IMG/VR virus record: IMGVR_UViG_3300034053_000029
Location: 64,001 to 128,000 of that record
Reading direction: 5' to 3' (one strand)
DNA length: 64,000 nt
Source of the DNA: a virus
Lineage: Duplodnaviria > Caudoviricetes
Shown here: positions 1-64,000 of the stretch, in pieces
Layout: each line of letters begins with the position of its first letter
How positions within the stretch are numbered: the first letter of the stretch is position 1
Notes under the pieces: generated by a model
Told to the model about the DNA's origin: nothing
The model's input: only the letters and a program-made list of their open reading frames with translations
Databases searched by the model: none
Made by a program: the position numbers and the translations under genes

Positions 1-122
1 AACAGGACGCAGAACATAATTAAATTAATCACCGCCCAAATTTCCATAGACTCTGTACCAACTCCAACTATGGTCGGTAAAGTAATGTAACCAGTCAAAA
101 GAAATTCTGTTAAATCGTCCAT
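1..122 (-). CDS. Hypothetical membrane protein, runs off the left edge (MDDLTEFLLTGYITLPTIVGVG...)
   Basis: Open frame from ATG at 122 to the edge; hydrophobic; CATAAATA late-promoter-like box at 127-134. Confidence 0.55.
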   Translation of the reverse strand, partial: MDDLTEFLLTGYITLPTIVGVGTESMEIWAVINLIMFCVL

Positions 123-136
123 TTACTATTTATGCT

Positions 137-167
137 TGGAACATGAGACAGGAATCGAACCTGCTTA
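137..167 (-). pseudogene. tRNA 3' half remnant (T-arm, acceptor strand, CCA)
   Basis: GCAGG-TTCGATT-CCTGT-CTCATGT-T-CCA; 29/31 identical to the 3' end of tRNA-Gly at 4384-4414. Confidence 0.7.
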
Positions 168-275
168 GAACTCAACTATGATAAATATATGTGAGTTAGA
201 TGGTTATTGGTCGTAACCATCAGCTTGAGGAAGACTACAAGTTGTCCTCACATACTATTTATTAAGGAAGACATT

Positions 276-1088
276 ATGAAAAATCAAACCTGCAAGCACT
301 GCAATCAGACACTACCGAACCTTTCACCTAAGGTATTTTCTAACCACGTTAGGTGGTGTGATAAAAATCTGAATAGAAAGAAAGTAGGCCCAATTGGTAT
401 AGCCAAAAGGGCAAAAACGATCAAACAGAATACTTTTAATAGAAAAATAATATTATGGAAAGAATATTACTTAACACCAAAAATATGTGTTGAATGTAAA
501 AATGAAATTGATTGGTTTAGAAAAGACCAGATGTGTTGTTCTGCATCGTGTGCAGCAAAAGTTTCTAATAGAAATAAAACACCAGAACAAAAACACAAAG
601 CAAAAAATTGTGGTAAATTGCTAGGCAGAAATAATAAAAAGGTTAAAGAACCAATTGCACCATATTCAAAAGTGTATAAGTGTACTTGTAAGGTATCTGG
701 TATTGTTTGGTACAGTAAAACAGTAAAGCATATACACCCTAGTGTAACTGAAACTAAACAACAGTACTCATATCAATGTAGATTCAATTTCCAAATTAAA
801 ACTTATTCTAATTGGTTTTATTATTCATCAGAGTTGATCAATCATTTTGGTTGGTATGCTGCCAAAAATAAAGGTGACAATCTAACCGGATGTTCTAGAG
901 ATCACTTATACTCTGTAAATGACGGATTTATCAATAATGTTGATCCAAAAATAATTTCTCATCCAGCTAATTGTGAGATAAAACCACATAAACAAAATCA
1001 ATCCAAAGGCAGATCATCTTCAATAACTTTAACAGAATTGTTAGATAGAATTACAACTTTTGAAAATAAGTATGGGAGAGTGGTATGA
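276..1088 (+). CDS. HNH-type homing endonuclease-like protein with Cys-rich zinc modules
   Basis: C-terminal SRDHLYS...HPANCE...HKQNQSKG motif; CxxC modules; AAGGA SD before ATG 276 (track start 207 is upstream); GATAAATA at 180-187. Confidence 0.75.
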   Translation: MKNQTCKHCNQTLPNLSPKVFSNHVRWCDKNLNRKKVGPIGIAKRAKTIKQNTFNRKIILWKEYYLTPKICVECKNEIDWFRKDQMCCSASCAAKVSNRNKTPEQKHKAKNCGKLLGRNNKKVKEPIAPYSKVYKCTCKVSGIVWYSKTVKHIHPSVTETKQQYSYQCRFNFQIKTYSNWFYYSSELINHFGWYAAKNKGDNLTGCSRDHLYSVNDGFINNVDPKIISHPANCEIKPHKQNQSKGRSSSITLTELLDRITTFENKYGRVV

Positions 1089-1147
1089 GAATCGAACTCA
1101 TTTGATTAGTTTTGCAGACTAACACCTAACCATTCGGACAACCACTC
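1073..1147 (-). tRNA. tRNA-Cys(GCA)
   Basis: Cloverleaf; anticodon arm TTAGT-CTGCAAA-ACTAA; 3' end reads U73-CCCA. Confidence 0.9.
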
Positions 1148-1160
1148 TCACATAATTACT

Positions 1161-1182
1161 CTAGTCATTCGGCCAACGTCAT
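1161..1182 (-). pseudogene. Possible tRNA 5' fragment (acceptor strand plus D-arm start)
   Basis: ATGACGT-TG-GCCGAATGACTAG resembles the 5' end of the neighbouring tRNA-Cys; no anticodon arm or T-arm follows. Confidence 0.35.
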
Positions 1183-1188
1183 ATTGTT

Positions 1189-1262
1189 TGGAAGGGGTAC
1201 TTGGAATCGAACCAAGTCTAATGCTGTCAAAGAGCATGGTGCAGCCAATACACTTTACCCCT
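1189..1262 (-). tRNA. tRNA-Gln(TTG)
   Basis: ATGCT-CTTTGAC-AGCAT; TTCGATT T-loop; CCA. Confidence 0.92.
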
Positions 1263-1268
1263 ATTGTT

Positions 1269-1342
1269 TGGTGGGTCATGAAGGTACTGCCCCTTCGTCG
1301 ACTGGTTAAAAGCCAGATGTTCTACTATTGAACTAATGACCC
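1269..1342 (-). tRNA. tRNA-Lys(TTT), non-canonical T-loop
   Basis: CTGG-CTTTTAA-CCAG; T-loop GGCAGTA; CCA. Confidence 0.9.
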
Positions 1343-1545
1343 GAAATAGGCGAGTTTCATTTCTCCCTAAAGAAACTAATCCTCGATCTTCACTGTTATT
1401 CCACAGCATGGCAGACTAGCCACTGTTCCAATTAAAAGGGATAATGACAAGCGGAACATAATCTCTAGTTACTCGTCATTATTTTTCGCTCACGATTTTG
1501 CTCTCTACCACAAAGGGAGCGTGGTAGGCGAGGAAGCACCGAAGT
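1343..1545 (-). ncRNA. Candidate structured ncRNA in tRNA spacer
   Basis: Helices ATAATGACGAG/CTTGTCATTAT (G-U pair works only on minus strand) and CTACCAC/GTGGTAG; no credible ORF. Confidence 0.4.
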
Positions 1546-1547
1546 TC

Positions 1548-1628
1548 TTATTTGCTAATATGTACCAATGCCCACAATGCTACGATTGGAGCAATGACCA
1601 ATCCAATTGCTATAATTCCACCGATCAT
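1548..1628 (-). CDS. 26-aa membrane peptide (MIGGIIAIGLVIAPIVALWALVHISK)
   Basis: GGAG SD; single hydrophobic helix; below track cutoff. Confidence 0.6.
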   Translation of the reverse strand: MIGGIIAIGLVIAPIVALWALVHISK

Positions 1629-1637
1629 GTGACTCTC

Positions 1638-1745
1638 CTATCGAAATAGCAGCAATGGAACTGCTGCACTTACCATAAACAATGCGACACCGTGTATCGC
1701 TAACCATAGACTGAATTTTAGTTCATCTACGACTTTATCAATCAC
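1638..1745 (-). CDS. 35-aa membrane peptide (MIDKVVDELKFSLWLAIHGVALFMVSAAVPLLLFR)
   Basis: GTG start with AAGGA SD; overlaps stop of upstream sORF. Confidence 0.55.
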   Translation of the reverse strand: MIDKVVDELKFSLWLAIHGVALFMVSAAVPLLLFR

Positions 1746-1851
1746 GACGTGTATCCTTGATATCACGCATAATCATTGATTCTGCTAGTTGACGATGTGA
1801 GTGTGATTCAAACGTGGAAAGCCACTCTAGAAATTTAATAATTAAAGTCAT
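1738..1851 (-). CDS. 37-aa small protein (MTLIIKFLEWLSTFESHSHRQLAES...)
   Basis: AGGAG SD; follows CATAAATA box at 1875-1882. Confidence 0.6.
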   Translation of the reverse strand: MTLIIKFLEWLSTFESHSHRQLAESMIMRDIKDTRRD

Positions 1852-1874
1852 GTAATGCTCCTAATGAAAGATAA

Positions 1875-1895
1875 TATTTATGCTGCAATGCAGCA
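1875..1895 (-). promoter_or_regulatory. Late-promoter-like CATAAATA abutting the palindrome TGCTGCAATGCAGCA (operator-like)
   Basis: 15-bp inverted repeat with a 1-nt centre at 1881-1895. Confidence 0.55.
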
Positions 1896-1918
1896 CATTT
1901 CTCCTTCTCCAACCCTCA

Positions 1919-2443
1919 TTAGGATTTATTCAAACTAAGTTTCTGCGGCACTTTTAATGACGATTCTATTGCCCTAGAAAGTGGGACTTGTCTAACATAT
2001 TCATTACTTGCTTTGCGGTTATTCCACGGAACAAGATCATATTCTAATATTACGTTACTGTCAAGAACAACAGCACGAGTACAAAGATTATTCATCTGAA
2101 CGTATTTCACCAGAAAGTTATTAGCAAACTTGAATGGGACATTCTTAAATAGCTTTTGTTCTTTTTTCCAAAGACAATCTTTACGTTCAATGCAGTTGAT
2201 CGTTTTAAATGGAAAATCAATATCGCCTTTCCAATTTTCATGTCGCACTTCAACTTCCCATGCAGCAATAACTTTTTTATCAGCATTCAACGATAAAACA
2301 TCTATTCCAAATTTGTTAGGGTTCTCGATATGAAATGGGACATCTGTAATTCTATACTTCAATCTAGCAATCAGTGCATCTTTACCTTTTTTATCCCATT
2401 TATTGTGTTCTTCCTCATCGAATGGTTTTAATGATCCTATCAT
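1919..2443 (-). CDS. PD-(D/E)xK-like nuclease, hypothetical
   Basis: FGIDVL...WEVEVR motif; GAGG SD before ATG 2443; track start 2509 lies inside a tRNA. Confidence 0.55.
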   Translation of the reverse strand: MIGSLKPFDEEEHNKWDKKGKDALIARLKYRITDVPFHIENPNKFGIDVLSLNADKKVIAAWEVEVRHENWKGDIDFPFKTINCIERKDCLWKKEQKLFKNVPFKFANNFLVKYVQMNNLCTRAVVLDSNVILEYDLVPWNNRKASNEYVRQVPLSRAIESSLKVPQKLSLNKS

Positions 2444-2458
2444 ATGATCCTCATAAAA

Positions 2459-2553
2459 TGGTACTCCCGACTGGACTCGAACCAGTATCATCAGCCAATC
2501 TAGCCGCAATGCCGAGGTATAAGCTCGGAGTTTTACCGTTAAACTACAGGAGT
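2459..2553 (-). tRNA. tRNA-Ile(TAT) with long variable arm
   Basis: CCGAG-CTTATAC-CTCGG; 25-nt variable region; A1-U72, A73; CCA. Confidence 0.85.
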
Positions 2554-2565
2554 ATTAAATAAAAC

Positions 2566-2615
2566 TGGATACGCATAGTTGAGTAAAAGTCAATTGTGAT
2601 TGCTGTAGGTATCCA
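2566..2615 (-). ncRNA. Mini tRNA-like element (stem, TACAGCAATCA, anticodon-like hairpin)
   Basis: TGGATAC/GTATCCA closing stem; TTGA-CTTTTAC-TCAA hairpin. Confidence 0.5.
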
Positions 2616-2619
2616 AAAC

Positions 2620-2696
2620 TGGTCGGAGATGAGAGATTCGAACTCCCGACATCTTGCTCCCAAAGCAAGCGGTCTACCAGACTGACCTAATCTCCG
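2620..2696 (-). tRNA. tRNA-Pro(TGG)
   Basis: CTTGC-TTTGGGA-GCAAG; canonical cloverleaf. Confidence 0.95.
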
Positions 2697-2703
2697 ATAA
2701 TGC

Positions 2704-2778
2704 TGGCGCCCCCACACGGAATCGAACCATGAACTAGACTTTAGAAGAGTCCTGTTATATCCATTTAACTATAGGGAC
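2704..2778 (-). tRNA. tRNA-Arg(TCT)
   Basis: GGACT-CTTCTAA-AGTCT; CCA. Confidence 0.95.
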
Positions 2779-2785
2779 GAAATTC

Positions 2786-2864
2786 TGGCTCCGTATCTAG
2801 GGAACGATCCTAGCTAGTCAGTGATTAACAGTCACGCCCATGCACCAAGCTCGGGTTATACGGA
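2786..2864 (-). tRNA. tRNA-Asn(GTT), non-canonical T-loop
   Basis: GTGA-CTGTTAA-TCAC; T-loop ATCGTTC; G73-CCA. Confidence 0.9.
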
Positions 2865-2872
2865 ATTGTTAC

Positions 2873-2946
2873 TGGTGCCTATTGACGGAATCGAACCGCC
2901 ATAACAAGATTACAAATCTAGCGTAATACCATTATACGAAATAGGC
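2873..2946 (-). tRNA. tRNA-Thr(TGT)
   Basis: AGA-TTTGTAA-TCT; CCA. Confidence 0.93.
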
Positions 2947-2953
2947 ATAAAAC

Positions 2954-3026
2954 TGGTTGCGACCACGGGAGTTGAACCCGCTTCCATCTTGGCTTATGAG
3001 GCCAGAGTCTACCACTAGAAGTCGCA
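2954..3026 (-). tRNA. tRNA(CAT), Met or Ile2, truncated D-arm
   Basis: TGGC-CTCATAA-GCCA; D-arm TCTA-GTGG-TAGA with no 8/9 linker; A73-CCA. Confidence 0.8.
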
Positions 3027-3034
3027 ATTAATTA

Positions 3035-3170
3035 AAAGTATCTTGTCTTGGGTTTAAGGACACCATTTAATCCTCCTTACAGGTCTCTAGTAATCATCTA
3101 GCATAGCAAGGATATTGACAGTGACTTTGACAAGCAAGTTCGTTGATTAGACGATTTGTTCCCATACTTA
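3035..3170 (-). ncRNA. Candidate ~135-nt structured RNA
   Basis: AAGTAT/ATACTT closure; ATCCTTGC/GTAAGGA helix; CTAG/CTAG hairpin. Confidence 0.35.
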
Positions 3171-3177
3171 TTTAAAC

Positions 3178-3254
3178 GGAATGACTTTTTGCTCCTTATT
3201 TTTATGTCCGGTAAGCAAACGGACTGCCATTAAATTGATTGCTGTAATCATTCC
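3178..3254 (-). ncRNA. Second mini tRNA-like element (stem, TACAGCAATCA, hairpin)
   Basis: GGAATGA/TCATTCC closing stem; GTCCG/CGGAC hairpin; same 11-mer as 2566-2615. Confidence 0.5.
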
Positions 3255-3259
3255 AAAAC

Positions 3260-3335
3260 TGGTGGAGACGGTCGGAATCAAACCGACCACAGAATCATTG
3301 CAAGTGATTCTCGCCCTCTTGGTACATTCGCCCCC
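3260..3335 (-). tRNA. tRNA-Ala(TGC)
   Basis: AATCA-CTTGCAA-TGATT; G3-U70; A73. Confidence 0.95.
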
Positions 3336-3357
3336 GTTATTTCTGTAACATATGCAT

Positions 3358-3386
3358 AGTATATAGTGTCTGCATATTGAAGTCAA
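3358..3386 (-). promoter_or_regulatory. sigma70-type promoter
   Basis: TTGACT-N17-TATACT. Confidence 0.8.
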
Positions 3387-3393
3387 GTAATTT

Positions 3394-3476
3394 TGGTGGG
3401 ACAGGAGAGATTTGAACTCTCAAGCCGAAGCGTCTGAGCTTAAATCAGATGTGTTTGCCAATTTCACCACAGTCCC
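3394..3476 (-). tRNA. tRNA-Leu(TAA)
   Basis: TCTGA-TTTAAGC-TCAGA; type II variable arm; A73-CCA. Confidence 0.93.
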
Positions 3477-4229
3477 ATGTTCTTTAATTTGTTCAAGAAT
3501 ACCATCCCAATTAAATGATCTCTTATCTGAACTTAGTAATATTATTATGCTAACTCCAAGCTCTATTTCACAAAGATTAATTTTTTGTATTTGTAATTCT
3601 TGTATTTTGATTATTCTTTCGCTTCGTTCATTTGTAGATTTCTTACACCACATACTCTTTGGGTCTAAATAAACATTAAAATCTGGTAAATAAAAATCTG
3701 GTTCATACTTACGACCATCTGACAATACTAGTGGTGTTGGTCTCGACCACACAATTCTATTTTTATCCAATATATTAGCAACTTGCCATTCATGTATAGA
3801 TTCTAAATTAAACTTTAACCCAAATGAATCTATGTAAGGTATATAATTTCTTTTCCACCGTAATGTTGGATTTGCTGCTACTCCAGCTATACTTGGTTTC
3901 CATTTTCCAATGATGAACGATTCGTGTCGAGATTCTATTTGTTTTGATATACTTTGGTGAGTATCTTTTGTGTGCCCTTTACTCCAGTTCATCTTATCCT
4001 TAATTTCTTGAGGTAAGTTTTCATATCTTTGTTTGGCAGGTACTCTGCCACCATTTATATATGATTCTTTCGTACCTTTGCTATTTTTCTCTTTACATTT
4101 CGGACATTGTGTTGATCTAGGACTACACATCAAATTGCCAGATAAGTTTATATATTTTGCAATCTGATTACACCCATAATGACAAAGTTCTGCTGTTATT
4201 ATTTGTTCTGATTTTCTATGTTTTCCCAT
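3420..4229 (-). CDS. Homing-endonuclease-like protein (zinc ribbon plus PD-(D/E)xK); C-terminus read through tRNA-Leu
   Basis: YEPDFYLPDFNVYLDPK motif; GAGG SD before ATG 4229; GATAAATA at 4258-4265. Confidence 0.75.
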   Translation of the reverse strand: MGKHRKSEQIITAELCHYGCNQIAKYINLSGNLMCSPRSTQCPKCKEKNSKGTKESYINGGRVPAKQRYENLPQEIKDKMNWSKGHTKDTHQSISKQIESRHESFIIGKWKPSIAGVAANPTLRWKRNYIPYIDSFGLKFNLESIHEWQVANILDKNRIVWSRPTPLVLSDGRKYEPDFYLPDFNVYLDPKSMWCKKSTNERSERIIKIQELQIQKINLCEIELGVSIIILLSSDKRSFNWDGILEQIKEHGTVVKLANTSDLSSDASA

Positions 4230-4301
4230 TTGTGCCTCGATGATAAATGTATACATATATTTATCATTTTACACTCTTGAGTATACCAATTATTTAAAAT
4301 C

Positions 4302-4375
4302 TGGTACTTCGTGATGGTTATGCTCCACCGTAGCCGCTTTATCAAAACGGTATTCTTCTATTGAATTAACGAAGC
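4302..4375 (-). tRNA. tRNA-Ile(GAT), non-canonical T-loop
   Basis: CCGTT-TTGATAA-AGCGG; T-loop AGCATAA. Confidence 0.88.
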
Positions 4376-4383
4376 ATTATTAC

Positions 4384-4470
4384 TGGAGCAGGAGACAGGA
4401 ATCGAACCTGCTTACGGCTTTCGCCTTACTTGATTGGAAGTCAAGCGCCTAACCAATAGGCTACACCTGC
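4384..4470 (-). tRNA. tRNA-Gly(TCC) with long variable arm
   Basis: CTTGA-CTTCCAA-TCAAG; V-arm GGC-GAAA-GCC; G1-C72, C2-G71, U73. Confidence 0.88.
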
Positions 4471-4477
4471 ATAATTT

Positions 4478-4551
4478 TGGCGAGTCTGTAAGGAATTTAA
4501 CCCTATCCGCCGAGGTTGGAACTCGGAATGCTAACGTAACACTTCAGACCC
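4478..4551 (-). tRNA. tRNA-Trp(CCA)
   Basis: CCGAG-TTCCAAC-CTCGG; G73. Confidence 0.9.
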
Positions 4552-4560
4552 ATATTGTTT

Positions 4561-4632
4561 TGGTGCCCAATGAAGGAGTCGAACCTTCTCAGTCGTGATT
4601 CGTATTCACAACGCCGTTCCGTCGGATTGGAC
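4561..4632 (-). tRNA. tRNA-Arg(ACG), atypical
   Basis: 7-bp anticodon stem GTTGTGA/TCACGAC; loop ATACGAA; D-arm CCG-ACGGAA-CGG with no linker. Confidence 0.75.
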
Positions 4633-4638
4633 TTTATT

Positions 4639-4714
4639 TGGTGCCGCCTCGTGGTTTCGATCCACGCTTTCCACCTTTTCAGGGTAGCACTTTCACCAGA
4701 TTAGTTTAAGCGGC
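4639..4714 (-). tRNA. tRNA-Phe(GAA)
   Basis: CTACC-CTGAAAA-GGTGG; CCA. Confidence 0.92.
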
Positions 4715-4721
4715 AATGATT

Positions 4722-4808
4722 TGGTGCGAGTGACAGGCATCGAACCTGTAAGACCGTTAAGTCGCTGACTTCTAAAGACAGTGTGTTTCCCAATTTCACC
4801 ACACTCGC
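4722..4808 (-). tRNA. tRNA-Leu(TAG)
   Basis: Loop TTTAGAA; type II V-arm; A73. Confidence 0.92.
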
Positions 4809-4818
4809 ATTGTGTTAC

Positions 4819-4915
4819 TGGAGGAAAAGGTGAGATTCGAACTCACGGCCCACGGATGGTTACGGGACGCTGGTTTTCAAGACCAGAGCAATAAACCGGA
4901 CTCTGCCACTTTTCC
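4819..4915 (-). tRNA. tRNA-Ser(TGA)
   Basis: CTGGT-CTTGAAA-ACCAG; long V-arm; U73 rather than the usual G73. Confidence 0.9.
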
Positions 4916-4925
4916 ATTGTGTTAC

Positions 4926-5015
4926 TGGCGGAAGAATGAGGTCACGATCCCCATGCCATATTTCAGGCACCTATCGTTTAGCAAACGATGCTGTCACCTT
5001 GACAATTAATCTTCC
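4926..5015 (-). tRNA. tRNA-Ser(GCT)
   Basis: ATCGT-TTGCTAA-ACGAT; V-arm; T-loop ATCGTGA. Confidence 0.88.
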
Positions 5016-5024
5016 ATTTAATTT

Positions 5025-5100
5025 TGGTCAGAGTGGGGAATTACGATATCCCAACCTCCTGTATCCAAGACAGGCCGTCTTCCTTTGACAATACACTCAG
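5025..5100 (-). tRNA. tRNA-Pro(TGG), second divergent copy
   Basis: CCTGT-CTTGGAT-ACAGG; C1-G72, A73; degenerate T-arm. Confidence 0.8.
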
Positions 5101-5108
5101 ATAATTCT

Positions 5109-5183
5109 TGGTATCGCACTGGGGTTTCGATCCCCACTCACTAGTTTGAAGGACTAGTTGCCACGCCAGCTGCATCGTGCGAT
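5109..5183 (-). tRNA. tRNA-Glu(TTC)
   Basis: CTAGT-CCTTCAA-ACTAG (C33); CCA. Confidence 0.85.
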
Positions 5184-5194
5184 GTATAAATTCT

Positions 5195-5290
5195 TGCTAT
5201 GTCCTTTTGCGAGGACTCTAGTTGTGGCTTGAGAGGCATCGTTCCTAGAATCGAGAGGCACTTCCACCAAACCGTAAAGCGACGGTCTGC
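5195..5290 (-). ncRNA. Candidate pseudoknotted ~95-nt RNA between tRNA-Asp and tRNA-Glu
   Basis: AGACCGT/ACGGTTT, GTGG/CCAC crossing TTCTAG/CTAGAG, GTCCT/AGGAC; TGCCTCTC repeated twice. Confidence 0.4.
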
Positions 5291-5294
5291 ATTT

Positions 5295-5369
5295 TGGCGA
5301 CACGGAAGGGAATCAAACCCTCATAAGTCTCCTAGACAGGGAGATGCATTATCAATCTGCCACCGTGCC
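5295..5369 (-). tRNA. tRNA-Asp(GTC)
   Basis: TCTCC-CTGTCTA-GGAGA; G73. Confidence 0.92.
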
Positions 5370-5375
5370 AAATTT

Positions 5376-5454
5376 TGGGGTGATCGACCAGACTCTCACT
5401 GGCTAATATACTACTTCACAGGTAGTAGGCTCGAATACTTCGCTTTCGATCACC
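5376..5454 (-). tRNA. tRNA-His(GTG)
   Basis: CTAC-CTGTGAA-GTAG; G-1:C73 pair. Confidence 0.9.
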
Positions 5455-5457
5455 ATT

Positions 5458-5820
5458 GAATTCTCTCTCAGATCAAGGGCGTGTCTGAGATTGTGTAATT
5501 TGCCCGACTGCACTAAGGCAGTCTTACACTTTTGAATGATTAAGAGCATTCACGACTCTAATTATTCTTTTGTGGAAGTTAGGAAGTCGTTTCGATGGCG
5601 GGTCATTGGCGCCCTACTTTCCACCGCTAACTTCCACGAATTCTGTGGGGTGTGGATTTTACGAGCTTGCCTAACGCCCCTTTGCTCGATCTACGGGAGT
5701 GATCCAGCCTGCAGTAACCAAATCATCCTATCTTAATTCAAATCTTCTTTAGAATCGACTCACATGAAACAATGTAGGCTGTTGGATGCGCCCCATTTGA
5801 CCGAACCAACTTCGGCTCAT
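5458..5820 (-). ncRNA. Large structured RNA, 3' segment (GOLLD-like)
   Basis: 11-bp helix GTGGAAGTTAG/CTAACTTCCAC; GTGTAA/TTACAC; GACTGC/GCAGTC; CTCAGA/TCTGAG; GGGC/GCCC pseudoknot; GAATTC closure; lies in a tRNA array. Confidence 0.55.
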
Positions 5821-5835
5821 GTAAATCTCAAAAGA

Positions 5836-5912
5836 GATAAATAATAATGCTAGTCACGAAGCGTCAACTTCTACTAGCCCTAGACATTCTAACAACTTGA
5901 AAGGATCAAATT
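5836..5912 (+). promoter_or_regulatory. Late promoter plus conserved structured leader, copy 1
   Basis: GATAAATA; GCTAGT-CAC-GAAG-loop-CTTC-T-ACTAGC; CTAGACATTCTA; AAAGGA SD. Confidence 0.75.
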
Positions 5913-6743
5913 ATGTCCAGCACCAGTATTTATCCATCAACGAAGATCGTTCCTTATGTTTATAAGTTGACTCATAAAGTCACTAAACAATTTTACTTTG
6001 GTGTTAGGTTTAGTAAAAACCAAAAACTACCATCGCACATCGATTTAGGAACACATTATTTCACATCATCGAAATGCATCAAACAACTTGGTTTTGATAA
6101 CTTTGACACCGAAATCCTAGCAGAATTTCCTTTCGACGGCGGAAGAATTGATGCTTACTTACTTGAACAACAATTAATCGAAGAGAACTTCTCAAATTCA
6201 CTCATCTTGAATAAGAACATATCAAAAACCAATAAAGGTTCTTTTTACTTTTGGATGCACAAAGGATCAACTTGTCAAGCAATCTCAGATGCAAACAAAG
6301 GCAGGAAATTAAGAGATTATGATTACAAACATTCGCTAGAAAGTAAAAATAAAATTAGCGAAGGTGTTGGTCGTAAATGTTCTTGCATATTATGCAAAGT
6401 CGAACTATCATCAATTACATCACTTAAATCACACTTCAAAAGTTGTTTTGAAGATTGGGAATCGATGCAGTGTTTATTCCCAAACTTAAATCAAAAGAAA
6501 CATCTCATCAAACCAAAAAGAATTAAGTCGCCCAAAATTATAAAACAAAAGCGAATCAAAAAAGAATTTAACAACTGTTTAGAATGTCAATCTAAAGTAA
6601 ATCGTCGTTCTAAAAAGTTTTGTAATTCGTCTTGTGCAGCAAAATACAACAATAAACTAAGACCCAAAGGGCACGAATCAAGAATAAAAAGCAATGAATC
6701 GAGAATAAACAAATTAAAATCTAGGTGTGCGTCTAATCTCTAG
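5913..6743 (+). CDS. GIY-YIG-like homing endonuclease with C-terminal zinc module
   Basis: PYVYKL...FYFGVR...YFTSSK; CLEC...FCNSSC module. Confidence 0.8.
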   Translation: MSSTSIYPSTKIVPYVYKLTHKVTKQFYFGVRFSKNQKLPSHIDLGTHYFTSSKCIKQLGFDNFDTEILAEFPFDGGRIDAYLLEQQLIEENFSNSLILNKNISKTNKGSFYFWMHKGSTCQAISDANKGRKLRDYDYKHSLESKNKISEGVGRKCSCILCKVELSSITSLKSHFKSCFEDWESMQCLFPNLNQKKHLIKPKRIKSPKIIKQKRIKKEFNNCLECQSKVNRRSKKFCNSSCAAKYNNKLRPKGHESRIKSNESRINKLKSRCASNL

Positions 6744-6768
6744 AAAATAAACACACACCTAAAATTTT

Positions 6769-6990
6769 AACAAGCAGACTTCTTTCCGACAATACTTTCA
6801 CATAATAAGGGACGACTCGAACGTCCATCGTCGGCTTGAGCGCCGATCTGCCTCCCAGCACTTATTCCACTACTGGCATCATCTTCGATCTGTCTTTTGC
6901 TTGTTGATCAGACAAGTGCTTTATCGTTCTTACCCAATCTCAGGCGACCGACTTGAACGGTGCATCGAACTATGTCGCTTCACAGCGAGA
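6769..6990 (-). ncRNA. Large structured RNA, 5' segment, containing a tRNA-like domain
   Basis: TCGC-TGTGAA-GCGA; CCG-TTCAAGT-CGG T-loop hairpin; AACAAGCA/TGCTTGTT closing 6769-6905; T-arm GGACG-TTCGAGT-CGTCC. Confidence 0.55.
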
Positions 6991-6995
6991 TATTT

Positions 6996-7086
6996 TGGTG
7001 GGGCATGGACGGAATCGAACCTCTTGCCTAGAAGGACTGCGTTTACAGCGCAGCGGCGACACCAGTCTGCCCTTATTGCACACCCC
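6996..7086 (-). tRNA. tRNA-Tyr(GTA), enlarged D-arm
   Basis: CTGCG-CTGTAAA-CGCAG; V-arm; A73-CCA. Confidence 0.88.
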
Positions 7087-7094
7087 AAATTTAT

Positions 7095-7498
7095 TAGCGG
7101 AGAAGTACCATCTTCTCCTTTCACCTGTACTCAGGATCACCTTTTGGGCGTGACATTAACTGTTTGGTAATGTTGCCTCAGTGGATACCAACCACCTTAC
7201 TAGAGGTTACAGTAGCATTGTCTACTCAACAATAACAGTCAAATTTATTACGCACTCTTTTGAATGCGGATTGTTAAGTATTCTTGAAAGAATCGAACTT
7301 TCGTCCTACCCGCCCCCTGCCGGAAAGCCTCAGACACCATTTAAGAACACTTAACAATCGGTGGCTCGATCACTCACACCACCTGATGTTTTCGATCTAT
7401 CTCCCACGATAGCTTCTCAACACCCTCCGACTTTTCACACCATGTTTTAAGTGCGGTGCCTGGCCTCGTTACCAGATAACTTAACACACTCTGCTACT
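7095..7498 (-). ncRNA. ~400-nt structured RNA of unknown class at the head of the tRNA operon
   Basis: 17-bp helix 7269-7359 enclosing T-arm GAAAG-TTCGATT-CTTTC; terminal GGAGAAG/CTTCTCC; no credible minus-strand ORF. Confidence 0.55.
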
Positions 7499-7506
7499 GA
7501 GACTAC

Positions 7507-7535
7507 ATTTTATTCTACTTCTGAAACCTTGTCAA
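7507..7535 (-). promoter_or_regulatory. sigma70-type promoter for the RNA operon
   Basis: TTGACA-N17-TAAAAT. Confidence 0.8.
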
Positions 7536-7648
7536 TAACTATTTTGGTACTTCTCTTTCCGTTTGAAGGAACCCTTACCCTTCTTGGAACCAACAACACG
7601 CATCCGGTACTTTGGAGTGCGAAGGTCTTTAGCGATTGGGTTTTTCAT
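7532..7648 (-). CDS. arfA: ArfA-like alternative ribosome-rescue factor (38 aa)
   Basis: KYRMRV...KKGKGSFKRK matches the ArfA KGKGS core; start re-called at ATG 7648. Confidence 0.7.
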   Translation of the reverse strand: MKNPIAKDLRTPKYRMRVVGSKKGKGSFKRKEKYQNSY

Positions 7649-7649
7649 T

Positions 7650-7766
7650 TTACTTACCTTTAGCAAAAAGTGTATAACCAGAAACCCGTTGCAACACAAC
7701 CACCGCAAGCATATTATTAACACATTTCCACTCACGATGCACAGGATTAAAAACGTAGTATTTCAT
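7650..7766 (-). CDS. 38-aa hypothetical (MKYYVFNPVHREWKCV...)
   Basis: GAGG SD; TTGACG-N16-TAAAAT upstream at 7804-7831. Confidence 0.55.
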   Translation of the reverse strand: MKYYVFNPVHREWKCVNNMLAVVVLQRVSGYTLFAKGK

Positions 7767-7856
7767 TTCCGTATTCCTCTTGTTGCGTCATTCGATGGAA
7801 CGAATTTTACTCTCTTTTAAACTTTCGTCAACTACTTTCGTAAGTGACTGATTTAC

Positions 7857-7890
7857 AAAAGAAAAACCCGAAACTTTTTGGGTTTCGGGT
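7857..7890 (-). terminator. Rho-independent terminator
   Basis: ACCCGAAAC/GTTTCGGGT hairpin followed by TTTTTCTTTT. Confidence 0.8.
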
Positions 7891-7949
7891 CATCTTTGGT
7901 GCCACATTTTTTACTTTTAAGATGACCCTACATACAATCTCCCTGCTCG

Positions 7950-8040
7950 GAATACGCACGACCAAAGAGACTAACTGGCATTGGATTATGCCATAAGTTA
8001 GTTCTAATTGTAGTGGGTATGCGTTTCATTGGTCTTTTTA
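7950..8040 (-). ncRNA. Candidate pseudoknotted RNA after a CATAAATA box (8079-8086)
   Basis: GACCAA/TTGGTC enclosing ACTAAC/GTTAGT and TGGCAT/ATGCCA; loop ACGCAT pairs with downstream GTGCGT. Confidence 0.45.
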
Positions 8041-8122
8041 TTCCTAAAAATTTATATGATTCTATTATACTTATATGGTATTTATGTAAATTGGGATTTC
8101 TCTTACAAACTGTTACAACTCT

Positions 8123-8307
8123 GGATGGAGTTCGTGATATAACCCGCACTACAGGGAATGTCTTTCACATTCAGTCATTGGCGACTTTTACCAATTAGCA
8201 GATAGTCTTTCCTACCAGTCAACCGTCTTTCCAGTTTGTCATCCACTTTTAGGATTTCTCCCTACTTATGATATTAGAATGTCTTTTTATTTTTGCAGAA
8301 TCCATCC
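8123..8307 (-). ncRNA. Candidate ~185-nt late structured RNA
   Basis: GGATGG/CCATCC closure; ACTG-GAAAGA-CGGT and GAATGT-GAAAG-ACATTC hairpins; exact TATAAATA at 8315-8322. Confidence 0.5.
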
Positions 8308-8330
8308 AATTGTTTATTTATACTACCTGA

Positions 8331-8549
8331 TTACTTGAGAACTGCAGACTTCATTCCACGATGACCACGCCAATGAATCTTTGCATTACCTGCCTTGGTG
8401 TATTCTACCTTGGAAACAGTTACGGTGCGTGGAAGATGAAGTTTCTCCTGAGTGCCGTTATCGTTAATGCGAGTTCCTGCAGGAATCATAACCTTTGATC
8501 CTTCGGAAATCATTGACTTGATGGTTTGGGTGGTTTGTGTTGTCTTCAT
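8331..8549 (-). CDS. Hypothetical protein
   Basis: AAAGG SD; 72-aa ORF on the main coding strand. Confidence 0.7.
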   Translation of the reverse strand: MKTTQTTQTIKSMISEGSKVMIPAGTRINDNGTQEKLHLPRTVTVSKVEYTKAGNAKIHWRGHRGMKSAVLK

Positions 8550-8622
8550 ATGTGATACCTTTCATAATAAATGTCGCAGTTTAAAAAGAAAGCTAGTTTG
8601 CGACATGACTAGCATTCGGAAA

Positions 8623-9000
8623 TCAAATTTTCTTTAATCCATTAATATGATCTTCACTATCCATTGTATCGGAGTGCCACATCTTATGCAGAAAATCATG
8701 GTTCAATCTAATCCAATCTTTCACTTTCTCAACATGATCAGAGGGGATTTTTACTTGTCCTGCTCTCTTTTGTGGATCATGCTCAATTGATAGGGAAAAA
8801 GAATCATCAAAATCAAATTTACCTTTAGTGTTTGAAACTTTAACTCTTGGGCCATGTTTTGCTCCACCTTTACCAGACACAAATATTGGATATTCTAATC
8901 CAGTATGCTTCGATGCCAAATTTGTCATCTCATAAAGAGACATTTGATCCGGAGCGATTATGTTATATATTGCCTCGTATAGTTGAGAAACCTTGTCCAT
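8623..9000 (-). CDS. Hypothetical protein (HGPRVKV motif)
   Basis: AGGA SD; 125 aa. Confidence 0.75.
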   Translation of the reverse strand: MDKVSQLYEAIYNIIAPDQMSLYEMTNLASKHTGLEYPIFVSGKGGAKHGPRVKVSNTKGKFDFDDSFSLSIEHDPQKRAGQVKIPSDHVEKVKDWIRLNHDFLHKMWHSDTMDSEDHINGLKKI

Positions 9001-9003
9001 ATT

Positions 9004-9288
9004 TTATCCTAGCCTAGATGACAAATCAAGACCAGATGTTTGTTGCAGATATGCAGTTTCAATTTGAAGTGGCGCTTCGATCTTAGTGACGATTGCGCCA
9101 ATAGCAATACTGACGGTTTCATCTGGTGCTGACATGATGTATGGAACTAGTGCTGCTCCCATACCTTGTTGGGTTTGCATCATTTGGAACACACGAGGCT
9201 TTTCATAAACCATACCAAACACTTCTCCAACCTCTCGTGCGATTACTTCCTCGCCGCTAACCAACTTAATAACAACTATATCACTCAT
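9004..9288 (-). CDS. T4-like conserved small Sm-like-fold protein
   Basis: VIKLVSGEEVIA N-terminus typical of T4-like phage ORFs. Confidence 0.75.
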   Translation of the reverse strand: MSDIVVIKLVSGEEVIAREVGEVFGMVYEKPRVFQMMQTQQGMGAALVPYIMSAPDETVSIAIGAIVTKIEAPLQIETAYLQQTSGLDLSSRLG

Positions 9289-10231
9289 TTATAATCCTTT
9301 CAATATCTAAAATACATTTTTGTTTTTCGGCATTCGCCATTGAGAGGATTTCTTTTGACCACGAAAATCCATCCAACATTTTTACTTTCGATAGTATATC
9401 TGCACCACTAGAAACAATCAAGTCTTTCGGGAAAATATTTTCATAACCAGAAAGCGTTAATGTGTTTAGACAATCAGCATCAAATAGAAGAGGAACATTA
9501 CTATTCAATGCTTCATAGAATCGATTCGCAAGACAGCTATAATCAGTATGCGTTGTCTTATCTTCAATATACAACGACGCTGCATATTTTGTCAATCCAC
9601 CAGAAAGAATATCTAGTCTAGGGATGAATCTAGAATTTACTCCAATTTCCCTAAATTTGTCGATGTTCTTTTGGTGCGTCGATGTTATGCAAGATGGAAG
9701 ATACTTAACAAACGACTCGGCACGATCTTTTCGATAAGCTCCATAGTAGCAGCACCACTTAATTTTATCATCAAAGAAATCGCTCAGAAAGCTAGATTGG
9801 AATGTTGAAGTCAAATTCGGATCAAAAATTAACGCATTCAAATTTGTCACTTCCCACCTATCAATCCACTTGGTGTTTGCCTTTAATGAATACTCCATCT
9901 TGTGATTTGCAATCACGGTATATTTCTTGTCTGCCTCTTTGACGTAAGCCCACAACAACATCGACTCACCTAGCACATAGTCATTACTCAAGAAGAATAA
10001 CTTTGCATTGGGACTATTCTTTACCCAATCGGTACTAACAAAAGAATATGCGCTTGAATGACAAAATATGATTACATCATAATCCGATTTTATATTATCG
10101 TTGACCGTTGGGTATGACCAGATCAAATCTCCACCAAAATGATCGGCAAGTATTTTGGCATTTTGCCAATGCAATGATACCTGTGGATTGCTGTTACTCG
10201 ATTTATGAGAATCTATAATTAATATTTTCAA
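9281..10231 (-). CDS. GT-B glycosyltransferase resembling T4 beta-glucosyltransferase
   Basis: MKILII N-terminus; YYGAYRKDR and NRFYEAL..NVPLLFD resemble BGT motifs as I recall them. Confidence 0.6.
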   Translation of the reverse strand: MKILIIDSHKSSNSNPQVSLHWQNAKILADHFGGDLIWSYPTVNDNIKSDYDVIIFCHSSAYSFVSTDWVKNSPNAKLFFLSNDYVLGESMLLWAYVKEADKKYTVIANHKMEYSLKANTKWIDRWEVTNLNALIFDPNLTSTFQSSFLSDFFDDKIKWCCYYGAYRKDRAESFVKYLPSCITSTHQKNIDKFREIGVNSRFIPRLDILSGGLTKYAASLYIEDKTTHTDYSCLANRFYEALNSNVPLLFDADCLNTLTLSGYENIFPKDLIVSSGADILSKVKMLDGFSWSKEILSMANAEKQKCILDIERIINE

Positions 10232-10872
10232 ACTGAACCTTTCAAGTGCTTTGAAATTTCGTTATACCGTTGAGCAACCTTTTGATCATACCCGTTTGGT
10301 GCAGCATTCGATCCATTGTAACATAACAAGGCAGAACTTGTCGACTTGAACTTGGAAAGACAATCCTTCAAGACCCATGACCCCAAGTAAATGTTCGTAT
10401 GGATATCAAATAATTCTGGAGTTCCAATATCCTTGATTGCTGCCTTTAGCTTTGACAGATGCCATGATGGAATGACTTGCATCACTCCCAAGGCACCTGC
10501 ACCACTAATGCTATGCTTATTGAACGTGGATTCGACCTCTTGAACTGCTAGAACCAGACGGTAATCGACACCAAACTCTTCAGACCACTTGAGACTAGAC
10601 TTTGCAATTTGAATTGCGTCAGCATCATCGATCTTCTGATTTTTATTTTTAATGTAGTCTACCACCTTTTGCGTCGTTGTTTTTTGATAAAATCCTGCAG
10701 CCTCTATCGCTTGATTATACATATGACTTGAGGTCTCTTGGGTGACACTTGTACCACCAATAAACACACCAATCAGCATACCAATCTTGATGCCACGCAG
10801 AAACTTGTTCTTTAATACATACTTGCCATTTTTAAAGTAATACTCTCCCAACGATGGAATCGTTGTTCCCAT
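10228..10872 (-). CDS. Lytic transglycosylase (SLT domain) with N-terminal membrane anchor
   Basis: VQEVESTFN...SGAGALGVMQV...NIYLG..L..YN. Confidence 0.9.
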   Translation of the reverse strand: MGTTIPSLGEYYFKNGKYVLKNKFLRGIKIGMLIGVFIGGTSVTQETSSHMYNQAIEAAGFYQKTTTQKVVDYIKNKNQKIDDADAIQIAKSSLKWSEEFGVDYRLVLAVQEVESTFNKHSISGAGALGVMQVIPSWHLSKLKAAIKDIGTPELFDIHTNIYLGSWVLKDCLSKFKSTSSALLCYNGSNAAPNGYDQKVAQRYNEISKHLKGSV

Positions 10873-10882
10873 TTTACTTCTC

Positions 10883-11086
10883 CTATCGAATGATTACTCC
10901 GACTTCTGGATCAAATTGGATTTTTGCAGGTACAAGAGTACCGTTTCCATCGTCCATCAAAACATTGGGTGGTTCAAATCCAGAACCAACTTCTAAGCGC
11001 CCATTCGCCTTAGCCCATACAAAGTAATCGTAGTTAATTTGCTGAAGTTCCTTGATAAAGGAATCCAGAGATATACTATTTAGCAT
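10883..11086 (-). CDS. Hypothetical protein
   Basis: 67-aa ORF coupled to neighbours. Confidence 0.6.
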   Translation of the reverse strand: MLNSISLDSFIKELQQINYDYFVWAKANGRLEVGSGFEPPNVLMDDGNGTLVPAKIQFDPEVGVIIR

Positions 11087-11648
11087 TATGAATTCCCCAA
11101 CTTAGTGCTTGATTATAGAATGAACGAACCGACTTGTCAATGATAGCGATGTTTTCGTATATCATATTCTTTTGGATTTCACGAATCCTCTCGGAAAATG
11201 TCGTACAAATTGCCGCCTCTGCTAGTGCAGTCTCATGGTCATTCACGATACGCATACCCAATTTCTTAGCAATGGTTTGCATGGGTTTGTTATCTCGCAA
11301 ACACTCCATAACTAGCTTAGTGACACCTGATGCCTTGCACCAAGTGATAATACGCTTCATTAGATCGACACCTAGACCTTTGCCCTTATATTCATCAGAA
11401 ACTGACATACCAAGTTCATATTGGTCGGAATCGACTTTACCTAGATGAACGAAGGCAACTAGATTTGCTCCAGAGAAACACCCAAAACACACATCACCAT
11501 TCCATCGAATACGCTCGACATAAGATTCGATTCCAACATTGGTAATATTGGAAAAGAATCGTAGTCTACGGTCATCCTCATTGAGAGCAAACAAATGATC
11601 TAGAATTTGATGATCATTGGTTTCATTCAATTCACAAATTGGTAGCAT
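11076..11648 (-). CDS. GNAT-family acetyltransferase
   Basis: RRLRFF; ELGMSVSDEYKGKGLG motif A; DNKPM. Confidence 0.85.
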   Translation of the reverse strand: MLPICELNETNDHQILDHLFALNEDDRRLRFFSNITNVGIESYVERIRWNGDVCFGCFSGANLVAFVHLGKVDSDQYELGMSVSDEYKGKGLGVDLMKRIITWCKASGVTKLVMECLRDNKPMQTIAKKLGMRIVNDHETALAEAAICTTFSERIREIQKNMIYENIAIIDKSVRSFYNQALSWGIHNAK

Positions 11649-11655
11649 ATATGTC

Positions 11656-11889
11656 CTATGAATATTTTAATAGTAAAAGTATAAAGGCATTTTCTTCCAT
11701 TTCAAACCAATCGTCGCCAGAAAGTTCGGCTCGATATGAATTGGATGGTCTCGGCATCGTCTTCGCATTATGTTCGGTGATGAACATCTGCCAAGGAGAT
11801 TCATAACCAGCGGCAATATATCCTTGGACAATTACATCTTTGAACTTCTCCGGAAGATGCTCTTGCCAACAACGAATAATATTAGCCAT
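11656..11889 (-). CDS. Hypothetical protein
   Basis: 77-aa ORF, coupled. Confidence 0.65.
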   Translation of the reverse strand: MANIIRCWQEHLPEKFKDVIVQGYIAAGYESPWQMFITEHNAKTMPRPSNSYRAELSGDDWFEMEENAFILLLLKYS

Positions 11890-12913
11890 CGTTTTTCAAG
11901 AGCCAACTATTACTGATTGCCTTGAATGAAGTCGATCCATCAACCGCTTTGAACACTACTCCCTCACGAGACTTTGCATTCAGTGATGGGCCTTCTGCAT
12001 ACTTTAGAATGTCATCGACCGTATTCAATTCAAGATCAGACAATCGATCAAAGTTAGCAAGGATAGGAACGTGCTTCAATCCAAATTGCTTACATAATTC
12101 TTGTCTACGAGCAGTTGACAGATATTCACATTCAACTGGATCATATATGTCAAATACATACAGGTCTTGTCCCTTGATCCCTTCCTTGTTTCCTTGGACA
12201 CCTTCACCAATCAATTCGCCACTGATTTGAATTGGTCGACCATACGCCTTCAGTTGTTCTTCCAAGTTATATTTCTTGCATACTTGAACAAACGAATTAC
12301 CTTCCTGATCCGTCTTGAGATTCATATTACGACTACAAACGGTGTAAGTCAGGTCGTTGACCAATCCAACAGAGCAAGATGATCCATCGAGTTTGATCGT
12401 GACTTCATACTCATGCTGCTTCAAGTAATAGAATTCTTTGTTAGAAAATCCTTGGATGCGCTCTTGATCGGTCTTGCGCCACTCGGACGGGAAATTACCA
12501 CGAACCGTTCCAGATAGACAAGCAGCAATTGGTGCTTCCCACTTTTGAATACGCAGTTCATCGGTAACATCTTCACCTTCAACAAAGATAGGAGATAGTG
12601 CATGATCTACCAATAATTCAATTGGTAGAATCAAACCTTGACTGATCTGACCACGCAGTTTTACTGTACGAAGACGCTCGCCCTTCACTCCGTTGTATTC
12701 TCTTGGGAAAGCACCTTTCGACAAGAACGGAGCAAGTTCAGTAGGAACCCAAGAATCGATTTCCAGATAGATAACCAGATCACCGATATTGAACTCACCA
12801 CGCTTGACAACAACCCACCAAGAATTGATCTGCGCTTTTTCAATTGCGTCTGCCCCCTCGATAGGTTGAATATCTACGATCTTTTGAATGGATGCTAGTT
12901 TACGTTCAGTCAT
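11882..12913 (-). CDS. RNA ligase, Rnl2/DRB0094-type, with N-terminal OB fold
   Basis: KLDGSS motif I; ISGELIG; EGVVFK; FKAIS. Confidence 0.9.
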   Translation of the reverse strand: MTERKLASIQKIVDIQPIEGADAIEKAQINSWWVVVKRGEFNIGDLVIYLEIDSWVPTELAPFLSKGAFPREYNGVKGERLRTVKLRGQISQGLILPIELLVDHALSPIFVEGEDVTDELRIQKWEAPIAACLSGTVRGNFPSEWRKTDQERIQGFSNKEFYYLKQHEYEVTIKLDGSSCSVGLVNDLTYTVCSRNMNLKTDQEGNSFVQVCKKYNLEEQLKAYGRPIQISGELIGEGVQGNKEGIKGQDLYVFDIYDPVECEYLSTARRQELCKQFGLKHVPILANFDRLSDLELNTVDDILKYAEGPSLNAKSREGVVFKAVDGSTSFKAISNSWLLKNDG

Positions 12914-12915
12914 TA

Positions 12916-13122
12916 TTAATTCGCCTTAGTCACCGAGGTCTTGAACAGGAAATTAGACAAAATATACAAACCCCATGCTTGCAGTAAAGTAATTTCACTC
13001 ACACCTGCAACCACACCAACCAAACAATAATTCCACAGCAGCATAATAGGGATTGCAAGCAATATACCAAATACAATTACCAAAGCAATAAACATCACAC
13101 CAAGAATAGCACCTTCTTTCAT
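12916..13122 (-). CDS. Small membrane protein
   Basis: Hydrophobic; start re-called at ATG 13122. Confidence 0.7.
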   Translation of the reverse strand: MKEGAILGVMFIALVIVFGILLAIPIMLLWNYCLVGVVAGVSEITLLQAWGLYILSNFLFKTSVTKAN

Positions 13123-13132
13123 TTTATTTCCT

Positions 13133-13279
13133 TCACTCAAAAGATTCATCAATCGCCTGATACAGATCAGACTCATTTACCATATATTCTTCAGCAACCA
13201 ATTTGACTGCGAACTCAATCGGCATCCCTGCCATAACGTGCTTTCGCACTTCGTTCAGAGCATCACGATAGCAGAACAT
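13133..13279 (-). CDS. Hypothetical protein
   Basis: GGAG SD before ATG 13279. Confidence 0.65.
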   Translation of the reverse strand: MFCYRDALNEVRKHVMAGMPIEFAVKLVAEEYMVNESDLYQAIDESFE

Positions 13280-13280
13280 A

Positions 13281-13409
13281 TTATTTCTCCAAAATACGAA
13301 CGGTGTAACCTTCGTCTTGCCAGTAATCGGCAAGACTTTGTGCTTGCTTCTCAGACTTACAGTTATACGCTTCGATTAGGTTATCACCAGAATAAACAAG
13401 AACTGACAT
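13281..13409 (-). CDS. 42-aa hypothetical (MSVLVYSGDNLIEAYNCKSE...)
   Basis: GGAG SD; fills gap; below track cutoff. Confidence 0.6.
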   Translation of the reverse strand: MSVLVYSGDNLIEAYNCKSEKQAQSLADYWQDEGYTVRILEK

Positions 13410-13422
13410 TTCAATCTCCCAA

Positions 13423-13941
13423 TTAAATGAAGGACTTCGACTTACCAGTATATTCTACCTTACTTCCACACGATTTGCAACTAACTGTCTTGCGAGGATT
13501 TTGAAGGGCAAGAACAGTTTTCTTCGTCACCCAATGAGACTGACAGGTGCAAACAACTTCATAGCGAATCTTAGTGCGAGTTTGCTTGACGCTAGATACA
13601 TCATATGAATGGCACCGTGTTCCACGCCCACCAAGGCTTTTATCGACTGCCTTAAACTCAGGGCCATGTGCTTGCTTGGCATAGGGTCGCACTTTGTGAG
13701 TGACCAAATGAGCAACTTCATGGATGATCGTATCAACAAAAGATGACGCATTTTCTTTCGCCAACACTTCATTAAACTCAAGACGATTTTTCTGGCAATA
13801 TGCCAAACCTGCATGACCACCTTTGGAATAAAAGCCAACGGTTGGAACGGTAAGCCGGAGATTAGGATAAATCCGGTTAGCCTTCTCGACAATCTCGACA
13901 ACCTTAGCTTTGATGGTAGTACGATCCATGATTCGCTCCAC
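13423..13941 (-). CDS. SprT-like zinc metalloprotease
   Basis: HEVAH motif; HGPEFK; C-terminal CxC...CxxC. Confidence 0.9.
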   Translation of the reverse strand: MERIMDRTTIKAKVVEIVEKANRIYPNLRLTVPTVGFYSKGGHAGLAYCQKNRLEFNEVLAKENASSFVDTIIHEVAHLVTHKVRPYAKQAHGPEFKAVDKSLGGRGTRCHSYDVSSVKQTRTKIRYEVVCTCQSHWVTKKTVLALQNPRKTVSCKSCGSKVEYTGKSKSFI

Positions 13942-13961
13942 ATCGTTAGTTGATGGGATGA

Positions 13962-13990
13962 ATTATAAAGATCGTACTACATCTTGTCAA
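13962..13990 (-). promoter_or_regulatory. Consensus sigma70 promoter
   Basis: TTGACA-N17-TATAAT. Confidence 0.9.
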
Positions 13991-14011
13991 CAACTTTCGT
14001 AAGTGGTTGAT

Positions 14012-14572
14012 TTAAAAGGCTTCTACTCCAAAGTTGTCTAGTAATATTCTGGTCTGTTCGAGAGAATCTTCTAGTGCGTCATGGAATGTCTTGTCGGACT
14101 TTGCTCGAATTGCTCTAACGTCAATCCCCAAAACCTTACATAAAGTTCTCATGTCCATTTCACGATGATAGTCCCAAGGTGCAACCATCTTACACCTTGA
14201 GTAAGCGGTTTTCAATACTGCCGCATCAAAAGAAATTCCGTTTGCCCAAAAACTATACTCTTGACCATCACTAAACCATTGTTCAAATTTCAACAATGCC
14301 TCTTTGATATCGATCTGATTAGTCTGCCAAGAGTGTTGTGCTGTTTTAGATTGCTTTGCCCACCATTCACAAGTGTCTTTGCTAATGTGTAGTCCGACAC
14401 TCTTACAAGAAATTGGATCAATATTCACTTTGAATTTGTCTAGTATGACCGACCCTCGAAAATCAAACTTACATGCGCCTATCGAAACGATACACGCATG
14501 AGTTTCCGTGCTGAGTGTCTCTAGATCGACCATACAACCTTTTATGGTCTGGAATGCTAACAACTCACTCAC
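14012..14572 (-). CDS. DEDDh 3'-5' exonuclease (Rv2179c/ExoVIII-like)
   Basis: MVDLETL; WANGISFD; DMRT; HDALED. Confidence 0.85.
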   Translation of the reverse strand: MSELLAFQTIKGCMVDLETLSTETHACIVSIGACKFDFRGSVILDKFKVNIDPISCKSVGLHISKDTCEWWAKQSKTAQHSWQTNQIDIKEALLKFEQWFSDGQEYSFWANGISFDAAVLKTAYSRCKMVAPWDYHREMDMRTLCKVLGIDVRAIRAKSDKTFHDALEDSLEQTRILLDNFGVEAF

Positions 14573-15129
14573 GATAAGTTTCCAATAATGTCGCAGATAC
14601 CAAACTTCTTAGCCTCTTCTGCATTCAAATATACGTCTTGATGTGGTAACAAGTATTTCTTGATATCTTTTTCGGATATTCCTGTGAATTTTTTATAGTG
14701 CGCCAACATTCTTTCACTAGTTAGGTCGTATTCTCTTGTCGCTGCAATCAACTCATGTTGTTTTCCGACATTACCCCAACTCCAAGTGTGACTCATGATG
14801 CTTGTATTTTTTGTTAAAGTTCTAAATCCCTTTTTTCCTGCTAAGAATATCATCAATCCTGCTGATGCAATTTGTCCTAATCCAATTGTTCTAATTGGAA
14901 TATGCGACCCAATCATCACATCGATAATACTAAATGCTGCATGCATATCACCACCAGGACTATTAATCAGCATATTCAATACTTCAGGTTTATCTTCAGC
15001 AAAATTTGAATCAAATACCCATTGTGTAATTTGTTCCGATCTCTCTAAGCTAACATCACCATACAACATATAAAATGATTGATTTGGTCGCTTGTTGTCC
15101 ATCTGTAAATCATTTAGCTTTAATAGCAT
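14569..15129 (-). CDS. clpP: ClpP-like protease subunit
   Basis: INSPGG; IASAG (catalytic Ser); MSH; YLNAEEAKKFGICD. Confidence 0.9.
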   Translation of the reverse strand: MLLKLNDLQMDNKRPNQSFYMLYGDVSLERSEQITQWVFDSNFAEDKPEVLNMLINSPGGDMHAAFSIIDVMIGSHIPIRTIGLGQIASAGLMIFLAGKKGFRTLTKNTSIMSHTWSWGNVGKQHELIAATREYDLTSERMLAHYKKFTGISEKDIKKYLLPHQDVYLNAEEAKKFGICDIIGNLS

Positions 15130-15186
15130 AGATTCTCCAATTGTATAAATATATCAATAACATAACAAAAAGTATAACTAAAATTC

Positions 15187-15212
15187 GGGAGCTAATTGCT
15201 CCCTTCTTTTTT
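15187..15212 (+). terminator. Terminator hairpin with U-tract on the plus (antisense) strand
   Basis: GGGAGC-TAATT-GCTCCC then TTCTTTTTT. Confidence 0.5.
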
Positions 15213-15380
15213 AGAGTACCCATTCTTGTAGTTATAACCAGTAACAAATCCTTTTGGTGCAGGAATTTGCTTCTCCATAACGAACTCACATCTATGACAG
15301 GTAACAATTTCAGAAGAAGTTCTCACCGACATTTCCTGCAAAATACCACACTGTGGACATTTATAATCAAAAATCAACAT
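15192..15380 (-). CDS. FmdB-like zinc ribbon protein
   Basis: FDYKCPQCG...CHRC. Confidence 0.8.
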   Translation of the reverse strand: MLIFDYKCPQCGILQEMSVRTSSEIVTCHRCEFVMEKQIPAPKGFVTGYNYKNGYSKKEGSN

Positions 15381-15997
15381 TAACTTTCCTTATATGATGA
15401 CATTATTTTATTATAACTGTTAAGTCTATCATCAAGACCATTGTAACCTCCATTGATAGCTTTGGTCAATCCTTTGAAGTCATTTTTATCAACAAATCGA
15501 TTCAGATCGTTCTTTGACCAGTACCAACATGCAGAAGTAATAGACCAAGATGGAGATAAAAGTAAATCTGGATTCGATATGAACTGCTCATTACCAACTG
15601 CCCATTTAGAGAAAGATGAATAATTATTCTTTCCGGTTATCTGTAGGATTCCTCTTCCTCGATATCGATACCCATCGCCAGAAGCAACGTCGCCATTACC
15701 CATTCTATTAGCATAGACTCTATTTGCAATATCCATAGGTTTTCTTGCAAAAAGTTCAGCATCTTTCTCGTTGAAGTATTTTGGAAATACTCGTAGAAGT
15801 CCTTCCTTCGAGTAATTTAAATTCTCAACAAATACCGTAAATCCACCGGACTCGTGACCACATTGAGCAAGAAATGCACAAATTCGATCCTTTGAATCGA
15901 TATTATGTTTAGGTAATATCGAATTCAAATTTTCAACAAATTCTTGGGCATTAGAACATTTTGGGAACCAAGATTTAAATTGCAAAAGATTTATCAC
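15380..15997 (-). CDS. GH19 chitinase-class endolysin
   Basis: FLAQCGHESGG; ENLNYS; YRGRGILQITGKNNY; INGGYNGLDDR. Confidence 0.92.
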   Translation of the reverse strand: MINLLQFKSWFPKCSNAQEFVENLNSILPKHNIDSKDRICAFLAQCGHESGGFTVFVENLNYSKEGLLRVFPKYFNEKDAELFARKPMDIANRVYANRMGNGDVASGDGYRYRGRGILQITGKNNYSSFSKWAVGNEQFISNPDLLLSPSWSITSACWYWSKNDLNRFVDKNDFKGLTKAINGGYNGLDDRLNSYNKIMSSYKES

Positions 15998-16737
15998 ATC
16001 AACCCCTCAACAGTTAGAATAAGTTCTTTACAGAATCCTGATCGACAAATATCTTGTGGATAGAAATGAATAACGTCGAACCAATTAGGCATTTTTTGAG
16101 TAACATTCAACAACCAATCGAAGCACGATTCTTCTTTTCGTTTATTTAGATCGGTTTGTTTGGTATCACCCAAAAGAATGACTTGACAATTCTCACCAAC
16201 ACGAGTTAATACGCTATAGATTTCTTGGACATTGGCGTTTTGAAATTCATCTACGATAACGATACAATCATCTAGAGTAATTCCTCTAACATATGACGTT
16301 GTAATAAACTCAACCATTTCCTTTTTGGTGAGTACTTCCCAAGCAGTACCGTTTGCACACATTTGATTAATCAACTGCTTGTATGGTATTTTATATGGAT
16401 CGGCCTTTTCTTCAAGACTGCCAGGAAGGAATCCTAGATCACGGCTTGCTACTGCACTTCTAACGATTACGATCTTTTTTGTCTTTCTAGCAAAAAGTTG
16501 CACCAAGGCATGATTTATTGCACAATACGATTTTCCAGTTCCTGCGCTTCCATGGGCAACTACATTCATACCCTCTTGCATTGCATACATCATTTGCCTC
16601 TGACCTTCGGTTAATGCACTAAATCCTTCTTTGAGAGCTAGATGATCCTTATTTATTGCTTGTCTTGGTGAGTAGCTTTTTGATGGTTGGGCAGATGGTT
16701 TCTTTGTCTTTCTTTCCTTGGTGATAGATGTTTGCAT
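15994..16737 (-). CDS. phoH: PhoH-family ATPase
   Basis: GSAGTGKS; YVRGITLD; VDEFQN; GDTKQTD. Confidence 0.93.
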   Translation of the reverse strand: MQTSITKERKTKKPSAQPSKSYSPRQAINKDHLALKEGFSALTEGQRQMMYAMQEGMNVVAHGSAGTGKSYCAINHALVQLFARKTKKIVIVRSAVASRDLGFLPGSLEEKADPYKIPYKQLINQMCANGTAWEVLTKKEMVEFITTSYVRGITLDDCIVIVDEFQNANVQEIYSVLTRVGENCQVILLGDTKQTDLNKRKEESCFDWLLNVTQKMPNWFDVIHFYPQDICRSGFCKELILTVEGLM

Positions 16738-16760
16738 GGGTTCCTTTATTATTGTTGTTA

Positions 16761-17033
16761 TTAAATCTTACTGATGGTTGATGAAGTTGCAAGATTCGAC
16801 CCAGGAGTTCTTTCGTGGATACGTTTCAAAAGTGAATTAAACTCATTACTAGGTTTCTTTAGCCCAAGTCGAGTCGGATCGCCAAATGACGGCATTTCTA
16901 CCTTTTTAGCAACCTTACCAATAACTCCACATGAAGGACAAGGATTATTTACAGGAATATCTCTTTCAGATATTACATGTTTTTCTTCCCATTCATTTGA
17001 ACAGGAATCACATATATAATTATAATACGGCAT
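16761..17033 (-). CDS. FmdB-like zinc ribbon protein
   Basis: MPYYNYICDSC...CPSC; start re-called at 17033. Confidence 0.8.
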   Translation of the reverse strand: MPYYNYICDSCSNEWEEKHVISERDIPVNNPCPSCGVIGKVAKKVEMPSFGDPTRLGLKKPSNEFNSLLKRIHERTPGSNLATSSTISKI

Positions 17034-17163
17034 TTTGCTCAGTCTTAATACGAAATACGTTCCACTTGGTCTGATATGTTTTAAATAATTCTTCAATTAT
17101 CCATTTTGATTTACTCATAACATGTATCTTTTGCGTTAGAGAATCTACGATCATGTATTTCAT
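17020..17163 (-). CDS. 47-aa hypothetical (MKYMIVDSLTQKIHV...)
   Basis: AAGGAG SD; fills gap. Confidence 0.55.
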   Translation of the reverse strand: MKYMIVDSLTQKIHVMSKSKWIIEELFKTYQTKWNVFRIKTEQNAVL

Positions 17164-17180
17164 ATAATGCTCCTTGAAAA

Positions 17181-17621
17181 TTATTTAACGTATTGTGGGA
17201 GTACCTCTTGAACAAGTTCCTTAGTAAGCCATGGATAAATTTCATGCAATGCTTTATCTTTAGCGGAAACTAAAATATCTGCTTCTTTTGGATTGATGCC
17301 TTCAAGCAACTGAATAAACACTTGCTCTTTTTTAATTTGTCTTGTTCTTGTGTCGGACTTTAGACAAAGCATAATTCTCTTGATACAGGATGCCAATGGT
17401 GCATATAGGTCTTGGTGGTCTGATTCATTACGATTATAAGGTGGCATTCCTTCTGGCAAAGAAAATATGACAGTAGAATCAAAATTCATTGCAAGCAAAT
17501 AATTTAGTGGTGGTAGTTGACCATAATCCCACAGGGTCGCTTTTCTATTATCCGATTTCTCGATAGCCTCAAAAAATTCGTGAGCGAATTTGGGCTTAAT
17601 ATTCTTATACTCTTTCATCAA
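17181..17621 (-). CDS. T4-like conserved hypothetical protein
   Basis: LPEGMPPY...FIQLLEGINPKEA motif adjacent to rnh. Confidence 0.8.
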   Translation of the reverse strand: MMKEYKNIKPKFAHEFFEAIEKSDNRKATLWDYGQLPPLNYLLAMNFDSTVIFSLPEGMPPYNRNESDHQDLYAPLASCIKRIMLCLKSDTRTRQIKKEQVFIQLLEGINPKEADILVSAKDKALHEIYPWLTKELVQEVLPQYVK

Positions 17622-18520
17622 AATTCTCCTATATGTTCAAACAACTGTTTGCATCTATGTGTAGATAGATAGCTCATGATTTTACTTTTTGAACCACTGA
17701 TTTCATATCCTATATATGTATCCACTATAGATTTCTCGATATCTGGTGGAATGAAATCAAAATCGATAAGAAGTTGATTTCGATTCCAATTTCTTTTTTC
17801 TTGATCAGTCACACAGGCATTTCTACCTTTTTCAAGAAACTTCTGCAGATACTCTTTTTTAATTGGAGTTTGTCTGATCTGTTCCGCAATGCAATTATCA
17901 TTACTCAATATATTGGGTATCGCATCGTCCGAGGCTTTTACGATGTGTTCAATAACAAATTCACGAAGCGGAACGTCTGGAGAAATATATTTACATTTTC
18001 GTGGTGCCCATTGCCTAATATTTTTATACTTCTGAAGCTGAAAGAAGTCCATATCCTCACTAACAATTAGAATGTCTTTTGGTTTATCCATCATCCCAAT
18101 CTGAGTAGTATAATTTTCCTGACTCCATTTGCATAATATCGCAATGATATCATCTGCCTCTGCTCTATCAACTTCAATAACTTTAAACCTGAAATTATCT
18201 TTAATATCTTGTTTAAGATTGTTCAATGTTTCGGATAAGAATTTCCAATCCACTTTGGATTTTTCACGGTTACGCTTTCGATCCCCTTTATAGAATGGGA
18301 ATACTTCTCGTCTCCAATAATTTCTACTATCACAACAAATTACTAGGTCGCCAAATTCTTTAAACTTCTTCTTGTATGAGACTATTGAAGATAAAACAAG
18401 ATGGCGAATAGCAGACTTATTATCGTCACTTTCAACAAGCGATTCCCCTGCAAAAGCAGAGAGAACCGCATTGATCGAAACCTGATTATAGTCAAATAAA
18501 ATAATTTTTGTTACTCCCAA
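17618..18520 (-). CDS. rnh: T4-type RNase H (5'-3' exonuclease)
   Basis: CCDSRNYWRR..FP.YK; AEADD; SEDMDF.QL; DAIPNI. Confidence 0.92.
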   Translation of the reverse strand: MGVTKIILFDYNQVSINAVLSAFAGESLVESDDNKSAIRHLVLSSIVSYKKKFKEFGDLVICCDSRNYWRREVFPFYKGDRKRNREKSKVDWKFLSETLNNLKQDIKDNFRFKVIEVDRAEADDIIAILCKWSQENYTTQIGMMDKPKDILIVSEDMDFFQLQKYKNIRQWAPRKCKYISPDVPLREFVIEHIVKASDDAIPNILSNDNCIAEQIRQTPIKKEYLQKFLEKGRNACVTDQEKRNWNRNQLLIDFDFIPPDIEKSIVDTYIGYEISGSKSKIMSYLSTHRCKQLFEHIGEF

Positions 18521-18526
18521 ATCGAA

Positions 18527-18919
18527 TCATTGAATTTTAAGATGCTCACCAAACTTCGACTTGAACATTTCAACATACGCATCTGCAAGTTGGGATGCAA
18601 TTGGCAACTGTTTAGCACTAACAATCTTACCACTAGTAATTTGTGCCACCATTGCTTCACGCCAAATCAAATCCAAATTGACTACAGGCTTATATGTTTC
18701 CTTAGCTTGCCACACACTAGGATTTGGATTTGATTTTTGTTCTGGATTACCTTTTGGTTCTTTATCAACTTCTGGTACATTTTTTAATGCAGCTAGGTTC
18801 GCTTTTCTAACTTCACGAGCTTTAGCTAGACCCTCAAGTTGCTTTTGCTTCCTCTCGTCGAACCTTGAGGTAAGCACATCGGTTGTTGCTTGAATCTTCA
18901 TTTCATCTGGATCAGTCAT
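18527..18919 (-). CDS. Hypothetical protein
   Basis: GAGG SD; 130 aa. Confidence 0.7.
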   Translation of the reverse strand: MTDPDEMKIQATTDVLTSRFDERKQKQLEGLAKAREVRKANLAALKNVPEVDKEPKGNPEQKSNPNPSVWQAKETYKPVVNLDLIWREAMVAQITSGKIVSAKQLPIASQLADAYVEMFKSKFGEHLKIQ

Positions 18920-18954
18920 AATTTCCTCACGTTATTTGCTGCACACAATGGTAT

Positions 18955-19122
18955 TTATTCATCTGTCTGAGTGAATGCATCCTTAGTTCTCTTGGTTCCC
19001 TTATTTCTAAAATAGGTAGACGAACTAGGATTCCACCAAGAGTTTTTCTTAGCCTTACAACGTGATCCATTGATGTTGAATGGTTGTGCTGCAGGATTTG
19101 ATGGGTGGTTCTTATATTGCAT
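18955..19122 (-). CDS. 55-aa basic hypothetical (MQYKNHPSNPAAQP...)
   Basis: AAGGAG SD; below track cutoff. Confidence 0.55.
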   Translation of the reverse strand: MQYKNHPSNPAAQPFNINGSRCKAKKNSWWNPSSSTYFRNKGTKRTKDAFTQTDE

Positions 19123-19131
19123 ATATTCTCC

Positions 19132-19407
19132 TTATGCGTTTTGTACTGCGTCCCAAAGGGCAGAAAAGTCTTCAAACTCAACTTCTTTTTTCTCGAAGTC
19201 TGCACGATGTTGATGACGAATGAGTGCAGAGATTGTGGCTTTTGGAAGCTCGAACTCTTCGACGGCAGTTTCGATAATTGACTTTAGTTGATCTTTCTCA
19301 GAATCAATACGAAGAAGACAATCACACCCTTCTTGCACGAATCCCTTTAGCTTCTTCAGATCGGCAGGATTTGTTGGAATGATGATGGTTTTAGTTGCGT
19401 TTGTCAT
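19132..19407 (-). CDS. dsbA: DsbA-like double-stranded DNA-binding protein
   Basis: LRIDSEKDQLKSI..AVEEFELPK motif; position next to rnh. Confidence 0.75.
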   Translation of the reverse strand: MTNATKTIIIPTNPADLKKLKGFVQEGCDCLLRIDSEKDQLKSIIETAVEEFELPKATISALIRHQHRADFEKKEVEFEDFSALWDAVQNA

Positions 19408-19409
19408 AT

Positions 19410-19664
19410 TTAAATTGAACCTTTCACATAAAATTGGATAACAGAGTCTTTTCTAAAAGACCTCCATGCTTGCTTCTCTACATCAAAAACTCTAACTACT
19501 TCATCGGACAAGTGTCGCTTAGTTCCTTGTCCATCCTCATATTCTACTTTAGGAAGAACATCCTCGTCAAGAGTACAAACCATATTTCTTTTTGACCCAT
19601 CGACTTTCGTAAATTCAACACAAACTTCATTATTTTTCAGCAACTTAATCAAATCTTCAATCAT
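19410..19664 (-). CDS. WYL-like/SH3-like small protein (T4-like conserved)
   Basis: VEFTKVDGSKRNMVCTL...VFDVEKQAWRSFR; start re-called at 19664. Confidence 0.8.
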   Translation of the reverse strand: MIEDLIKLLKNNEVCVEFTKVDGSKRNMVCTLDEDVLPKVEYEDGQGTKRHLSDEVVRVFDVEKQAWRSFRKDSVIQFYVKGSI

Positions 19665-19692
19665 AAATACCTCACAAAGAAAAGGAACCCAC

Positions 19693-20142
19693 ATGTGGAA
19701 ATACAAAGGCAAAGAAATCACTGATGAAGACATTAAAGAATCTTATATCGGATTCATCTACCTCATTACTCAAAAATCTACTGGTAAAAAATACATCGGT
19801 AAAAAACTTCTAACTTCTGCTGCAACAAAAACTGTCAACGGAAAAAAGAAAAAGATCAGAAAACCTAGTGACTGGAAAAATTACTGGTCATCGTCACCAT
19901 CCATCAAAGAACTCATAGAGCAATGTGGAGAATCGGATTTTGACCGTGAAATCTTAGTGTTCTGTTCTAGCAAAGGATCACTCCTATATAACGAAGAAAT
20001 GGCACTATACATGGTTGGTGCATTAGAAGATGATGTATGGATAAACGCAAACATCCGTAGTAAAGTTTATTCTTCTTGGGTAAAGAAAGACGAATCAGTT
20101 GAACTAAGACAAACCATTAGGGCATTATCTATTTCAGCTTAG
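19693..20142 (+). CDS. GIY-YIG endonuclease
   Basis: GFIYLIT...KKYIGKK; DWKNYWSSS; REIL. Confidence 0.85.
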   Translation: MWKYKGKEITDEDIKESYIGFIYLITQKSTGKKYIGKKLLTSAATKTVNGKKKKIRKPSDWKNYWSSSPSIKELIEQCGESDFDREILVFCSSKGSLLYNEEMALYMVGALEDDVWINANIRSKVYSSWVKKDESVELRQTIRALSISA

Positions 20143-20279
20143 TCATCTTCAAACTCATTTGATTCTTCTTGAGCTAGTTCTGCTCCGCATGACGGACAAT
20201 AAGTTACGTCAAATCCTTTTGGCATATTAATCGTAAAATTAGCATCACACTCATAACACAAATATTCTCTTTTTGGCAT
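20139..20279 (-). CDS. 46-aa zinc ribbon protein (CYEC...CPSCG)
   Basis: GGAG SD; below track cutoff. Confidence 0.65.
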   Translation of the reverse strand: MPKREYLCYECDANFTINMPKGFDVTYCPSCGAELAQEESNEFEDD

Positions 20280-20281
20280 TT

Positions 20282-20581
20282 CTAGTCTCCGTTAACAAAC
20301 ACATTGGGTGATCCATTAGCGGCAACTTCATCACAACTAATACTATCTCCTGCCCTATGGATTGGTGTGTTATTTATAAGAACATTTGGTGAACCGCTAG
20401 TAGCAGTTTCTTTAGTTTCTGGATCATGATCTGTGATGTGATCGACGTATTCGTTACCAACAATAACTGCAAGTATTCCATTAACATATACGTTAGATGA
20501 ATTTCCTTGTGATGTTACTCTTGGTTCAAATGGATCATGCCCAGCCGACTCATCTACACCTTGTCTAATTACTTTTGGCAC
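20282..20581 (-). CDS. 5.4: PAAR baseplate spike-tip protein (gp5.4-like)
   Basis: GH...SGSPNVLINNTPIHRAGD..SC....GSPNVFVNG. Confidence 0.88.
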   Translation of the reverse strand: MPKVIRQGVDESAGHDPFEPRVTSQGNSSNVYVNGILAVIVGNEYVDHITDHDPETKETATSGSPNVLINNTPIHRAGDSISCDEVAANGSPNVFVNGD

Positions 20582-20816
20582 GTTTAACCTCTATCCATAG
20601 CATCGTATTTTCCATCACCAAATAAGAGAATATAGCAAGTAAACTTGTTTCTTTATCACAATCTGATAAATTTTCACTATTTATGATATTTTGATATTGT
20701 TCAATTGCTCCTAGAATCGCTACTTGCTTAACAGAATCATAATTAAATGACTCGAAATCAATTGGCTTTTCCAAGGCAATTTCATCTACCAATTCGGAGA
20801 TATATTCAATCTTCAT
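20565..20816 (-). CDS. Hypothetical protein
   Basis: 83-aa coupled ORF. Confidence 0.7.
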   Translation of the reverse strand: MKIEYISELVDEIALEKPIDFESFNYDSVKQVAILGAIEQYQNIINSENLSDCDKETSLLAIFSYLVMENTMLWIEVKRAKSN

Positions 20817-21435
20817 TTGATTTTAGCTTCTTTTTTGAAATAATCATATGCTTATTTCTTGTAGATTCATCATATTTTTCTTCTGAAAATGATTTTGATA
20901 AGTGATCTTCCATAACTTCATGAGTAGTCTTATGTAACTTATTACCATCCCAATGATATACATGATGTCCGGAATCTAATGCACGTTTAACTATCCTATG
21001 CCAAAGTTTATGTCCCTCGGTATATTGTTCATCTGACGAACGTAATGGATTCTTGCTTTTCAAAAAATGATTCCAGATAACATTTGTTGCATGTCCTTTT
21101 GGTAAATCAGAATTATCTTTTGTGTGTTGTCTACTTACTTGTTTTTGTTGATCGTGTTTATATGGAAACTCTTTAGTTGGTTCAACTTCGTTCACCGCAG
21201 TTTGATGTAATGCTTCTTTTTTGTTATGGTCTAACGTAGTGTATGTAGTCGAAGAATTGTCACCAAACTTAGATTTATCGATATGAACCTTGATATTGTC
21301 TGTAATGTTTTCGTGTTGCTTATCTTTTTTATGCCTATCATACAATACCAACCTATTTGGTTTACTATCAAATAACGAATACGGTCTACCTATATTGACT
21401 GCCATCTCTTTTATTAATTGTAAATATGATTTCAT
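20806..21435 (-). CDS. His/Lys-rich protein, candidate internal head protein
   Basis: N-terminus MKSYLQLIKE; SDEQYTEGHKLW motif. Confidence 0.7.
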   Translation of the reverse strand: MKSYLQLIKEMAVNIGRPYSLFDSKPNRLVLYDRHKKDKQHENITDNIKVHIDKSKFGDNSSTTYTTLDHNKKEALHQTAVNEVEPTKEFPYKHDQQKQVSRQHTKDNSDLPKGHATNVIWNHFLKSKNPLRSSDEQYTEGHKLWHRIVKRALDSGHHVYHWDGNKLHKTTHEVMEDHLSKSFSEEKYDESTRNKHMIISKKKLKSNED

Positions 21436-21734
21436 ATTGAAACACTTTCCCCGTTAGTTGATATTGATATCGATTTTATTTCATTATTTTCATAATGTAT
21501 CAAATATTTAACACCATTTCTTTCAAATTCTAACCCATTCATCATATCAAAATAAAAGAAACCACGATCTAATATTTTATATAGGGACGAATTTATATTC
21601 TTGTTAGATAAATCTAATGTTTTAATAGCAGAGAGTATGAGATTTACATAACTAGAATCTATAATGTCTAAAAAAGGAATCATGGACATTATAGATTCTT
21701 GGTCGAACTTGCCGTTAATTACGGAGTCTTTCAT
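21432..21734 (-). CDS. Hypothetical protein
   Basis: 100-aa coupled ORF. Confidence 0.65.
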   Translation of the reverse strand: MKDSVINGKFDQESIMSMIPFLDIIDSSYVNLILSAIKTLDLSNKNINSSLYKILDRGFFYFDMMNGLEFERNGVKYLIHYENNEIKSISISTNGESVSI

Positions 21735-21955
21735 GCTTCTAGCAATAGCTTAGAAATATTTTCCACGCCACCTTGAATCAACATTCCATCTTGGTAGAAT
21801 TGTGGAACTGATCTATGACCTTCGGACAAAAGAAACTCTCTAGCAGAAAGAGTTTCATCTATCTTTATTTCGTTAAATTGGATGTTCTTAGAACGTAGTA
21901 TCATTTTCGCACTATCACATGCAGGACAATTGTTTTTTGAATATACTGTAATCAT
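21731..21955 (-). CDS. Glutaredoxin (NrdH/NrdC-like)
   Basis: CPAC; RSVPQF. Confidence 0.9.
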   Translation of the reverse strand: MITVYSKNNCPACDSAKMILRSKNIQFNEIKIDETLSAREFLLSEGHRSVPQFYQDGMLIQGGVENISKLLLEA

Positions 21956-21980
21956 ATTTTTCTCCTTAAAATAAAAATCA

Positions 21981-22053
21981 TATAAATATACTTGTGGATC
22001 ACGGTTCTGTCAAACCCATCCACTCTAGACATTCTACATTGAAAGGAACCAAT
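21981..22053 (+). promoter_or_regulatory. Late promoter plus conserved structured leader, copy 2
   Basis: TATAAATA; GTGGAT-CAC-GGTT-loop-AACC-C-ATCCAC; CTAGACATTCTA; AAAGGA. Confidence 0.78.
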
Positions 22054-22839
22054 ATGTCCAGCGAAACTATTTATACATCAGAAAAAATTCTCCCATACGT
22101 CTATATTTGTATCCACAAAACCACCGAAGAGTTTTATATCGGATATAGAAGTGCAAATAAAGTTCCATCTAGCGAAGATTTGGGTAAAGTATACTTTACT
22201 AGCTCGAAACGAGTAAAACCAATATTCGAAGAATTTAATTTTTACATTATAGCAGAATTTTTTGATTCTAACGATGCATATAACCACGAACAAACTTTAA
22301 TAAAAGATCATTTTAATGATGCTCTATGTATAAATCAACACTACATTTCTCCAGACAATTTTTACGGTAAATTTAATCCAGGAACAACAAAAATAAGTAG
22401 AGAAAAAGCAAAAAGTAGAATGTTGTCTGAACACAATCCTTGTTACAACCAATCAAAAGAAACTAAGAATAAATTATCTAGTATTGTTTCGCTCAGAAAT
22501 TCAAAATTAACATCGGATGAAAAGAAACTAAAGTACGGCAATTATGCCGAAACCAATGGATTCTACAAAAAGAAGCATTCAGAAGACACAATTTTGATAT
22601 TAAGAGAGAAAAACACTAGATACGAATACAAATTAATTTCACCATCAGGAGAAATTTTTACAACATTATCTCTTAAAAACTTTTGCAATGAACATAATTT
22701 AAATAGACAGAGTTTAAATAGATTTATGAATAAAGGAAAAGTACCACCAGCTAGAATTGACGCAAAAGAACAAAGAATCAACACAAGCGGGTGGGAAGTA
22801 TGCATATTAAATGAGACACCCACCCGCCATGCAAGATAG
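22054..22839 (+). CDS. GIY-YIG-like homing endonuclease
   Basis: PYVYIC...FYIGYR...YFTSSK; NUMOD-like FYKKKHSE; start ATG 22054. Confidence 0.82.
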   Translation: MSSETIYTSEKILPYVYICIHKTTEEFYIGYRSANKVPSSEDLGKVYFTSSKRVKPIFEEFNFYIIAEFFDSNDAYNHEQTLIKDHFNDALCINQHYISPDNFYGKFNPGTTKISREKAKSRMLSEHNPCYNQSKETKNKLSSIVSLRNSKLTSDEKKLKYGNYAETNGFYKKKHSEDTILILREKNTRYEYKLISPSGEIFTTLSLKNFCNEHNLNRQSLNRFMNKGKVPPARIDAKEQRINTSGWEVCILNETPTRHAR

Positions 22840-24684
22840 CGTTTGAGCGCCAACAGTTTGATCATCCAATTCGAAAAATTTACTCCAATCGATGTCTGGA
22901 GTTTTTGTCATCATTTCGTTATATTGTTCTTCAGTAACTTCTTGGAATGGTGCTTGAACATAACTATGATTTGTATGCGGTAGGAATGACACACCACTAA
23001 CCTCATCAAAATTCTTATACGTCCATGCACCAACCTCAAGCCACTCATGTTCCTTGACGTAGATCGTCACTGAAGGTTTATGCTCACACCAATGTCTCTG
23101 GAACATTAACCAATGATCTAATTGCTGAATTGCGGTTCTATCGTCACGGAAAACCGCATCTTTTGGTGACTTTTCAGGGAAATAAAACACGGTGGTATTA
23201 TCCGGTTTCATTACGTCTGCTTCATGATACACACCTTGCTCGATTAGGAATTTTGTTAATGGGTCTTTGTTGTCCTGACGAATCGTTCTAAAATAAAATG
23301 GAGCATACCTAGAATGAAGACCACCTGTTCCTGCATCAACCAATTGTGTGCTTGATCCCTCTGGTTTTACACAAGTAATAGCGCAACTAGGCTTAATATC
23401 AAGTTTTTCTGCCCACTCTTCATTTACTTTTCTTGCATGGACACGAAGTTCATCAAGCATGTCCTCTGCCTCTTTGCATACTTTATTCAGAATAGGATGA
23501 TCCATGATTCCAGTCATCGAAACTCCAAGAAGTCTTTCTTCTTCAGTATTCTTTTTCCATTCTTCTGATAAGAATTGAAAATCAGTTAACGACGATTGGA
23601 AAGTCCCTAGAATAGTAGCAACACCAATTTTTCTCTTCAGAGTTTCTAGAGTATCTGTTGCTCTCACGGTAATCGTACTCAAATTACAAAATTGCTTATC
23701 ACGAAGAATAATTTCGGAACATGGGTTTGTTCCATAATTCATATCTAATGCTCGTAGCCCATACTTTGCCGCTTGCTTTTGAGCAGCAACTCGACTGAAA
23801 ATCCCACGCTCTCCAGACTTTGATTTAATCAGAGACAACCACTCTTCCATGAATGTTTCAATTTCTGGTTTCTCGGTATATACAGCACTATTATTTGCCA
23901 AAGCACGTTGTGGCTGAGACTCCCACCACGCACCGATCTTGGCATGGCGCATACGATCATCTGATAGATTTGACAGAGAGATTAATGCTGAACGACGTAC
24001 TCCACCAACAACGACAACTTCACCAATCTTACACATTATGTCATGGACTTCGATGGAAGTCAACTTTCTTCCTAGTGATTGATTGAACACATGAATACTA
24101 AAATCGAATAATTCTTTCAATGGCCCAGGGCCACTAGCACGACCACCAAATGTTTTTAATCTAGCACCTGCAGGTCGAAGTTTTGAATAATCAATCTTAG
24201 GAATGTCACCGTCATATAGGGACGAAATCAATTTCTTATACGCTTTTGCCCAACCAATTTTTGAATCATCCACGACAATCATATTATCGGTTTGCTTCAA
24301 TTGATCTGGAACTACTGGAAGTCTAGCAATTTCTTGACGCTCACATGAAAACCCTACACCAGTACCATTCATGAGAATGTATAACGCTTCACTAAAAGAA
24401 CGCTTATTGTTGATAGCAATATACGAACAATTATATGCAGAAATATTATCACGCTCAACCGCTTTACCTGCAGTCATCAATAATCGAAGTGACGGAAGAA
24501 CTTCCAAATTGGATATCTCATTATACACTTCAGAATATGGGAAAACCTCACCAAACTTACTCTTCCAATAATCACAATATCGACTAACAGTTTCTTCCCA
24601 CGTTTCACGCCTCTTTTGATCATCTAGATATCGTGCGTATCTAGATTTATGCATAAACTCTTGTTTCGTTGTCATTGTTACCAT
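22807..24684 (-). CDS. nrdJ: Class II (B12-dependent) ribonucleotide reductase
   Basis: YNCS; GTNPCSE; CNLS; TCVKPEG; HKPSVT; C-terminal Cys pair; no beta subunit in window. Confidence 0.9.
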   Translation of the reverse strand: MVTMTTKQEFMHKSRYARYLDDQKRRETWEETVSRYCDYWKSKFGEVFPYSEVYNEISNLEVLPSLRLLMTAGKAVERDNISAYNCSYIAINNKRSFSEALYILMNGTGVGFSCERQEIARLPVVPDQLKQTDNMIVVDDSKIGWAKAYKKLISSLYDGDIPKIDYSKLRPAGARLKTFGGRASGPGPLKELFDFSIHVFNQSLGRKLTSIEVHDIMCKIGEVVVVGGVRRSALISLSNLSDDRMRHAKIGAWWESQPQRALANNSAVYTEKPEIETFMEEWLSLIKSKSGERGIFSRVAAQKQAAKYGLRALDMNYGTNPCSEIILRDKQFCNLSTITVRATDTLETLKRKIGVATILGTFQSSLTDFQFLSEEWKKNTEEERLLGVSMTGIMDHPILNKVCKEAEDMLDELRVHARKVNEEWAEKLDIKPSCAITCVKPEGSSTQLVDAGTGGLHSRYAPFYFRTIRQDNKDPLTKFLIEQGVYHEADVMKPDNTTVFYFPEKSPKDAVFRDDRTAIQQLDHWLMFQRHWCEHKPSVTIYVKEHEWLEVGAWTYKNFDEVSGVSFLPHTNHSYVQAPFQEVTEEQYNEMMTKTPDIDWSKFFELDDQTVGAQTLSCMAGGCLI

Positions 24685-24693
24685 ACAATCTCC

Positions 24694-25137
24694 TTACTTA
24701 TTTGTTGAACCGAATCCACCCTCACCACGTTCAGTTTTTGATAGTACATTTTTATCATATACTTGATACCAAGAGAATTTTGGTGGTTGATACAACGTAA
24801 TTTGTGCAATTTTATCCAATTTCTTAATGCGATACGGGATATTTCCTGTATTCCAAACGAGTACACCGAGTTGTCCACGATAATCGTGATCAATCTTACC
24901 TACACTGTTTGCAATTCTAATTGGAGTCTTTAACGAAAGACCTGATCTTGGGAACACTAAAATTTCATATCCATCTGGAATTTCAAAATATAATCCTGTT
25001 GGAACAACTTGTGTCTCCCCTGCCGGAATATCAATATCAACACTAGACATCACATCCATGCCTGTAGAACCTAAAGTCTCATACTTTGGTAGTGGCATTT
25101 CTGTCTCATTAAATACTTTAACCTCAACACTTCTCAT
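24694..25137 (-). CDS. dut: Trimeric dUTPase
   Basis: GMDV; PRSG; GKIDHDYRG; RGEGGFGST. Confidence 0.93.
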   Translation of the reverse strand: MRSVEVKVFNETEMPLPKYETLGSTGMDVMSSVDIDIPAGETQVVPTGLYFEIPDGYEILVFPRSGLSLKTPIRIANSVGKIDHDYRGQLGVLVWNTGNIPYRIKKLDKIAQITLYQPPKFSWYQVYDKNVLSKTERGEGGFGSTNK

Positions 25138-25163
25138 AATGTATCCTTTCTCAATTGGTGTCT

Positions 25164-25171
25164 TATTTATA
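25164..25171 (-). promoter_or_regulatory. T4 late promoter
   Basis: Exact TATAAATA upstream of dut. Confidence 0.65.
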
Positions 25172-25730
25172 CAATCTTGTTTTTCAAATCGTAGTAGTAA
25201 TACAAGAAATTTTCATATGCTTCTATGCTAGAAACTGGTCGCTCAAACTCTTGTAATTTTTTAAATGAGACCTTTGGCAAGTCCCATTCTGACCCTCTGC
25301 TATACATGAAATTATACGCCTCAACTGCCCTCTGAATCAAGTCTGCTTCATGGACTTTTTCGGCATCTTCCTTAGATGGAAGAGGAATGGTCAATGCTTC
25401 GTAAATCTTATCCACTAGTCGACTCTCGACCTTTTTAATCTCTTCTCTCAAACTTGGAATGTGTTTGATTGGTGAAGGGATATCTCCTATATATGCCTCT
25501 CCTGCATCATGAAGCAATCCATGCATTTGCATGATAGGTGTATTGACTGAGAACTCTCGCATGACTTGAATAGAATGTTGGGCAACCGAATAAGGAATAC
25601 TTGGTATGGTTGCCCCACAGAATCTAGGCAGTCTGGATAAATGCCATGCGATATCTTCGATATCAATGTCCTTAATATCTGGATCAAGGACATTGATTTT
25701 TCGACCACTTACGGTTTCAAGTGTTGACAT
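25167..25730 (-). CDS. HD-domain 5'-deoxynucleotidase (YfbR-like)
   Basis: DIAWHLS...RF; YSVAQHS; LLHDAGEAYIGD. Confidence 0.85.
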   Translation of the reverse strand: MSTLETVSGRKINVLDPDIKDIDIEDIAWHLSRLPRFCGATIPSIPYSVAQHSIQVMREFSVNTPIMQMHGLLHDAGEAYIGDIPSPIKHIPSLREEIKKVESRLVDKIYEALTIPLPSKEDAEKVHEADLIQRAVEAYNFMYSRGSEWDLPKVSFKKLQEFERPVSSIEAYENFLYYYYDLKNKIV

Positions 25731-26389
25731 TAGTCAGTCAGAACCTCTTCAAGTGATGGGAATTCGGCAAGGATAACCTTCCATGCCTTATCTGCAATGT
25801 CCATGTGTTCTTTTTGAGTTCCATTTGAACGACGTAGATCGCAGTAATGTAGCCATGAACGCAAAGTACCTGCCATATACATTGTACTTTGAGTCATACC
25901 TTCTGGAAGCAATACTCTTGCTTGTTCCTTAGCAATACCCATTTCCAGTGCATTCTTATAATGCGAACCACATATTTGTTGCACATCTTTTTGCATTGCT
26001 TCCCATGCAGCATGCATCTTTGAATCTGGATCAATGGTGATGCTGTTTTGACGATTCTTTTGATCTTGCAAACGTGCTTCTCTTGTTTCAAACTGATCCG
26101 TAACAGCAGCATATCGTTGGCTAAACTCTTGGAATGAAAACGAACGATGACGTAGAATCTGTCGACCAATGTCCCTAGTGGTTTTAATTTCAAGTGTCAG
26201 TGAGACCATTTCAAATGGACTCCAATGACTATGTTTTGCCAAGTACTTCAGTAACTTTGGTGCAGTTGAATTATTGATCTGATTTCCAGGGTTAGATACT
26301 CTTGCTGCATAAGCAATGAATTGCTCTGCAGTATTTACCCCTTCAATACCGACAGGATGTGTGATTGCAACTAACTTAACTTCACTCAT
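25730..26389 (-). CDS. thyX: FAD-dependent thymidylate synthase
   Basis: HWSPFEM; RHRSFSFQEFSQRY; ARVLLP. Confidence 0.95.
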   Translation of the reverse strand: MSEVKLVAITHPVGIEGVNTAEQFIAYAARVSNPGNQINNSTAPKLLKYLAKHSHWSPFEMVSLTLEIKTTRDIGRQILRHRSFSFQEFSQRYAAVTDQFETREARLQDQKNRQNSITIDPDSKMHAAWEAMQKDVQQICGSHYKNALEMGIAKEQARVLLPEGMTQSTMYMAGTLRSWLHYCDLRRSNGTQKEHMDIADKAWKVILAEFPSLEEVLTD

Positions 26390-26606
26390 AACGATCTTCC
26401 GATGCTGACACGAAATTTCCTTCTTTGTTGACTACACCAATTTGTGCTTCATGGTCGAATACAAAACCACAACCCTTCAGAAAATCGAAGAACTTCCACA
26501 TAGGGCCATCATATCCACTCCATGTATCACTCTCGGTCTCAAATTGAACGACAGTTTTAGTTTGATCATCGTCATCAAAACATTCAAACGAATACACCTT
26601 TGCCAT
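26382..26606 (-). CDS. Hypothetical protein
   Basis: FFDFLKGCGF motif; coupled. Confidence 0.7.
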   Translation of the reverse strand: MAKVYSFECFDDDDQTKTVVQFETESDTWSGYDGPMWKFFDFLKGCGFVFDHEAQIGVVNKEGNFVSASEDRYE

Positions 26607-26607
26607 A

Positions 26608-27624
26608 TTAACTCCTTTTCCACTTGTTTAATTTCATAATACCGGATGCTCCTTGATATGTGTTTTCATCAATCATCTTCACCAGAGCATCAGGCATCAT
26701 ACCATGTTGTAACGCCTCGTTCAAGTCCTTATGAAAATAAGTTTCTGGTGGTATGAATACCGACTTGCCAGATCGTAACGCATCACCAATCATCTTCACA
26801 ATTTCTTTATTTCTTCTTTCATTATCCCACACAAACACAACCTTTTTACTAGAATCATCAAAAGTTGTCAATGCACTAGAACCAACTGCAACGCAATTCG
26901 GAATGCATAGGCTATCTATTGGACCTTCGACACAATAAATTTTCTTAATAGTATCGACCCTATCCATACCAAATACTTTGTCGTAATGCTCGTCTAGGAG
27001 TATCGTGTAGTATTTCGGGTCTTCGCCATTAATCGATCTTGCTTGATACCCAAATATTTCTTTATTCTCATTCAACCACGGAATGATTATTCTAGGATGA
27101 TCCCTTGATCCTTCTTTATATTCGAATTTATCTGTATTTGAAGATGCCCATTTAAAAAATGACTCAGCATAATAAAACATCTGATTATGTTTCTCAGGGA
27201 GCTTCCTAGACATGATGTACTGTTTTGCAATATGGTCATCATCCAACTCGATGACCTTTGGTAAATCATCCAAAATAGATTTCTTTTTGGTTGATTGTTT
27301 CGGTATCACTATTTTCTTTGGTTGGACTCTTTCTTGCCTATCCGAACCTTGATATTTTTCCATCACAAATTGCTTAAAAACAAACGGATCAAATTGTTTT
27401 AGGAAATTGTAGAATGATGCGGCATATGAACAATTATGACAATAGAAAAATAGCGAACCTTCCTTCTCAAGAAAGTAACCACGACGTTTTCTTTTATTTG
27501 ATTGAGAGTCACCACATTGAGGACATTTACAAATGCTCATATGTGGTGATACCTTCTTCTCTGTCCATAGAGACAGTCTAGATGATATTTGTTTTAAGTA
27601 TTTGATTTCTAACCAAGCTGACAT
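26608..27624 (-). CDS. 61: DNA primase (gp61)
   Basis: CPQCGD...CHNC zinc domain; EGPID; WDNE; KDLNE. Confidence 0.93.
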   Translation of the reverse strand: MSAWLEIKYLKQISSRLSLWTEKKVSPHMSICKCPQCGDSQSNKRKRRGYFLEKEGSLFFYCHNCSYAASFYNFLKQFDPFVFKQFVMEKYQGSDRQERVQPKKIVIPKQSTKKKSILDDLPKVIELDDDHIAKQYIMSRKLPEKHNQMFYYAESFFKWASSNTDKFEYKEGSRDHPRIIIPWLNENKEIFGYQARSINGEDPKYYTILLDEHYDKVFGMDRVDTIKKIYCVEGPIDSLCIPNCVAVGSSALTTFDDSSKKVVFVWDNERRNKEIVKMIGDALRSGKSVFIPPETYFHKDLNEALQHGMMPDALVKMIDENTYQGASGIMKLNKWKRS

Positions 27625-27648
27625 GATCCCTCACCTTTAAGATGAGTT

Positions 27649-27677
27649 ATTATCACACGAAAGCTGACCTAATTCAA
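27649..27677 (-). promoter_or_regulatory. sigma70-type promoter of primase
   Basis: TTGAAT-N17-GATAAT with extended TG. Confidence 0.6.
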
Positions 27678-27679
27678 GC

Positions 27680-27967
27680 CTACTTAGCGTTTTCGAACAA
27701 CTTTTTGTTAGCTATTGATTTTACTATGTTTTCTAGCTTTTCTGCGTACTCTGCGAGAGAAGAAAAGTCTTTTTGAACCGATCTTGACAGGTCGCCATGA
27801 TTTGTGATATCAGAATTTGTGCCCAAAACAGGTCTTTTGGGAACCTCTATAGAGTATTCCTTATACACAGGTCTATCTGCACATGGGTCTTTTGGCGGGT
27901 CTTGTGTAGTTGCACACCCAACCAAAACCAACGATAATAATATAATTTTATTCACTTTGCATTCCAT
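27680..27967 (-). CDS. o-spanin-like lipoprotein
   Basis: Lipobox LVLVGC; Pro-rich; overlaps upstream gene. Confidence 0.7.
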   Translation of the reverse strand: MECKVNKIILLSLVLVGCATTQDPPKDPCADRPVYKEYSIEVPKRPVLGTNSDITNHGDLSRSVQKDFSSLAEYAEKLENIVKSIANKKLFENAK

Positions 27968-28323
27968 CGTTCTGTAATGTCAATCACAACAGATTTTAGT
28001 TCGACCATCGAATCTGGACACGAAACTGGTACTGGTTTATTATTCCACCAATCTTTTCGCAATTTCTCATATTGGGTAGAAACTGCTTGGTTTTTTCCAT
28101 TGGCAATATCAAGCTCTCGTTGAGTTGTCAAGAACTTCGACTCAGCTTCCTTGAGGGATTCGTTTTGTGATTCTATACGATCCGCAAGTTCTTTGTTTTT
28201 AGATTCCCACAAGATTTTCTGAGATTCAAGAACTTCAATCTTAGAAGACTGAATCTTTATGTATGCACCAATACCGGCAACAATTGCGGCTATGGCAATA
28301 TAGAGGTAGATTTTATTGAACAT
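27952..28323 (-). CDS. i-spanin-like protein
   Basis: N-terminal TM helix plus coiled coil. Confidence 0.7.
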   Translation of the reverse strand: MFNKIYLYIAIAAIVAGIGAYIKIQSSKIEVLESQKILWESKNKELADRIESQNESLKEAESKFLTTQRELDIANGKNQAVSTQYEKLRKDWWNNKPVPVSCPDSMVELKSVVIDITERWNAK

Positions 28324-28901
28324 GATTTATTTAATGCTGCACGAAGTTTTCTGGAACGCTTTTCGTTTGATGCTTTATAATCAGATTGAATTGATGCCGA
28401 CATTGGAGATATTGCATTTGCTACTTGTCCTGCAAAATTTCCGTCCTCAACAATCATAGATATTTCTTCAACAATATATTCTTCGGTGTGATCAAGATAG
28501 TATTCAAAATGCTCTATGAATAATTCATCATTCTTTGCAAGCAAACATTCTCTCATTGCAGAGTATGCAGCACCAACGGCAGGTAGCATTGCTTTATTTG
28601 ATATCGACCAGTTAGTAAAATTTGATGACGGCATATTCTTACCAAGATAATATTGCCCTGCAGAGGATGGTAATACCCAATTAGTACCTCTACCGGAAGT
28701 TTTTAATAGGTCTTTAACTCGTAACACGAGAGTATGAAACATATTAAAAAACTTGGTCTCATTTGAGTTTTGTGGATTTCGTTTTACGTTCCCATTGGAA
28801 TCAATTATACCAATCCTACATGCTTCCCACTGACTAATTGGAGTAACTAGGTAATGAATGAATCGTTGTGCCGTCAGATTATCAATTACAGTTTGATCCA
28901 C
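28290..28901 (-). CDS. T4-like conserved hypothetical protein
   Basis: WEACRIGIIDSNG..K motif. Confidence 0.7.
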   Translation of the reverse strand: MDQTVIDNLTAQRFIHYLVTPISQWEACRIGIIDSNGNVKRNPQNSNETKFFNMFHTLVLRVKDLLKTSGRGTNWVLPSSAGQYYLGKNMPSSNFTNWSISNKAMLPAVGAAYSAMRECLLAKNDELFIEHFEYYLDHTEEYIVEEISMIVEDGNFAGQVANAISPMSASIQSDYKASNEKRSRKLRAALNKSCSIKSTSILP

Positions 28902-29260
28902 TATATTCCCCTAAGAAATTCAACAAAATCCCAATCCAAATCGATTGATGTCATATCAATATTTATATCCATCGGGAGATAATTAAGGAATGTTGCAACT
29001 GTTTTTATATATGTGTAATGATTTTCCGGAAGTTTATGAAGTAAAATCACAGTTCCGGCCTTTGGGTCGAACACGTTATAGAACATCATAAAATTGTTTA
29101 GGAGAAGTTGATAATTAATATCTTCTCCAATCAATTTTCGGTTAATTAATTTCTTGATTCTTAGTGTTAAGTTAAAATCATTCGTAAACTCTTCCGCAGT
29201 TTTGCAAGAAGGGTTGTTATAATGTTTTATCGCATAATTAAAAAGTTCACTGTCAGTCAT
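28901..29260 (-). CDS. T4-like conserved hypothetical protein
   Basis: AIKHYNNPSC...EF...LLLNNFMMFYNVF. Confidence 0.75.
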   Translation of the reverse strand: MTDSELFNYAIKHYNNPSCKTAEEFTNDFNLTLRIKKLINRKLIGEDINYQLLLNNFMMFYNVFDPKAGTVILLHKLPENHYTYIKTVATFLNYLPMDINIDMTSIDLDWDFVEFLRGI

Positions 29261-29263
29261 TCA

Positions 29264-29923
29264 TTAGACTACTATAGACGCAAGATGTAAGCTAAGAACG
29301 ATCCATTTTCCACCAACGTATTTGAATTTTGCACTTGACCCGATAGAGGTAAGTGTAACTTTGTCAAACCCTAACGTAGATGCCGGATCAATATATGCTT
29401 TTGCTCCATTGTTAGAATACCACATGATAATTGTTTTCTCTTGCCCGTTTGTTCCTGCACCTAAAATATACGTTTGATCGGTTGTCACAGAAACCAAAGT
29501 AGTATCATTGTCTGCAGTAATCGTTAATCCACCATCTGCATCATGTTTTAGGTTATATTGTCCAACCATAACTCCAGATTGTGCGGCAACCAATGATACG
29601 GTTGGAGTATCTGGAATTACTGCAACTGGATTTTTTCCAACTTGCATTGAACCATAAACGTGCAATTGTTGTTGTGGATCGTCGGTTCCTATTCCAACTT
29701 TATTTGTCGTAGAGCCAACGGCAGAAAAAATGACAGTACCATTATTTGTAACTTTTAATTTGTTTCCTTGAACATTGAAATCAAAATCTAATGAAGATTT
29801 CATCCCATTGAATAATGTGGCAAGGGATACCTTTTTTGACGATGTTCCCTGAATAACCAAAAATAATTCCGAACCAACCGTGGTTGCTAATGATGGCAAT
29901 TGAGATATTTTTACGCTAGGCAA
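29264..29923 (-). CDS. Virion structural protein, paralogue of the next gene
   Basis: KISQLP N-terminus; GTNGQEK...KWIV domain; TTG start with AAAGGAG SD. Confidence 0.7.
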   Translation of the reverse strand: MPSVKISQLPSLATTVGSELFLVIQGTSSKKVSLATLFNGMKSSLDFDFNVQGNKLKVTNNGTVIFSAVGSTTNKVGIGTDDPQQQLHVYGSMQVGKNPVAVIPDTPTVSLVAAQSGVMVGQYNLKHDADGGLTITADNDTTLVSVTTDQTYILGAGTNGQEKTIIMWYSNNGAKAYIDPASTLGFDKVTLTSIGSSAKFKYVGGKWIVLSLHLASIVV

Positions 29924-30350
29924 TTGTGACTCCTTTGCTACCTTTAACATACCAATATCCAGATACATTCTTTAGGTAAACAGTATTTCCTGTTTGATTG
30001 AATGTGATGGTGGTTACACCAACACCAGAAGTAACGGTAAGCGTACCTGTATATGATGGCGTCATGGACTTAACGACTATTTCTTTTTCTAAGCCATGAG
30101 TTCCTGCCGCAAGTGTTAATGTGATGTTACTTGAAACCGCAGTATCGATTATAGTTGTTTTCGTGGTTAGTGAAATTACACCACTAGCAATAGTTTCCGG
30201 AGTATCCTTAACTACTGGAGAGACAGGAATATTCGAGAACAATACTGAACCCGAAACTTTTCTAGTCTCTCCACCTTGAACCATAATGAAGGTGTCTGCT
30301 GCTGCCACCGTAGTAGCAGCAGTTAACTCAGATATTTTACGATCAGTCAT
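29916..30350 (-). CDS. Virion structural protein
   Basis: KISELT N-terminus; GTHGLEK...YWYV domain; Thr/Val-rich. Confidence 0.7.
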   Translation of the reverse strand: MTDRKISELTAATTVAAADTFIMVQGGETRKVSGSVLFSNIPVSPVVKDTPETIASGVISLTTKTTIIDTAVSSNITLTLAAGTHGLEKEIVVKSMTPSYTGTLTVTSGVGVTTITFNQTGNTVYLKNVSGYWYVKGSKGVTIA

Positions 30351-30353
30351 TTA

Positions 30354-31175
30354 TTAAGCTAGAATAATTCCAGTTACGTCTTGACCAACCCAGTTTGGTG
30401 TCACAGCATTTCCACCAATATCCGTGATCGTAGCGCCGTTAGCATCATGAGTTACAGAAACTATTTGACCTGCAGCAGAAACTGCAGCATTGTTCTGATA
30501 CTCATACACTAAACGATTTGGATTAGACTTTAATGGATCATAAACTGCATATTCAGTAACACCAGAACCGAAGTTGAGAATTGCAATTCTTGGTGTGCCA
30601 GATACCGACAATGACTCATTTGACTCTAGGACAAAACGTAGGATTTCGGCATTAGCGTATGTCTTATCTGCTGGAAGAGTATATGTAATAACTGGTGCTG
30701 TTGTACCATCATTGCTTTGTGATTTTGACAAACCAAAACGCACCGCAGATACGATAGTGTTTGGTGTAGTTGCACGACCACTCAAACGACCGGAAGTAGC
30801 AACTTCAAATCCACGATCAGTTAATGTATATGTGTATGCAGTAACGATTTTCTTCGTACCATCGGCAGCATCAATTCTCTTTAGCTCATTTGTATATGCC
30901 AATGAAGTAGCGGTCATTGCTGCAGCAGCAGACTTGTTAAACACAAGTGCACCAGACCAAGTTGAAGGCGCACCAACGGCTCCCTTTACTTTGATCTTGT
31001 TATTTACAGTATCAACACCGGATACTCTGCCGAAACCACCACCTGCAGAAGTTACCTTCTCACCAACTTGAACATCTGCCAAGTTTGCGGTAGTTCCACC
31101 TACGGTAAGTGTTGCGAATAAATCTGCTGGTGCTTTAAAGTTCGCAGCAGTCGTTGAAAGATTTTGTTGTGACAT
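30354..31175 (-). CDS. Ala/Thr/Gly-rich virion protein
   Basis: CTAAATA late-like box and AAGGAG SD; beta-rich composition. Confidence 0.7.
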   Translation of the reverse strand: MSQQNLSTTAANFKAPADLFATLTVGGTTANLADVQVGEKVTSAGGGFGRVSGVDTVNNKIKVKGAVGAPSTWSGALVFNKSAAAAMTATSLAYTNELKRIDAADGTKKIVTAYTYTLTDRGFEVATSGRLSGRATTPNTIVSAVRFGLSKSQSNDGTTAPVITYTLPADKTYANAEILRFVLESNESLSVSGTPRIAILNFGSGVTEYAVYDPLKSNPNRLVYEYQNNAAVSAAGQIVSVTHDANGATITDIGGNAVTPNWVGQDVTGIILA

Positions 31176-31195
31176 AATTACTCCTTTTGTTTTTA

Positions 31196-31741
31196 TTATT
31201 TAGTGACGGACTTAACGATGCCAAGAACTCTCGATGGTTGTTCAACTTTAGCATTCACATATTGTTCAAGTTGAATCGCTTTTCTATAAGCAGACTTGAC
31301 AGTGGCATCAAATGTGAAATTGGTTCCTTCGGCAATAATTGTATCCTCATCAAGAATGAGATATTTGTGAGTATTGCCTTCTTTAATGATTTCGATTTTC
31401 CAGTTGTCCATTTGAATGTCTTCCTTCTTATATTTTTGATTTCCTCTTAAACTATAATCCAATGCACCATGAATATTTGATGCTTTTGATTTTGCTAGTT
31501 TGTGCGCTTCACTTGTTGTTTTTTGTTGGGCGATTAAATTACGACCAATATTAACTACACTATGAACATCTGGATGTGATTTTTCAGTCACACCTGCTTT
31601 ATGGAGTTCTCCTACAATACCAGAATGCCATGTATCGGCATATTCTTGTGGTGTGATAAGGTTTTTTGGAAGTAAGTGAAATGCCAACTTTGCTAATACG
31701 TTGGCAACACCTTCTTCCAATTGTGAAGATTGATTAGTCAT
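31196..31741 (-). CDS. Hypothetical protein
   Basis: Start re-called at ATG 31741. Confidence 0.7.
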   Translation of the reverse strand: MTNQSSQLEEGVANVLAKLAFHLLPKNLITPQEYADTWHSGIVGELHKAGVTEKSHPDVHSVVNIGRNLIAQQKTTSEAHKLAKSKASNIHGALDYSLRGNQKYKKEDIQMDNWKIEIIKEGNTHKYLILDEDTIIAEGTNFTFDATVKSAYRKAIQLEQYVNAKVEQPSRVLGIVKSVTK

Positions 31742-32711
31742 TTTTATTTTCCTGACTGACGAAACTCTCTTCATATGCCTCTTTCAACTGTCCAAGAGTA
31801 AATGAAGCTATGACATTTTCATGCATACGTTCATGATCCTTCATGGCAATTTTAGCGGCACCTTGTTTACGATATCCAGTTAATTCATTTCCATCTTTAC
31901 CTTTAACGATTACACCAAGATGATCAACAACTGAGAACCCTTTACCTGGGATCATAGTCACGGAGAATCTTTCATGATTGATTGCAGGACCATGTTGTGC
32001 ACTAGCAAGTTCTTCGGTATCATCTTTCGAATGATCGCCAAATGTTACTTGTCTAGCTTGAGCTTTAGCTTGACCAGTTGGTTCTTTTGGAGTTAATCCC
32101 CAAATACTAGGTGCAACAAATTGCTTTGGCTCACTCGTTGCTAATGCCGCACGTTCTCCATAAGAACCTTTGAACACTTTTCCTTTTGGAAACTGTTGTG
32201 GTTTATATTGAGCATCGGTTGGTGCTAGTTTGGATGCCTCATTTAAAAAATTATCTAGATCATCAATTGACTCAAGTATCGTAGTTTCCCCATCAACTGA
32301 TTCCATCGTAACTCTGTGGCCGGCATCAGCAAGTGGTTTAATAATTGATCTAAGACCAGGTTTATTTGCAGGGTGCTTTGCTAAAACATTACCCTTTACG
32401 TCTCGCACAACAACACTCCTGTTTGGTCTAGCAACATCTTGTGCCTTTGCAGCAGCACGAGGGTTTGCGAATTCTACTCTTTGTTCCTCAACCTTTGATT
32501 TTGGTACAGATGGCATTGTGTCGCCTTCTTTGTCATCAGGTAATGGTTTTTTCTTTAAATACTTCTTCTTTGCAGCAGCACCAAAAATTTCAGTAAAGCA
32601 ATGCACCTTGGAATCAAAAGCCTCCAACAAGTCGTTGGACAATTCAGTTTCAATAACTTCTTCCTGAACTTCTACGGCATTCGTATCGTATTTAAATTTA
32701 AAAATCGACAT
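31734..32711 (-). CDS. Hypothetical protein, possible prohead-associated
   Basis: Start re-called at ATG 32711; charged, with several LE/IE sites. Confidence 0.7.
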   Translation of the reverse strand: MSIFKFKYDTNAVEVQEEVIETELSNDLLEAFDSKVHCFTEIFGAAAKKKYLKKKPLPDDKEGDTMPSVPKSKVEEQRVEFANPRAAAKAQDVARPNRSVVVRDVKGNVLAKHPANKPGLRSIIKPLADAGHRVTMESVDGETTILESIDDLDNFLNEASKLAPTDAQYKPQQFPKGKVFKGSYGERAALATSEPKQFVAPSIWGLTPKEPTGQAKAQARQVTFGDHSKDDTEELASAQHGPAINHERFSVTMIPGKGFSVVDHLGVIVKGKDGNELTGYRKQGAAKIAMKDHERMHENVIASFTLGQLKEAYEESFVSQENKND

Positions 32712-32712
32712 A

Positions 32713-33006
32713 TCATTCACCCTTCTTTTTTCTTGTTTTTGGTTTCTTCTTTTGCTCTTCGACTTGTTCTTCAACCTGTTCTTGTTGAACTTCCACAACT
32801 AATGGTTGAGCATCACCAAAAACACTTCCATCTGGCATAACCTCAACGCACAAATCATTTTGAGCAAAGTAGTGGCGACGGACTAATCCAGATGGGTCTT
32901 TAGTGAAGAATGATACCTGAATATCGTTTTCAGTTTCTTCTTTAACGTCCCATCCCAATTTTGCGTAGCTGTCCTTCTTCGACAATGCATATTCTTTAAA
33001 ATTCAT
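32713..33006 (-). CDS. Hypothetical protein
   Basis: 97 aa; MNFKEY N-terminus. Confidence 0.65.
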   Translation of the reverse strand: MNFKEYALSKKDSYAKLGWDVKEETENDIQVSFFTKDPSGLVRRHYFAQNDLCVEVMPDGSVFGDAQPLVVEVQQEQVEEQVEEQKKKPKTRKKKGE

Positions 33007-33563
33007 TTTAATCCCTTATGTTCTTTCACTATATCAAGTGCCTCGCCAATCATAGAAACTTTTGGAATGTCAATGTTAAATTTATTCATATACTTAGACA
33101 CTCTTTCAAAGTCATTCCTATATTTATAATAACACTCAATTAGGTTGTTTGGATTAGCCGACAGTAGGGAATCGGTAGCAACAATAAAGTTGTAAAATGC
33201 ATACCCATCAATAGTATTTGGATAGCACTCTACAATTTTTTCTGAGCTATCTTGTGGGATATTTTTTGATACGAACCCCTTGAACGATATATTTCCTTCG
33301 TGTATGGTTGGGGTTGAATGATTTGGAATACTGGAAGAAACCTTTTTGATTTCGGTGATCCAACTCTTGAATGTCTTGCCTTCTTTTATGAGAGTAACAT
33401 AATTTGGTCCAACATTGATCACTTCAGATATTTCACCATTGACTTCAACGGAATCTCCGACATTAACTAAATTTCCACGGATGAACGACTCACGATCATA
33501 TCTGGAATATGCTTCGTGAACGGATTTCGTTAGAGTTTTTGTTAGTTCTGAATATTTTTTCAT
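33003..33563 (-). CDS. T4-like conserved protein with KOW/SH3-like motif
   Basis: RESFIRGNLVNVGDSVE...GPNYVTL...KSWITEI. Confidence 0.75.
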   Translation of the reverse strand: MKKYSELTKTLTKSVHEAYSRYDRESFIRGNLVNVGDSVEVNGEISEVINVGPNYVTLIKEGKTFKSWITEIKKVSSSIPNHSTPTIHEGNISFKGFVSKNIPQDSSEKIVECYPNTIDGYAFYNFIVATDSLLSANPNNLIECYYKYRNDFERVSKYMNKFNIDIPKVSMIGEALDIVKEHKGLK

Positions 33564-33589
33564 ATAAGTCCATAAATGTAATTGTTATA

Positions 33590-33820
33590 TTATTTATTGG
33601 ACTTCTTTTCTTTCGATTGAAGTTGAGCTATTATTCCACCCAATTTCTTAATACGAGTTTGGATTTTAATGCTATCTGGATCAGATGAATATTGTTGATA
33701 TAGCGCTTTTTGTGCACGAGATAATACTGGTAACTTCAAAGTCACTTCATCCAAACTTTCGGATTCGTTTTTACAATAGGTCTCGATGACCATATCACGC
33801 AATATTTCGGTTAATGTCAT
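33590..33820 (-). CDS. Hypothetical protein
   Basis: 76-aa coupled ORF. Confidence 0.6.
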   Translation of the reverse strand: MTLTEILRDMVIETYCKNESESLDEVTLKLPVLSRAQKALYQQYSSDPDSIKIQTRIKKLGGIIAQLQSKEKKSNK

Positions 33821-34056
33821 TTCTTTTTCTTTCTTGTTAGACCTAAACCAATGATCGTACCTTGTAGCATATTTTGTTTAAATGATCTGTTGTTGGTTTT
33901 GATGGATGCTTGGCTAAATTTTTTCGGATGATATTTTTTAGGACGAGAAGTCAAACCATTCTTAGGAATTCTTTTCAACCGTGCAGGGGCAGAAGTCGGA
34001 GCTTTTCTGACTTCATCAAGTTCAATCGCAATTTGTTTTGCTTCGTTAATATCCAT
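33817..34056 (-). CDS. Basic hypothetical protein
   Basis: 79-aa coupled ORF. Confidence 0.6.
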   Translation of the reverse strand: MDINEAKQIAIELDEVRKAPTSAPARLKRIPKNGLTSRPKKYHPKKFSQASIKTNNRSFKQNMLQGTIIGLGLTRKKKK

Positions 34057-34696
34057 TTGTTACTGCTCCCCATGCCACGGCTTTACTTTTTAAATTTTCT
34101 GCCGAGTCGCCCATTGCCTTATTAAATTTATCGATTACAGTGTCATCTGTGCCATATCCAGGACTTATATGAGTAAACTCAATAGGTTTGTCATTCTTTG
34201 GGTCGAGAATGTTTGGGTCTTTGTGTGTCCCGAAAACAATGTGGGTTGGTTGTGGAGTTAATGCCGAATGATGAACTGTTATCGATTTACCATCATCCAA
34301 TTTCACCTTTGATAATCCATCTTTTTTTGAATCAATTATTGTGCCGTCACCATATACTGAATGGGTAACTCTTGCTGGCATCTGCGGAGTTTCTGTAAAA
34401 TGTGGATTGGATATTTTATATTGCTCGATTACCATCTTGATTTGATCAATCGACATATCAGTTTCACTAACCATTTTAGCTAATGGTGTAATAGGCTTTT
34501 TAAAAATAGGGATAACCCCTTTGGCACGAGGTTTTGGTGGAATTGCGTCTCTAACGATGATTGTTTCGTCATCACCCTTTGGTGCGGATTTTGCAACTTT
34601 TTCAACAGAATCTCTCGTTCCTGAATAAAATTTAGAAAATCCTTTTTGATTATTGCCTCTTAGTGCAAAACTTTTAGCCTCTTGAATGTTCATCAT
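34046..34696 (-). CDS. Hypothetical protein with SH3-like motif
   Basis: RVTHSVYGDGTII. Confidence 0.65.
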   Translation of the reverse strand: MMNIQEAKSFALRGNNQKGFSKFYSGTRDSVEKVAKSAPKGDDETIIVRDAIPPKPRAKGVIPIFKKPITPLAKMVSETDMSIDQIKMVIEQYKISNPHFTETPQMPARVTHSVYGDGTIIDSKKDGLSKVKLDDGKSITVHHSALTPQPTHIVFGTHKDPNILDPKNDKPIEFTHISPGYGTDDTVIDKFNKAMGDSAENLKSKAVAWGAVTNGY

Positions 34697-34953
34697 TTAA
34701 TCAACCTAGTAGTCAATCTAGATATTGTTTTATCAGGGTCTCTATGATGCGAATATACTGGAATTATTTTTCCATCTTTATCTCTTTTAGCACCAACAAC
34801 GGCACGTTTCTTATCAGATTCATGATGGTCTGCCCCTAGCGATTTTGCCACAACTAAATTAGTGTAATGACTCAATAGCCTTTTTTTGCCTTCTGGAGTG
34901 TCCCCAAGCTCACATAAAGCAATCACTCTTTCTAAGATATATTCCTTTAACAT
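34693..34953 (-). CDS. Hypothetical late protein
   Basis: CATAAATA upstream; AGGA SD. Confidence 0.65.
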   Translation of the reverse strand: MLKEYILERVIALCELGDTPEGKKRLLSHYTNLVVAKSLGADHHESDKKRAVVGAKRDKDGKIIPVYSHHRDPDKTISRLTTRLIK

Positions 34954-34989
34954 AATCGTCCTATTTGTTTTTATTATTTATGGTTTATA

Positions 34990-36465
34990 TTACATCTTAG
35001 ATAGAATGTCTTCATGACTGACATAAATCGTAGGTGCGTTTGGTTGTGTGATCGACTTGACTTCAAAACGACCAAAAACTGGTTTGGCAACGATTTCGCC
35101 AATCTTACCCTTACCATCTGCACCGGTGAATTTAATTTTATCTCCAACGTGAAAATGCTTGTCAAAATGCTCTGCATCAGGAATAGATTCGATGCGACTA
35201 CGGGGAGCCATCGTGGTGATGGTCATTCCCTTGAACGGAGAAGTGGCATACTCTTCTGGAGCAACGGTTCCAATCTTACCGGTAATCTCGACTCGTGCGC
35301 CTTTCTTAACACCATCATCACCAGACGATGTGAACATCTTGATCAGATGACCAGAATCTGCCTTAACGGTCAGGATGTGCTTGGTTCCCCAATCATTCTG
35401 ATAGCTGAATGCAGAGATAACTTCTCCCTTGACGGTAACTTTCTTACCTACCTCACCAAGACCTTCATCAGTCTTGACGGTTGACAACATACCTTTTTTG
35501 GCCTCAAGGTTTTCTACGTCCTTGAGGTATGAATTGGCACCGGCAGCAATATAACCGGTATATTTAAGCCCTGCAGACTCACCAGATGCGAGCTTGCTAA
35601 TATTGATCCAGAACTCTTCCTTGGTTGCCTTCGGGTGGTTTTTCATCCAGTCGATAGCCTTATCCGCATCTTCGTAATCCTTAGCGGAGACTGGCATGAT
35701 AAAATCTTGTGCATCTTTTTTCGGAGGATACATGTGCAGATTAACACCGGCAGAAGTGCTAGACTTCGTTTCGGTTGCATTTGCATTGGAAACAAACCCA
35801 CGATCACGGATGCTATGAATTGATGCGGCAACAATCTCCCTCACGGAGAATGCCATAACGCCTCGACCACCACCGCCATACTCAGGGTCTTGAATCTCAC
35901 TCATTACTTGCTTAATGTCCCACAATGCCGTAGCAAAATCGGCATACTTCTCAGGATCAGCATGACCTAAGAAGTCCTTGAGACAAGAACGACCAACTTC
36001 CATGTGCTTGCCGGATTCGTTCTTAACGACAAACGACTCATTGCGCCGACGATTGTGACCGCAATGATCGCACTTTATATCATGGTCATCTTGATATGTT
36101 GCAGGAAGTTCATGGCCTGGTGCAGACTTAGCAATGATCGAATTGCCGCCTTCCATCGGTTCACGCTTACCAACGAAAGACCAACCATTGAGCTTCGGTG
36201 CCTCACCAACGATGGTGACTTTTACGAACTCCATGAAAACGGCAGGTTTGATTTTGCCAGAAGCAAGTTTCTTTTCCGGTTCTACTTGCTTGGAAAACGG
36301 CTTGCTCTTGCTGATCGTGATAGGGTCAGCATTAAGCCTCTGAGCAGTCTTGTTAAGTTTGTTCAACATACCTTCAAGGAAGTCGATATTATGGACTGGA
36401 ACCTCAAAAACATTAGGTGTTGCCACTTCATTGTTTTCCACGATGAATTCCTTGTATGTCTTCAT
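34990..36465 (-). CDS. 491-aa protein with capsid-targeting-like N-terminus, Cys/His site and OB-fold-like C-terminus
   Basis: MKTYKEFIVE; CDHCGHNRRRN...GRSCLKDF. Confidence 0.8.
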   Translation of the reverse strand: MKTYKEFIVENNEVATPNVFEVPVHNIDFLEGMLNKLNKTAQRLNADPITISKSKPFSKQVEPEKKLASGKIKPAVFMEFVKVTIVGEAPKLNGWSFVGKREPMEGGNSIIAKSAPGHELPATYQDDHDIKCDHCGHNRRRNESFVVKNESGKHMEVGRSCLKDFLGHADPEKYADFATALWDIKQVMSEIQDPEYGGGGRGVMAFSVREIVAASIHSIRDRGFVSNANATETKSSTSAGVNLHMYPPKKDAQDFIMPVSAKDYEDADKAIDWMKNHPKATKEEFWINISKLASGESAGLKYTGYIAAGANSYLKDVENLEAKKGMLSTVKTDEGLGEVGKKVTVKGEVISAFSYQNDWGTKHILTVKADSGHLIKMFTSSGDDGVKKGARVEITGKIGTVAPEEYATSPFKGMTITTMAPRSRIESIPDAEHFDKHFHVGDKIKFTGADGKGKIGEIVAKPVFGRFEVKSITQPNAPTIYVSHEDILSKM

Positions 36466-36477
36466 GTCAGAGTCCGT

Positions 36478-36506
36478 ATTATAGTTATAGTCTAATATTT
36501 AGTCAA
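36478..36506 (-). promoter_or_regulatory. sigma70 promoter with embedded CTAAATA
   Basis: TTGACT-N17-TATAAT. Confidence 0.85.
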
Positions 36507-36514
36507 GCGACTCT

Positions 36515-36850
36515 TCAACTGTCTGATTTATCTAGGAAACTTTCGTAGTCTGAAGTATCAAGCAATCCATCCTTTTTGAGCATTTTCTCAACAAACTGAT
36601 GAATCTCAACATCCGTCTTAGCATCCTCATGTGCCCACTCTAAGCATCTGATTAATAAGGGAACTGTCATGTGAATCTCGTCTTGATTGTTCTCATGTAA
36701 TGCCAACCATTTCCTATACAAAGGGTGCTTTTCACGTTTTCCTTTTGGCATTCCGTCTAATAATTTTCTCAAATAGTCAGGATCATTCTCAGGATTTCTC
36801 ATGGTCTCAATTAATTGAGCGATATCGGATACTAACTTTCTCATTTCCAT
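36515..36850 (-). CDS. T4-like conserved hypothetical protein
   Basis: VPLLIRCLEWAHEDAKTD motif. Confidence 0.7.
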   Translation of the reverse strand: MEMRKLVSDIAQLIETMRNPENDPDYLRKLLDGMPKGKREKHPLYRKWLALHENNQDEIHMTVPLLIRCLEWAHEDAKTDVEIHQFVEKMLKKDGLLDTSDYESFLDKSDS

Positions 36851-38310
36851 TCCCCATTTACAATGAATATCAATTGTCTCTTACCATTCTTATATAAGAG
36901 ACAATGTGTTTGATGCCAACTAGATAAACCTTTATTATATTCCAATCTCAGTTTCGATGATGTTCCTACTTGATATGCAGATTTCTCAATTCCTGGTGAA
37001 TGACTATGACCGATAACAGTTTTAAGAGGAATTTGACTAAATTGCTGTCTCGATCCTCGTGTTCCATTAATTCCAATGTCACCATGATTATTTAGGTCAA
37101 CACCATGTAGAATAAAATCATCGTCTGAACTCAAGAACCTAACATTAGCTGAAGTGTTTATTCTTTCGCCATAAAGGGCAAATGGGTCTGGATAATATAG
37201 AACACCATTTTCATGTTTAGTATTCGACAACATCAAATACATCAGGTGATGGTAAATTTTAGCATTGACCATATCTTTCTTTGGGTCTGCCTCATTTAAC
37301 CAACGCATTAAGTGTGAATTGTGGTTTGATGGTACGATAATAGATTGACTAAAACTTGGAGTCGTTCTTTCGATAAACTGCAAAGTCTCATTTAATTCAT
37401 TCTCGATTGAATCAATATTCGCTAGTGACTTTCCATAACGAACAAATATATTATTCTTGTGGTGATGGGAAATCGAGTAGCAATCCAACACATCATGACG
37501 AATAATGTATTTTGGTTTTAGTGTATTAACAATCCCGTTTGTTCCGTATGTGGCATCATATACTTTCTCGTCATAAAACATAACGTGTTCGTCGCCAGTA
37601 ATTAGTGCCTCAATTTCGCAGTTTGTTACAATATTGTCTTCGGTATAGTATGTACTAATATCATACATACCTTCTCCGTCGAAATGAAGATGACGAATAT
37701 GGGTTGCAGTATGATCTACAAATAATGCGCTATACGAATGGTCGAACTTTGCCTTTTGTGCCGTCTTGTTCTCACCATAATTTGGAATGGAAACACTTCC
37801 GGTAGTCGTTATGATTGGTGGATATGTTTCAGATTTTCTTGGAAGAGTTTTTAGTTGAACTTGTGGGTGTCCAAAAATGACAGTTTTCCCCTTACTAAAC
37901 GAATCCATTCCACCAAGAGGGTTATTTAGATTGGTGCCTAGCTTTCCGTCACCCATAATGACAATATCATCACCAAGATGAACCTTAGTGTTTACGATAT
38001 ACTGCTTAATTTCTTCGTCGTAATTGCTCTCGTTGAACTTGTGATTATTGTTTACTGGAAGGATCACCAACTTCGAACCATGAATACGACAATAATTTTC
38101 TAGAACCTTTAGGAATCTCTTGTTGATTGGAAACCCATCGGTTGCGGAAGTGATAACGTAACTTTGGTTGAATACTGGTTTTGGTGTGCAATAGTCTACA
38201 TAGTTTTTAGTGCCACACTTGTTACACTTGTATGCTACCTTTCTTTTGTTGCCTAGATGATGTACCCCAAGATTCTTAAAGTCTAACGAACCACAATATT
38301 CACAATACAT
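36841..38310 (-). CDS. Calcineurin-like metallophosphoesterase with N-terminal zinc ribbon
   Basis: GDEH; HDVLD; SNH; HGD; GHSH. Confidence 0.75.
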   Translation of the reverse strand: MYCEYCGSLDFKNLGVHHLGNKRKVAYKCNKCGTKNYVDYCTPKPVFNQSYVITSATDGFPINKRFLKVLENYCRIHGSKLVILPVNNNHKFNESNYDEEIKQYIVNTKVHLGDDIVIMGDGKLGTNLNNPLGGMDSFSKGKTVIFGHPQVQLKTLPRKSETYPPIITTTGSVSIPNYGENKTAQKAKFDHSYSALFVDHTATHIRHLHFDGEGMYDISTYYTEDNIVTNCEIEALITGDEHVMFYDEKVYDATYGTNGIVNTLKPKYIIRHDVLDCYSISHHHKNNIFVRYGKSLANIDSIENELNETLQFIERTTPSFSQSIIVPSNHNSHLMRWLNEADPKKDMVNAKIYHHLMYLMLSNTKHENGVLYYPDPFALYGERINTSANVRFLSSDDDFILHGVDLNNHGDIGINGTRGSRQQFSQIPLKTVIGHSHSPGIEKSAYQVGTSSKLRLEYNKGLSSWHQTHCLLYKNGKRQLIFIVNGEWK

Positions 38311-38320
38311 ATTAATCCTT

Positions 38321-38860
38321 TCACTTATTCCATTTATGTAGAAGGTATTCTTTCGATGCCTTTGTCGGATTCTTCTCTTGATACTTACTAGAAGGGGTAA
38401 CGTCTTTAGATATTACCCTCTTTTTTGGTTCTTTATTTTTGTCATACAAAGCAATCTTATGTGTCTTAGCTAATTGCTCCCACACCTTATGTCCTGCGGT
38501 AGTCATGGTGGTCGAACTAAAAAAACTGTACCCATGTTTCTCATGCAAATGCGTTATCGCCTCGTGCATCATTTTTGGATGATCTGATTCTGGAGACTTA
38601 GCCATTTCGGTAATTCTTGCTGCGGTCTTACCTGCACGATTAAATGAAATAGTGCCGATATGTTCTCCGGTATCCTTGTGGTGAATGGTTATTAAACCGG
38701 TATCGCCATTATGATGAACACGAAGACCAAACCTGTCTGACTTCGTTTCGAGGTCTGGTTTGGTCTTCTGATCAAGTTTCTTAAACACAGGTGCCTCTTC
38801 ATCACTTGAGGCATAGTGTTCCTGCAGTTGAGATACTAATTGAGAATATGGTTTTTTCAT
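38321..38860 (-). CDS. His-rich protein, GNAT-like; candidate internal head protein
   Basis: MKKPYSQLVSQLQE N-terminus; TTAGHKVWEQL motif. Confidence 0.65.
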   Translation of the reverse strand: MKKPYSQLVSQLQEHYASSDEEAPVFKKLDQKTKPDLETKSDRFGLRVHHNGDTGLITIHHKDTGEHIGTISFNRAGKTAARITEMAKSPESDHPKMMHEAITHLHEKHGYSFFSSTTMTTAGHKVWEQLAKTHKIALYDKNKEPKKRVISKDVTPSSKYQEKNPTKASKEYLLHKWNK

Positions 38861-38888
38861 AAATACGCATCTGGTGTGAATACTATAT

Positions 38889-40286
38889 TTAGCTAAAATC
38901 CAATCCGTCTAAATTGTGAACTCTCTTCCCAAAAGTAGTTTTATCAAATGCAGGAGTATCATCAGCAGACTTACTACCTGATCCATGAATATTTTCTGAT
39001 GGATTATCCACATCATATAATTTGAAACGAGTGATGTCTACTCCTACAGCAAATCGCTTATGGAAATTCACATCACCAAATCTAGACTTTAATTGCTTAA
39101 CCAAAAGCTGACCAATACCATCCATTTCCTCGGTTCTAATTAGTGCAAAAATAAAATCCATGGTTGCTGCAGTACCAAAGCTCTCTGCAATATCCGTCAT
39201 TTCTGAATCACTATTACTTGCCCCCAATCTAGTAAATTGGGTTGCGGTCATGATTGGGACATTGAACTCAACTGCCATACCACGAAGTTCCTCGGCAATC
39301 GACTTCACAATGGTATATGAATTAAATGCTCCACCACTTTTCAATCTCTGACTGCTACAAATATTCAAATAATCAACTAGGATAAGGTCTGGAATAAAAT
39401 TCTTCTTTTGTTTAAGCTCATTTAATAATGCTTTGAAGTGTCCTACATGTGCGCCACCTGTAGGATATTCTTTGATGATTAAATTTCCCTTGCCTCGACT
39501 ATGAATGTCGTTAATTTTCTTTGTGAAAGTGCCCTTGTCCAACCTACCCAAATCAGATATAGGAATGTTCAAGATATTACAATCGATTCGTTCTGCGATT
39601 CTTTCTTCCGCCATTTCCAATGTTATGTAAAGAACATTTTTACCTGACTTAATAGCAGAGGCGGCAGCATGACATAGGAATAATGACTTTCCAGTATTAA
39701 CACCTGCAACAACACATGATAGGGTTTTACTTGGAAGACCACCTTTCGTTATTCTGTTAAACATTTCCAGATCGAATGGAAGTCTCTCTTCAGTCAAATG
39801 ATAGAAATCATGGCGACGTTCAGCATCACTAAAGAAATCGTGACCAATGTTCTTGTCAAAAGAAACCCCCAACGCTTCTTGTAGGAGTGTTGGGATTGCC
39901 TCTTTATTGAACTTCGTGTTGTTGCCGTCGATAATAGAAATCGATTCCATAATCGCATTGTATAAGGATTGCTCCTTACAAAACTTTTCTGTACGCTCAA
40001 CCAACCATTCTTTATTTGTCTCTTTTTCAACTAACGAATCAATTAAACTGTTAGCCGAATCCATATCAGCTTGAGATAAATCTTTACGATCATCTAAATG
40101 CAACTTCAATACTTGTTGGGTTGGTGGTTTGTTATATTTCTCAAAAAACTTTTGAATATCTTCGAAAATTACTTTGTCAACTTTGTCAGAAAAATATTCT
40201 GGTTTAATGAATGGTAGAACCTTCCTACAATATTCCTCATTCGAAATTAAATTGCTAAAAATAACCTCTTCAATCCTATTTGTCAT
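38889..40286 (-). CDS. 41: Replicative helicase (gp41, DnaB-like)
   Basis: AGVNTGKS; TLEMAEE; KEYPT; VDYLN; TATQ. Confidence 0.95.
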   Translation of the reverse strand: MTNRIEEVIFSNLISNEEYCRKVLPFIKPEYFSDKVDKVIFEDIQKFFEKYNKPPTQQVLKLHLDDRKDLSQADMDSANSLIDSLVEKETNKEWLVERTEKFCKEQSLYNAIMESISIIDGNNTKFNKEAIPTLLQEALGVSFDKNIGHDFFSDAERRHDFYHLTEERLPFDLEMFNRITKGGLPSKTLSCVVAGVNTGKSLFLCHAAASAIKSGKNVLYITLEMAEERIAERIDCNILNIPISDLGRLDKGTFTKKINDIHSRGKGNLIIKEYPTGGAHVGHFKALLNELKQKKNFIPDLILVDYLNICSSQRLKSGGAFNSYTIVKSIAEELRGMAVEFNVPIMTATQFTRLGASNSDSEMTDIAESFGTAATMDFIFALIRTEEMDGIGQLLVKQLKSRFGDVNFHKRFAVGVDITRFKLYDVDNPSENIHGSGSKSADDTPAFDKTTFGKRVHNLDGLDFS

Positions 40287-40564
40287 GCATATTCCTTTGG
40301 TTGATTTTCATCGGACAAAATCAAATCTAACCCACGAGGATTTTCGGAATCAATAAACTTCCCAAATTCATCCCACTTAGCAGGTATCCATTCTTCACCT
40401 GACCAGTATATACCAATAACAGGTTTATTGCCACCAGATTTCTTAGAAATTATGATGGCAATAGAACCTGCTTGAGTTATCGTGATATGAAAATTTCCTG
40501 CCGCTATTGATCGAAAAAATGGAGAACAAATATCCTCAACTTCCTTCTGACTGTGCATCTTCAT
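40283..40564 (-). CDS. Hypothetical protein
   Basis: Start re-called at ATG 40564. Confidence 0.6.
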   Translation of the reverse strand: MKMHSQKEVEDICSPFFRSIAAGNFHITITQAGSIAIIISKKSGGNKPVIGIYWSGEEWIPAKWDEFGKFIDSENPRGLDLILSDENQPKEYA

Positions 40565-40853
40565 CGATCCCGCCCTTATAAACAACTTCACTCTTTGCAA
40601 TTTGCTCTTCTAGGATATTGATCAAAGTATCACCTAGAAATTTGTTGAACTCTTCTTTATCGGACTTCTGCACTTCGAAATCGTTTACGATGTTATATTC
40701 GAAGTGCATGGTATATGTGCCATCAGGATTCTCTTCCTCTCCGAATTTAACTTCATCATAATTGAAAACGCACCCTTGAAACTTTCCTGAGATAATTTCA
40801 AGGTCGATCTTTCCATCGTGTTCTCCACCTGTAGATTTGATATCAGATAACAT
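40536..40853 (-). CDS. 40: gp40-like head vertex assembly chaperone
   Basis: IISGKFQGCVFNYDEVKF; lies between uvsX and 41 as in T4. Confidence 0.65.
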   Translation of the reverse strand: MLSDIKSTGGEHDGKIDLEIISGKFQGCVFNYDEVKFGEEENPDGTYTMHFEYNIVNDFEVQKSDKEEFNKFLGDTLINILEEQIAKSEVVYKGGIDEDAQSEGS

Positions 40854-41004
40854 TATTTTTTCTCCAGTCATTATATCTGGCAACAGTGTTGATATGTTTT
40901 ACACGTTGAAACATTTTACACCCATCTGACCCACAATGCATTTTGAATGAAAATATAAATGCAGCGTAAGTATCTTTTAAAACTTCAATAAAATTCTTGA
41001 TCAT
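40843..41004 (-). CDS. 53-aa hypothetical (MIKNFIEVLKD...)
   Basis: GGAG SD; coupled to uvsX stop. Confidence 0.5.
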   Translation of the reverse strand: MIKNFIEVLKDTYAAFIFSFKMHCGSDGCKMFQRVKHINTVARYNDWRKNNVI

Positions 41005-42029
41005 CACTCTTCTCCAAAATCTACATCATTAAACAAACTACGATGCGAAAGTTGATATTTATTCTTAATGAATTCTTGGAAATCTGCATCAGCTAGAATT
41101 GGTGCCCAAAATTCTTTATTGTTGGTGTCATCGAATCGATACTTCTTTTCTTCGCCTTTTTTAGAATACCACCCGTTTGATGGTTTAAAGCAAGCACCAG
41201 ATTCAAGAGCTTCGTCCATCAACCCACTATACTTAGCGAATCCTCCGTCGTATGTAACTAGGAACGATAGCTTTGATTTCTCTTTTACGAATCGTGACTT
41301 TTCGACGTTGATCGTAAAATTCCAACCCTTGATCCCATCTGCATCTTTCTCTTGCGACTTACCAATGATCCATACGTTGTTTGCTGCAAGCATAACTGCT
41401 TGACCACCAGAAACTACGTCTTTAGCATATAGCTCCATTGTCTTGTAAGTGTGGGCAATAATAACTCCACAAATATCCTTTGTAGTGAAGTGTGGAGTGA
41501 TGATACGAAACACGGTCTTTAGTTGCTTTTGACGAGTCATATCTTGTGCATCTTTACCTGCTAGTGCATCTTCTGCTTCCTTCTTAGAAGCAAGCAATCC
41601 AATGGAATCGATGAAGACGAAAACACGATCACCACGAGTAATTGCTTCCATCTTCTTAGCAATGTCAAACTTCAACTGCTCGATATCTTCGATTGGAATA
41701 TGCACAACACGTTCTGCAGGAATGCCCATAGCAGTAACATATTCTGGTGTCACACCAAACTCTGTATCGTAAAACAACGCTACTGCCTCCGGATACTTCT
41801 TCAAGTATGCCTTCATCTGAAGCAACCCAAGTAGTGACTTAAATCGCTTAGACTCACCTGCGATAATACTCAAACCACTAGTCATTCCACCATCAAGTTT
41901 GCCGCTTAAAGCAACGTTGATAATTGGGATTTCCGTTGGGATCATATCCTTATCATTGAATATGATACTTTCATCTAGCGTACTAGTTTTGGCGATACCA
42001 ACCGACTTCAACTTTTCTAATAAACTCAT
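41004..42029 (-). CDS. uvsX: UvsX RecA-like recombinase
   Basis: AGESKRFKS; FYDTEFG; FIDSIG; HTY; VSGG. Confidence 0.95.
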   Translation of the reverse strand: MSLLEKLKSVGIAKTSTLDESIIFNDKDMIPTEIPIINVALSGKLDGGMTSGLSIIAGESKRFKSLLGLLQMKAYLKKYPEAVALFYDTEFGVTPEYVTAMGIPAERVVHIPIEDIEQLKFDIAKKMEAITRGDRVFVFIDSIGLLASKKEAEDALAGKDAQDMTRQKQLKTVFRIITPHFTTKDICGVIIAHTYKTMELYAKDVVSGGQAVMLAANNVWIIGKSQEKDADGIKGWNFTINVEKSRFVKEKSKLSFLVTYDGGFAKYSGLMDEALESGACFKPSNGWYSKKGEEKKYRFDDTNNKEFWAPILADADFQEFIKNKYQLSHRSLFNDVDFGEE

Positions 42030-42038
42030 ATTATCTCC

Positions 42039-42401
42039 TTACCAAAATACAGATTTCTTTTTATTAATCTTCATGACTTCTTCAAGATCAAAAGATTTGG
42101 TATTTGTATCACCATCATAAACATCTACTTGTTTCGCAATCTTCTCATACATACTTGCAATAGAGGTTGCTGTCACTCGAATTGCATCCTTTGGCTTATC
42201 GAAACTGGAATCTAAGAAAATCGTAATGGCTTTTTGATTTTCAATTTCTTCAGGCAAATCTTCTCCATTATCCAATATATAAGTTATCGCAGGTTGATAT
42301 CCTTTTTCAATCTTATATAAATCCAATTTCACCATGTGCGTACCAAACACAGTCCAATTTTGAATACCTTCTGGTTTTGGTACTTGTTTCTTAGTTACCA
42401 T
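42039..42401 (-). CDS. Hypothetical protein
   Basis: GGAG SD; 120 aa. Confidence 0.65.
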   Translation of the reverse strand: MVTKKQVPKPEGIQNWTVFGTHMVKLDLYKIEKGYQPAITYILDNGEDLPEEIENQKAITIFLDSSFDKPKDAIRVTATSIASMYEKIAKQVDVYDGDTNTKSFDLEEVMKINKKKSVFW

Positions 42402-42409
42402 AATATCTC

Positions 42410-44938
42410 CTAAACAAAAAAATCATCTAATGATGATGCTCTAATAATATCCCACTTGATCGCATCTGTGATACTTTTAATTGGTGACATGAACACCTTC
42501 TCGAACATGATATCATAATCGATGTACTGATGCAAGTTCAATTCCTTTGGAAATTTTGATGCGGCAGGAAATGCAATTCCAACTCCCTTTGTTGGGTTCA
42601 CTTCTCTCAAATAAAAGAATCGAATCTTATCACCATTCTTGATGTTGTCAAGATTCCTAAACTTCTTTATACGCCTATTGTAACTCAATGCTGCCTTAAC
42701 GTGGAATGGAGTACCGGACTTAAACGAATCTCCATCTTGCCACTTCGTTAGGTTTGAAACTGATCTAGGAAATGCAATATCTTCGATTGGTAAGGTCTGA
42801 AACTCCTTTCGAAAGTCCTCTATGAAGTCATACAAGGCATCTTCACCTTTTTCAAAAATAACAACCACCGCATCCTTGAGTTTCTTTCTAACAAACTTTG
42901 GAGTGGACGATTTAACCAAGTCAAGCCCCAATGTCTTTAACTTGTATGGATTGTAATCCACTCCCTCAGAATTGTGAACCATCATAGAGTATCGTTTCTT
43001 TGCAGTCCAGAACCCCTTTGACGCAATCGACTCTCTCTTCATATCCATAAGAAAGTCATACGCATTTGTCATATCAAAGATATGCTTGATTGACTTATTG
43101 ATCACCGGTTGGATTGCTCTTTCAACGAACTCATCAATAAATTTAACAATCTCAGGTATTGATTTCCCCTTACAATAAGTATCGACTAAAGGCTCAACGG
43201 TAAAGTATGCGGAATCGGTATCACAAGCAATCACATAATCCTTACCATCGGTCTTGAAAATCTTATTCAAAATCTTATTCAAGACCGATTCTACATGCTT
43301 GTCTGAAAGCTGACCAGTTAATGTAATCGCTTCACCAATACGAAGGTCGTAGTATCGGAATGAACTTTGCGTAATGGCACCATATCCAGAGTTACCACCT
43401 ACTTTTAGTGCAAGTTGCCTAGTTTCTAGGCTTGCGATTTTTTGTTTTAGCGATTCATCATGAGTAGTTTGATACTCTTGATCTAACTTCAACATTTCCT
43501 TCTTGGCCTTTTTTCTTTCAACCATAAGGAATTCCATCAATTCTGGAAAGATTCCTTTCTTGTCTTTTCGATACATAGTACCATTTGAGGTCATGGTTAG
43601 CTCATGATCTTTGATATACTCAGGCCAAATAAACCCATCAATTGTATTTGGTGCGTTCTTATCAAAATTGAGTAAGTCATTCACCCCAAGATTAAACTTC
43701 ATCTCATGCATAGTTTCTGGAGAGATGTTCCACTGGCGAATAATGGTTGGGTACAGACTACTAAAGTCGACCGAAACAATCCATTTATACATATTGGGTA
43801 CTGGTTCTTTCACCCACGCACCTTCAAAACTTTCGTCTGAAGTTACATTCTTTCTTGGTGGAACCGCAATCTTCTTTTTCATCAAATGGTGGAACACGAA
43901 TACGTCCCACATTTTAACAGGCCCGAATACGTCCTTGAAATTACATTTGACCAAGAATGCTAGATCGACAATCAACTCAATCAAATTCTTTTTGTCGTTG
44001 ATTTCTTTTACTAGTTGAGAGTCAAGAGCATTATATCGAACCATCTTGTCAAAATGATTTGTGTATGCGTCATGAAATGACCTTGCTTCCTCAATTTCTA
44101 ATTTGGTTTTGTCCAATTCTTCTTGAGCGATAAACCCAAGAGCATAAGATTCCTTTGCTGAGTATGTTCCAAACTTTTTATACGCATCAAGTAAGTCAAT
44201 TAAATTTATTCCGACGATATCATACGTCTGAACATTCTTCCCCTGAATTTCAGTATTTCTCTCTTGGACAACCCCAAATGGCGAAAGCATCTTAACATAC
44301 TTCTCATCAAGTATATTTTTGATGCGATTAATTAAATATGGAAAGTCGAAGGCCGCAGTATTCCATCCGGAGATAATGTCTGGATAAGTTGATTGCCAAT
44401 CATGAATGAATGCGATGAGAAGGTCTTTCTCACTTGAGAATTGGCGATATGTAAAATTATCTTCTGGTGCGGAGTTATATTTCTTCAACCCATATACACT
44501 AATTTTACTAGTGACCTTATCCATGATAGAAATAAGGACAATTGGTATAGCAGCAATTTGTGGATCGGGAAACGCATCCATTTCTTCACCAACGACCTCA
44601 ATATCAATAAACCATGTTCGCATTTGATTAATATCATATTGAACATCTGTTGGGTGCTTTTCTGCAATAAATTGATACTGGTAGTCCTGCATACCATGCA
44701 CTTCAAATCCCGCCACATCAGAATGCGTTTTGCAAAATTCTTTGGCATCCTTAATACCATCAAAGGAAAAAGGTTCTAGTTGATCACCATATAATGATGA
44801 CCAACCAGAATTTGCTTTTGGTGATGATACGAAAAGTGTAGGCTTGAATGGAATTTTGGTGTGGATATGCTTACCGTTTCTTATGCCGCTATAAAGAATA
44901 TTATCACCACGACATACTACATTTGTATAAAATTCCAT
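42410..44938 (-). CDS. 43: Family B DNA polymerase (gp43)
   Basis: DIEV; GWN...FD; DFSSLYP; K...NSGYG; CDTDS. Confidence 0.97.
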   Translation of the reverse strand: MEFYTNVVCRGDNILYSGIRNGKHIHTKIPFKPTLFVSSPKANSGWSSLYGDQLEPFSFDGIKDAKEFCKTHSDVAGFEVHGMQDYQYQFIAEKHPTDVQYDINQMRTWFIDIEVVGEEMDAFPDPQIAAIPIVLISIMDKVTSKISVYGLKKYNSAPEDNFTYRQFSSEKDLLIAFIHDWQSTYPDIISGWNTAAFDFPYLINRIKNILDEKYVKMLSPFGVVQERNTEIQGKNVQTYDIVGINLIDLLDAYKKFGTYSAKESYALGFIAQEELDKTKLEIEEARSFHDAYTNHFDKMVRYNALDSQLVKEINDKKNLIELIVDLAFLVKCNFKDVFGPVKMWDVFVFHHLMKKKIAVPPRKNVTSDESFEGAWVKEPVPNMYKWIVSVDFSSLYPTIIRQWNISPETMHEMKFNLGVNDLLNFDKNAPNTIDGFIWPEYIKDHELTMTSNGTMYRKDKKGIFPELMEFLMVERKKAKKEMLKLDQEYQTTHDESLKQKIASLETRQLALKVGGNSGYGAITQSSFRYYDLRIGEAITLTGQLSDKHVESVLNKILNKIFKTDGKDYVIACDTDSAYFTVEPLVDTYCKGKSIPEIVKFIDEFVERAIQPVINKSIKHIFDMTNAYDFLMDMKRESIASKGFWTAKKRYSMMVHNSEGVDYNPYKLKTLGLDLVKSSTPKFVRKKLKDAVVVIFEKGEDALYDFIEDFRKEFQTLPIEDIAFPRSVSNLTKWQDGDSFKSGTPFHVKAALSYNRRIKKFRNLDNIKNGDKIRFFYLREVNPTKGVGIAFPAASKFPKELNLHQYIDYDIMFEKVFMSPIKSITDAIKWDIIRASSLDDFFV

Positions 44939-44946
44939 ATAACTCC

Positions 44947-46287
44947 TTATTTGATCAACGATTCAAATTGATCCTTAATCTGTTGCAGCGAATCTGCAAC
45001 GTGTTTGTCCTCACGAATTTCTGCACAACGTGGCAGAAACATCGACCATGTAGTTTTGTTGCCGGTAGGTTTCATCAAACTGTTACCAGTCACTGCCATG
45101 ATCTTACCACATATGGTATCCCAATCATTGAAGATTTGCAACCTCTCGTCATCAGTAAAGCCAGAAACATTCACTTCAAGCAATCCATCGGATGAACGAC
45201 ACAGAATAGAACCGAATGTAGCCTCATTCTTGCCCTTGCCTTCGTTTAAAGAAACGATCTCAAGGTCGATGGTCGCCTCCAATTTAAATTTAATCTGATC
45301 CTTGCTAGTGGTGTCCTTCCATACGCCGGTCTTGGTCTTGATGATGGTTCCTTCCTTACCTTCCTCAAGCATTTCTTGATAGTGCTGAAGTGCATCTTCG
45401 TATGATTTCACAATACGAAATGGGATCACTCGAATAGAATCTTGAATTCCTAGATTGGTGACTTGTCCTTGTAACAAGTCAAAACGGACGCTGTATTCGG
45501 TTTTGTACTCTAAGCCGGACATAGCATTCTCAAGCGGAATCTGATCCCAAACTACATACACGGCACGTTGATTCTTGTTCTTGAAGTCGCCACCTTTAGC
45601 GATTGAATTCATTATACCATTGCCAATTTCACGAGGCAATACCTTACCATTTTCCTCGACCATGAGTTCTCCATGAGTACGAGTGTTTTTTGTCAGCATC
45701 TGCTTTGCAGCAGCAACGATATTATTTAATTTATCGTTTGGAATCGCAGTCCCACTACGAGAAGTGATAACAATTTCACCATCCTGATACACATCAAGAT
45801 TGGCAAACATGGCATCTGCTTTCTCTTGACTATATATGCCCTTACTCCAATCCCACTTGTCGAGCTTAACCGCTTTTGGTAGGGCACAACGCATATAGCT
45901 AAATTCGGGGATAATCCCCTTCCAAATTTTATTTGCGGTGCTGCTATGAACCCCGCACTTCAGATCACGATCAATGATACGAGAAACTACTTCGGCATCT
46001 TGTGATGCAACGGATGACAGGATATGCTCAAGGTGGTCTATAGCCGCATTACCGGTCACTTTACGACTAGCAATGTCACCAAGCATAGTGATTGCATCAT
46101 CTAGCGAATACAGGATTTCATCAGTCGAATACTCAGGTATTTTCTTGATCCAATAGTTGATCGTTGGGTCAAGTGCGGCCTTACACACACGCTGCAATAG
46201 AACATTCCCCTTCTCCCTCTGGAGAATCGCTTCCTTGGCTAGTCTCGACGGGTCGTTGCTCAATTCGTTCAGCAGATGTATCATCAT
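44947..46287 (-). CDS. 30: ATP-dependent DNA ligase (gp30)
   Basis: QEKADAM motif I; HGEL; EGTIIK; KFK; FLPR. Confidence 0.92.
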   Translation of the reverse strand: MMIHLLNELSNDPSRLAKEAILQREKGNVLLQRVCKAALDPTINYWIKKIPEYSTDEILYSLDDAITMLGDIASRKVTGNAAIDHLEHILSSVASQDAEVVSRIIDRDLKCGVHSSTANKIWKGIIPEFSYMRCALPKAVKLDKWDWSKGIYSQEKADAMFANLDVYQDGEIVITSRSGTAIPNDKLNNIVAAAKQMLTKNTRTHGELMVEENGKVLPREIGNGIMNSIAKGGDFKNKNQRAVYVVWDQIPLENAMSGLEYKTEYSVRFDLLQGQVTNLGIQDSIRVIPFRIVKSYEDALQHYQEMLEEGKEGTIIKTKTGVWKDTTSKDQIKFKLEATIDLEIVSLNEGKGKNEATFGSILCRSSDGLLEVNVSGFTDDERLQIFNDWDTICGKIMAVTGNSLMKPTGNKTTWSMFLPRCAEIREDKHVADSLQQIKDQFESLIK

Positions 46288-46405
46288 TATCTTTTTCCTT
46301 CTTCGTTTGTTTTGTGTCTTCTCTACTTTTGCGACTGTGTGCTAGGTATCGGTCTAAATCTTCTTCCGTACTAGCGATGAATTTGCCTTTGACTAGTGAT
46401 GCCAA
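46181..46405 (-). CDS. Hypothetical protein overlapping the ligase start
   Basis: AAGGAGG SD with TTG start; 107-nt overlap. Confidence 0.45.
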   Translation of the reverse strand: MASLVKGKFIASTEEDLDRYLAHSRKSREDTKQTKKEKDNDDTSAERIEQRPVETSQGSDSPEGEGECSIAACV

Positions 46406-46436
46406 AATACCTCCTTATGTCGCAGTTGATGGACGT

Positions 46437-46464
46437 ATTATAAACGAACGATTCTGGAAGTCAA
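46437..46464 (-). promoter_or_regulatory. sigma70-type promoter
   Basis: TTGACT-N16-TATAAT. Confidence 0.7.
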
Positions 46465-46477
46465 CAAATTTCGTAAG

Positions 46478-46582
46478 TCATTGATTCTCATCAAGAACTT
46501 TAACCATCTTTCGGGTAAGATCAATCAGGTTAGGGGCAAGGACAATGATTGTAAGGCAGATGATAATGGTGGAATCAAACAT
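46478..46582 (-). CDS. 34-aa membrane peptide (MFDSTIIICLTIIVLAPNLID...)
   Basis: AGGAG SD; TTGACT-N16-TAGAAT at 46607-46634. Confidence 0.55.
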   Translation of the reverse strand: MFDSTIIICLTIIVLAPNLIDLTRKMVKVLDENQ

Positions 46583-46657
46583 TTCGTTCTCCTAAGTGAG
46601 ATACGAATTCTACACTACTTAGATTTTAAGTCAACAACAATATGTAAGTGTTTGATT

Positions 46658-46849
46658 TTATAGATTTTCTGATTGAAGAACTAGGTACTCTATCCAATCC
46701 CTTGCAGAATTTTCCGAATAGAAGAATTGTATCTGTGACCACATCATAGCCTCATTATATGCAAATACCATAATGTAATGTTTTGGATTTAAGGATACTT
46801 TGAATATCCATTCTTTACGTCGTACTGCATTCAAGTGAACTATTTTCAT
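46658..46849 (-). CDS. Hypothetical protein
   Basis: 63-aa ORF. Confidence 0.6.
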   Translation of the reverse strand: MKIVHLNAVRRKEWIFKVSLNPKHYIMVFAYNEAMMWSQIQFFYSENSARDWIEYLVLQSENL

Positions 46850-46903
46850 CAGTGAATATGCCTAAAAGATAAATACTTAATATAGTCAAAATTGGAGATA
46901 ATC

Positions 46904-47878
46904 ATGGACAGAACACCATACACATATTTAGTAGGTTGGTCAAATTTAAATAAATGGTATTACGGCAGAAGGACTGCGAAAGGGTGTAGTCCATCCGATT
47001 TATGGGTAAAATATTTCACAAGTTCAAAAGAAGTTATTAAATTTAGAGAATTAAATGGCGAACCTGATGTAATAGAGATAAGAAAAGTATTTTCAAATGC
47101 AGATTCATGTAAAAAGTGGGAATCTAAAGTTTTACGAAGAATAGACGCTCAACATAATGAATCATTCTTGAATAAAAAGAACGGCGATGAAAATTGGGAC
47201 ACTACTGGAAGAACCGATTTGGGAAAATATGAAAGAACGGAAGAGATCAGACTTTCTATGAGTAAATTTAGACTTGGTAAGGCGAACGCATTTAATAGTA
47301 TAACAGGAGAATTTATAGGATTAATAAGCACATCAGACCCAAGATGGGAAACCGGAGAAATATATGGAAATACCAAGAATATGAGACACTCAGAAACATC
47401 AAAACAAAAAATGTCTAATCATAGACTTGGTGTGAAAATGCCAAATGGATTTGGGGATAAAATATCAAATGCTTTGTCGGGGAAACCAAAAACGGAAGAA
47501 CACAAAAATAAAATGAAAGAATCTAGATTGAGACTGATTGAATCTGGATGGTCATATTCTCACACAGAAGACACGAAAGAAAAATTAAGAAAGCCAAATA
47601 ATAAAAACAAAGGACTTGCTGCCGCCAAAGACGCAAAAACTGGAGAATTATTAGGCAAAATTAAAATTGATGATCCAAGATGGGAAACCGGAGAGATTGT
47701 AGGGGTATTGAAAGGAATACCATCTACAAATAGTTCTTCATTCAAAAAGAACTCAGCATCAGCAAAAACTAACACCGGAATCCCACTTGGAAATGTTTCT
47801 TTAGATGATCCAAGATGGGAAACCGGAGAGATTGTAGGAATACGAAAAGTTATTCAGTCAACATCTGTTTCTGAGTAA
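46904..47878 (+). CDS. GIY-YIG-like homing endonuclease with three DPRWETGE repeats
   Basis: PYTYL...WYYGRR...YFTSSK; GATAAATA at 46868-46875; GGAG SD. Confidence 0.82.
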   Translation: MDRTPYTYLVGWSNLNKWYYGRRTAKGCSPSDLWVKYFTSSKEVIKFRELNGEPDVIEIRKVFSNADSCKKWESKVLRRIDAQHNESFLNKKNGDENWDTTGRTDLGKYERTEEIRLSMSKFRLGKANAFNSITGEFIGLISTSDPRWETGEIYGNTKNMRHSETSKQKMSNHRLGVKMPNGFGDKISNALSGKPKTEEHKNKMKESRLRLIESGWSYSHTEDTKEKLRKPNNKNKGLAAAKDAKTGELLGKIKIDDPRWETGEIVGVLKGIPSTNSSSFKKNSASAKTNTGIPLGNVSLDDPRWETGEIVGIRKVIQSTSVSE

Positions 47879-48311
47879 CGGAACCATCGCTAATATCTAT
47901 CTTAGTAATTTGTGATACCTTAGCAAGATTACTAAGATATATATTCAAAAGACCATTAAACATAGTGGCATTTTTAACAACAACCGTATCTGCCAAAGTA
48001 AAATTGCGCTCGAAGTTTCTCTCGGCAATACCTTTATACAAATAGTTGTTGCTAGTGTCAGGGTTTACTTCACCCTTGACAGTTAGCACACCATCTTTTG
48101 TCGTGATTTCGACATCAGATTTCCCAAAACCTGCAACTGCCATCTCGATCACGAATTTATCGTCATCGATTTTCTTGATATTATATGGAGGCCAGTTTGG
48201 AATCTTCTTCACCGTCTCCTTCGATATTTTCTCAAGATCATCAAAAAGTCGCTCGAAACCAACCCATGATGTTAGTTGTGGAAAACCTGTAAACATTTTT
48301 TCATGTTGCAT
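47850..48311 (-). CDS. Small heat-shock protein (Hsp20/IbpA-like)
   Basis: WPPYNIKK; AVAGF; YLYKGIAERNF; NGLL. Confidence 0.93.
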   Translation of the reverse strand: MQHEKMFTGFPQLTSWVGFERLFDDLEKISKETVKKIPNWPPYNIKKIDDDKFVIEMAVAGFGKSDVEITTKDGVLTVKGEVNPDTSNNYLYKGIAERNFERNFTLADTVVVKNATMFNGLLNIYLSNLAKVSQITKIDISDGSVTQKQMLTE

Positions 48312-48316
48312 TTTTA

Positions 48317-48366
48317 TCTCCTTATATTAAGCAAGATTAAATTTACGCCGACCCCAATTGGGCATC
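48317..48366 (-). promoter_or_regulatory. ROSE-like RNA thermometer
   Basis: TCTTGCTT-AATAT-AAGGAGA pairs a UUGCU motif with the SD; upstream hairpin GATGCCC/GGGGTC. Confidence 0.55.
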
Positions 48367-48394
48367 AACGATTTGGGAAACACTCCCAAATTCT

Positions 48395-48574
48395 CTACTC
48401 AACTACTACTTGTGCTGCTTCTGGTGTTACTTGTGGTACTACTTGAGACGATCCCTGTTGCTGCAACTTACCAATAAGCGTAGATACTTGTGCATATGGT
48501 AGTTGTGCCAAGGCATTCAAAATTACATTCGCTTCATTCACGGTGACGCTTAAATTAATTTGTTGCTCACTCAT
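48395..48574 (-). CDS. 59-aa hypothetical (MSEQQINLSVTVNEANVILNALAQLPY...)
   Basis: Coupled to regA; L..LPY..V motif. Confidence 0.65.
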   Translation of the reverse strand: MSEQQINLSVTVNEANVILNALAQLPYAQVSTLIGKLQQQGSSQVVPQVTPEAAQVVVE

Positions 48575-48981
48575 TATAAATTTTCCTTTCGCTTCTTCGA
48601 ACCTACGGTATATTTAGGGACACATATCCATTCATGCTTATCTTTAAATGAAATAATTTTTATAGACGATATCGGCGCACGATTTTCTAGTATAGATTCG
48701 TTTAAGATTCTAAGCAATCCCCAATCATGAAGCAAAGACGCAATTAAATTTCTTCGGCTTATATCCTCTTCACTAATATTTGCAGTCTTACCATCCAAGA
48801 GAAAAAGTTCCTTGAACGAACAAATATAGTATTTTCCTCTCTTATGGAGAACATGACATGACTGATATAGTTTCTTCTCATTTTGATTTGCTATACCAAT
48901 CCTAGTCAACGATTCCTTAATTAGAAGAAAGTCATCAGGATGCTTTAATTCTATCGCTACACCAATATTTTCATTGTTCAT
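48574..48981 (-). CDS. regA: RegA translational repressor
   Basis: DDFLLIKESLTRIG; LYQSCHVLHKRGKYYI..FKELF.LDGK. Confidence 0.95.
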   Translation of the reverse strand: MNNENIGVAIELKHPDDFLLIKESLTRIGIANQNEKKLYQSCHVLHKRGKYYICSFKELFLLDGKTANISEEDISRRNLIASLLHDWGLLRILNESILENRAPISSIKIISFKDKHEWICVPKYTVGSKKRKENL

Positions 48982-49346
48982 TTCCCACCCGTATTCATCT
49001 TATCTCGAATTATTTGTATTTGTTCGTCAGACAGCATTTCAATGTATTTTGCTGCCATCCTCTTATTTATACAATAGTAATCCGAGATAATCTGAATATC
49101 TGGTGATTCGTCAACTTTTTTTAACCACTCCCCATACCTATTCCCTTTTGAAATGACATTCATATAAAAATCGTGTTGCTGCTTCCTATCTAAGAAAGGT
49201 CGCTTATTCATTTCATTCGAATAATGAACGCAATCGTAAATATACGACAGTCCTTTATTGATCACAAATGGAATGTAATCTTTACTATCTTCCCAAACAG
49301 AGTTCTTGTTAGAAAAACTCTTGATATACTCGAAAGGTTTAGCCAT
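48978..49346 (-). CDS. 62: Clamp loader small subunit (gp62)
   Basis: YIPFVINKGLSY..D...NEMN; start re-called at 49346. Confidence 0.88.
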   Translation of the reverse strand: MAKPFEYIKSFSNKNSVWEDSKDYIPFVINKGLSYIYDCVHYSNEMNKRPFLDRKQQHDFYMNVISKGNRYGEWLKKVDESPDIQIISDYYCINKRMAAKYIEMLSDEQIQIIRDKMNTGGK

Positions 49347-49575
49347 ACAATTCTGGTGTAATGAACACTTTAGAATTTGAAGCAACAACGATGAATCCAG
49401 AATCGATCATATGTTTGAATATCTGCCTAGCAATTTTTGGCTCCATTACTTTAGCAGGAAGTGGGTTATTGCACTCGTCCATTGCCTTTAGAAACATCAA
49501 AAAGAAATGATCAAGGTCGAACATGTCTCCCTTTTTTGTATTTTTGACAATAATTGAGAATGGGTTCATTTCCAT
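49339..49575 (-). CDS. Hypothetical protein between genes 44 and 62
   Basis: 78-aa coupled ORF. Confidence 0.6.
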   Translation of the reverse strand: MEMNPFSIIVKNTKKGDMFDLDHFFLMFLKAMDECNNPLPAKVMEPKIARQIFKHMIDSGFIVVASNSKVFITPELYG

Positions 49576-50513
49576 GTTACACCACCAACTAGAATTTCTG
49601 TCAAGAATGCTGTCATATTAATTTCCTGATCGGCAACTTGGCTTGCATAATACTGATACTGACCTATAAGGATAACAATTTCTGGAATACTCTTAGGTTC
49701 GACCTTATCAAAAATCATATCATAGAACGTTTTGAAGAACTGTACCGAATCTATATCAGAATTGGTAGAAGTCCATCGTCTAACGTCGTTAAATTTCTTC
49801 GACTTTAGCGAATCAACAAGTACGTCGAAATTGTTTTTATCCAAACTAACTAATATACCAGAATCGATCTTTCCAGTGGATGCGAACTTTTGAAGTTCAT
49901 TAAGGCAACGACGAAAATCTGGAAAATATTTCTGGATTAGTTCAATGACAACCTTCTTATCATACTCGATATTCTCATGATCCAAAATCTGCAGCACTCG
50001 TTTAGAGAACTGCATTGCAATCGCAGGTTTGTCCTTGTTTGCAATTTTGAATCCGACCACACCGCAACGAGAATGAATAGGTTCAATGATCCTTTGTGGG
50101 AAGTTACACGTTAAAATAAACGTACAGTTCTCAGAGAACGCTTCCATAGCATTTCTAAAACCAGATTGGAATGCACTCGTTAGCGCATCTGCCTCATCTA
50201 GAATAATTACCTTGCGAGATTCGGAGAATGAAGTGGTTGACGCAAATTGCGTAACCTTTGTCCTTAGAACATCGACACTATTTTCGCTAGATGCGTTTAT
50301 GATGATGTAATCGGCACCAACTTCTTCACACATTGCCCTAGCTAATGTAGTTTTTCCCGTACCTGCACTTCCATGAAAAAGTAGATTGGGGATTCTACCT
50401 TGTTCAATATATCCCCTAACCATAGCTTTAGTTGCCGCAGGTAAAATCGTATCTTCTATAGTTCTAGGTCTATACTTTTCTACAAAAAGAAATTGATTTT
50501 CGTTGTGTTTCAT
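49566..50513 (-). CDS. 44: Clamp loader large subunit (gp44)
   Basis: VEKYRP; GTGKT; DEAD; SRC; PDFRR. Confidence 0.95.
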   Translation of the reverse strand: MKHNENQFLFVEKYRPRTIEDTILPAATKAMVRGYIEQGRIPNLLFHGSAGTGKTTLARAMCEEVGADYIIINASSENSVDVLRTKVTQFASTTSFSESRKVIILDEADALTSAFQSGFRNAMEAFSENCTFILTCNFPQRIIEPIHSRCGVVGFKIANKDKPAIAMQFSKRVLQILDHENIEYDKKVVIELIQKYFPDFRRCLNELQKFASTGKIDSGILVSLDKNNFDVLVDSLKSKKFNDVRRWTSTNSDIDSVQFFKTFYDMIFDKVEPKSIPEIVILIGQYQYYASQVADQEINMTAFLTEILVGGVTWK

Positions 50514-50515
50514 AA

Positions 50516-51181
50516 TTATTCAAACTTGCTATTAGCCTCGACAGAAATATAACAGGTTAGAGGAATATCCTTATGAACAAATTGACCAATCTTCTTGCTT
50601 GAGATATTGAGAGTGTATGACCCACCGAAAAGTTTAGACAGCTTATCTAATTTAAAATAAACTTCAAACTCGTTGGTGGTACTCGCATCTAGTTCAAGCT
50701 CATAGGTATTGCTTGTTGGATTCTTAACGTCAAAAATCTTTGCCTTGATTGAGTTGCCGTCGCCAATAAAAACGATGTCGCCAACACTTAGAGCAGAAGA
50801 AACCTTCTGCATACGGTTTAGTTGATCTTGAGTGACATCAAAAGTAATCTCTGGAGTTGGGAATACCAAGTCCTTAGATGGAGTTGTGATGCAAGAAACA
50901 TCAGCATAAACATACTTGATCTTGTTATTACCTTCTTCAATGGTAACGAACTTATCATCGAAATCAAACTCAGGCTTATTGAATAGTGAAATAACACCTA
51001 GAAATTCATTCATATTGAATATACCTGCTTCCTTTGGCATAGTCTCTTCTAGGTCAACAATAGCAAGGATATCTCGTGTCTCTGATACCGTCTTTTGTTT
51101 GGTTCCTGGTCGAATTAGGAAGTTGCTGTTGATTGCGGCAAAATTCTTCATTAGGTCTGTTGTCAGTTTACTTAGTTGCAT
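50516..51181 (-). CDS. 45: Sliding clamp (gp45)
   Basis: MQLSK.T..LMKNFAAIN; EFLGVISLF; position. Confidence 0.93.
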   Translation of the reverse strand: MQLSKLTTDLMKNFAAINSNFLIRPGTKQKTVSETRDILAIVDLEETMPKEAGIFNMNEFLGVISLFNKPEFDFDDKFVTIEEGNNKIKYVYADVSCITTPSKDLVFPTPEITFDVTQDQLNRMQKVSSALSVGDIVFIGDGNSIKAKIFDVKNPTSNTYELELDASTTNEFEVYFKLDKLSKLFGGSYTLNISSKKIGQFVHKDIPLTCYISVEANSKFE

Positions 51182-51410
51182 TTAGTTCCCTCTCACGTTT
51201 TGAAATTTCATCTTGAAGATACCATACCGCTTTCTTCAAATCCTCGATAGCAGCATTCTTCCAGTCACATCGCCACGAATATTTTACAGCATTTCCTATA
51301 TTAAACCCCATATGTCGGGTTATGTCAATACACTCGATTGGACTCCCGCAGGAAGAACAAACTGCTTTGCTAGACGTGTAGTGTTTTGGGTGAGAAACAT
51401 TATCAATCAT
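51168..51410 (-). CDS. DUF3310-like protein
   Basis: DNVSHPKHY...GNAVKY.WR...EDLKKAVWYL. Confidence 0.8.
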   Translation of the reverse strand: MIDNVSHPKHYTSSKAVCSSCGSPIECIDITRHMGFNIGNAVKYSWRCDWKNAAIEDLKKAVWYLQDEISKRERELNATK

Positions 51411-51600
51411 TTACCCTAATATCCTCCATAGTTTTCATGATACACGCAGTAGACACAACAAAATATCTGGAGAATACACCTTTGATGTGTTGCCCTGCCC
51501 CAAGATCAACAACCACAAATGGTTTATTATTGATCTGCACTTCTTGAAGAACCTCAACATCAAGAGGTTCTTCAAGTGGTCTTGCCAACTTTACTTTCAT
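51403..51600 (-). CDS. Hypothetical protein
   Basis: 65-aa coupled ORF. Confidence 0.6.
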   Translation of the reverse strand: MKVKLARPLEEPLDVEVLQEVQINNKPFVVVDLGAGQHIKGVFSRYFVVSTACIMKTMEDIRVND

Positions 51601-52586
51601 TTCATGCTATCCAATTCAGATACATCAATTCCAAAGTAACTTGCAACAATGACCTTCTTCACAAAGTGACCAGTTTCGTTTCTCCAACATCCAACGGAGT
51701 CATCGAACCAGTACTTGTCATTATCGTATGATTCATCGGTCTCGTCAAGGTCTTGATCGAAATCTTCCTCATAATACTCGGTTGCATCATAATTAACGAC
51801 AGACTTGGTGGTGAAATCCTCACTCTCAAGTTGCTTGCGCCACTCGACGTTATTAACCTCACCAACGACTTCATACTTGCAGGTACGACCCTTGGCATTA
51901 TTATAATCGTTAGGGATAGACACAACGTCAGCAGGATTAATTTTAACGAGCATACAACGGCTATCGTTGGTCTGACCGTAGTGTGGCAGGTATCCCTTGC
52001 TGCAAAAGTGAAGTCCTGATGAGCAGGTGTTGGTGCGCTTGTCATCTACTTCAAAACGCTCCATTTCACAAACGGCACCAACAGAATTATCGAACTTAAC
52101 AGAATAGATATCTAGGTAATCATTACGGACGATCTTATACGCAATGAAATGTCCATCTGGTGTGATTGGAAGTTCGCTTTGTTCTAGGAACAGGAACAAT
52201 TCATCGATAGCGGTCTTGGAAGGATTCTGATACAGGTTCTCGATAAAATTAACCAGTGGGGCAGTATCAAACCCCTCGGTTGACATTTTGATTGCCTTTG
52301 CCACGATAGCATCGGCAAGGTCGTATGACTTGAAACTATTCTGAAACGTGATCTTACCAATTCCGTTGTTGATAGTAATTCCGACCTTACCAGACGAACT
52401 AGCAAACGAAATCTTGCTCATGATAACCTTGGTGTCCATTGCTTCTGCCTTGTCATACTCACCGGCAGCAACGAATTTCTTAAATTGCTCAAAACGTGGA
52501 TCGGAGCAGAACACGCTAAACTGATTTCCAGTAGCGATGTTGATAAGGGTGATTTGATCGTCATTCATGAAAAAAGTGTAGCTCAT
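51597..52586 (-). CDS. rIIB: rIIB protein
   Basis: NPS....ELFLF; ITPDGHFIAYK; CSSGLHF; KINPADVVSIP. Confidence 0.92.
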   Translation of the reverse strand: MSYTFFMNDDQITLINIATGNQFSVFCSDPRFEQFKKFVAAGEYDKAEAMDTKVIMSKISFASSSGKVGITINNGIGKITFQNSFKSYDLADAIVAKAIKMSTEGFDTAPLVNFIENLYQNPSKTAIDELFLFLEQSELPITPDGHFIAYKIVRNDYLDIYSVKFDNSVGAVCEMERFEVDDKRTNTCSSGLHFCSKGYLPHYGQTNDSRCMLVKINPADVVSIPNDYNNAKGRTCKYEVVGEVNNVEWRKQLESEDFTTKSVVNYDATEYYEEDFDQDLDETDESYDNDKYWFDDSVGCWRNETGHFVKKVIVASYFGIDVSELDSMK

Positions 52587-52589
52587 TTT

Positions 52590-54665
52590 TTAAACTCCAG
52601 TAGTAAGAAGGTAGGACTTCAAAAGATCATCAGGAACATCGTTTACTTCAAGATACTTAACCAACGGATACGCATTATATACCTTTTCTTCGATTGAAGC
52701 AAGAGTCATGAACTCGCTAGGTTCAACAATTTTCTGCTTCAGCAACTCGGCAAGCTCAGTCAGTTTTTCGTACTCAGCAGAACTCTTATAAGAATTCTTA
52801 TACTCATCAATAAGTTTCTGCCACATCTTAGACATTTCATTCCAAACAGAATCTGAATCGGTAGTAACGCCTTTCTTCATTAAACAGTTGAAATCGTTCC
52901 AATTCGATGCCGCCTTGATCGATTCTTGAGATATAACATGAGCATCAATGAAGGCAACCGTATTCTTTTCGTTGAAATCTTGTTTTGCGAACTCAACAAT
53001 CTCGATACACTCATCTGGAATTTCCGTACCAGTTTTCAAACCAATCAAAACAACATTCCTCGATTGCTTATAGAAACGAACAAGAGGCAGTTGAGCTTCA
53101 AGGATGGAATCGAAAGAGAACGAACTATCAAAGTGGAAGGCAACCAAATCCTTATCAGAATTTTCCAAAAGGTCTTGTGCTTCATCCTCGGTATAACGGA
53201 TAAATGAATTTGAACGAATCTTCCAAAGACCAGACTTTTTAACAACATCATCCTTGTTGCGCTCTCGCTTTATTGGTTCGGCAAGATCGGATGCCTTAGT
53301 GACAAACTGTTGCAATTCAGACGGGATAACGAAAGACTGAGGGACAATCATCGTGGTGTAACCAACGCACCATGAACGAACCCTTGACTTAGTATTCTTG
53401 ACATCATCAACAACAATCTTGATCGTATCAAGATCACTGATACGCAGGTTAAGGTTCTTGGTATTGTCCTTATGATTTGTTTCTTCAGTAATTTTGTGAG
53501 TCTTGAAGCAGGTGAAATTCGGCTTGAGTTGAGAAATCTTTGCCGTACCATCAAACACACTAATGCCGTCTGTATTGACGTTTGACAACGTGTAGATATG
53601 CAGATTGCGTTCTGTAATCGTACCAAACGTAGCACACTTCACAAACGGAATGATCTTTGATGGAGAATTAACAAAGATTTCCCTACCGACCTTTGCGACG
53701 TTTTTATAAAAGTCTAGCTTATCGATGGACGATGCAACTTGAGCATCAACCCAATTCATAAACTCATCACGCATAACTTGCAAACGGTCTTTGATGTTCT
53801 GAATCGTGTACTTCGTATATTGAAGTTGCTCACGAGATAGTGACGTTTCCAAAGTTCCAACAGGGAAATCAAGTTCCATGTCGAAGTTGAGCATATTCAT
53901 AAGCTCAGGGGTAAGTGCCTCTTCCATCGTGCGCTTATCAACTTCGTAACCACGTTGTGTAGTTACAAAAATTGCCTTGGAGTAGTAACCACCACCATTC
54001 TTGATTCTCCAACCATTACCAGATACAACAAACTTTGGGGTGTCGAAGTGTACGGTATGACGTTGAATATTAGGACGCACTTTGTAGTGCTTAAACACTT
54101 CAGCAACTTCGGACTTCCATGAGTACGAATTACTAGCACTCACCGGAATGATTACCTCAATGCCAGATTCTTCATCGGTATCTTGTGAGCGAATCTTAGT
54201 AAGTGAAGGAACTCCACGCCCATCGATGAACACAAGGTACTCTGAGCATACACCTTCAAAACGAGAAATTACCGTCCATGTGCTAGTAACAGCAGCAGGT
54301 GACTTGCTACCGATACCATAGGCACCGATAAACTCATTAGAATCAGTCTTGGTGGATTCACCGTAGGTAGTGAGAAGATTGTATACCGCATCTTCACTCA
54401 AGCCTGGGCCATAATCACGAAAACGGATGTTGTTATCCATGTTCGTTGGCATATACAAGTCCCAAGGACGATCTTGATTACCATTCAATACATGGGCATC
54501 ATTACAATTGGCACCAATCTCATACAGGACGGCACGTTGCTTGTTAGAATACAGAGAAGTAGACAACATAGCAAACAGCTTGCTGCTGTTGCTAGAGATA
54601 CCAAATTCCTTTGCACCAGAAATGTTGGTAAGAGTTCCACTTGCTGCTGCGCCATTGAGTTGCAT
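52590..54665 (-). CDS. rIIA: rIIA protein (GHKL-like N-terminus)
   Basis: LYSNKQRAVLYE..NCNDAH; RDYGPGL; YGESTK; GAYGIGSKSP. Confidence 0.93.
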   Translation of the reverse strand: MQLNGAAASGTLTNISGAKEFGISSNSSKLFAMLSTSLYSNKQRAVLYEIGANCNDAHVLNGNQDRPWDLYMPTNMDNNIRFRDYGPGLSEDAVYNLLTTYGESTKTDSNEFIGAYGIGSKSPAAVTSTWTVISRFEGVCSEYLVFIDGRGVPSLTKIRSQDTDEESGIEVIIPVSASNSYSWKSEVAEVFKHYKVRPNIQRHTVHFDTPKFVVSGNGWRIKNGGGYYSKAIFVTTQRGYEVDKRTMEEALTPELMNMLNFDMELDFPVGTLETSLSREQLQYTKYTIQNIKDRLQVMRDEFMNWVDAQVASSIDKLDFYKNVAKVGREIFVNSPSKIIPFVKCATFGTITERNLHIYTLSNVNTDGISVFDGTAKISQLKPNFTCFKTHKITEETNHKDNTKNLNLRISDLDTIKIVVDDVKNTKSRVRSWCVGYTTMIVPQSFVIPSELQQFVTKASDLAEPIKRERNKDDVVKKSGLWKIRSNSFIRYTEDEAQDLLENSDKDLVAFHFDSSFSFDSILEAQLPLVRFYKQSRNVVLIGLKTGTEIPDECIEIVEFAKQDFNEKNTVAFIDAHVISQESIKAASNWNDFNCLMKKGVTTDSDSVWNEMSKMWQKLIDEYKNSYKSSAEYEKLTELAELLKQKIVEPSEFMTLASIEEKVYNAYPLVKYLEVNDVPDDLLKSYLLTTGV

Positions 54666-54668
54666 GAT

Positions 54669-54890
54669 TTAGCCTTTACGATAGAGATTAAAATTTACAC
54701 CAGACCAAACTTGTTGAACTTGCTCAAGTTCGTCCGACACAACGAATTCTACTCGCTTCTTTTTTGTCTGTCCATCGATATTTTCAAGTGTCTGATTCTT
54801 TTCATCTTTTCCGTAGCTTCCTCGAACTAGGACGGCATTCGGATTGTTGAATTGGAGAGACTTGCGCTCTTGTAGTGTAGTTAGCCACAT
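54669..54890 (-). CDS. Hypothetical protein
   Basis: AGGAG SD; extended -10 TGTTATAAT upstream. Confidence 0.6.
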   Translation of the reverse strand: MWLTTLQERKSLQFNNPNAVLVRGSYGKDEKNQTLENIDGQTKKKRVEFVVSDELEQVQQVWSGVNFNLYRKG

Positions 54891-54954
54891 AATTGAACTC
54901 CTGTAGGGTTAATGGAGTCCGAATTATAACACAATCAAACGACCATTGGCTAAG

Positions 54955-56658
54955 TCATTGAATCGTTGTGAAATTGTTCTTCTTAACTAACTTTAACGTC
55001 TGATCGAACTTATCTGCAATGTTCTCTCTATGTGAGACAACAAACACATTATTGTTCTTCATAGCCTTCAAAAGCTCAATCGTCAAGTCCATTCCATTAC
55101 CGTCCATCGAACTATCGACAATTTCATCTAAGATGATTAGATTAGTATTAATGGAATTTTTCATCGTAGCAATTGTTCTCCAACAGAAGATCAATGCCAT
55201 ATCGATTCTCTGACGCTCCCCTTGACTAAAGGAATCGTATGTGAATGTATCACGATGCCTAGACTTAATGACTTCGTTGAAATTTTCATCAAGGTTGAAG
55301 TTGACGAACAATTCCAATTTGGACAAATGTTGGTTCACCATTTTGTTTATTGTTGGGACATATTGCTTAACGATCTTTGATTTTATTCCGCTGTCATGAA
55401 GGAACCCTTGGGCAACCGATTGTAATTCTTGTTGCTCTAAAAGTTCTTTCTTTTGTTTATCTAGCTGAACAATTTTCTTAGCCAAATCTTTTAGCTTTGA
55501 TTTGTCTGGTGGATTTTGAATCTCATCTTCAAGTGCCTCTAGTTGAGAATTCACCTTCTTCAAAAGAAGATTGTTCCCATAAAATTGTTCGTTCAATGTT
55601 CTCATCGATTCGTTACATGAGGTTAACGATGATCTAGTATTATCATATCCTGAGATACTTACTTTCAACGCATCTTCCTTGTAAACCAAATCGTCCAATT
55701 GTTGTTGTAATTTTAATATGCTAGATGAAAGATTCTGTCTAGCAATATCCTTAAACTCTTTTGGTAGCTTTTGATTACATGATGAACATTCATTAACATT
55801 ATCGATATCGTCCAAATCGGACTGAACTGATGATATTTTTGATATGATTGCCTTCTTTTTGGATGTCAATCCAGATAAAGATTCTTCTAACTCAGACAAC
55901 TCATGCAATCTGGTTGTAAGTTTTTCATGATCTGCATCTAGTTTAGATAACTCGTCTTTAATCCTCAATGTATCGGCATTGATTCTAGACTTTTCATCCA
56001 ACAATATTGTTTTGTTTTCTTCTGTTGAAGAAGATTTCTCTTTAATTTGATTCGATATTAATTTGGCAACCTCCTTCTTCGCAGCTAACTCAACATCAAC
56101 TATTTTCAACGTATCTTTCGTTGTTTTGATTTGACTAGATAGCATTTTATTCATAGCGGAAAACACACGAATATCCAACAAATCTTCGATGAACTCTCGC
56201 CTATGTGCAGAATCTAGTTTCATGAATGGAATATATGCAGCACTACCCATAACAACAACTTGGGTGAATGCTCTATAATTCATTTTCAATATTTGCTGCT
56301 CCAATACCTTTTGATAATCCTTAACATTTGGGTCTTGGTTTATCAGATCGCCATTTTGATAAATCTCAAACGTGTTTGGCTTTATCCCTCTAATCACCTT
56401 ATACTCAGTCTTACCAATCGAAAACTCAACAGTAGAAGAACACTTTTTTTGGTTTATGGAGTTGACTAATTGTGGTTTTGTAATTTTCCTATACGCCTTA
56501 CCAAAAAGACAAAAGCATAATCCATCAAGCATAACACTTTTACCAGTACCATTTGGTGCGGTTATAAGGGTAGTATTAGCTTTATTCAAATGAATGGTGA
56601 CTGCAGAATTTCCAATAGACATAAAATTCTGCAGAGTAATCGATTTAAATATAATCAT
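54955..56658 (-). CDS. 46: Recombination endonuclease ATPase subunit (gp46, SbcC-like)
   Basis: PNGTGKS; coiled coil with CSSC hook; FSQGE; LDE; SH. Confidence 0.95.
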   Translation of the reverse strand: MIIFKSITLQNFMSIGNSAVTIHLNKANTTLITAPNGTGKSVMLDGLCFCLFGKAYRKITKPQLVNSINQKKCSSTVEFSIGKTEYKVIRGIKPNTFEIYQNGDLINQDPNVKDYQKVLEQQILKMNYRAFTQVVVMGSAAYIPFMKLDSAHRREFIEDLLDIRVFSAMNKMLSSQIKTTKDTLKIVDVELAAKKEVAKLISNQIKEKSSSTEENKTILLDEKSRINADTLRIKDELSKLDADHEKLTTRLHELSELEESLSGLTSKKKAIISKISSVQSDLDDIDNVNECSSCNQKLPKEFKDIARQNLSSSILKLQQQLDDLVYKEDALKVSISGYDNTRSSLTSCNESMRTLNEQFYGNNLLLKKVNSQLEALEDEIQNPPDKSKLKDLAKKIVQLDKQKKELLEQQELQSVAQGFLHDSGIKSKIVKQYVPTINKMVNQHLSKLELFVNFNLDENFNEVIKSRHRDTFTYDSFSQGERQRIDMALIFCWRTIATMKNSINTNLIILDEIVDSSMDGNGMDLTIELLKAMKNNNVFVVSHRENIADKFDQTLKLVKKNNFTTIQ

Positions 56659-57713
56659 TCAAGGGTACTCATAGCCTCTAGGTATAGGGATTTCATCATA
56701 GATTTTAATTTAGGTTTGTCTGCGTCAATGTTCGCCTGATCAATATATGACTCAACCAATGAGAGGGAATCCTCAGTAGCTATGTCATCGTCATCCACAT
56801 AAATGTCACAAAACTCTTCTACTATCTTAAAATCTGCTGCACCACAATTATATAACAGGTCAACCAACAAATCAAACTGGTATGGGTCGGTTTTCTTAAC
56901 AACTACCAACTTGACATATTTTCCTTCTAAGCCAGAAGTATCAAATGTCTTCCAGTATGAAGTGCCTTGGTTTTCGTCATTCCACTCAATTTTATGAAAC
57001 AATGAATACTCATTTCGAATAAATCGTTTAGAATGAGAAACAGTGTCTAGAATGAGAAACCCTTTTTTATCGTCGTAGTCTGCCCATGTAAACTCGAAAG
57101 GACTTCCGGTGTAGTAAATGTTGTCGGAATGTGACCTATGATGATAGTGCCCACTATACACCATTCTAAACGATTTGAATATGTCTTTACTCATTCCTTC
57201 GGTTGCTGTATGACCAACGTACATGTCAAATCCGACAAGTTCAAGATGCCCAAAACAAATTGAATCTTTGCTCGACTTAATGAACTCGGAAACATCAGCT
57301 TCATTATCTTGACATATCCAAGGAATGAATGAGAAAGAATTTTCTCCCAAAATGCTTGTTTTGGGAGTGTCATATATTACGATATTGTCATAATGACTTA
57401 GGAATAAGTCAATGGTGTTTGCTTTCAACGTATGCTTAAACGGACAATCGTGGTTTCCTACCAAAACGTGCATTTTGATTCCACTAGCAAGAAGTGGGTC
57501 AAAGAACTTCTCTTTCCATACGTCCAGAGTTTTATGGTTGGTGTATTGTCTCCTATCGAACAAATCACCAAGACAAACAAAGTCGGTTATGTTATGGTTC
57601 AACAGATATGGGATAAATTGGTCGTTGAGGAATTTCAACTGATAATTCATTAAATGAATCGAATCGTTCCTGCCCCCAACGTGAAAATCACCGATTACTC
57701 CCACTTTAGACAT
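56655..57713 (-). CDS. 47: Recombination endonuclease subunit (gp47, SbcD-like)
   Basis: GDFH; GDLFD; GNHD; GHL; SGHYH. Confidence 0.95.
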   Translation of the reverse strand: MSKVGVIGDFHVGGRNDSIHLMNYQLKFLNDQFIPYLLNHNITDFVCLGDLFDRRQYTNHKTLDVWKEKFFDPLLASGIKMHVLVGNHDCPFKHTLKANTIDLFLSHYDNIVIYDTPKTSILGENSFSFIPWICQDNEADVSEFIKSSKDSICFGHLELVGFDMYVGHTATEGMSKDIFKSFRMVYSGHYHHRSHSDNIYYTGSPFEFTWADYDDKKGFLILDTVSHSKRFIRNEYSLFHKIEWNDENQGTSYWKTFDTSGLEGKYVKLVVVKKTDPYQFDLLVDLLYNCGAADFKIVEEFCDIYVDDDDIATEDSLSLVESYIDQANIDADKPKLKSMMKSLYLEAMSTLE

Positions 57714-57724
57714 ATATTAATTCC

Positions 57725-57805
57725 TATAAATAATAATGCTAGTCACGATGTAATCAGCATCTACTAGCTCTAATCATTCTACCATCAACTCTAAGGAGAG
57801 TCAAT
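57725..57805 (+). promoter_or_regulatory. Late promoter plus conserved structured leader, copy 3
   Basis: TATAAATA; GCTAGT-CAC-GATG-loop-CATC-T-ACTAGC; CTAATCATTCTA; AAGGAG. Confidence 0.78.
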
Positions 57806-58468
57806 ATGACCAGCACTAATATTTATTACGTTTACGCATACATTAGAGCAAAAGATAGTCCAATCGCAAAAGCAGGAACCCCATACTACATTGGAAAAGG
57901 TTGTGGCAAACGAGCATACGTTAAACACAAAAACGGAACCACAACTCCATCAGATAAATCTAAGATTGTTATTTTAGAATCAAATTTGACTGAAATTGGG
58001 GCATTGGCATTAGAACGTCGGATGATTGCTTGGTGGGGAAAGAAAAATGATAAAACAGGAATTCTACACAATAAATCAGATGGTGGAGAAGGTACATCTG
58101 GATTCTCTTACAAGAGATCGGACGAAACAAAAAATAAATTATCAGAAATAAAAAGAACAGATAAGTATATAAAAATAGCAATAAATAATCTTCCTAAAAA
58201 TATCTGTGGTGAGAATAATGGAATGTATGGTAAAAATCATACAGAAAAATCTAGAAATCAGATGAAGTTAACAAGATCGGTAAGAAACAAAGCTAATGAT
58301 TTGAAATCGTATTCCAGAGTCAAATCATTAGAAGAAATTAATAAAATTAAAGCGTCAAGAAAACCATTCAACCGAGTTACACGAATCTTTGATAGAAAAG
58401 AAATGGATATAGGAAATTTTGCTAAATGGGTTAAATTAATTACTCAAAGAACTTCTCCAGACCTATAG
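57806..58468 (+). CDS. GIY-YIG homing endonuclease
   Basis: YYVYAY...PYYIGKG; ALERRMI; LHNKSDGGEG; NGMYGKNHTE. Confidence 0.85.
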   Translation: MTSTNIYYVYAYIRAKDSPIAKAGTPYYIGKGCGKRAYVKHKNGTTTPSDKSKIVILESNLTEIGALALERRMIAWWGKKNDKTGILHNKSDGGEGTSGFSYKRSDETKNKLSEIKRTDKYIKIAINNLPKNICGENNGMYGKNHTEKSRNQMKLTRSVRNKANDLKSYSRVKSLEEINKIKASRKPFNRVTRIFDRKEMDIGNFAKWVKLITQRTSPDL

Positions 58469-58961
58469 GTTGTTTTGGTTTGTTTGTGGTATCATCATGT
58501 AGGAACTTGTTATCCTGAAGGTAATCCATTATGTGATGTGAGTAAGGAATTCCATCTTCGTCATGATCTTGAATGGCGAATAAATCTTCTAGAGGCATTT
58601 CTCTAATCAACGATCCCTTAATCTTTTGTTGCTTCTCTTCAACTTGAATTCGTCTAATGAATGCATTCCACATGATTTGGGTAATGTATGCAAATGGGTT
58701 GCTTGACTTATCAGGATCAAAATTGTCAACGACTTTGAGTCCATTCTCAATTGCGTCACCAATCATTTCATCTTTAAAAGTGTAGTTGATAAAATTAGGA
58801 CGATAACTAAGTCTCCTTGCAATTTCCATCAAGACAAACCCCAAGTAATCATCTATCTGTTCTGGCTCTTCGCCATTCTCTTTTCTAATTCTATTTCTCT
58901 CTCTTCGCAAAATCAAATGATTCAGAAGGTCTTTATTGTTAACATAATTTTTAGTTGTCAT
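58440..58961 (-). CDS. 55: Late-transcription sigma factor (gp55)
   Basis: YVNNKDL; NFINYTFKDEMIGD; NPFAYITQI..NAFIRRI. Confidence 0.95.
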   Translation of the reverse strand: MTTKNYVNNKDLLNHLILRRERNRIRKENGEEPEQIDDYLGFVLMEIARRLSYRPNFINYTFKDEMIGDAIENGLKVVDNFDPDKSSNPFAYITQIMWNAFIRRIQVEEKQQKIKGSLIREMPLEDLFAIQDHDEDGIPYSHHIMDYLQDNKFLHDDTTNKPKQPIGLEKFFE

Positions 58962-58973
58962 ATATCGAAATCC

Positions 58974-59465
58974 TCAGTGTAATGTTACGTTCTTTTTTAA
59001 TTTTATGTCATCATCAACTTTGTCCTCATCGGATGAAATAAATGTTTTCCTTAATATAGCATCATCTAACCCATACTTCTTAGAAGCAAGTGCTATAACC
59101 GACTCAATATCTTCTCTCATGGAATGGAATGCATCTTCAATGTCACCACCATTTCTTACCTTAATTGCATGTGTTCTTTGAATCTCGTCAATCAGGTATC
59201 TAAGGTTAGACATCCCATAAAATTTAGTGTAGTCATCTGATAATTTCCCAACATACATAACAACTTCGGTTGGAATATCGAATTCGTTGTCATCAGTGAA
59301 AGGTATCCACTTTGATAAGGATATTCCATCTGAATCATCATCAGACTTATACATTCTAACATTAAGAGGATTATGTATCCTTAGTAGATTATCGTCAATC
59401 TTAGCTAATTCGGCAAAAATATTCTCTCCAGATTTTAGCTTTATGCAGACAAATTTATTTTTCAA
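58974..59465 (-). CDS. T4-like conserved Sm-like protein
   Basis: IKLKSGENIFA...WIPFTD; lies between uvsW and 55. Confidence 0.75.
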   Translation of the reverse strand: MKNKFVCIKLKSGENIFAELAKIDDNLLRIHNPLNVRMYKSDDDSDGISLSKWIPFTDDNEFDIPTEVVMYVGKLSDDYTKFYGMSNLRYLIDEIQRTHAIKVRNGGDIEDAFHSMREDIESVIALASKKYGLDDAILRKTFISSDEDKVDDDIKLKKNVTLH

Positions 59466-60939
59466 GTTGAACCTCTACTAATTTATACTCAAAAGACTCG
59501 TTTGTATAAATTTGAAGTCTCTCGATAAAGTGATTGAAAGTATGATTTTTAGATTTTGTTGTGACTAACATATCCCCAATATCGTAAAGATCAACCTTGT
59601 GCTTTCCTTCTGCCTTTCGTAGTCCTCTACCCAAAGATTGGAGAACTCTGATTACGGACTTTGTTGGAGAAGAGAATATTATGTTATGCAATTTCTTTAG
59701 ATTCGTTCCGGTTCCCATTGTTCCAAAACTAGCCAAAATTATACAATCAGTCTCTTTCTCCATAATCTCTCTAACCGTTTCTCGATCTTCAGCATCCACC
59801 CCACCGTGGATGTAGAACACCTTCCTATCTCCTGCCTTTTCCTTAATCATTTCGTATAATATGTCACCATGTTTCTCAACGTAATTATATAGGATTAAAG
59901 TGTTGCCTGTCAACGATAAAGCAAGATTTCTGATAAATTTATTTCTTTTATTATGCGAGATCAAAAATGCAATTTCTTTTGCATATTGAGACTTCTTCAT
60001 GATCTCATTTGTATCTTTGGAGTAATTGAGTTTTATTGCCTTGATATGAATATCGGATAGATGTCCTTTTTCTATCAAATCTTTTGTGCTAGATACACGA
60101 ACGATCTTTCCAAACAAAGATTGAATCATTAGTTCATGTACCTTACTATCATCTAGTGATCCAGTTAGTCCGAATCTCATATCAGCATTCACACAGTTCT
60201 CAAGGATCGATCTAAGAACCGTTGCCTTACTTCCATGAACCTCATCAACGATGACACACGAGAACCTCTGAAACCACTCAGGATCGACGTTCATCAGTGA
60301 TTGCCAAGTCGATATCACTAAAGGTTTTGTGGAGGTCTTAGCGGCTCCAGAATGGATTTTGTGGGTGATCTTGTCTAGATTGAACGTAGTGTTTGATGCA
60401 TAGTCGATAAAGTCGCTCGACATTTGCTCGACCAATGATGTTGATGGGCAAATCAGTAAGACTGGTTTATTCCTAGAAAGTGCGTACATAACTAGAGTGT
60501 ATATGATCAACGACTTTCCACTTCCAGTTGAGCTTAGAATAACTCTTCTTTGATTCTTGATTCCCTCAATTGCGGCAGCATATTGGTAATCTTTTACCGT
60601 TAGCTTATTTCCATTGGAGTGTATATCTAACGAGTCAATAAACTTGATAATTTCGGCATCAGCTATATCTGTATTTGTTATTTTAGCTTCATACTCTAAC
60701 TCGTAATTATTATCAGCGCAAAACGTTTCGAGCTTATTCAGAATACCAATATGGAAAAGAGGTTTAATTGGATTAAATAAATGAATATATCCGGTCCAAC
60801 GTCCTTTCTTGAAAGATGGAGTGAACTGGTAATTTGGTACTCTAAATTTAAAATATTCATGAAGTTCATATCTAATGGACATATCACAATCCAATCGACA
60901 AAATACTTCATCATGATATTTGACAACAATCTTTTCCAC
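59455..60939 (-). CDS. uvsW: UvsW helicase
   Basis: STGSGKS; DEVH; GLTGS; QSLGRGLR. Confidence 0.95.
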   Translation of the reverse strand: MEKIVVKYHDEVFCRLDCDMSIRYELHEYFKFRVPNYQFTPSFKKGRWTGYIHLFNPIKPLFHIGILNKLETFCADNNYELEYEAKITNTDIADAEIIKFIDSLDIHSNGNKLTVKDYQYAAAIEGIKNQRRVILSSTGSGKSLIIYTLVMYALSRNKPVLLICPSTSLVEQMSSDFIDYASNTTFNLDKITHKIHSGAAKTSTKPLVISTWQSLMNVDPEWFQRFSCVIVDEVHGSKATVLRSILENCVNADMRFGLTGSLDDSKVHELMIQSLFGKIVRVSSTKDLIEKGHLSDIHIKAIKLNYSKDTNEIMKKSQYAKEIAFLISHNKRNKFIRNLALSLTGNTLILYNYVEKHGDILYEMIKEKAGDRKVFYIHGGVDAEDRETVREIMEKETDCIILASFGTMGTGTNLKKLHNIIFSSPTKSVIRVLQSLGRGLRKAEGKHKVDLYDIGDMLVTTKSKNHTFNHFIERLQIYTNESFEYKLVEVQLEK

Positions 60940-61394
60940 TAACCACCCATTATCAATTTGTTATATTCAATTAAACTCTTTATAGAGTAATCACGTTGAT
61001 GAATCTGCTTCATAATATATTCAAGACCGATAACCAGAGACTTGTAGAAATCAACTTTTATTTTCTCGTCGCATAGGATAGGGTCGATTTCGGTTGTGTT
61101 CATAAACTCAGAATGAGATTGCTTGAGTCCTTGGTACTGATCCCATCCGTACTCTTGGAGTTGCGATAGTGTCATTTCTCCACGATAATATGACTTCCTA
61201 AGATTCTTCATCTTGTTATATTTAGCCTCTGTTTGGGAGAGCTTAGACTTAGCTTTCATCAACAATTCCAAATACTTAGAGTGAAGATGTGACGTTTTAA
61301 CCAACTCCTTGCCGAGAGCAGTATCGTCAATTGGACTGTCTTTTTTCCATTCTTCGAGGATGTCTTCAGGTGTAAATTTCACAAAATTCTCCAT
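60939..61394 (-). CDS. uvsY: UvsY recombination mediator
   Basis: WKKDSPID...LHSKYL; start re-called at 61394, downstream of the promoter. Confidence 0.88.
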   Translation of the reverse strand: MENFVKFTPEDILEEWKKDSPIDDTALGKELVKTSHLHSKYLELLMKAKSKLSQTEAKYNKMKNLRKSYYRGEMTLSQLQEYGWDQYQGLKQSHSEFMNTTEIDPILCDEKIKVDFYKSLVIGLEYIMKQIHQRDYSIKSLIEYNKLIMGG

Positions 61395-61408
61395 AAAATC
61401 AAAAACTA

Positions 61409-61437
61409 ATGATATCACGGAATGAATATTTAGTCAA
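61409..61437 (-). promoter_or_regulatory. sigma70 promoter of uvsY
   Basis: TTGACT-N17-TATCAT with extended TG. Confidence 0.75.
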
Positions 61438-61483
61438 CTGTTGTAAATTTACTACACAATTGAAAATAAATGGTTCTAGGGTA

Positions 61484-61513
61484 TTGACAAGGAGTAAAAT
61501 CCAATGGTACTAT
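61484..61513 (+). promoter_or_regulatory. Divergent sigma70-type promoter with no plus-strand gene downstream
   Basis: TTGACA-N18-TACTAT. Confidence 0.5.
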
Positions 61514-61616
61514 ATATTTTCTCTTATATTATCTCTAGTAGTTTTCTAGTAATATCTCTAGAAAAAATATAAATGTATTATCTCTTATATTACTTCTAGA
61601 GTATTTCTTATATAGC
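61514..61616. repeat. AT-rich, G-poor tract with direct repeats (origin-like)
   Basis: TCTCTTATATTA at 61520 and 61581; four TCTAG. Confidence 0.5.
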
Positions 61617-61618
61617 AA

Positions 61619-62110
61619 TTACGGTGCCAGAATTTCATACCAATCAAAATTGAATGTGGCACTACAGGTCAGATAATTTACTTTGTCTTGGTTTGATCTA
61701 AATTGCATACCTGCTAATGATATTGGGAATGCATCAACAAATCTTACATATTTAACATCGTTGATAAACAATAATGCATCACCAACTTGATCTGCAATAT
61801 TTTGGGACTTAACTAATATATTCATCCAATTAAATATTTCAGTATGGTTTTTCATTCCTGCATCAACTAAGAAGTTAATTGAAAATGGTTTGAATATTAT
61901 CTTCTCTCCGACTTCTTGTAGGTCGAGTAATGGGTTTCTATATTGTGGAGTTTGAATATCTATCCCAGGAAAATCTACACCCTGTAAAAAGAACATCGTC
62001 ATAGGTATCTTTGCAAATTGCATCTTGAATGCGTGTTCTGGTAATCCATCAAATGATATTGGACTACCATCTATTGATAATAGATTACCTATTTCAGTGG
62101 TACATGTCAT
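61619..62110 (-). CDS. 3: Tail tube terminator (gp3-like)
   Basis: FFLQGVDFPGI; INFLVDAGMKN; FVDAFPISL; ATFNFDWY; position next to uvsY. Confidence 0.8.
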   Translation of the reverse strand: MTCTTEIGNLLSIDGSPISFDGLPEHAFKMQFAKIPMTMFFLQGVDFPGIDIQTPQYRNPLLDLQEVGEKIIFKPFSINFLVDAGMKNHTEIFNWMNILVKSQNIADQVGDALLFINDVKYVRFVDAFPISLAGMQFRSNQDKVNYLTCSATFNFDWYEILAP

Positions 62111-62466
62111 TTATCTTCACCTTCTTTTTTATCCTGTTTTGATTTTAAATAATTATTGAACATAAATGATCCACCTAAATAAGCTAACCATGCAGGGAAT
62201 AACATTGGTAAAATAGAATATGAAGTTTGAGTTTGAATAAGGAACACAATAGCCCAAGTTGATACGAATATTCCAATGAACTGACCAAATCTATTTAGTG
62301 ACAATTTTTTAGTACTTGAATCAAGCAACAAATCCGTAAGGTTTATTGGAGATTTCGTGTCATTATTATGAGCAATAATATACCAAAGAAATGCAATACC
62401 ACCTACAAGAAATAGGATGTTACTTAGTAGTGATGTGTTGCCCATAAGAGTAATAAACTCTGACAT
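62107..62466 (-). CDS. Holin-like membrane protein (three TM segments)
   Basis: Hydrophobic helices; charged C-terminus. Confidence 0.5.
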   Translation of the reverse strand: MSEFITLMGNTSLLSNILFLVGGIAFLWYIIAHNNDTKSPINLTDLLLDSSTKKLSLNRFGQFIGIFVSTWAIVFLIQTQTSYSILPMLFPAWLAYLGGSFMFNNYLKSKQDKKEGEDK

Positions 62467-62504
62467 ATTAATCCTTAATACAAAAATTTAAAGGAACAAC
62501 TTGA

Positions 62505-63353
62505 TCATCGTGAGTACATTTTTGTTCTAGCCTTTGCGTATAGATTTTGTACTTCATGATCATACCCTGCGTCAACTAAAACATGATGGACTTCTCCTGT
62601 ATGTGGGTGAGTGATGTGTCCCATATTTGCAGATCGAATATCACCAGGATGGTGTCCAGTATCGTCTTGGTGAGCCATAAACTTATGGACTAGTGGATGA
62701 TCCTCTGCCTTGTCCATATCTTCATGACTAACACCATAATGGTTATAGTATTTACCATTTGATCTATCATGATGACGGAGTAATGTTGCGGTGAAATGTT
62801 TAAATGGTAATCCTTTTGGGTGGGATTCTGATTTTGTGGTATCTTTGAATTTCTTAGTAGAAAACTTTTCAGCTTTTACTGATGTGATATGCTCATGTTC
62901 ACCATGATGATCTATTGTTGGTGCAACCACTCCATTTGGATTTGTTGAGAATGATCCATCTTCATGTTTATGAAATAAACCATAGTGTCTTGCGGCATCA
63001 ACTTCTGCTCTATTCTGTTCAGAACCCAATGATTTTTTAATTCCAGTGTGTTTATCTAAAGCGAATCTTTTTGCAAATTTTGTTCCCACTGGAACGTGAG
63101 CAGACTTGCCATCTAAATTTATCTCATGAGTTCCTGCGTGTGGGTAATATACTCGTGACGATCCACTATGTTTTGTTCCATCAAGACCTGTTTCTTCACC
63201 ACGATTCTGTATGGCTTTTACTTTCTTACTAAATGATGCAACACCATCACTAGAGTATTTTCTATTCTTATCTAACTCTTGTTTAAGTTCTGGATGTAAT
63301 TCTTCAGATAGAATTGTAGATGTGAGGAAATCTGAAAAAGTGTGGAATGTCAT
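62505..63353 (-). CDS. Protein-kinase-like protein, His-rich, late
   Basis: GSSRVYY; TKFAK; QNRAE; GDIRSAN; LVDAG; CATAAATA upstream. Confidence 0.6.
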   Translation of the reverse strand: MTFHTFSDFLTSTILSEELHPELKQELDKNRKYSSDGVASFSKKVKAIQNRGEETGLDGTKHSGSSRVYYPHAGTHEINLDGKSAHVPVGTKFAKRFALDKHTGIKKSLGSEQNRAEVDAARHYGLFHKHEDGSFSTNPNGVVAPTIDHHGEHEHITSVKAEKFSTKKFKDTTKSESHPKGLPFKHFTATLLRHHDRSNGKYYNHYGVSHEDMDKAEDHPLVHKFMAHQDDTGHHPGDIRSANMGHITHPHTGEVHHVLVDAGYDHEVQNLYAKARTKMYSR

Positions 63354-63386
63354 AATAAGGTATCCGAAATAATTTATATAGTATAT

Positions 63387-64000
63387 TTATGTAATGACGT
63401 ATGACAGAGTTCCACAGTCCCAAACTTTATGATATCCATTCGATTTCATAATTTCAGTCTCTGATCGAATATCTCCTTCTTTTGTAATCTTGGCTTTCAT
63501 GAAATTGGCACGGTGCATTCGTTTTGGATTTCTCTCTGAGATATATCTATATCCTGGTGGGTTTGTCTTAATCAATTCAAATCCATTTTTGGAATATACA
63601 TCTCCGTGACTAATAGTTCTATCCGCATAGGACACTATTGATCCAGAATGTTCTTTCCTAAACCTTGATAGTAATCTAGAAAACCCACCAATAACCTTGG
63701 TGTTTATTTTGCATGCGAATCGAGATAATTCCCAATCAATGTTTTTGTTGTATCTAGATTTACAAAACGTCATAACTGCAACCAATTCGTCGTTGTATGT
63801 CAATCCATAATCGAATGATGATTTGTCGTTCCCTTGCAAGTGGTTATTATTTAAGAACGAACTTTTATCTGACTTAGAAATCGGAACTACTTTACACTTT
63901 CTCGCTTGAAGTGTTCTTGAGAATTTTCCCAACTTGGATGACACCACAGATTTTGTTATTTCTTTTTTCAGAACCCAGTTATCGCTGAAGATGTGAAATA
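63387..64000 (-). CDS. Hef-like homing endonuclease, 5' part outside window
   Basis: Frame open to the edge (FHIFSDNW); GGFSRLL; SYADR; WDCG. Confidence 0.7.
   Translation of the reverse strand, partial: FHIFSDNWVLKKEITKSVVSSKLGKFSRTLQARKCKVVPISKSDKSSFLNNNHLQGNDKSSFDYGLTYNDELVAVMTFCKSRYNKNIDWELSRFACKINTKVIGGFSRLLSRFRKEHSGSIVSYADRTISHGDVYSKNGFELIKTNPPGYRYISERNPKRMHRANFMKAKITKEGDIRSETEIMKSNGYHKVWDCGTLSYVIT

Follow-up and report, generated by a model that had tools for sequence, protein, structure and literature searches.

A conserved cassette at the start of phage homing endonuclease genes, with facing late promoters and a predicted antisense RNA

Three homing endonuclease genes in the window, the 64,000-nt stretch of DNA from an uncultured T4-like phage analysed here, start with the same cassette of about 100 bases. 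The cassette lies between two facing late promoters of the T4 type and, judging from its sequence, probably gives rise to a small antisense RNA that holds the nuclease in check.

Results

The cassette precedes nuclease genes of different families

The preliminary description of this DNA proposed a covariance model search. Such searches found seven cassette copies in the whole 210-kb genome, three of them in the window, and 67 copies in fetched IMG/VR loci. For comparison, some 100 distinct copies from uncultured phages in IMG/VR were examined; many were fetched by sequence patterns, which biases some columns, and to limit this bias the key counts come from scans with the hairpin alone. GenBank phages gave no match to the cassette, and no isolate carrying it was found. 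A comparison with Rfam, also proposed earlier, returned no family: in the window only tRNAs reached the gathering score of Rfam 15, and at the element itself in five loci there were no matches up to E 10.

The genes preceded by the cassette include three GIY-YIG-like subfamilies of phrog_314 and one phrog_655 endonuclease. The downstream genes match phrog_314 (‘homing endonuclease’) with E values of 1e-17 to 7e-7. Matches to Pfam GIY-YIG are below threshold only (E 0.002 and 0.014), the best PDB profile match is the UvrC GIY-YIG domain (E 0.047), and the motifs YVY...FYFG...E...N are visible in the nuclease sequence. In 79 of 80 related loci a gene 55 homologue is found upstream of gene 47, directly adjacent in nearly all; in the window, a 727-nt insert carrying the copy 3 nuclease lies between the two genes. 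By the presence and absence of this insertion, copy 3 appears to be a free-standing (mobile) homing endonuclease. The earlier proposal that the element travels with divergent nucleases agrees with the range of families, and the element lies in an insertion that is absent from relatives.

Three covarying helices

At each of the three window sites the late promoter, P1, CAC, P2 and tail read as first described, and RNAfold recovers the claimed P1/P2 hairpin in every copy (Table 1). Among 30 distinct copies, compensatory changes occur in all 10 P1/P2 pairs and 96.3% of the cells are paired, a level reached by none of 500 shuffles. This pattern is far beyond chance and bears out the claim of a conserved, covarying structured element. 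The P1/P2 stems are nearly all Watson-Crick, and P1 is common to copies of one genome.

Table 1. Features of the three cassette copies in the window
Copy	Feature	Position	Strand	Remarks
1	Sense late promoter GATAAATA	5836-5843	+	predicted +1 = G5849, first P1 base
1	P1 GCTAGT/ACTAGC	5849-5854 and 5873-5878		
1	CAC bulge	5855-5857		
1	Hairpin P1/P2, GCTAGT-CAC-GAAG-loop-CTTC-T-ACTAGC	5849-5878		RNAfold, covariation; on antisense strand the 3' hairpin, then AUUAUUAUUUAUC
1	Tail CTAGACATTCTA	5880-5891		
1	P3 strand CTAGACAT	5880-5887		partner 5913-5920
1	P3 strand ATGTCCAG	5913-5920		start codon and codons 2-3
1	Ribosome site AAGGA	5901-5905		within P3 loop
1	Antisense late promoter, sense strand TATTTATC	5927-5934	-	GATAAATA on - strand; 5-nt spacer; predicted +1 = G opposite C5921
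1	Predicted antisense RNA	5836-5921	-	5' end 5921; two hairpins, -23.3 kcal/mol, z-score -3.15
1	Homing endonuclease gene	5913-6743	+	ATG at 5913, 276 aa; phrog_314, NUMOD3
2	Sense late promoter TATAAATA	21981-21988	+	predicted +1 = G21994
2	P1 GTGGAT/ATCCAC	21994-21999 and 22018-22023		
2	Hairpin GTGGAT-CAC-GGTT-loop-AACC-C-ATCCAC	21994-22023		RNAfold, covariation
2	Tail	22025-22036		
2	P3 strand CTAGACAT	22025-22032		partner 22054-22061
2	P3 strand ATGTCCAG	22054-22061		start codon and codons 2-3
2	Antisense late promoter, sense strand TATTTATA	22068-22075	-	perfect TATAAATA on - strand; 5-nt spacer; predicted +1 opposite C22062
2	Predicted antisense RNA	21981-22062	-	two hairpins, -21.8 kcal/mol
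2	Homing endonuclease gene	22054-22839	+	ATG at 22054, 261 aa; phrog_314; sub-threshold Pfam GIY-YIG
3	Sense late promoter TATAAATA	57725-57732	+	predicted +1 = G57738
3	P1 GCTAGT/ACTAGC	57738-57743 and 57763-57768		
3	Hairpin GCTAGT-CAC-GATG-loop-CATC-T-ACTAGC	57738-57768		RNAfold, covariation
3	Tail CTAATCATTCTA	57770-57781		
3	P3 strand CTAATCAT	57770-57777		partner 57806-57813
3	P3 strand ATGACCAG	57806-57813		
3	Ribosome site AAGGAG	57793-57798		in inner hairpin loop
3	Antisense late promoter, sense strand TATTTATT	57820-57827	-	AATAAATA on - strand; 5-nt spacer; predicted +1 opposite C57814
3	Predicted antisense RNA	57725-57814	-	two hairpins, -22.1 kcal/mol
3	Homing endonuclease gene	57806-58468	+	ATG at 57806, 220 aa; NUMOD3, phrog_15526/314

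Across copies, several details of the first description are modified. The bulge is CAC in the three window copies, but its consensus is C-R-C; the TCA reported in the loop is not conserved. The single pyrimidine on the 3' side is present but not unpaired, as it pairs with the middle base of the bulge (G:C 29, A:U 23, A.C 11, G.U 0), and only two bulged bases are invariant. Of the tail described as fixed, the CATTCTA half is specific to one sub-class.

The tail forms one strand of a third covarying helix, P3, in which CUARNCAU pairs with AUGN'CCAG, the start codon and codons 2-3. Changes at tail position N are matched by the base that follows the ATG (U:A 24, A:U 19, G:C 1). The inner pairs of P3 vary widely among the unbiased copies from the hairpin-only scan, and the outer C:G pair is replaced by U:A in genome copy 12922. 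P3 is a real helix. It includes the AUG in the window's sub-class; in other copies the ATG comes after P3.

A second late promoter box within the first codons

The T4 late box occupies positions -13 to -6 (PMC1524935). Read on the opposite strand together with the single base to either side, the conserved nuclease codons ATT TAT spell a late promoter of this type, TATAAATA, and the antisense box lies exactly 5 nt from the G that begins antisense P3. Among 45 hairpin-only copies, TATTTATA, the reverse complement of TATAAATA, is found 6-7 nt past the end of P3 without mismatch in 22 (background 0.12%) and with at most one mismatch in 39 (background 1.6%). In all seven genome copies NATAAATA follows after exactly a 5-nt spacer; ATAAATA occurs only 79 times in the 210 kb. 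A putative antisense promoter can therefore be read in seven of seven genome copies and in those 39 of 45 unbiased copies. Its spacing is the same whether the ATG is inside P3 or after it. The base preceding ATTTAT is T in 40 of 41 copies, while the codon encodes at least seven different amino acids. The third helix and the antisense late promoter account for what was first seen as a fixed tail and M(S/T)SxxIY codons.

On the sense strand, the predicted +1 falls at the edge of P1 or slightly within it, ahead of both P3 strands. The largest sub-class has just 3 nt between the sense promoter and P1, so that its mRNA would begin without the first bases of P1. Both facing promoters are of the same late class, and the design therefore contains no obvious timing switch.

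The fold fits the antisense strand

Of the non-Watson-Crick cells in P3, read on the gene strand, 93 are A.C or C.A and 3 are G.U. Each gene-strand A.C becomes G.U on the opposite strand, as for the bulge A opposite C in copy 2 and the two A.C oppositions in P3 of copy 3. When the antisense strand is read, 99.1% of the 566 cells are paired, with double changes in 15 of 19 pairs. The mean folding energy over 58 copies is -17.8 kcal/mol for the antisense strand versus -12.3 kcal/mol for the sense strand; the antisense fold is the more stable in 57 of them, and P3 is present in the best fold of all 58 on the antisense strand versus 25 on the sense strand. In the three window copies the antisense strand folds into two hairpins with energies of -22 to -23 kcal/mol. 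Within P1/P2 alone, G.U and A.C are balanced at about 5 each, so the strand assignment rests on P3 and the bulge pair. These data suggest that selection maintains a stable antisense RNA fold; selection for a weakened sense fold could likewise yield A.C oppositions on the sense strand.

We considered whether the sense leader is itself the functional molecule. Its 5' hairpin would stabilise the late mRNA, and P3 would stack on P1 and mask the start codon or ribosome site, acting as a constitutive translational damper or a protein site, with the antisense box incidental or secondary. Consistent with this idea, the late promoter puts the +1 at P1 in the window copies, P3 there contains the AUG, and the AUG is paired more often on the sense strand than with a shuffled tail (0.62 versus 0.47). 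RNA masks of ribosome sites are, moreover, the known control of T-even homing endonucleases (PMC2988022). We nevertheless consider a functional sense leader unlikely, given the excess of A.C over G.U, the weaker sense fold and an mRNA that in the largest sub-class would miss the first P1 bases. It also leaves unexplained the fixed-distance TATAAATA on the antisense strand, the T at a synonymous site and the A-run upstream of P1.

The 3' end and the neighbouring genes

In one sub-class, a run of A6-7 lies directly upstream of P1 and serves no apparent purpose on the sense strand. On the other strand the result is a hairpin with a U run behind it, similar to a terminator; this hairpin with U6-7 is found in sub-class ii, which includes genome copies 12922 and 50819. 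In the window copies the second antisense hairpin is followed by AU-rich sequence only; a canonical U tract is absent from all three, and a simple terminator scan found nothing there. The window antisense transcripts may run on into neighbouring genes. Read-through would reach the glutaredoxin-like gene at 21731-21955 from copy 2, and in copy 3 the start of gp47 is at 57713, 25 nt past the hairpin. All neighbours of the window's nuclease genes run in the other direction, so that a sense transcription unit cannot be seen upstream of these genes.

This arrangement raises the question whether the antisense promoter mainly restores late transcription of the host gene downstream of the insertion (gp47, the glutaredoxin-like gene or the tRNA region), whose mRNA the hairpins would stabilise as a 5' leader instead of regulating the nuclease. 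The promoter is co-directional with the neighbouring genes in six of seven copies, the next start codon in copies 2 and 3 comes 25-38 nt past the hairpin, the window copies are without a clear terminator, and in T4 the seg and mob genes are known to supply promoters to the genes that follow them (PMC2988022). However, genome copy 140010, which follows the terminase gene in the same orientation, retains the antisense box, the 5-nt spacing and the fold although its antisense promoter faces no gene. The canonical hairpin and U run of sub-class ii would stop the transcript, and the ribosome-site complement in the loop would be left unexplained. Host-gene transcription is in our view an improbable main role.

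Discussion

The promoter boxes with their spacing, the three covarying helices, the strand asymmetry and the complementarity are present in the sequence; from them we infer transcription of an antisense RNA, its 3' end and repression of the nuclease. The two T4-type late promoters face each other 65-90 bp apart, with the structured segment between them. Transcription of the nuclease mRNA would begin from the left promoter, on the first P1 base or close to it. Hidden in the first nuclease codons, the right promoter would start an antisense RNA at the G one base before antisense P3. This RNA, of approximately 65-90 nt, is predicted to fold as two hairpins, P3 first and P1/P2 second. The apical loop of P3 would display CCU/CUCC, the complement of the ribosome-binding site; the P1/P2 hairpin would carry two single-G bulges and be followed by a U-rich stretch, either a run of U6-7 or the sequence complementary to the sense promoter. 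In every copy the predicted RNA covers the ribosome site and, in the window's sub-class, also the AUG; to these and to the mRNA leader it would be perfectly complementary. By pairing with the mRNA it would hold nuclease translation down, possibly assisted by RNase III cleavage and promoter collision, and the cassette would move as a single unit with unrelated nuclease genes.

We tentatively suggest, as something close to an even chance, that T4-like phages harbour a widespread and undescribed class of portable cassettes whose facing late promoters produce an endonuclease mRNA and its cognate antisense RNA. The hairpins have diverged from copy to copy, so each nuclease would have a private repressor. 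If this is true, homing endonucleases would have a control that resembles the antisense control of transposons or a type I antitoxin system.

The element might instead act as DNA, either as a recombination or mobility module or as a single-strand hairpin recognised in homing, and be conserved through cassette exchange. Its association with unrelated nucleases, the P1 shared by copies within one genome and the almost purely Watson-Crick P1/P2 stems would fit. We find this very hard to reconcile with the compensation in three helices and the strand-specific wobble, which indicate selection on a folded single strand rather than on duplex homology, and with the constant spacing between promoter boxes and helix ends, which points to transcripts. 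Least credible is the early suggestion that the nuclease mRNA leader senses a ligand, as a riboswitch does, or serves as an autogenous operator to which the nuclease binds. The invariant bulged bases and the fixed tail are all that speaks for it, yet those bases number just two, the tail is accounted for by its pairing with the start region, the fold fits the opposite strand better, nothing indicates a ligand pocket, no Rfam family matches, and the occurrence of the element with unrelated nuclease families speaks against an operator controlled by the encoded nuclease.

In the mobile element IS10/Tn10, an outward promoter inside the 5' end of a nuclease-type gene produces RNA-OUT, a small and stably folded antisense RNA whose sequence is the complement of the mRNA's 5' end and ribosome site. 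The cassette shares, as predicted from sequence, the outward 5' antisense promoter, the folded RNA and the complementarity to leader and ribosome site. It differs in its phage host, its T4-type late promoters, its homing endonuclease gene and its two hairpins, the bulged second one doubling as a putative terminator; the sequences are unrelated. Mirror-image sense and antisense hairpins, bulged stems and loops presenting the target complement are features of the antisense RNAs of R1 CopA/CopT and hok/sok, and the cassette has them as well. Target and context differ, and loop-loop kissing in the cassette is only conjectured. The PeSL cassettes of T4-type phages (Arbiol et al. 2010) reportedly consist of an early promoter and a terminator stem-loop and have been proposed as recombination sites. 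They too are short, repeated promoter and hairpin modules flanking variable genes in T4-like genomes, but they are without a facing promoter pair and without a link to nuclease start sites.

The ribosome sites of I-TevI, I-TevII, I-TevIII, segB and Aeh1 mobE are masked by hairpins that contain a late promoter, and the late transcript escapes the mask by starting inside the hairpin (PMC2988022). These genes and the cassette have in common a homing endonuclease of a T4-like phage, a late promoter directly upstream and an RNA helix at the translation start. The cassette, unlike the T-even masks, has its whole structure behind the sense start, conserves a second late promoter that faces the first, and has a fold that fits the antisense strand. 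A late-promoter-in-hairpin mask was rejected for the cassette because the sense +1 precedes both P3 strands, and a mask on early or middle read-through transcripts was rejected because of the orientation of the window nuclease genes.

Cyanophage S-PM2 expresses an antisense RNA, CfrI, that is associated with the gene of a homing endonuclease (Millard et al. 2010, as cited in PMC5931967). In that account CfrI is a single locus beside psbA, unlike the repeated, portable cassette, and in what it gives of CfrI we found no fold or sequence in common with the cassette. What the two would share is an antisense RNA, predicted in our case, that is tied to a homing endonuclease gene in a T4-like phage.

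Copies of the cassette in the genome and in related phages

The window covers bases 64001-128000 of a 210,171-bp IMG/VR virus record that has terminal repeats. Its gene content (gp47, the late sigma factor gp55, ribonucleotide reductase, a tRNA cluster and a T4-type terminase) identifies it as a T4-like phage. Unlike in T4, nearly all genes, early-type and late-type alike, are on one strand, the - strand. The three nuclease genes in the window that begin with the cassette, a segment of about 100 nt, are on the + strand, oriented opposite to their neighbours. At all three sites the sequence is exactly as given in the preliminary description, and the claimed hairpin forms in each. The tail of the element has a fourth exact match in the genome, and a covariance model built from 30 copies then raised the total to seven (see table).

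A pattern scan of IMG/VR with the tail and first codons returned 37 loci, nearly all of which contain the hairpin; looser and hairpin-only scans yielded about 100 distinct copies. The covariance model matches 67 places among the fetched loci, and on individual related contigs there are two or three copies. No Rfam family matches the element, either at the gathering threshold or at E values up to 10. A BLAST comparison of the cassette and gene 1 with 50,697 GenBank phage records gave nothing convincing; the one hit was 44 nt long (E 0.3). If it is the antisense-RNA cassette proposed below, the element would exemplify a new RNA family of use in annotating the genomes of uncultured phages.

Positions of the cassettes and of features near them
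Feature	Strand	Position	Remark
Cassette copies	+	genome 12919, 50816, 59834, 69845, 85990, 121734	covariance model
Cassette copy	-	genome 140010	covariance model
Cassette copies 1-3, nuclease ATG	+	window 5913, 22054, 57806	
Cassette and phrog_655 homing endonuclease		genome 59834-60545	outside the window; L116, L339
14 tRNA genes	-	window 1077-5369, 5458-5820	
Second, different cassette	+	window 186-279	nuclease-like gene, ATG 277, phrog_23051
ATAAATA of second cassette		window 186-192	
Two hairpins of second cassette		window 194-250	-22.5 kcal/mol, z-score -4.65
Fourth GIY-YIG-type gene		window 46860-47878	phrog_5123/314
Gene without cassette	+	window 19693-20142	phrog_447/7363
Deletion variant	-	L057:6373-6454	
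tmRNA gene	-	L023:7780-8151	Rfam RF01850, 124.6 bits

Structure of the hairpin and the third helix

The P1/P2 hairpin consists of P1 (6 bp), a bulge, P2 (4 bp) and a lone pyrimidine. The covariation proposed for it extends to 30 distinct copies: compensatory changes occur in all ten P1/P2 pairs and 96.3% of cells are paired, a value attained by none of 500 shuffles and compared with 26-47% in slid controls. In the bulge, C-R-C, the middle base and the lone pyrimidine covary (G:C 29, A:U 23, A.C 11, G.U 0). The helix therefore runs on through two single bulged bases.

The tail is base-paired, not single-stranded. CUARNCAU pairs with AUGN'CCAG, which comprises the start codon and codons 2-3, to form a third helix, P3. 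The free position N and the base 3' of the ATG vary together (U:A 24, A:U 19, G:C 1, A.C 3), and in genome copy 12922 the outer C:G is swapped for U:A. A second register, CUAAUACU:AGUAUCAG, is the commonest among copies fetched by the hairpin alone. Here the loop of 6-8 nt contains the GG of the ribosome site, the ATG lies one base beyond the helix, and the inner four or five pairs are highly variable (for example UACU:AGUA, GGUC:GACC, CGUC:GACG and AUCU:AGAU). Because the start codon is shifted into P3 in the window sub-class, its proteins start with M(S/T)SxxIY and the others with MxIY.

Three other roles for these segments were rejected. Against the tail as a plain anti-Shine-Dalgarno sequence, the UUCU-AGGA pairing is weak and the covariation favours the start-codon helix. 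A leader peptide from an ATG overlapping P1 does not fit, as this ATG is absent in many copies and is upstream of the late start. As for a pseudoknot of the P2 loop with sequence further downstream, the two are no more complementary than shuffled controls. A deletion variant in the related locus L057 has a P1 3' strand, GGUCAU, with two possible partners, AUGACC of the P1 5' strand or AUGACC of the start region; the two helices are mutually exclusive.

Folding of the opposite strand

The element had been read as a leader RNA of GIY-YIG genes, that is, as folding on the gene strand. Taken by themselves, the balanced P1/P2 wobble counts cannot discriminate between the strands. In P3, the third position on the gene strand has A facing C in every case, and the non-Watson-Crick cells are A.C or C.A in 93 instances and G.U in 3. 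The bulge pair shows the same bias. A.C oppositions on the gene strand become G.U wobbles on the opposite strand. Counted in the antisense orientation, 99.1% of 566 cells are paired in 30 hairpin-selected copies, with changes on both sides in 15 of 19 pairs. The mean folding energy is -17.8 kcal/mol for the antisense and -12.3 kcal/mol for the sense strand, and P3 is present in the best fold of 58/58 antisense and 25/58 sense sequences; in 57 of the 58 copies the antisense strand is the more stable. The - strands of window copies 1-3 each form two adjacent hairpins (-23.3, -21.8 and -22.1 kcal/mol), and the first apical loop displays CCUU, complementary to the ribosome site.

Promoters and the 3' end of the predicted antisense RNA

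Together with one base on either side, the conserved codons ATT TAT make up the reverse complement of TATAAATA. This late box occupies positions -13 to -6 in T4-like phages, and conservation of its first T is poor (PMC1524935). Of 45 unbiased copies, 22 have an exact antisense box and 39 have one with at most one mismatch, against backgrounds of 0.12% and 1.6%; the box is found at a constant distance, 6-7 nt beyond P3. A T precedes ATTTAT in 40 of 41 copies, even though the codon that contains this T specifies seven or more different amino acids. In each of the seven genome copies NATAAATA is present, and the spacer is exactly 5 nt. Antisense transcription is predicted to begin one base ahead of antisense P3, at the G facing the C of CAGC; in the three window copies this corresponds to - strand positions 5921, 22062 and 57814, and the expected RNA would be 65-90 nt long. 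On the sense strand of the window copies, the predicted start is base 1 of P1. The sense box of the largest sub-class lies just 3 nt from P1, so that its mRNA would be without part of P1. Because the late box of the cassette is the plain T4 one and gp55 of T4 reads TATAAATA, T4-infected E. coli should be a suitable test system. The whole genome contains just 79 ATAAATA motifs (18 on the + strand, 61 on the - strand), and the seven cassettes account for 14 of these.

In the window copies, the second antisense hairpin is followed by the complement of the sense promoter (UAUUUAUA). A second sub-class, including genome copies 12922 and 50816, has a run of U6-7 after this hairpin, which stems from an A-run with no obvious role on the sense strand. 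A simple terminator scan picks up none of the window copies, so their antisense transcripts may continue into gp47, the glutaredoxin-like gene or the tRNA region. A role of the hairpin as terminator of host - strand transcription is improbable in copies 2 and 3: the ribosome site of the next gene lies within 25-38 nt, leaving no room for a promoter.

Proposed control of the nuclease genes

The best-supported reading is that the cassette specifies a cis-encoded antisense RNA masking the nuclease ribosome site. The RNA would pair over this site in the nuclease mRNA and mask its translation. We infer antisense transcription, the 3' end of the RNA and repression of the nuclease from the sequence. 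IS10 RNA-OUT, also cis-encoded and masking a ribosome site, exerts antisense control of this kind, which has long been known for transposases. To our knowledge, the means by which free-standing homing endonucleases are prevented from harming their own phage have been worked out only in a few T-even genes, in which late transcripts escape RNA hairpins or the protein represses its own gene. The T-even masks differ from the cassette in that the late transcript begins inside the hairpin (PMC2988022). The CfrI RNA of S-PM2 differs in being single-locus. If correct, a repeated, portable antisense-RNA cassette would be a third control mechanism, tying phage nucleases to transposase-type antisense control. 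It would also explain the odd N-terminal peptide common to unrelated nucleases as translated promoter and helix, and would show how very compact overlap of function arises, one 8-mer being promoter and codons and another promoter and terminator tail.

Nuclease genes and genomic context

The cassette lies upstream of three GIY-YIG-like subfamilies (phrog_314, NUMOD3) and one phrog_655 endonuclease. In this last copy, which precedes a phrog_655 rather than a phrog_314 gene, the partner in P3 is the spacer between ribosome site and ATG. Genes 55 and 47, adjacent in nearly all of 79 related loci, are split here by 727 nt with cassette 3. The - strand copy follows the terminase gene in the same orientation, so its antisense promoter faces no gene; box, spacing and fold are all kept. 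Cassette 1 is inserted in ORF-free sequence adjoining the tRNA genes, as T4 segB is inserted beside tRNA genes.

A second, different cassette precedes a nuclease-like gene near the start of the window. Its two hairpins are strong and, in this case, more stable on the sense strand; TATTTATT, after the hairpins and immediately before the ribosome site, is an opposite-strand late box. The fourth GIY-YIG-type gene has the late box ATAAATA and no hairpin cassette, and the phrog_447/7363 gene is likewise without one. In the related IMG/VR phage represented by L023, a tmRNA gene of beta-proteobacterial type lies beside a cassette, which hints at a beta-proteobacterial host.

Follow-up and report, generated by a model that had tools for sequence, protein, structure and literature searches.

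The genomes of large and giant phages encode dozens of tRNAs. What stands at the head of such an array is the question raised by a tract of ~415 nt in the window (the whole 64-kb stretch of phage DNA analyzed here), which runs gene-free along the minus strand from a promoter to an aberrant tRNA-Tyr. An earlier note had read this tract as one ~400-nt structured RNA, possibly a new class or the 5′ half of a giant RNA spanning tRNA-Tyr. We find that the RNA is real and folded and that the tract is two units, a 240-nt conserved RNA followed by a 144-nt lineage-specific element, instead of a single RNA. The first unit (7490-7251, minus strand, ~240 nt) is, with high confidence in membership and fold jointly, a divergent representative of a large pseudoknotted leader-RNA family missing from Rfam 15. 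More than a hundred uncultivated large phages carry this family at the start of their main tRNA array, usually ahead of every tRNA. The features of the locus, in the direction of transcription, are as follows.

7648-7532, minus strand: ArfA-like ORF of 38 aa (Pfam PF03889, 33.5 bits versus a cut-off of 25.5)
7535-7507, minus strand: sigma70-type promoter TTGACA-N17-TAAAAT (−35 TTGACA at 7535-7530, −10 TAAAAT at 7512-7507)
7490-7485, minus strand: 5′ strand of the P1 pseudoknot, AGUGUG, pairing with CGCACU at 7455-7450 in the P3 loop
7487-7372, minus strand: conserved 5′ domain of the leader RNA, positions 1-116 of the covariance model R1 (40 bits)
7476-7459, minus strand: P2 hairpin CUGG/CCAG; its 7-nt loop, AACGAGG at 7470-7464, is invariant
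7458-7438, minus strand: P3 hairpin CACC/GGUG, whose 13-nt loop GCACUUAAAACAU also holds the 3′ strand of P1
7437-7424, minus strand: joint J3/4, UGAAAAGUCGGAGG, divergent from the family's RAAYGGGCGG
7423-7385, minus strand: arm of P4, internal loop and P5, both helices present and aligned by R1
7383-7360, minus strand: additional hairpin, GGUGG-(14 nt)-CCACC, separating P4 from P6; found in the window only
7359-7269, minus strand: P6 rod of 17 bp, 7359-7343 with 7285-7269, including one G-U pair
7268-7251, minus strand: P7 hairpin CGCAUUC-AAAA-GAGUGCG (family form CRCAUUC-N4-GAGUGYG)
7250-7241, minus strand: AU-rich spacer TAATAAATTT; such a spacer precedes the first tRNA in relatives
7240-7097, minus strand: 144-nt lineage-specific folded element in the 'tRNA slot' (MFE −39.3 kcal/mol)
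7096-7087, minus strand: second copy of the spacer TAATAAATTT, between the 144-nt element and tRNA-Tyr
7086-6996, minus strand: aberrant tRNA-Tyr(GUA) with CCA, the first recognizable tRNA of the array

The promoter was described correctly in the earlier note. It matches 11 of 12 consensus positions, is the top promoter-like site within 5000-8500 and predicts a transcription start for the leader at ~7500 on the minus strand. The ArfA-like ORF lies directly upstream, with its stop codon overlapping the −35 box; its homologs are 36-43 aa long and ~80% identical. At the equivalent place after arfA, loci L061 and L062 carry TTGACA...TATAAT. The genes near the leader, ArfA and an RNA ligase, share a translation-rescue/repair theme. 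From 7500 to 7086, the minus strand contains no ORF longer than 37 aa, as the reading of an ORF-free tract implied. The many helices ascribed to it are also borne out: the MFE of 7500-7086 is −131.7 kcal/mol compared to −107.6 ± 5.0 for dinucleotide shuffles (z = −4.85), and none of 100 shuffles reached this stability.

Relatives' loci were gathered through an ArfA alignment, and a search of IMG/VR with a degenerate core pattern matched at least 120 contigs, of which at least 116 are true family members among the matches listed. RNAalifold on the raw MAFFT alignment gave P2 only; a hand-drawn structure and realignment to a covariance model were needed. The model, R1, was trained on other phages only, with the window left out. 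It matched the window over its full length (model positions 1-116) at 7487-7372 with 40 bits and an E value of 1.2e-9, and this was the single match both in the 64-kb window and in the whole 210-kb phage genome. Among non-redundant listed members, R1 detected all 83 tested with scores of 40-128 bits, the window's copy being the lowest. R1 is also specific: only 3 of 80 pattern matches from prokaryote genomes scored, and 75 other ArfA loci gave no match. In GenBank phages, blastn likewise detected no match to the family core, and R1 reached no more than 4 bits in the T7 early region (1-2000). Structural conservation, whose absence the earlier note would have counted against the RNA, was found, with strong covariation: 90.9% of cells in the alignment are paired, whereas shuffles reach 56.3% and slid controls 30-45%, and 580 cells are changed on both sides versus 169 in shuffles. 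Exactly one family copy is present in each of six large phage genomes, and the core letters are kept among phages whose DNA polymerases are just 28-31% identical.

The family does not correspond to a catalogued RNA. Rfam 15, searched with gathering cut-offs and at E ≤ 10, returned nothing for the window's RNA or for a canonical member (L144:430-670). The suggestion of a new class is thus supported for the 5′ 240 nt: the covarying family to which they belong occurs on at least 116 IMG/VR contigs and is unmatched in Rfam. RNase P RNA and tmRNA, whose signatures had been noted as lacking, were likewise without an Rfam match at E ≤ 10, and ARAGORN found no tmRNA at the leader; an ARAGORN 'tmRNA' near 5240-5860 appears only at the 80% threshold, lies elsewhere than the leader and was dismissed as implausible. 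The Rfam model of the bacterial Y RNA YrlA did not match the window's leader. When the window's 415 nt were compared with GenBank phages by blastn and nhmmer, the leader part was unmatched, the sole match being 60 nt that Sinorhizobium phage Phosso shares with the tRNA-Tyr half; against the ArfA loci, the same searches matched tRNA-Tyr and nothing else. An IMG/VR search for identical 26-mers of the T-arm region and of tRNA-Tyr gave no match, and close relatives of the neighboring protein at 9281-10231 are absent from that collection. All DNA-polymerase relatives are at most 41% identical, except for one 190-residue end fragment at 48%, and the window's phage is therefore without near kin in the collection. 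We found no published description of the leader family; Fremin et al. 2023 (PMC10690425) list 8,495 unnamed candidate RNAs from IMG/VR, with which the family may overlap.

From 5′ to 3′, the family fold comprises the P1 pseudoknot, P2, P3, a purine-rich joint, the P4/P5 arm, the P6 rod, P7 and an AU-rich spacer. P1 has six pairs in the window, one of them G-U. At least five complementary nucleotides are present in 88 of 97 listed members, and variant loops change together with the tails (AGUG/CACU, ACGUG/CACGU, GGUGG/CCACC, GAUG/CAUC, CUUGGG/CCCAAG and ACCUGA/UCAGGU). P2 (helix 1) is paired in 98% of cells with a variable closing pair (AU 43, UA 22, GC 13 and CG 3), and the window's loop fits the family consensus AACGAGR. 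An SD-like reading of the GAGG(U) in this loop was rejected, as the next base covaries as the closing pair. P3 (helix 2) is 92% paired, and five of five pairs are changed on both sides; its family loop GCACUUUAAACAU (GCACU-NN-AAACAU) falls under a broader consensus, xCACU-NN-AAAYAW, to which the window's GCACUUAAAACAU conforms. Guanidine-II-like ACGR loops were considered and discarded because the loop sizes are unsuitable. A resemblance of GUGCUUUAAUACA to boxA was also set aside: the word forms part of a covarying helix, and several subclasses lack it. Because the boxA-like GCUUUAAUA sits within a covarying helix, NusB/NusE could not bind it as single-stranded RNA.

In the window's copy, the near-invariant J3/4 motif RAAYGGGCGK is replaced by GAAAAGUCGGAG. 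P4 and P5 (helices 4 and 5) are 89% paired across the family, and their internal loop reads GAGAAG/AUCGAAAACA in the window versus GAUGGA (GAUGRA)/GAAAAAU in the family. The J3/4 divergence marks the window's copy as a divergent subtype, while its other features and the R1 score keep it in the family. Having lost the RAAYGGGCGG and GAUGGA/GAAAAAU letters, this copy may function in another way or be in decay.

The P6 rod of canonical members begins 83-90 nt past the P2 loop, compared to +109 in the window, where it is displaced by the 24-nt extra hairpin. P6 has a median of 16 bp in 99 listed members, with compensatory variants. The 17-bp stem and perfect T-arm reported previously are exact: 7359-7343 pairs with 7285-7269 around a 57-nt tRNA-like tip (7342-7286), and the canonical T-arm GAAAG-UUCGAUU-CUUUC (7302-7286) forms the last 17 nt of the tip and abuts the 3′ strand of P6. 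As a hallmark, however, the T-arm junction did not survive comparison. A T-loop motif occurs in the P6 tip of just 13 of 99 listed members, so the module is a decoration and not part of the core; the P6 tip of L151 holds a 207-aa ORF. With its canonical T-arm stacked on a helix, the tip resembles tRNA modules (T-arm plus acceptor minihelix), and a tRNA-size clover of 72-74 nt can be drawn on it, its 8-bp acceptor stem having a G-U as the third pair. In this clover (7350-7277), the D stem has ~2 pairs and the anticodon stem three U-G pairs; ARAGORN calls it 'tRNA-Ala(ggc)' solely at the 80% threshold (-ps80), and the Rfam tRNA model gave no match at E ≤ 10. We rejected the tip as a tRNA because, despite the T-arm, the D and anticodon arms are degenerate, Rfam does not match it and CCA is absent; the stem runs on for 17 bp and thus leaves no free CCA end.

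The P7 motif follows P6 in ~64 of 99 listed members and includes compensatory variants. The window's P7 is 1 nt from that of L187 and differs by one loop nucleotide from the corresponding 18 nt of L250. The family pattern of a P6 of at least 14 bp with P7 immediately after is thereby present in the window. The claim that 6769-6905 shares this architecture stands for the general look, a closing stem with a T-arm; since the window has one R1 match, 6769-6905 is not a second family copy.

Downstream of P7, the 144-nt element combines hairpins with a 90-nt part that resembles a clover and bears a non-canonical T-like arm. Rfam gave no match to it, and blastn against ~380 loci found no significant relatives (one 24-nt match, E 0.08). 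The tRNA-Tyr that follows reaches just 25.6 bits with the Rfam tRNA-Sec model and is missed by ARAGORN at default settings; the tRNA-Tyr that follows arfA in L060-L063 is a homolog of it. Could the tract and the downstream elements be one giant RNA of at least 500 nt spanning tRNA-Tyr? The leader, the 144-nt insert, tRNA-Tyr and the T-arm elements down to 6769 do adjoin, with no terminator between them. In the relatives, however, the RNA ends at P7 and is followed by the AU-rich spacer and then by an element that varies (tRNA-Tyr, Cys, Gln, Ile, Ala or an ORF). In the window, the boundaries between units are marked by the repeated spacer TAATAAATTT, which brackets the unrelated 144-nt insert; neither this insert nor 6769-6996 has a counterpart in relatives. 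A GOLLD or ROOL match is also absent. We therefore consider this already disfavored reading extremely unlikely. It is also very improbable that the tract is a non-functional leader of decayed tRNA genes and chance hairpins, a reading conceivable for 7240-7097 and disfavored for 7490-7251. The P6 tip and the 144-nt element do resemble degenerate tRNAs, and the window's copy is the most divergent family member. Yet covariation and invariant loops persist across phages with ~30% polymerase identity, and a model that never saw the window recovered it at E 1e-9.

The position of the family relative to tRNA genes was examined across the listed loci. A same-strand tRNA lies downstream in 104 of 105 (median distance 218 nt), with a median of 10 tRNAs within 4 kb, whereas a tRNA within 1 kb upstream was found in just 12 of 81. 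The 210-kb genome of the window has no tRNA upstream of the leader; the 6.4 kb downstream contain 14 Rfam tRNAs and tRNA-Tyr, and a further tRNA is found ~16 kb beyond those. In genome G001, 26 of 27 tRNAs are downstream of the family RNA, while G003 is a counterexample with eight tRNAs upstream. The head position is constant whether a sigma70 promoter, an intrinsic terminator (within ~60 nt upstream in 19 of 77 listed loci) or a small ORF lies upstream, and it is kept where an HNH or radical-SAM gene is inserted before the first tRNA. An ORF instead of a tRNA follows the family RNA in ~20 listed loci. With the promoter kept in L061 and L062 and the family preceding the tRNA array, the idea of a promoter-driven RNA leading a tRNA operon is supported.

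Because this single-copy head position is held across loci and upstream contexts, the leader may act in cis as an operon-head element, a proposal that we regard as evenly balanced. Our working model is a processive antiterminator of the put/EAR/nut type. The leader would fold as soon as it is transcribed, just behind the promoter or an upstream attenuator terminator. Once folded, it would condition RNA polymerase or the nascent transcript, and transcription would then carry through many kilobases of untranslated, hairpin-rich tRNA genes. Antitermination specifically, proposed from the position of the leader, is a tentative assignment that we think rather less probable than its opposite. The explanation as a whole, a knotted family member combined with cis operon-head or antiterminator action, is the best we have, and we place it somewhat short of an even chance.

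The leader shares several properties with put (HK022 putL and putR), the Bacillus EAR element and the lambda and rrn nut sites (boxA-boxB), all of which are promoter-proximal, cis-encoded and folded, with one per long unit. EAR is roughly 120 nt long and pseudoknotted. The rrn operons are, like tRNA arrays, long untranslated operons and are targets of antitermination. The leader differs from these elements in its architecture, an H-type knot with an embedded hairpin followed by a rod and a hairpin, and it showed no Rfam-level or sequence similarity (E ≤ 10) to known families, antiterminator RNAs included; the comparison is a working analogy and not a claim of membership. Phage tRNA regions also encode other non-tRNA RNAs. 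T4 species 1 and 2 (rnaC and rnaD) are stable RNAs of unknown function in the tRNA cluster (PMC9697503). They resemble the leader as tRNA-cluster RNAs of a T4-type phage that are co-transcribed with tRNAs, and rnaC has a T-arm-like GGUUCGAAUCC near its 3′ end. Unlike the leader, they sit at the 3′ end of the cluster, measure 119-139 nt and are without the pseudoknot core; R1 found no match in the T4 tRNA region 69000-75000. GOLLD and ROOL are phage and prophage RNAs of unknown function that are often near tRNA islands and can embed tRNAs (PMC12286853). They are 600-800 nt long compared to ~240 nt for the leader, which has a fixed head-of-array position. Searches with cmscan for GOLLD (RF02032) and ROOL gave no match at E ≤ 10 in 5300-8100 or in L144:430-670. 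Locus L144 carries GOLLD and the leader RNA together: a true GOLLD (201.7 bits) with an embedded tRNA lies 1.4 kb from the family member, inside the array after four tRNAs.

The main rival to action in cis is a trans-acting stable non-coding RNA. It would be released from its polycistronic precursor through RNase P cleavage at the first tRNA, or through RNase E or RNase III cleavage within the spacer or P6. The product would accumulate as a folded particle and act on the translation or tRNA machinery or on host defense, as assumed for RNAC/RNAD, GOLLD and ROOL. The compact closed fold with its many invariant unpaired purines suggests a specific partner, and the AU-rich spacer and tRNA after P7 in most loci would define a 3′ end. 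A single copy per genome suffices for a trans product, phage tRNA regions are known for stable RNAs (T4 RNAC/RNAD, PMC9697503; GOLLD/ROOL, PMC12286853), and the neighboring ArfA and RNA ligase genes, with their rescue and repair theme, would suit such a role. A trans product need not come first in an operon, however, and the head position is seen in more than 85% of listed loci; moreover, where an ORF follows, as in ~20 listed loci, RNase P cannot set the 3′ end of the leader. We consider action in trans possible but on balance doubtful. Could the leader instead serve in processing or stability, its knot blocking 5′-end-dependent or 5′-to-3′ decay of the tRNA precursor and its P6 duplex offering an RNase III-type entry site to release the tip content, here the tRNA-like clover? 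In the window, the pseudoknot locks the 5′ tail ~10 nt away from the predicted start, and the near-perfect P6 of 16-17 bp tolerates T-arm modules or even the 207-aa ORF of L151 in its tip. Against such a scaffold, the transcript of many loci must begin far upstream (~210 nt in L061 and L062, or before the attenuator terminator), which places the element away from the physical 5′ end; ~40 invariant loop nucleotides are needless for a simple stabilizer, and at 16-17 bp the P6 duplex is short by the standards of RNase III. This role is improbable. A riboswitch, in which the 116-nt knotted 5′ domain would bind a small molecule or tRNA as an aptamer and gate expression of the array, is also quite unlikely. 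The H-type pseudoknot, the conserved joints, the place in a 5′ leader and the covarying stems around invariant unpaired bases are aptamer-like, and a protein gene (radical SAM or HNH) occasionally lies downstream. Yet these downstream ORFs resemble mobile insertions and not a regulon, and no expression platform was recognized, P7 being followed by GUGUGUU(A/U)A without a U-tract. Conservation also extends to P6 and P7, which follow the aptamer-like part, and expression platforms are not usually conserved in this way; a search for covarying alternative pairing found none. A switch through pairing of the 5′ tail with the 5′ strand of P7 was specifically rejected, as it shows no covariation in L061, L200 or L238.

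Whichever function applies, the leader RNA is a testable handle on the transcription, protection and regulation of long untranslated tRNA arrays, and for annotation the family accounts for a recurrent 'empty' gap in phage genomes. If the leader modifies RNA polymerase, it would be a new class of antiterminator with applications in synthetic operons. If, instead, it works in trans as a particle, it would join T4 RNAC/RNAD, GOLLD and ROOL among the unexplained RNAs tied to phage tRNA islands; unlike these, it has a small well-defined fold that suits structure work. A more ambitious reading, which we put forward as speculative and unlikely on present evidence, is that of a new RNA class gating or sustaining whole phage tRNA arrays of 10-60 genes. 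Such a class could work on host RNA polymerase as a factor-independent antiterminator, or it could sense the state of the translation apparatus. It would be common to very distantly related large phages whose hosts are probably freshwater Bacteroidota, and its P6 rod would be a cargo slot open to insertions, into which tRNA-like modules and even a gene have been taken.

The window encodes a divergent representative of a family of leader RNAs that is widespread, well supported and found at the head of phage tRNA arrays. Its source genome (210 kb, complete, with direct terminal repeats in IMG/VR, of which the window covers 64001-128000) is that of a T4-like phage carrying a family-B DNA polymerase (PHROG 262, E 5e-281), an rIIA homologue, a ribonucleotide reductase and an SbcC-like nuclease; the polymerase shares at most 41–43% full-length identity with those of GenBank and IMG/VR phages. 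Because the 14-tRNA array at 1073-5369 and nearly all genes lie on the minus strand, the finding is read on that strand. Two of the tRNAs, tRNA-Ile(UAU) (2459-2553, minus, 95 nt) and tRNA-Gly(UCC) (4384-4470, minus, 87 nt), are of unusual length for class I, apparently through long variable arms. Upstream of the operon, 10228-12913 (minus) encodes an SLT transglycosylase, a GNAT acetyltransferase and an Rnl2-type RNA ligase (PF09414 with a PHA02142 OB domain), which together with an ArfA homologue gives a translation or RNA-repair theme.

Features of the tract and its neighbor
7648-7532, minus: ArfA-like ORF of 38 aa, homologue of an alternative ribosome-rescue factor (Pfam PF03889, 33.5 bits)
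7535-7507, minus: predicted sigma70-type promoter TTGACA-N17-TAAAAT (11/12 consensus matches)
7086-6996, minus: aberrant tRNA-Tyr(GUA) at the 3' end of the tract (Rfam: tRNA-Sec model only, 25.6 bits)
5913-6743, plus: antisense homing-endonuclease ORF

The ArfA-like ORF has its own stop codon and ends within the -35 box of the tRNA-operon promoter. An earlier note had proposed that this promoter fires into an ORF-free tract encoding a structured RNA of ~400 nt, and the following ~415 bases indeed contain no minus-strand ORF longer than 37 aa and fold far more stably than shuffled sequences (z = -4.85). No Rfam covariance model matched the tract at E ≤ 10. The tRNA-Tyr was missed by ARAGORN at default settings; across 60 nt of its 3' half it matches Sinorhizobium jumbo phage Phosso at 92% identity. 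Further T-arm-bearing, tRNA-like non-canonical elements lie at 6769-6996 (minus), between tRNA-Tyr and the homing-endonuclease ORF, where ARAGORN at -ps80 draws 6801-6868 as a tRNA with a 6-nt anticodon loop.

Direct DNA searches of GenBank phages and IMG/VR with the tract or its parts found no relatives of the leader RNA, and blastn against 50,697 GenBank phage records gave no match to it. Relatives were reached by aligning short ArfA homologues and fetching 80 IMG/VR loci, five of which (L060-L063 and L066) preserve the arrangement arfA, gap, tRNA-Tyr, tRNA array. The gaps of these loci and the window share a hairpin loop AACGAGG, a second hairpin (loop CACUNNAAACAUG) with a stem that varies from locus to locus but pairs in all of them, and a third word, AAACGGGCG. 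A degenerate pattern built from the common words matched at least 120 IMG/VR contigs (~16 expected by chance, by our own estimate), and all but four of the matches listed were obvious family members. ArfA versions of 36-43 aa occur in many phage contigs; their pairing with the leader RNA was found only in the window and these five close kin. In the nearest kin, ~200 nt of extra conserved structured sequence with GGGAUUC...GAAUCCC stems, absent from the window, separates the arfA-proximal promoter from the leader RNA (L061:4140-4360, L062:4140-4320).

A covariance model of the family's 5' domain, R1 (116 positions, 22 pairs), was built from 63 non-redundant members; neither the window nor L060-L062, its nearest kin, contributed to it. 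R1 matched the window over the full model length at 7487-7372 (40 bits, E 1.2e-9), and the 210-kb genome, the window included, holds no other match. In an 83-sequence alignment, which was fitted to R1 and is therefore biased towards structure, 90.9% of cells held standard pairs versus 56.3% in shuffles and 30–45% when partners were slid by 1-3 columns. Both sides had changed in 580 cells (169 in shuffles), with compensatory change at 21 of the 22 pairs. The effect size and the slid controls leave little doubt that the covarying structure is real. The suggestion of a new class is thus supported: Rfam 15 has no such family, we found no paper describing it, and it is apparently undescribed so far. 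PMC10690425 reports 8,495 unnamed candidate RNAs from IMG/VR, and the family may be hidden among them.

The fold opens with the P1 pseudoknot, in which the 5' tail (AGUG...) pairs with the first bases of the P3 loop (...CACU). At least five complementary bases are present in 88 of 97 members, and rare P3-loop variants co-vary with their tails (ACGUG/CACGU, GGUGG/CCACC, GAUG/CAUC, CUUGGG/CCCAAG, ACCUGA/UCAGGU and UGUGG/CCACA). Nearly all members have P6, a long rod (median 16 bp) that shows compensatory sequence variants and ends in a tip of variable length and content. In most, the P7 hairpin CRCAUUC-N4-GAGUGYG comes next, with an AU-rich spacer after it.

The window copy has canonical P1, P2 and P3 and the lowest R1 score among the 83 members. 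Its divergent joint GAAAAGUCGGAG replaces the family's RAAYGGGCGG, the P4/P5 loop letters diverge, and an additional 24-nt hairpin precedes P6; its P7 is one base off those of loci L187 and L250. Two features singled out in the earlier note hold exactly: the 17-bp stem (7359-7343 with 7285-7269) is P6, and the junction with the perfect T-arm (7302-7286) is its tip. The tip is tRNA-sized, but the Rfam tRNA model rejects it and ARAGORN draws a poor tRNA-Ala-like clover only at the 80% threshold. Because only 13 of 99 tips contain the T-loop motif and one locus, L151, appears to have an ORF there, the tip is insertion-tolerant periphery, not family core. The L151 ORF (207 aa, ~105-760 nt past the P2 loop) appears to be situated within the tip, just past the conserved P6 5' strand; a matching 3' strand was not located.

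After P7 come the spacer TAATAAATTT, a 144-nt folded element, the same spacer again and tRNA-Tyr. Since the spacer is repeated around an element without relatives in any search made (Rfam included), the ~400-nt tract consists of the conserved leader RNA (240 nt) and, in a 'tRNA slot', a lineage-specific insert. It is not a single RNA, and the conjecture that it forms the true 5' half of one giant RNA running across tRNA-Tyr is not supported.

Of 105 loci whose downstream sequence was long enough, 104 have a tRNA on the same strand after the RNA. The median distance from the P2 loop to this tRNA, most commonly Tyr (34 loci), is 218 nt, and the 4 kb that follow hold a median of ten tRNAs; a tRNA lies within 1 kb upstream in only 12 of 81. 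Six large phage genomes (210-417 kb) carry one copy each, with 26 of 27 tRNAs downstream in one (G001) and 19 downstream and 8 upstream in another (G003). The giant-phage polymerases are only 28-31% identical to that of the window phage, so the invariant RNA letters are strongly constrained or move with the arrays. R1 found no match in the T4 tRNA region, the T7 early region, 75 other ArfA loci or the T-arm elements of 6769-6996. Among 185,579 prokaryotic species genomes it scored only 3 of 80 pattern matches (L265, L266 and L280), all three in Bacteroidota bins (Haliscomenobacter, Cryomorphaceae and an uncultured Bacteroidetes). These are probably phage contigs whose binning hints at phage hosts, and the family is essentially phage-specific.

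Upstream contexts differ. The window and about 10-14 of 77 loci have a sigma70-type promoter, 19 of 77 have a strong intrinsic terminator within ~60 nt, and others have the end of a small conserved ORF, marked by its stop codon. The terminator, itself conserved (ACCCYNGG...CUAAAAAC...CCNRGGGUUUUUU; L147, L166, L179, L192, L200, L219, L226 and L228, among others), lies 10-60 nt upstream, leaving no space for a sigma70 promoter. Elsewhere it is followed by a conserved ~57-aa ORF (MKxIDYxKLNERIVEQAYE...KFERA...) without a Pfam match, ending 17-26 nt before the leader RNA. In ~20 loci an HNH endonuclease, radical-SAM gene or other ORF separates the RNA from the first tRNA, and the RNA remains at the head; inserts directly after P7 in some loci are HNH (PF14279) or zinc-finger endonuclease-like ORFs or a radical-SAM gene.

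The strongest clue to function is this head position, kept across unrelated phages and differing upstream contexts. A trans-acting product could occupy any array position, as do T4 RNAC and RNAD at the 3' end of their array and GOLLD after four tRNAs inside that of locus L144, whereas the leader RNA stays at the head; a putative stable RNA acting in trans is the main rival, less likely than a role in cis. (The L144 GOLLD is genuine, at 1864-2326 with 201.7 bits and an embedded tRNA at 1927-1998, 1.2 kb downstream of the leader RNA at 430-670.) A riboswitch is improbable, because P7 has no U-tract and a search for an alternative covarying pairing found none; a putative processing or stability scaffold seems unlikely.

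In bacteria and phages, long, untranslated, hairpin-rich operons are served by leader-encoded processive antitermination, as with rrn nut-like sites, HK022 put and Bacillus EAR. This precedent and the fixed position favor a candidate cis-acting element at the operon head, to which we would give about an even chance. More tentatively, the leader RNA may be a processive antiterminator for the long, untranslated, hairpin-rich tRNA operon. Its mechanism is directly testable.
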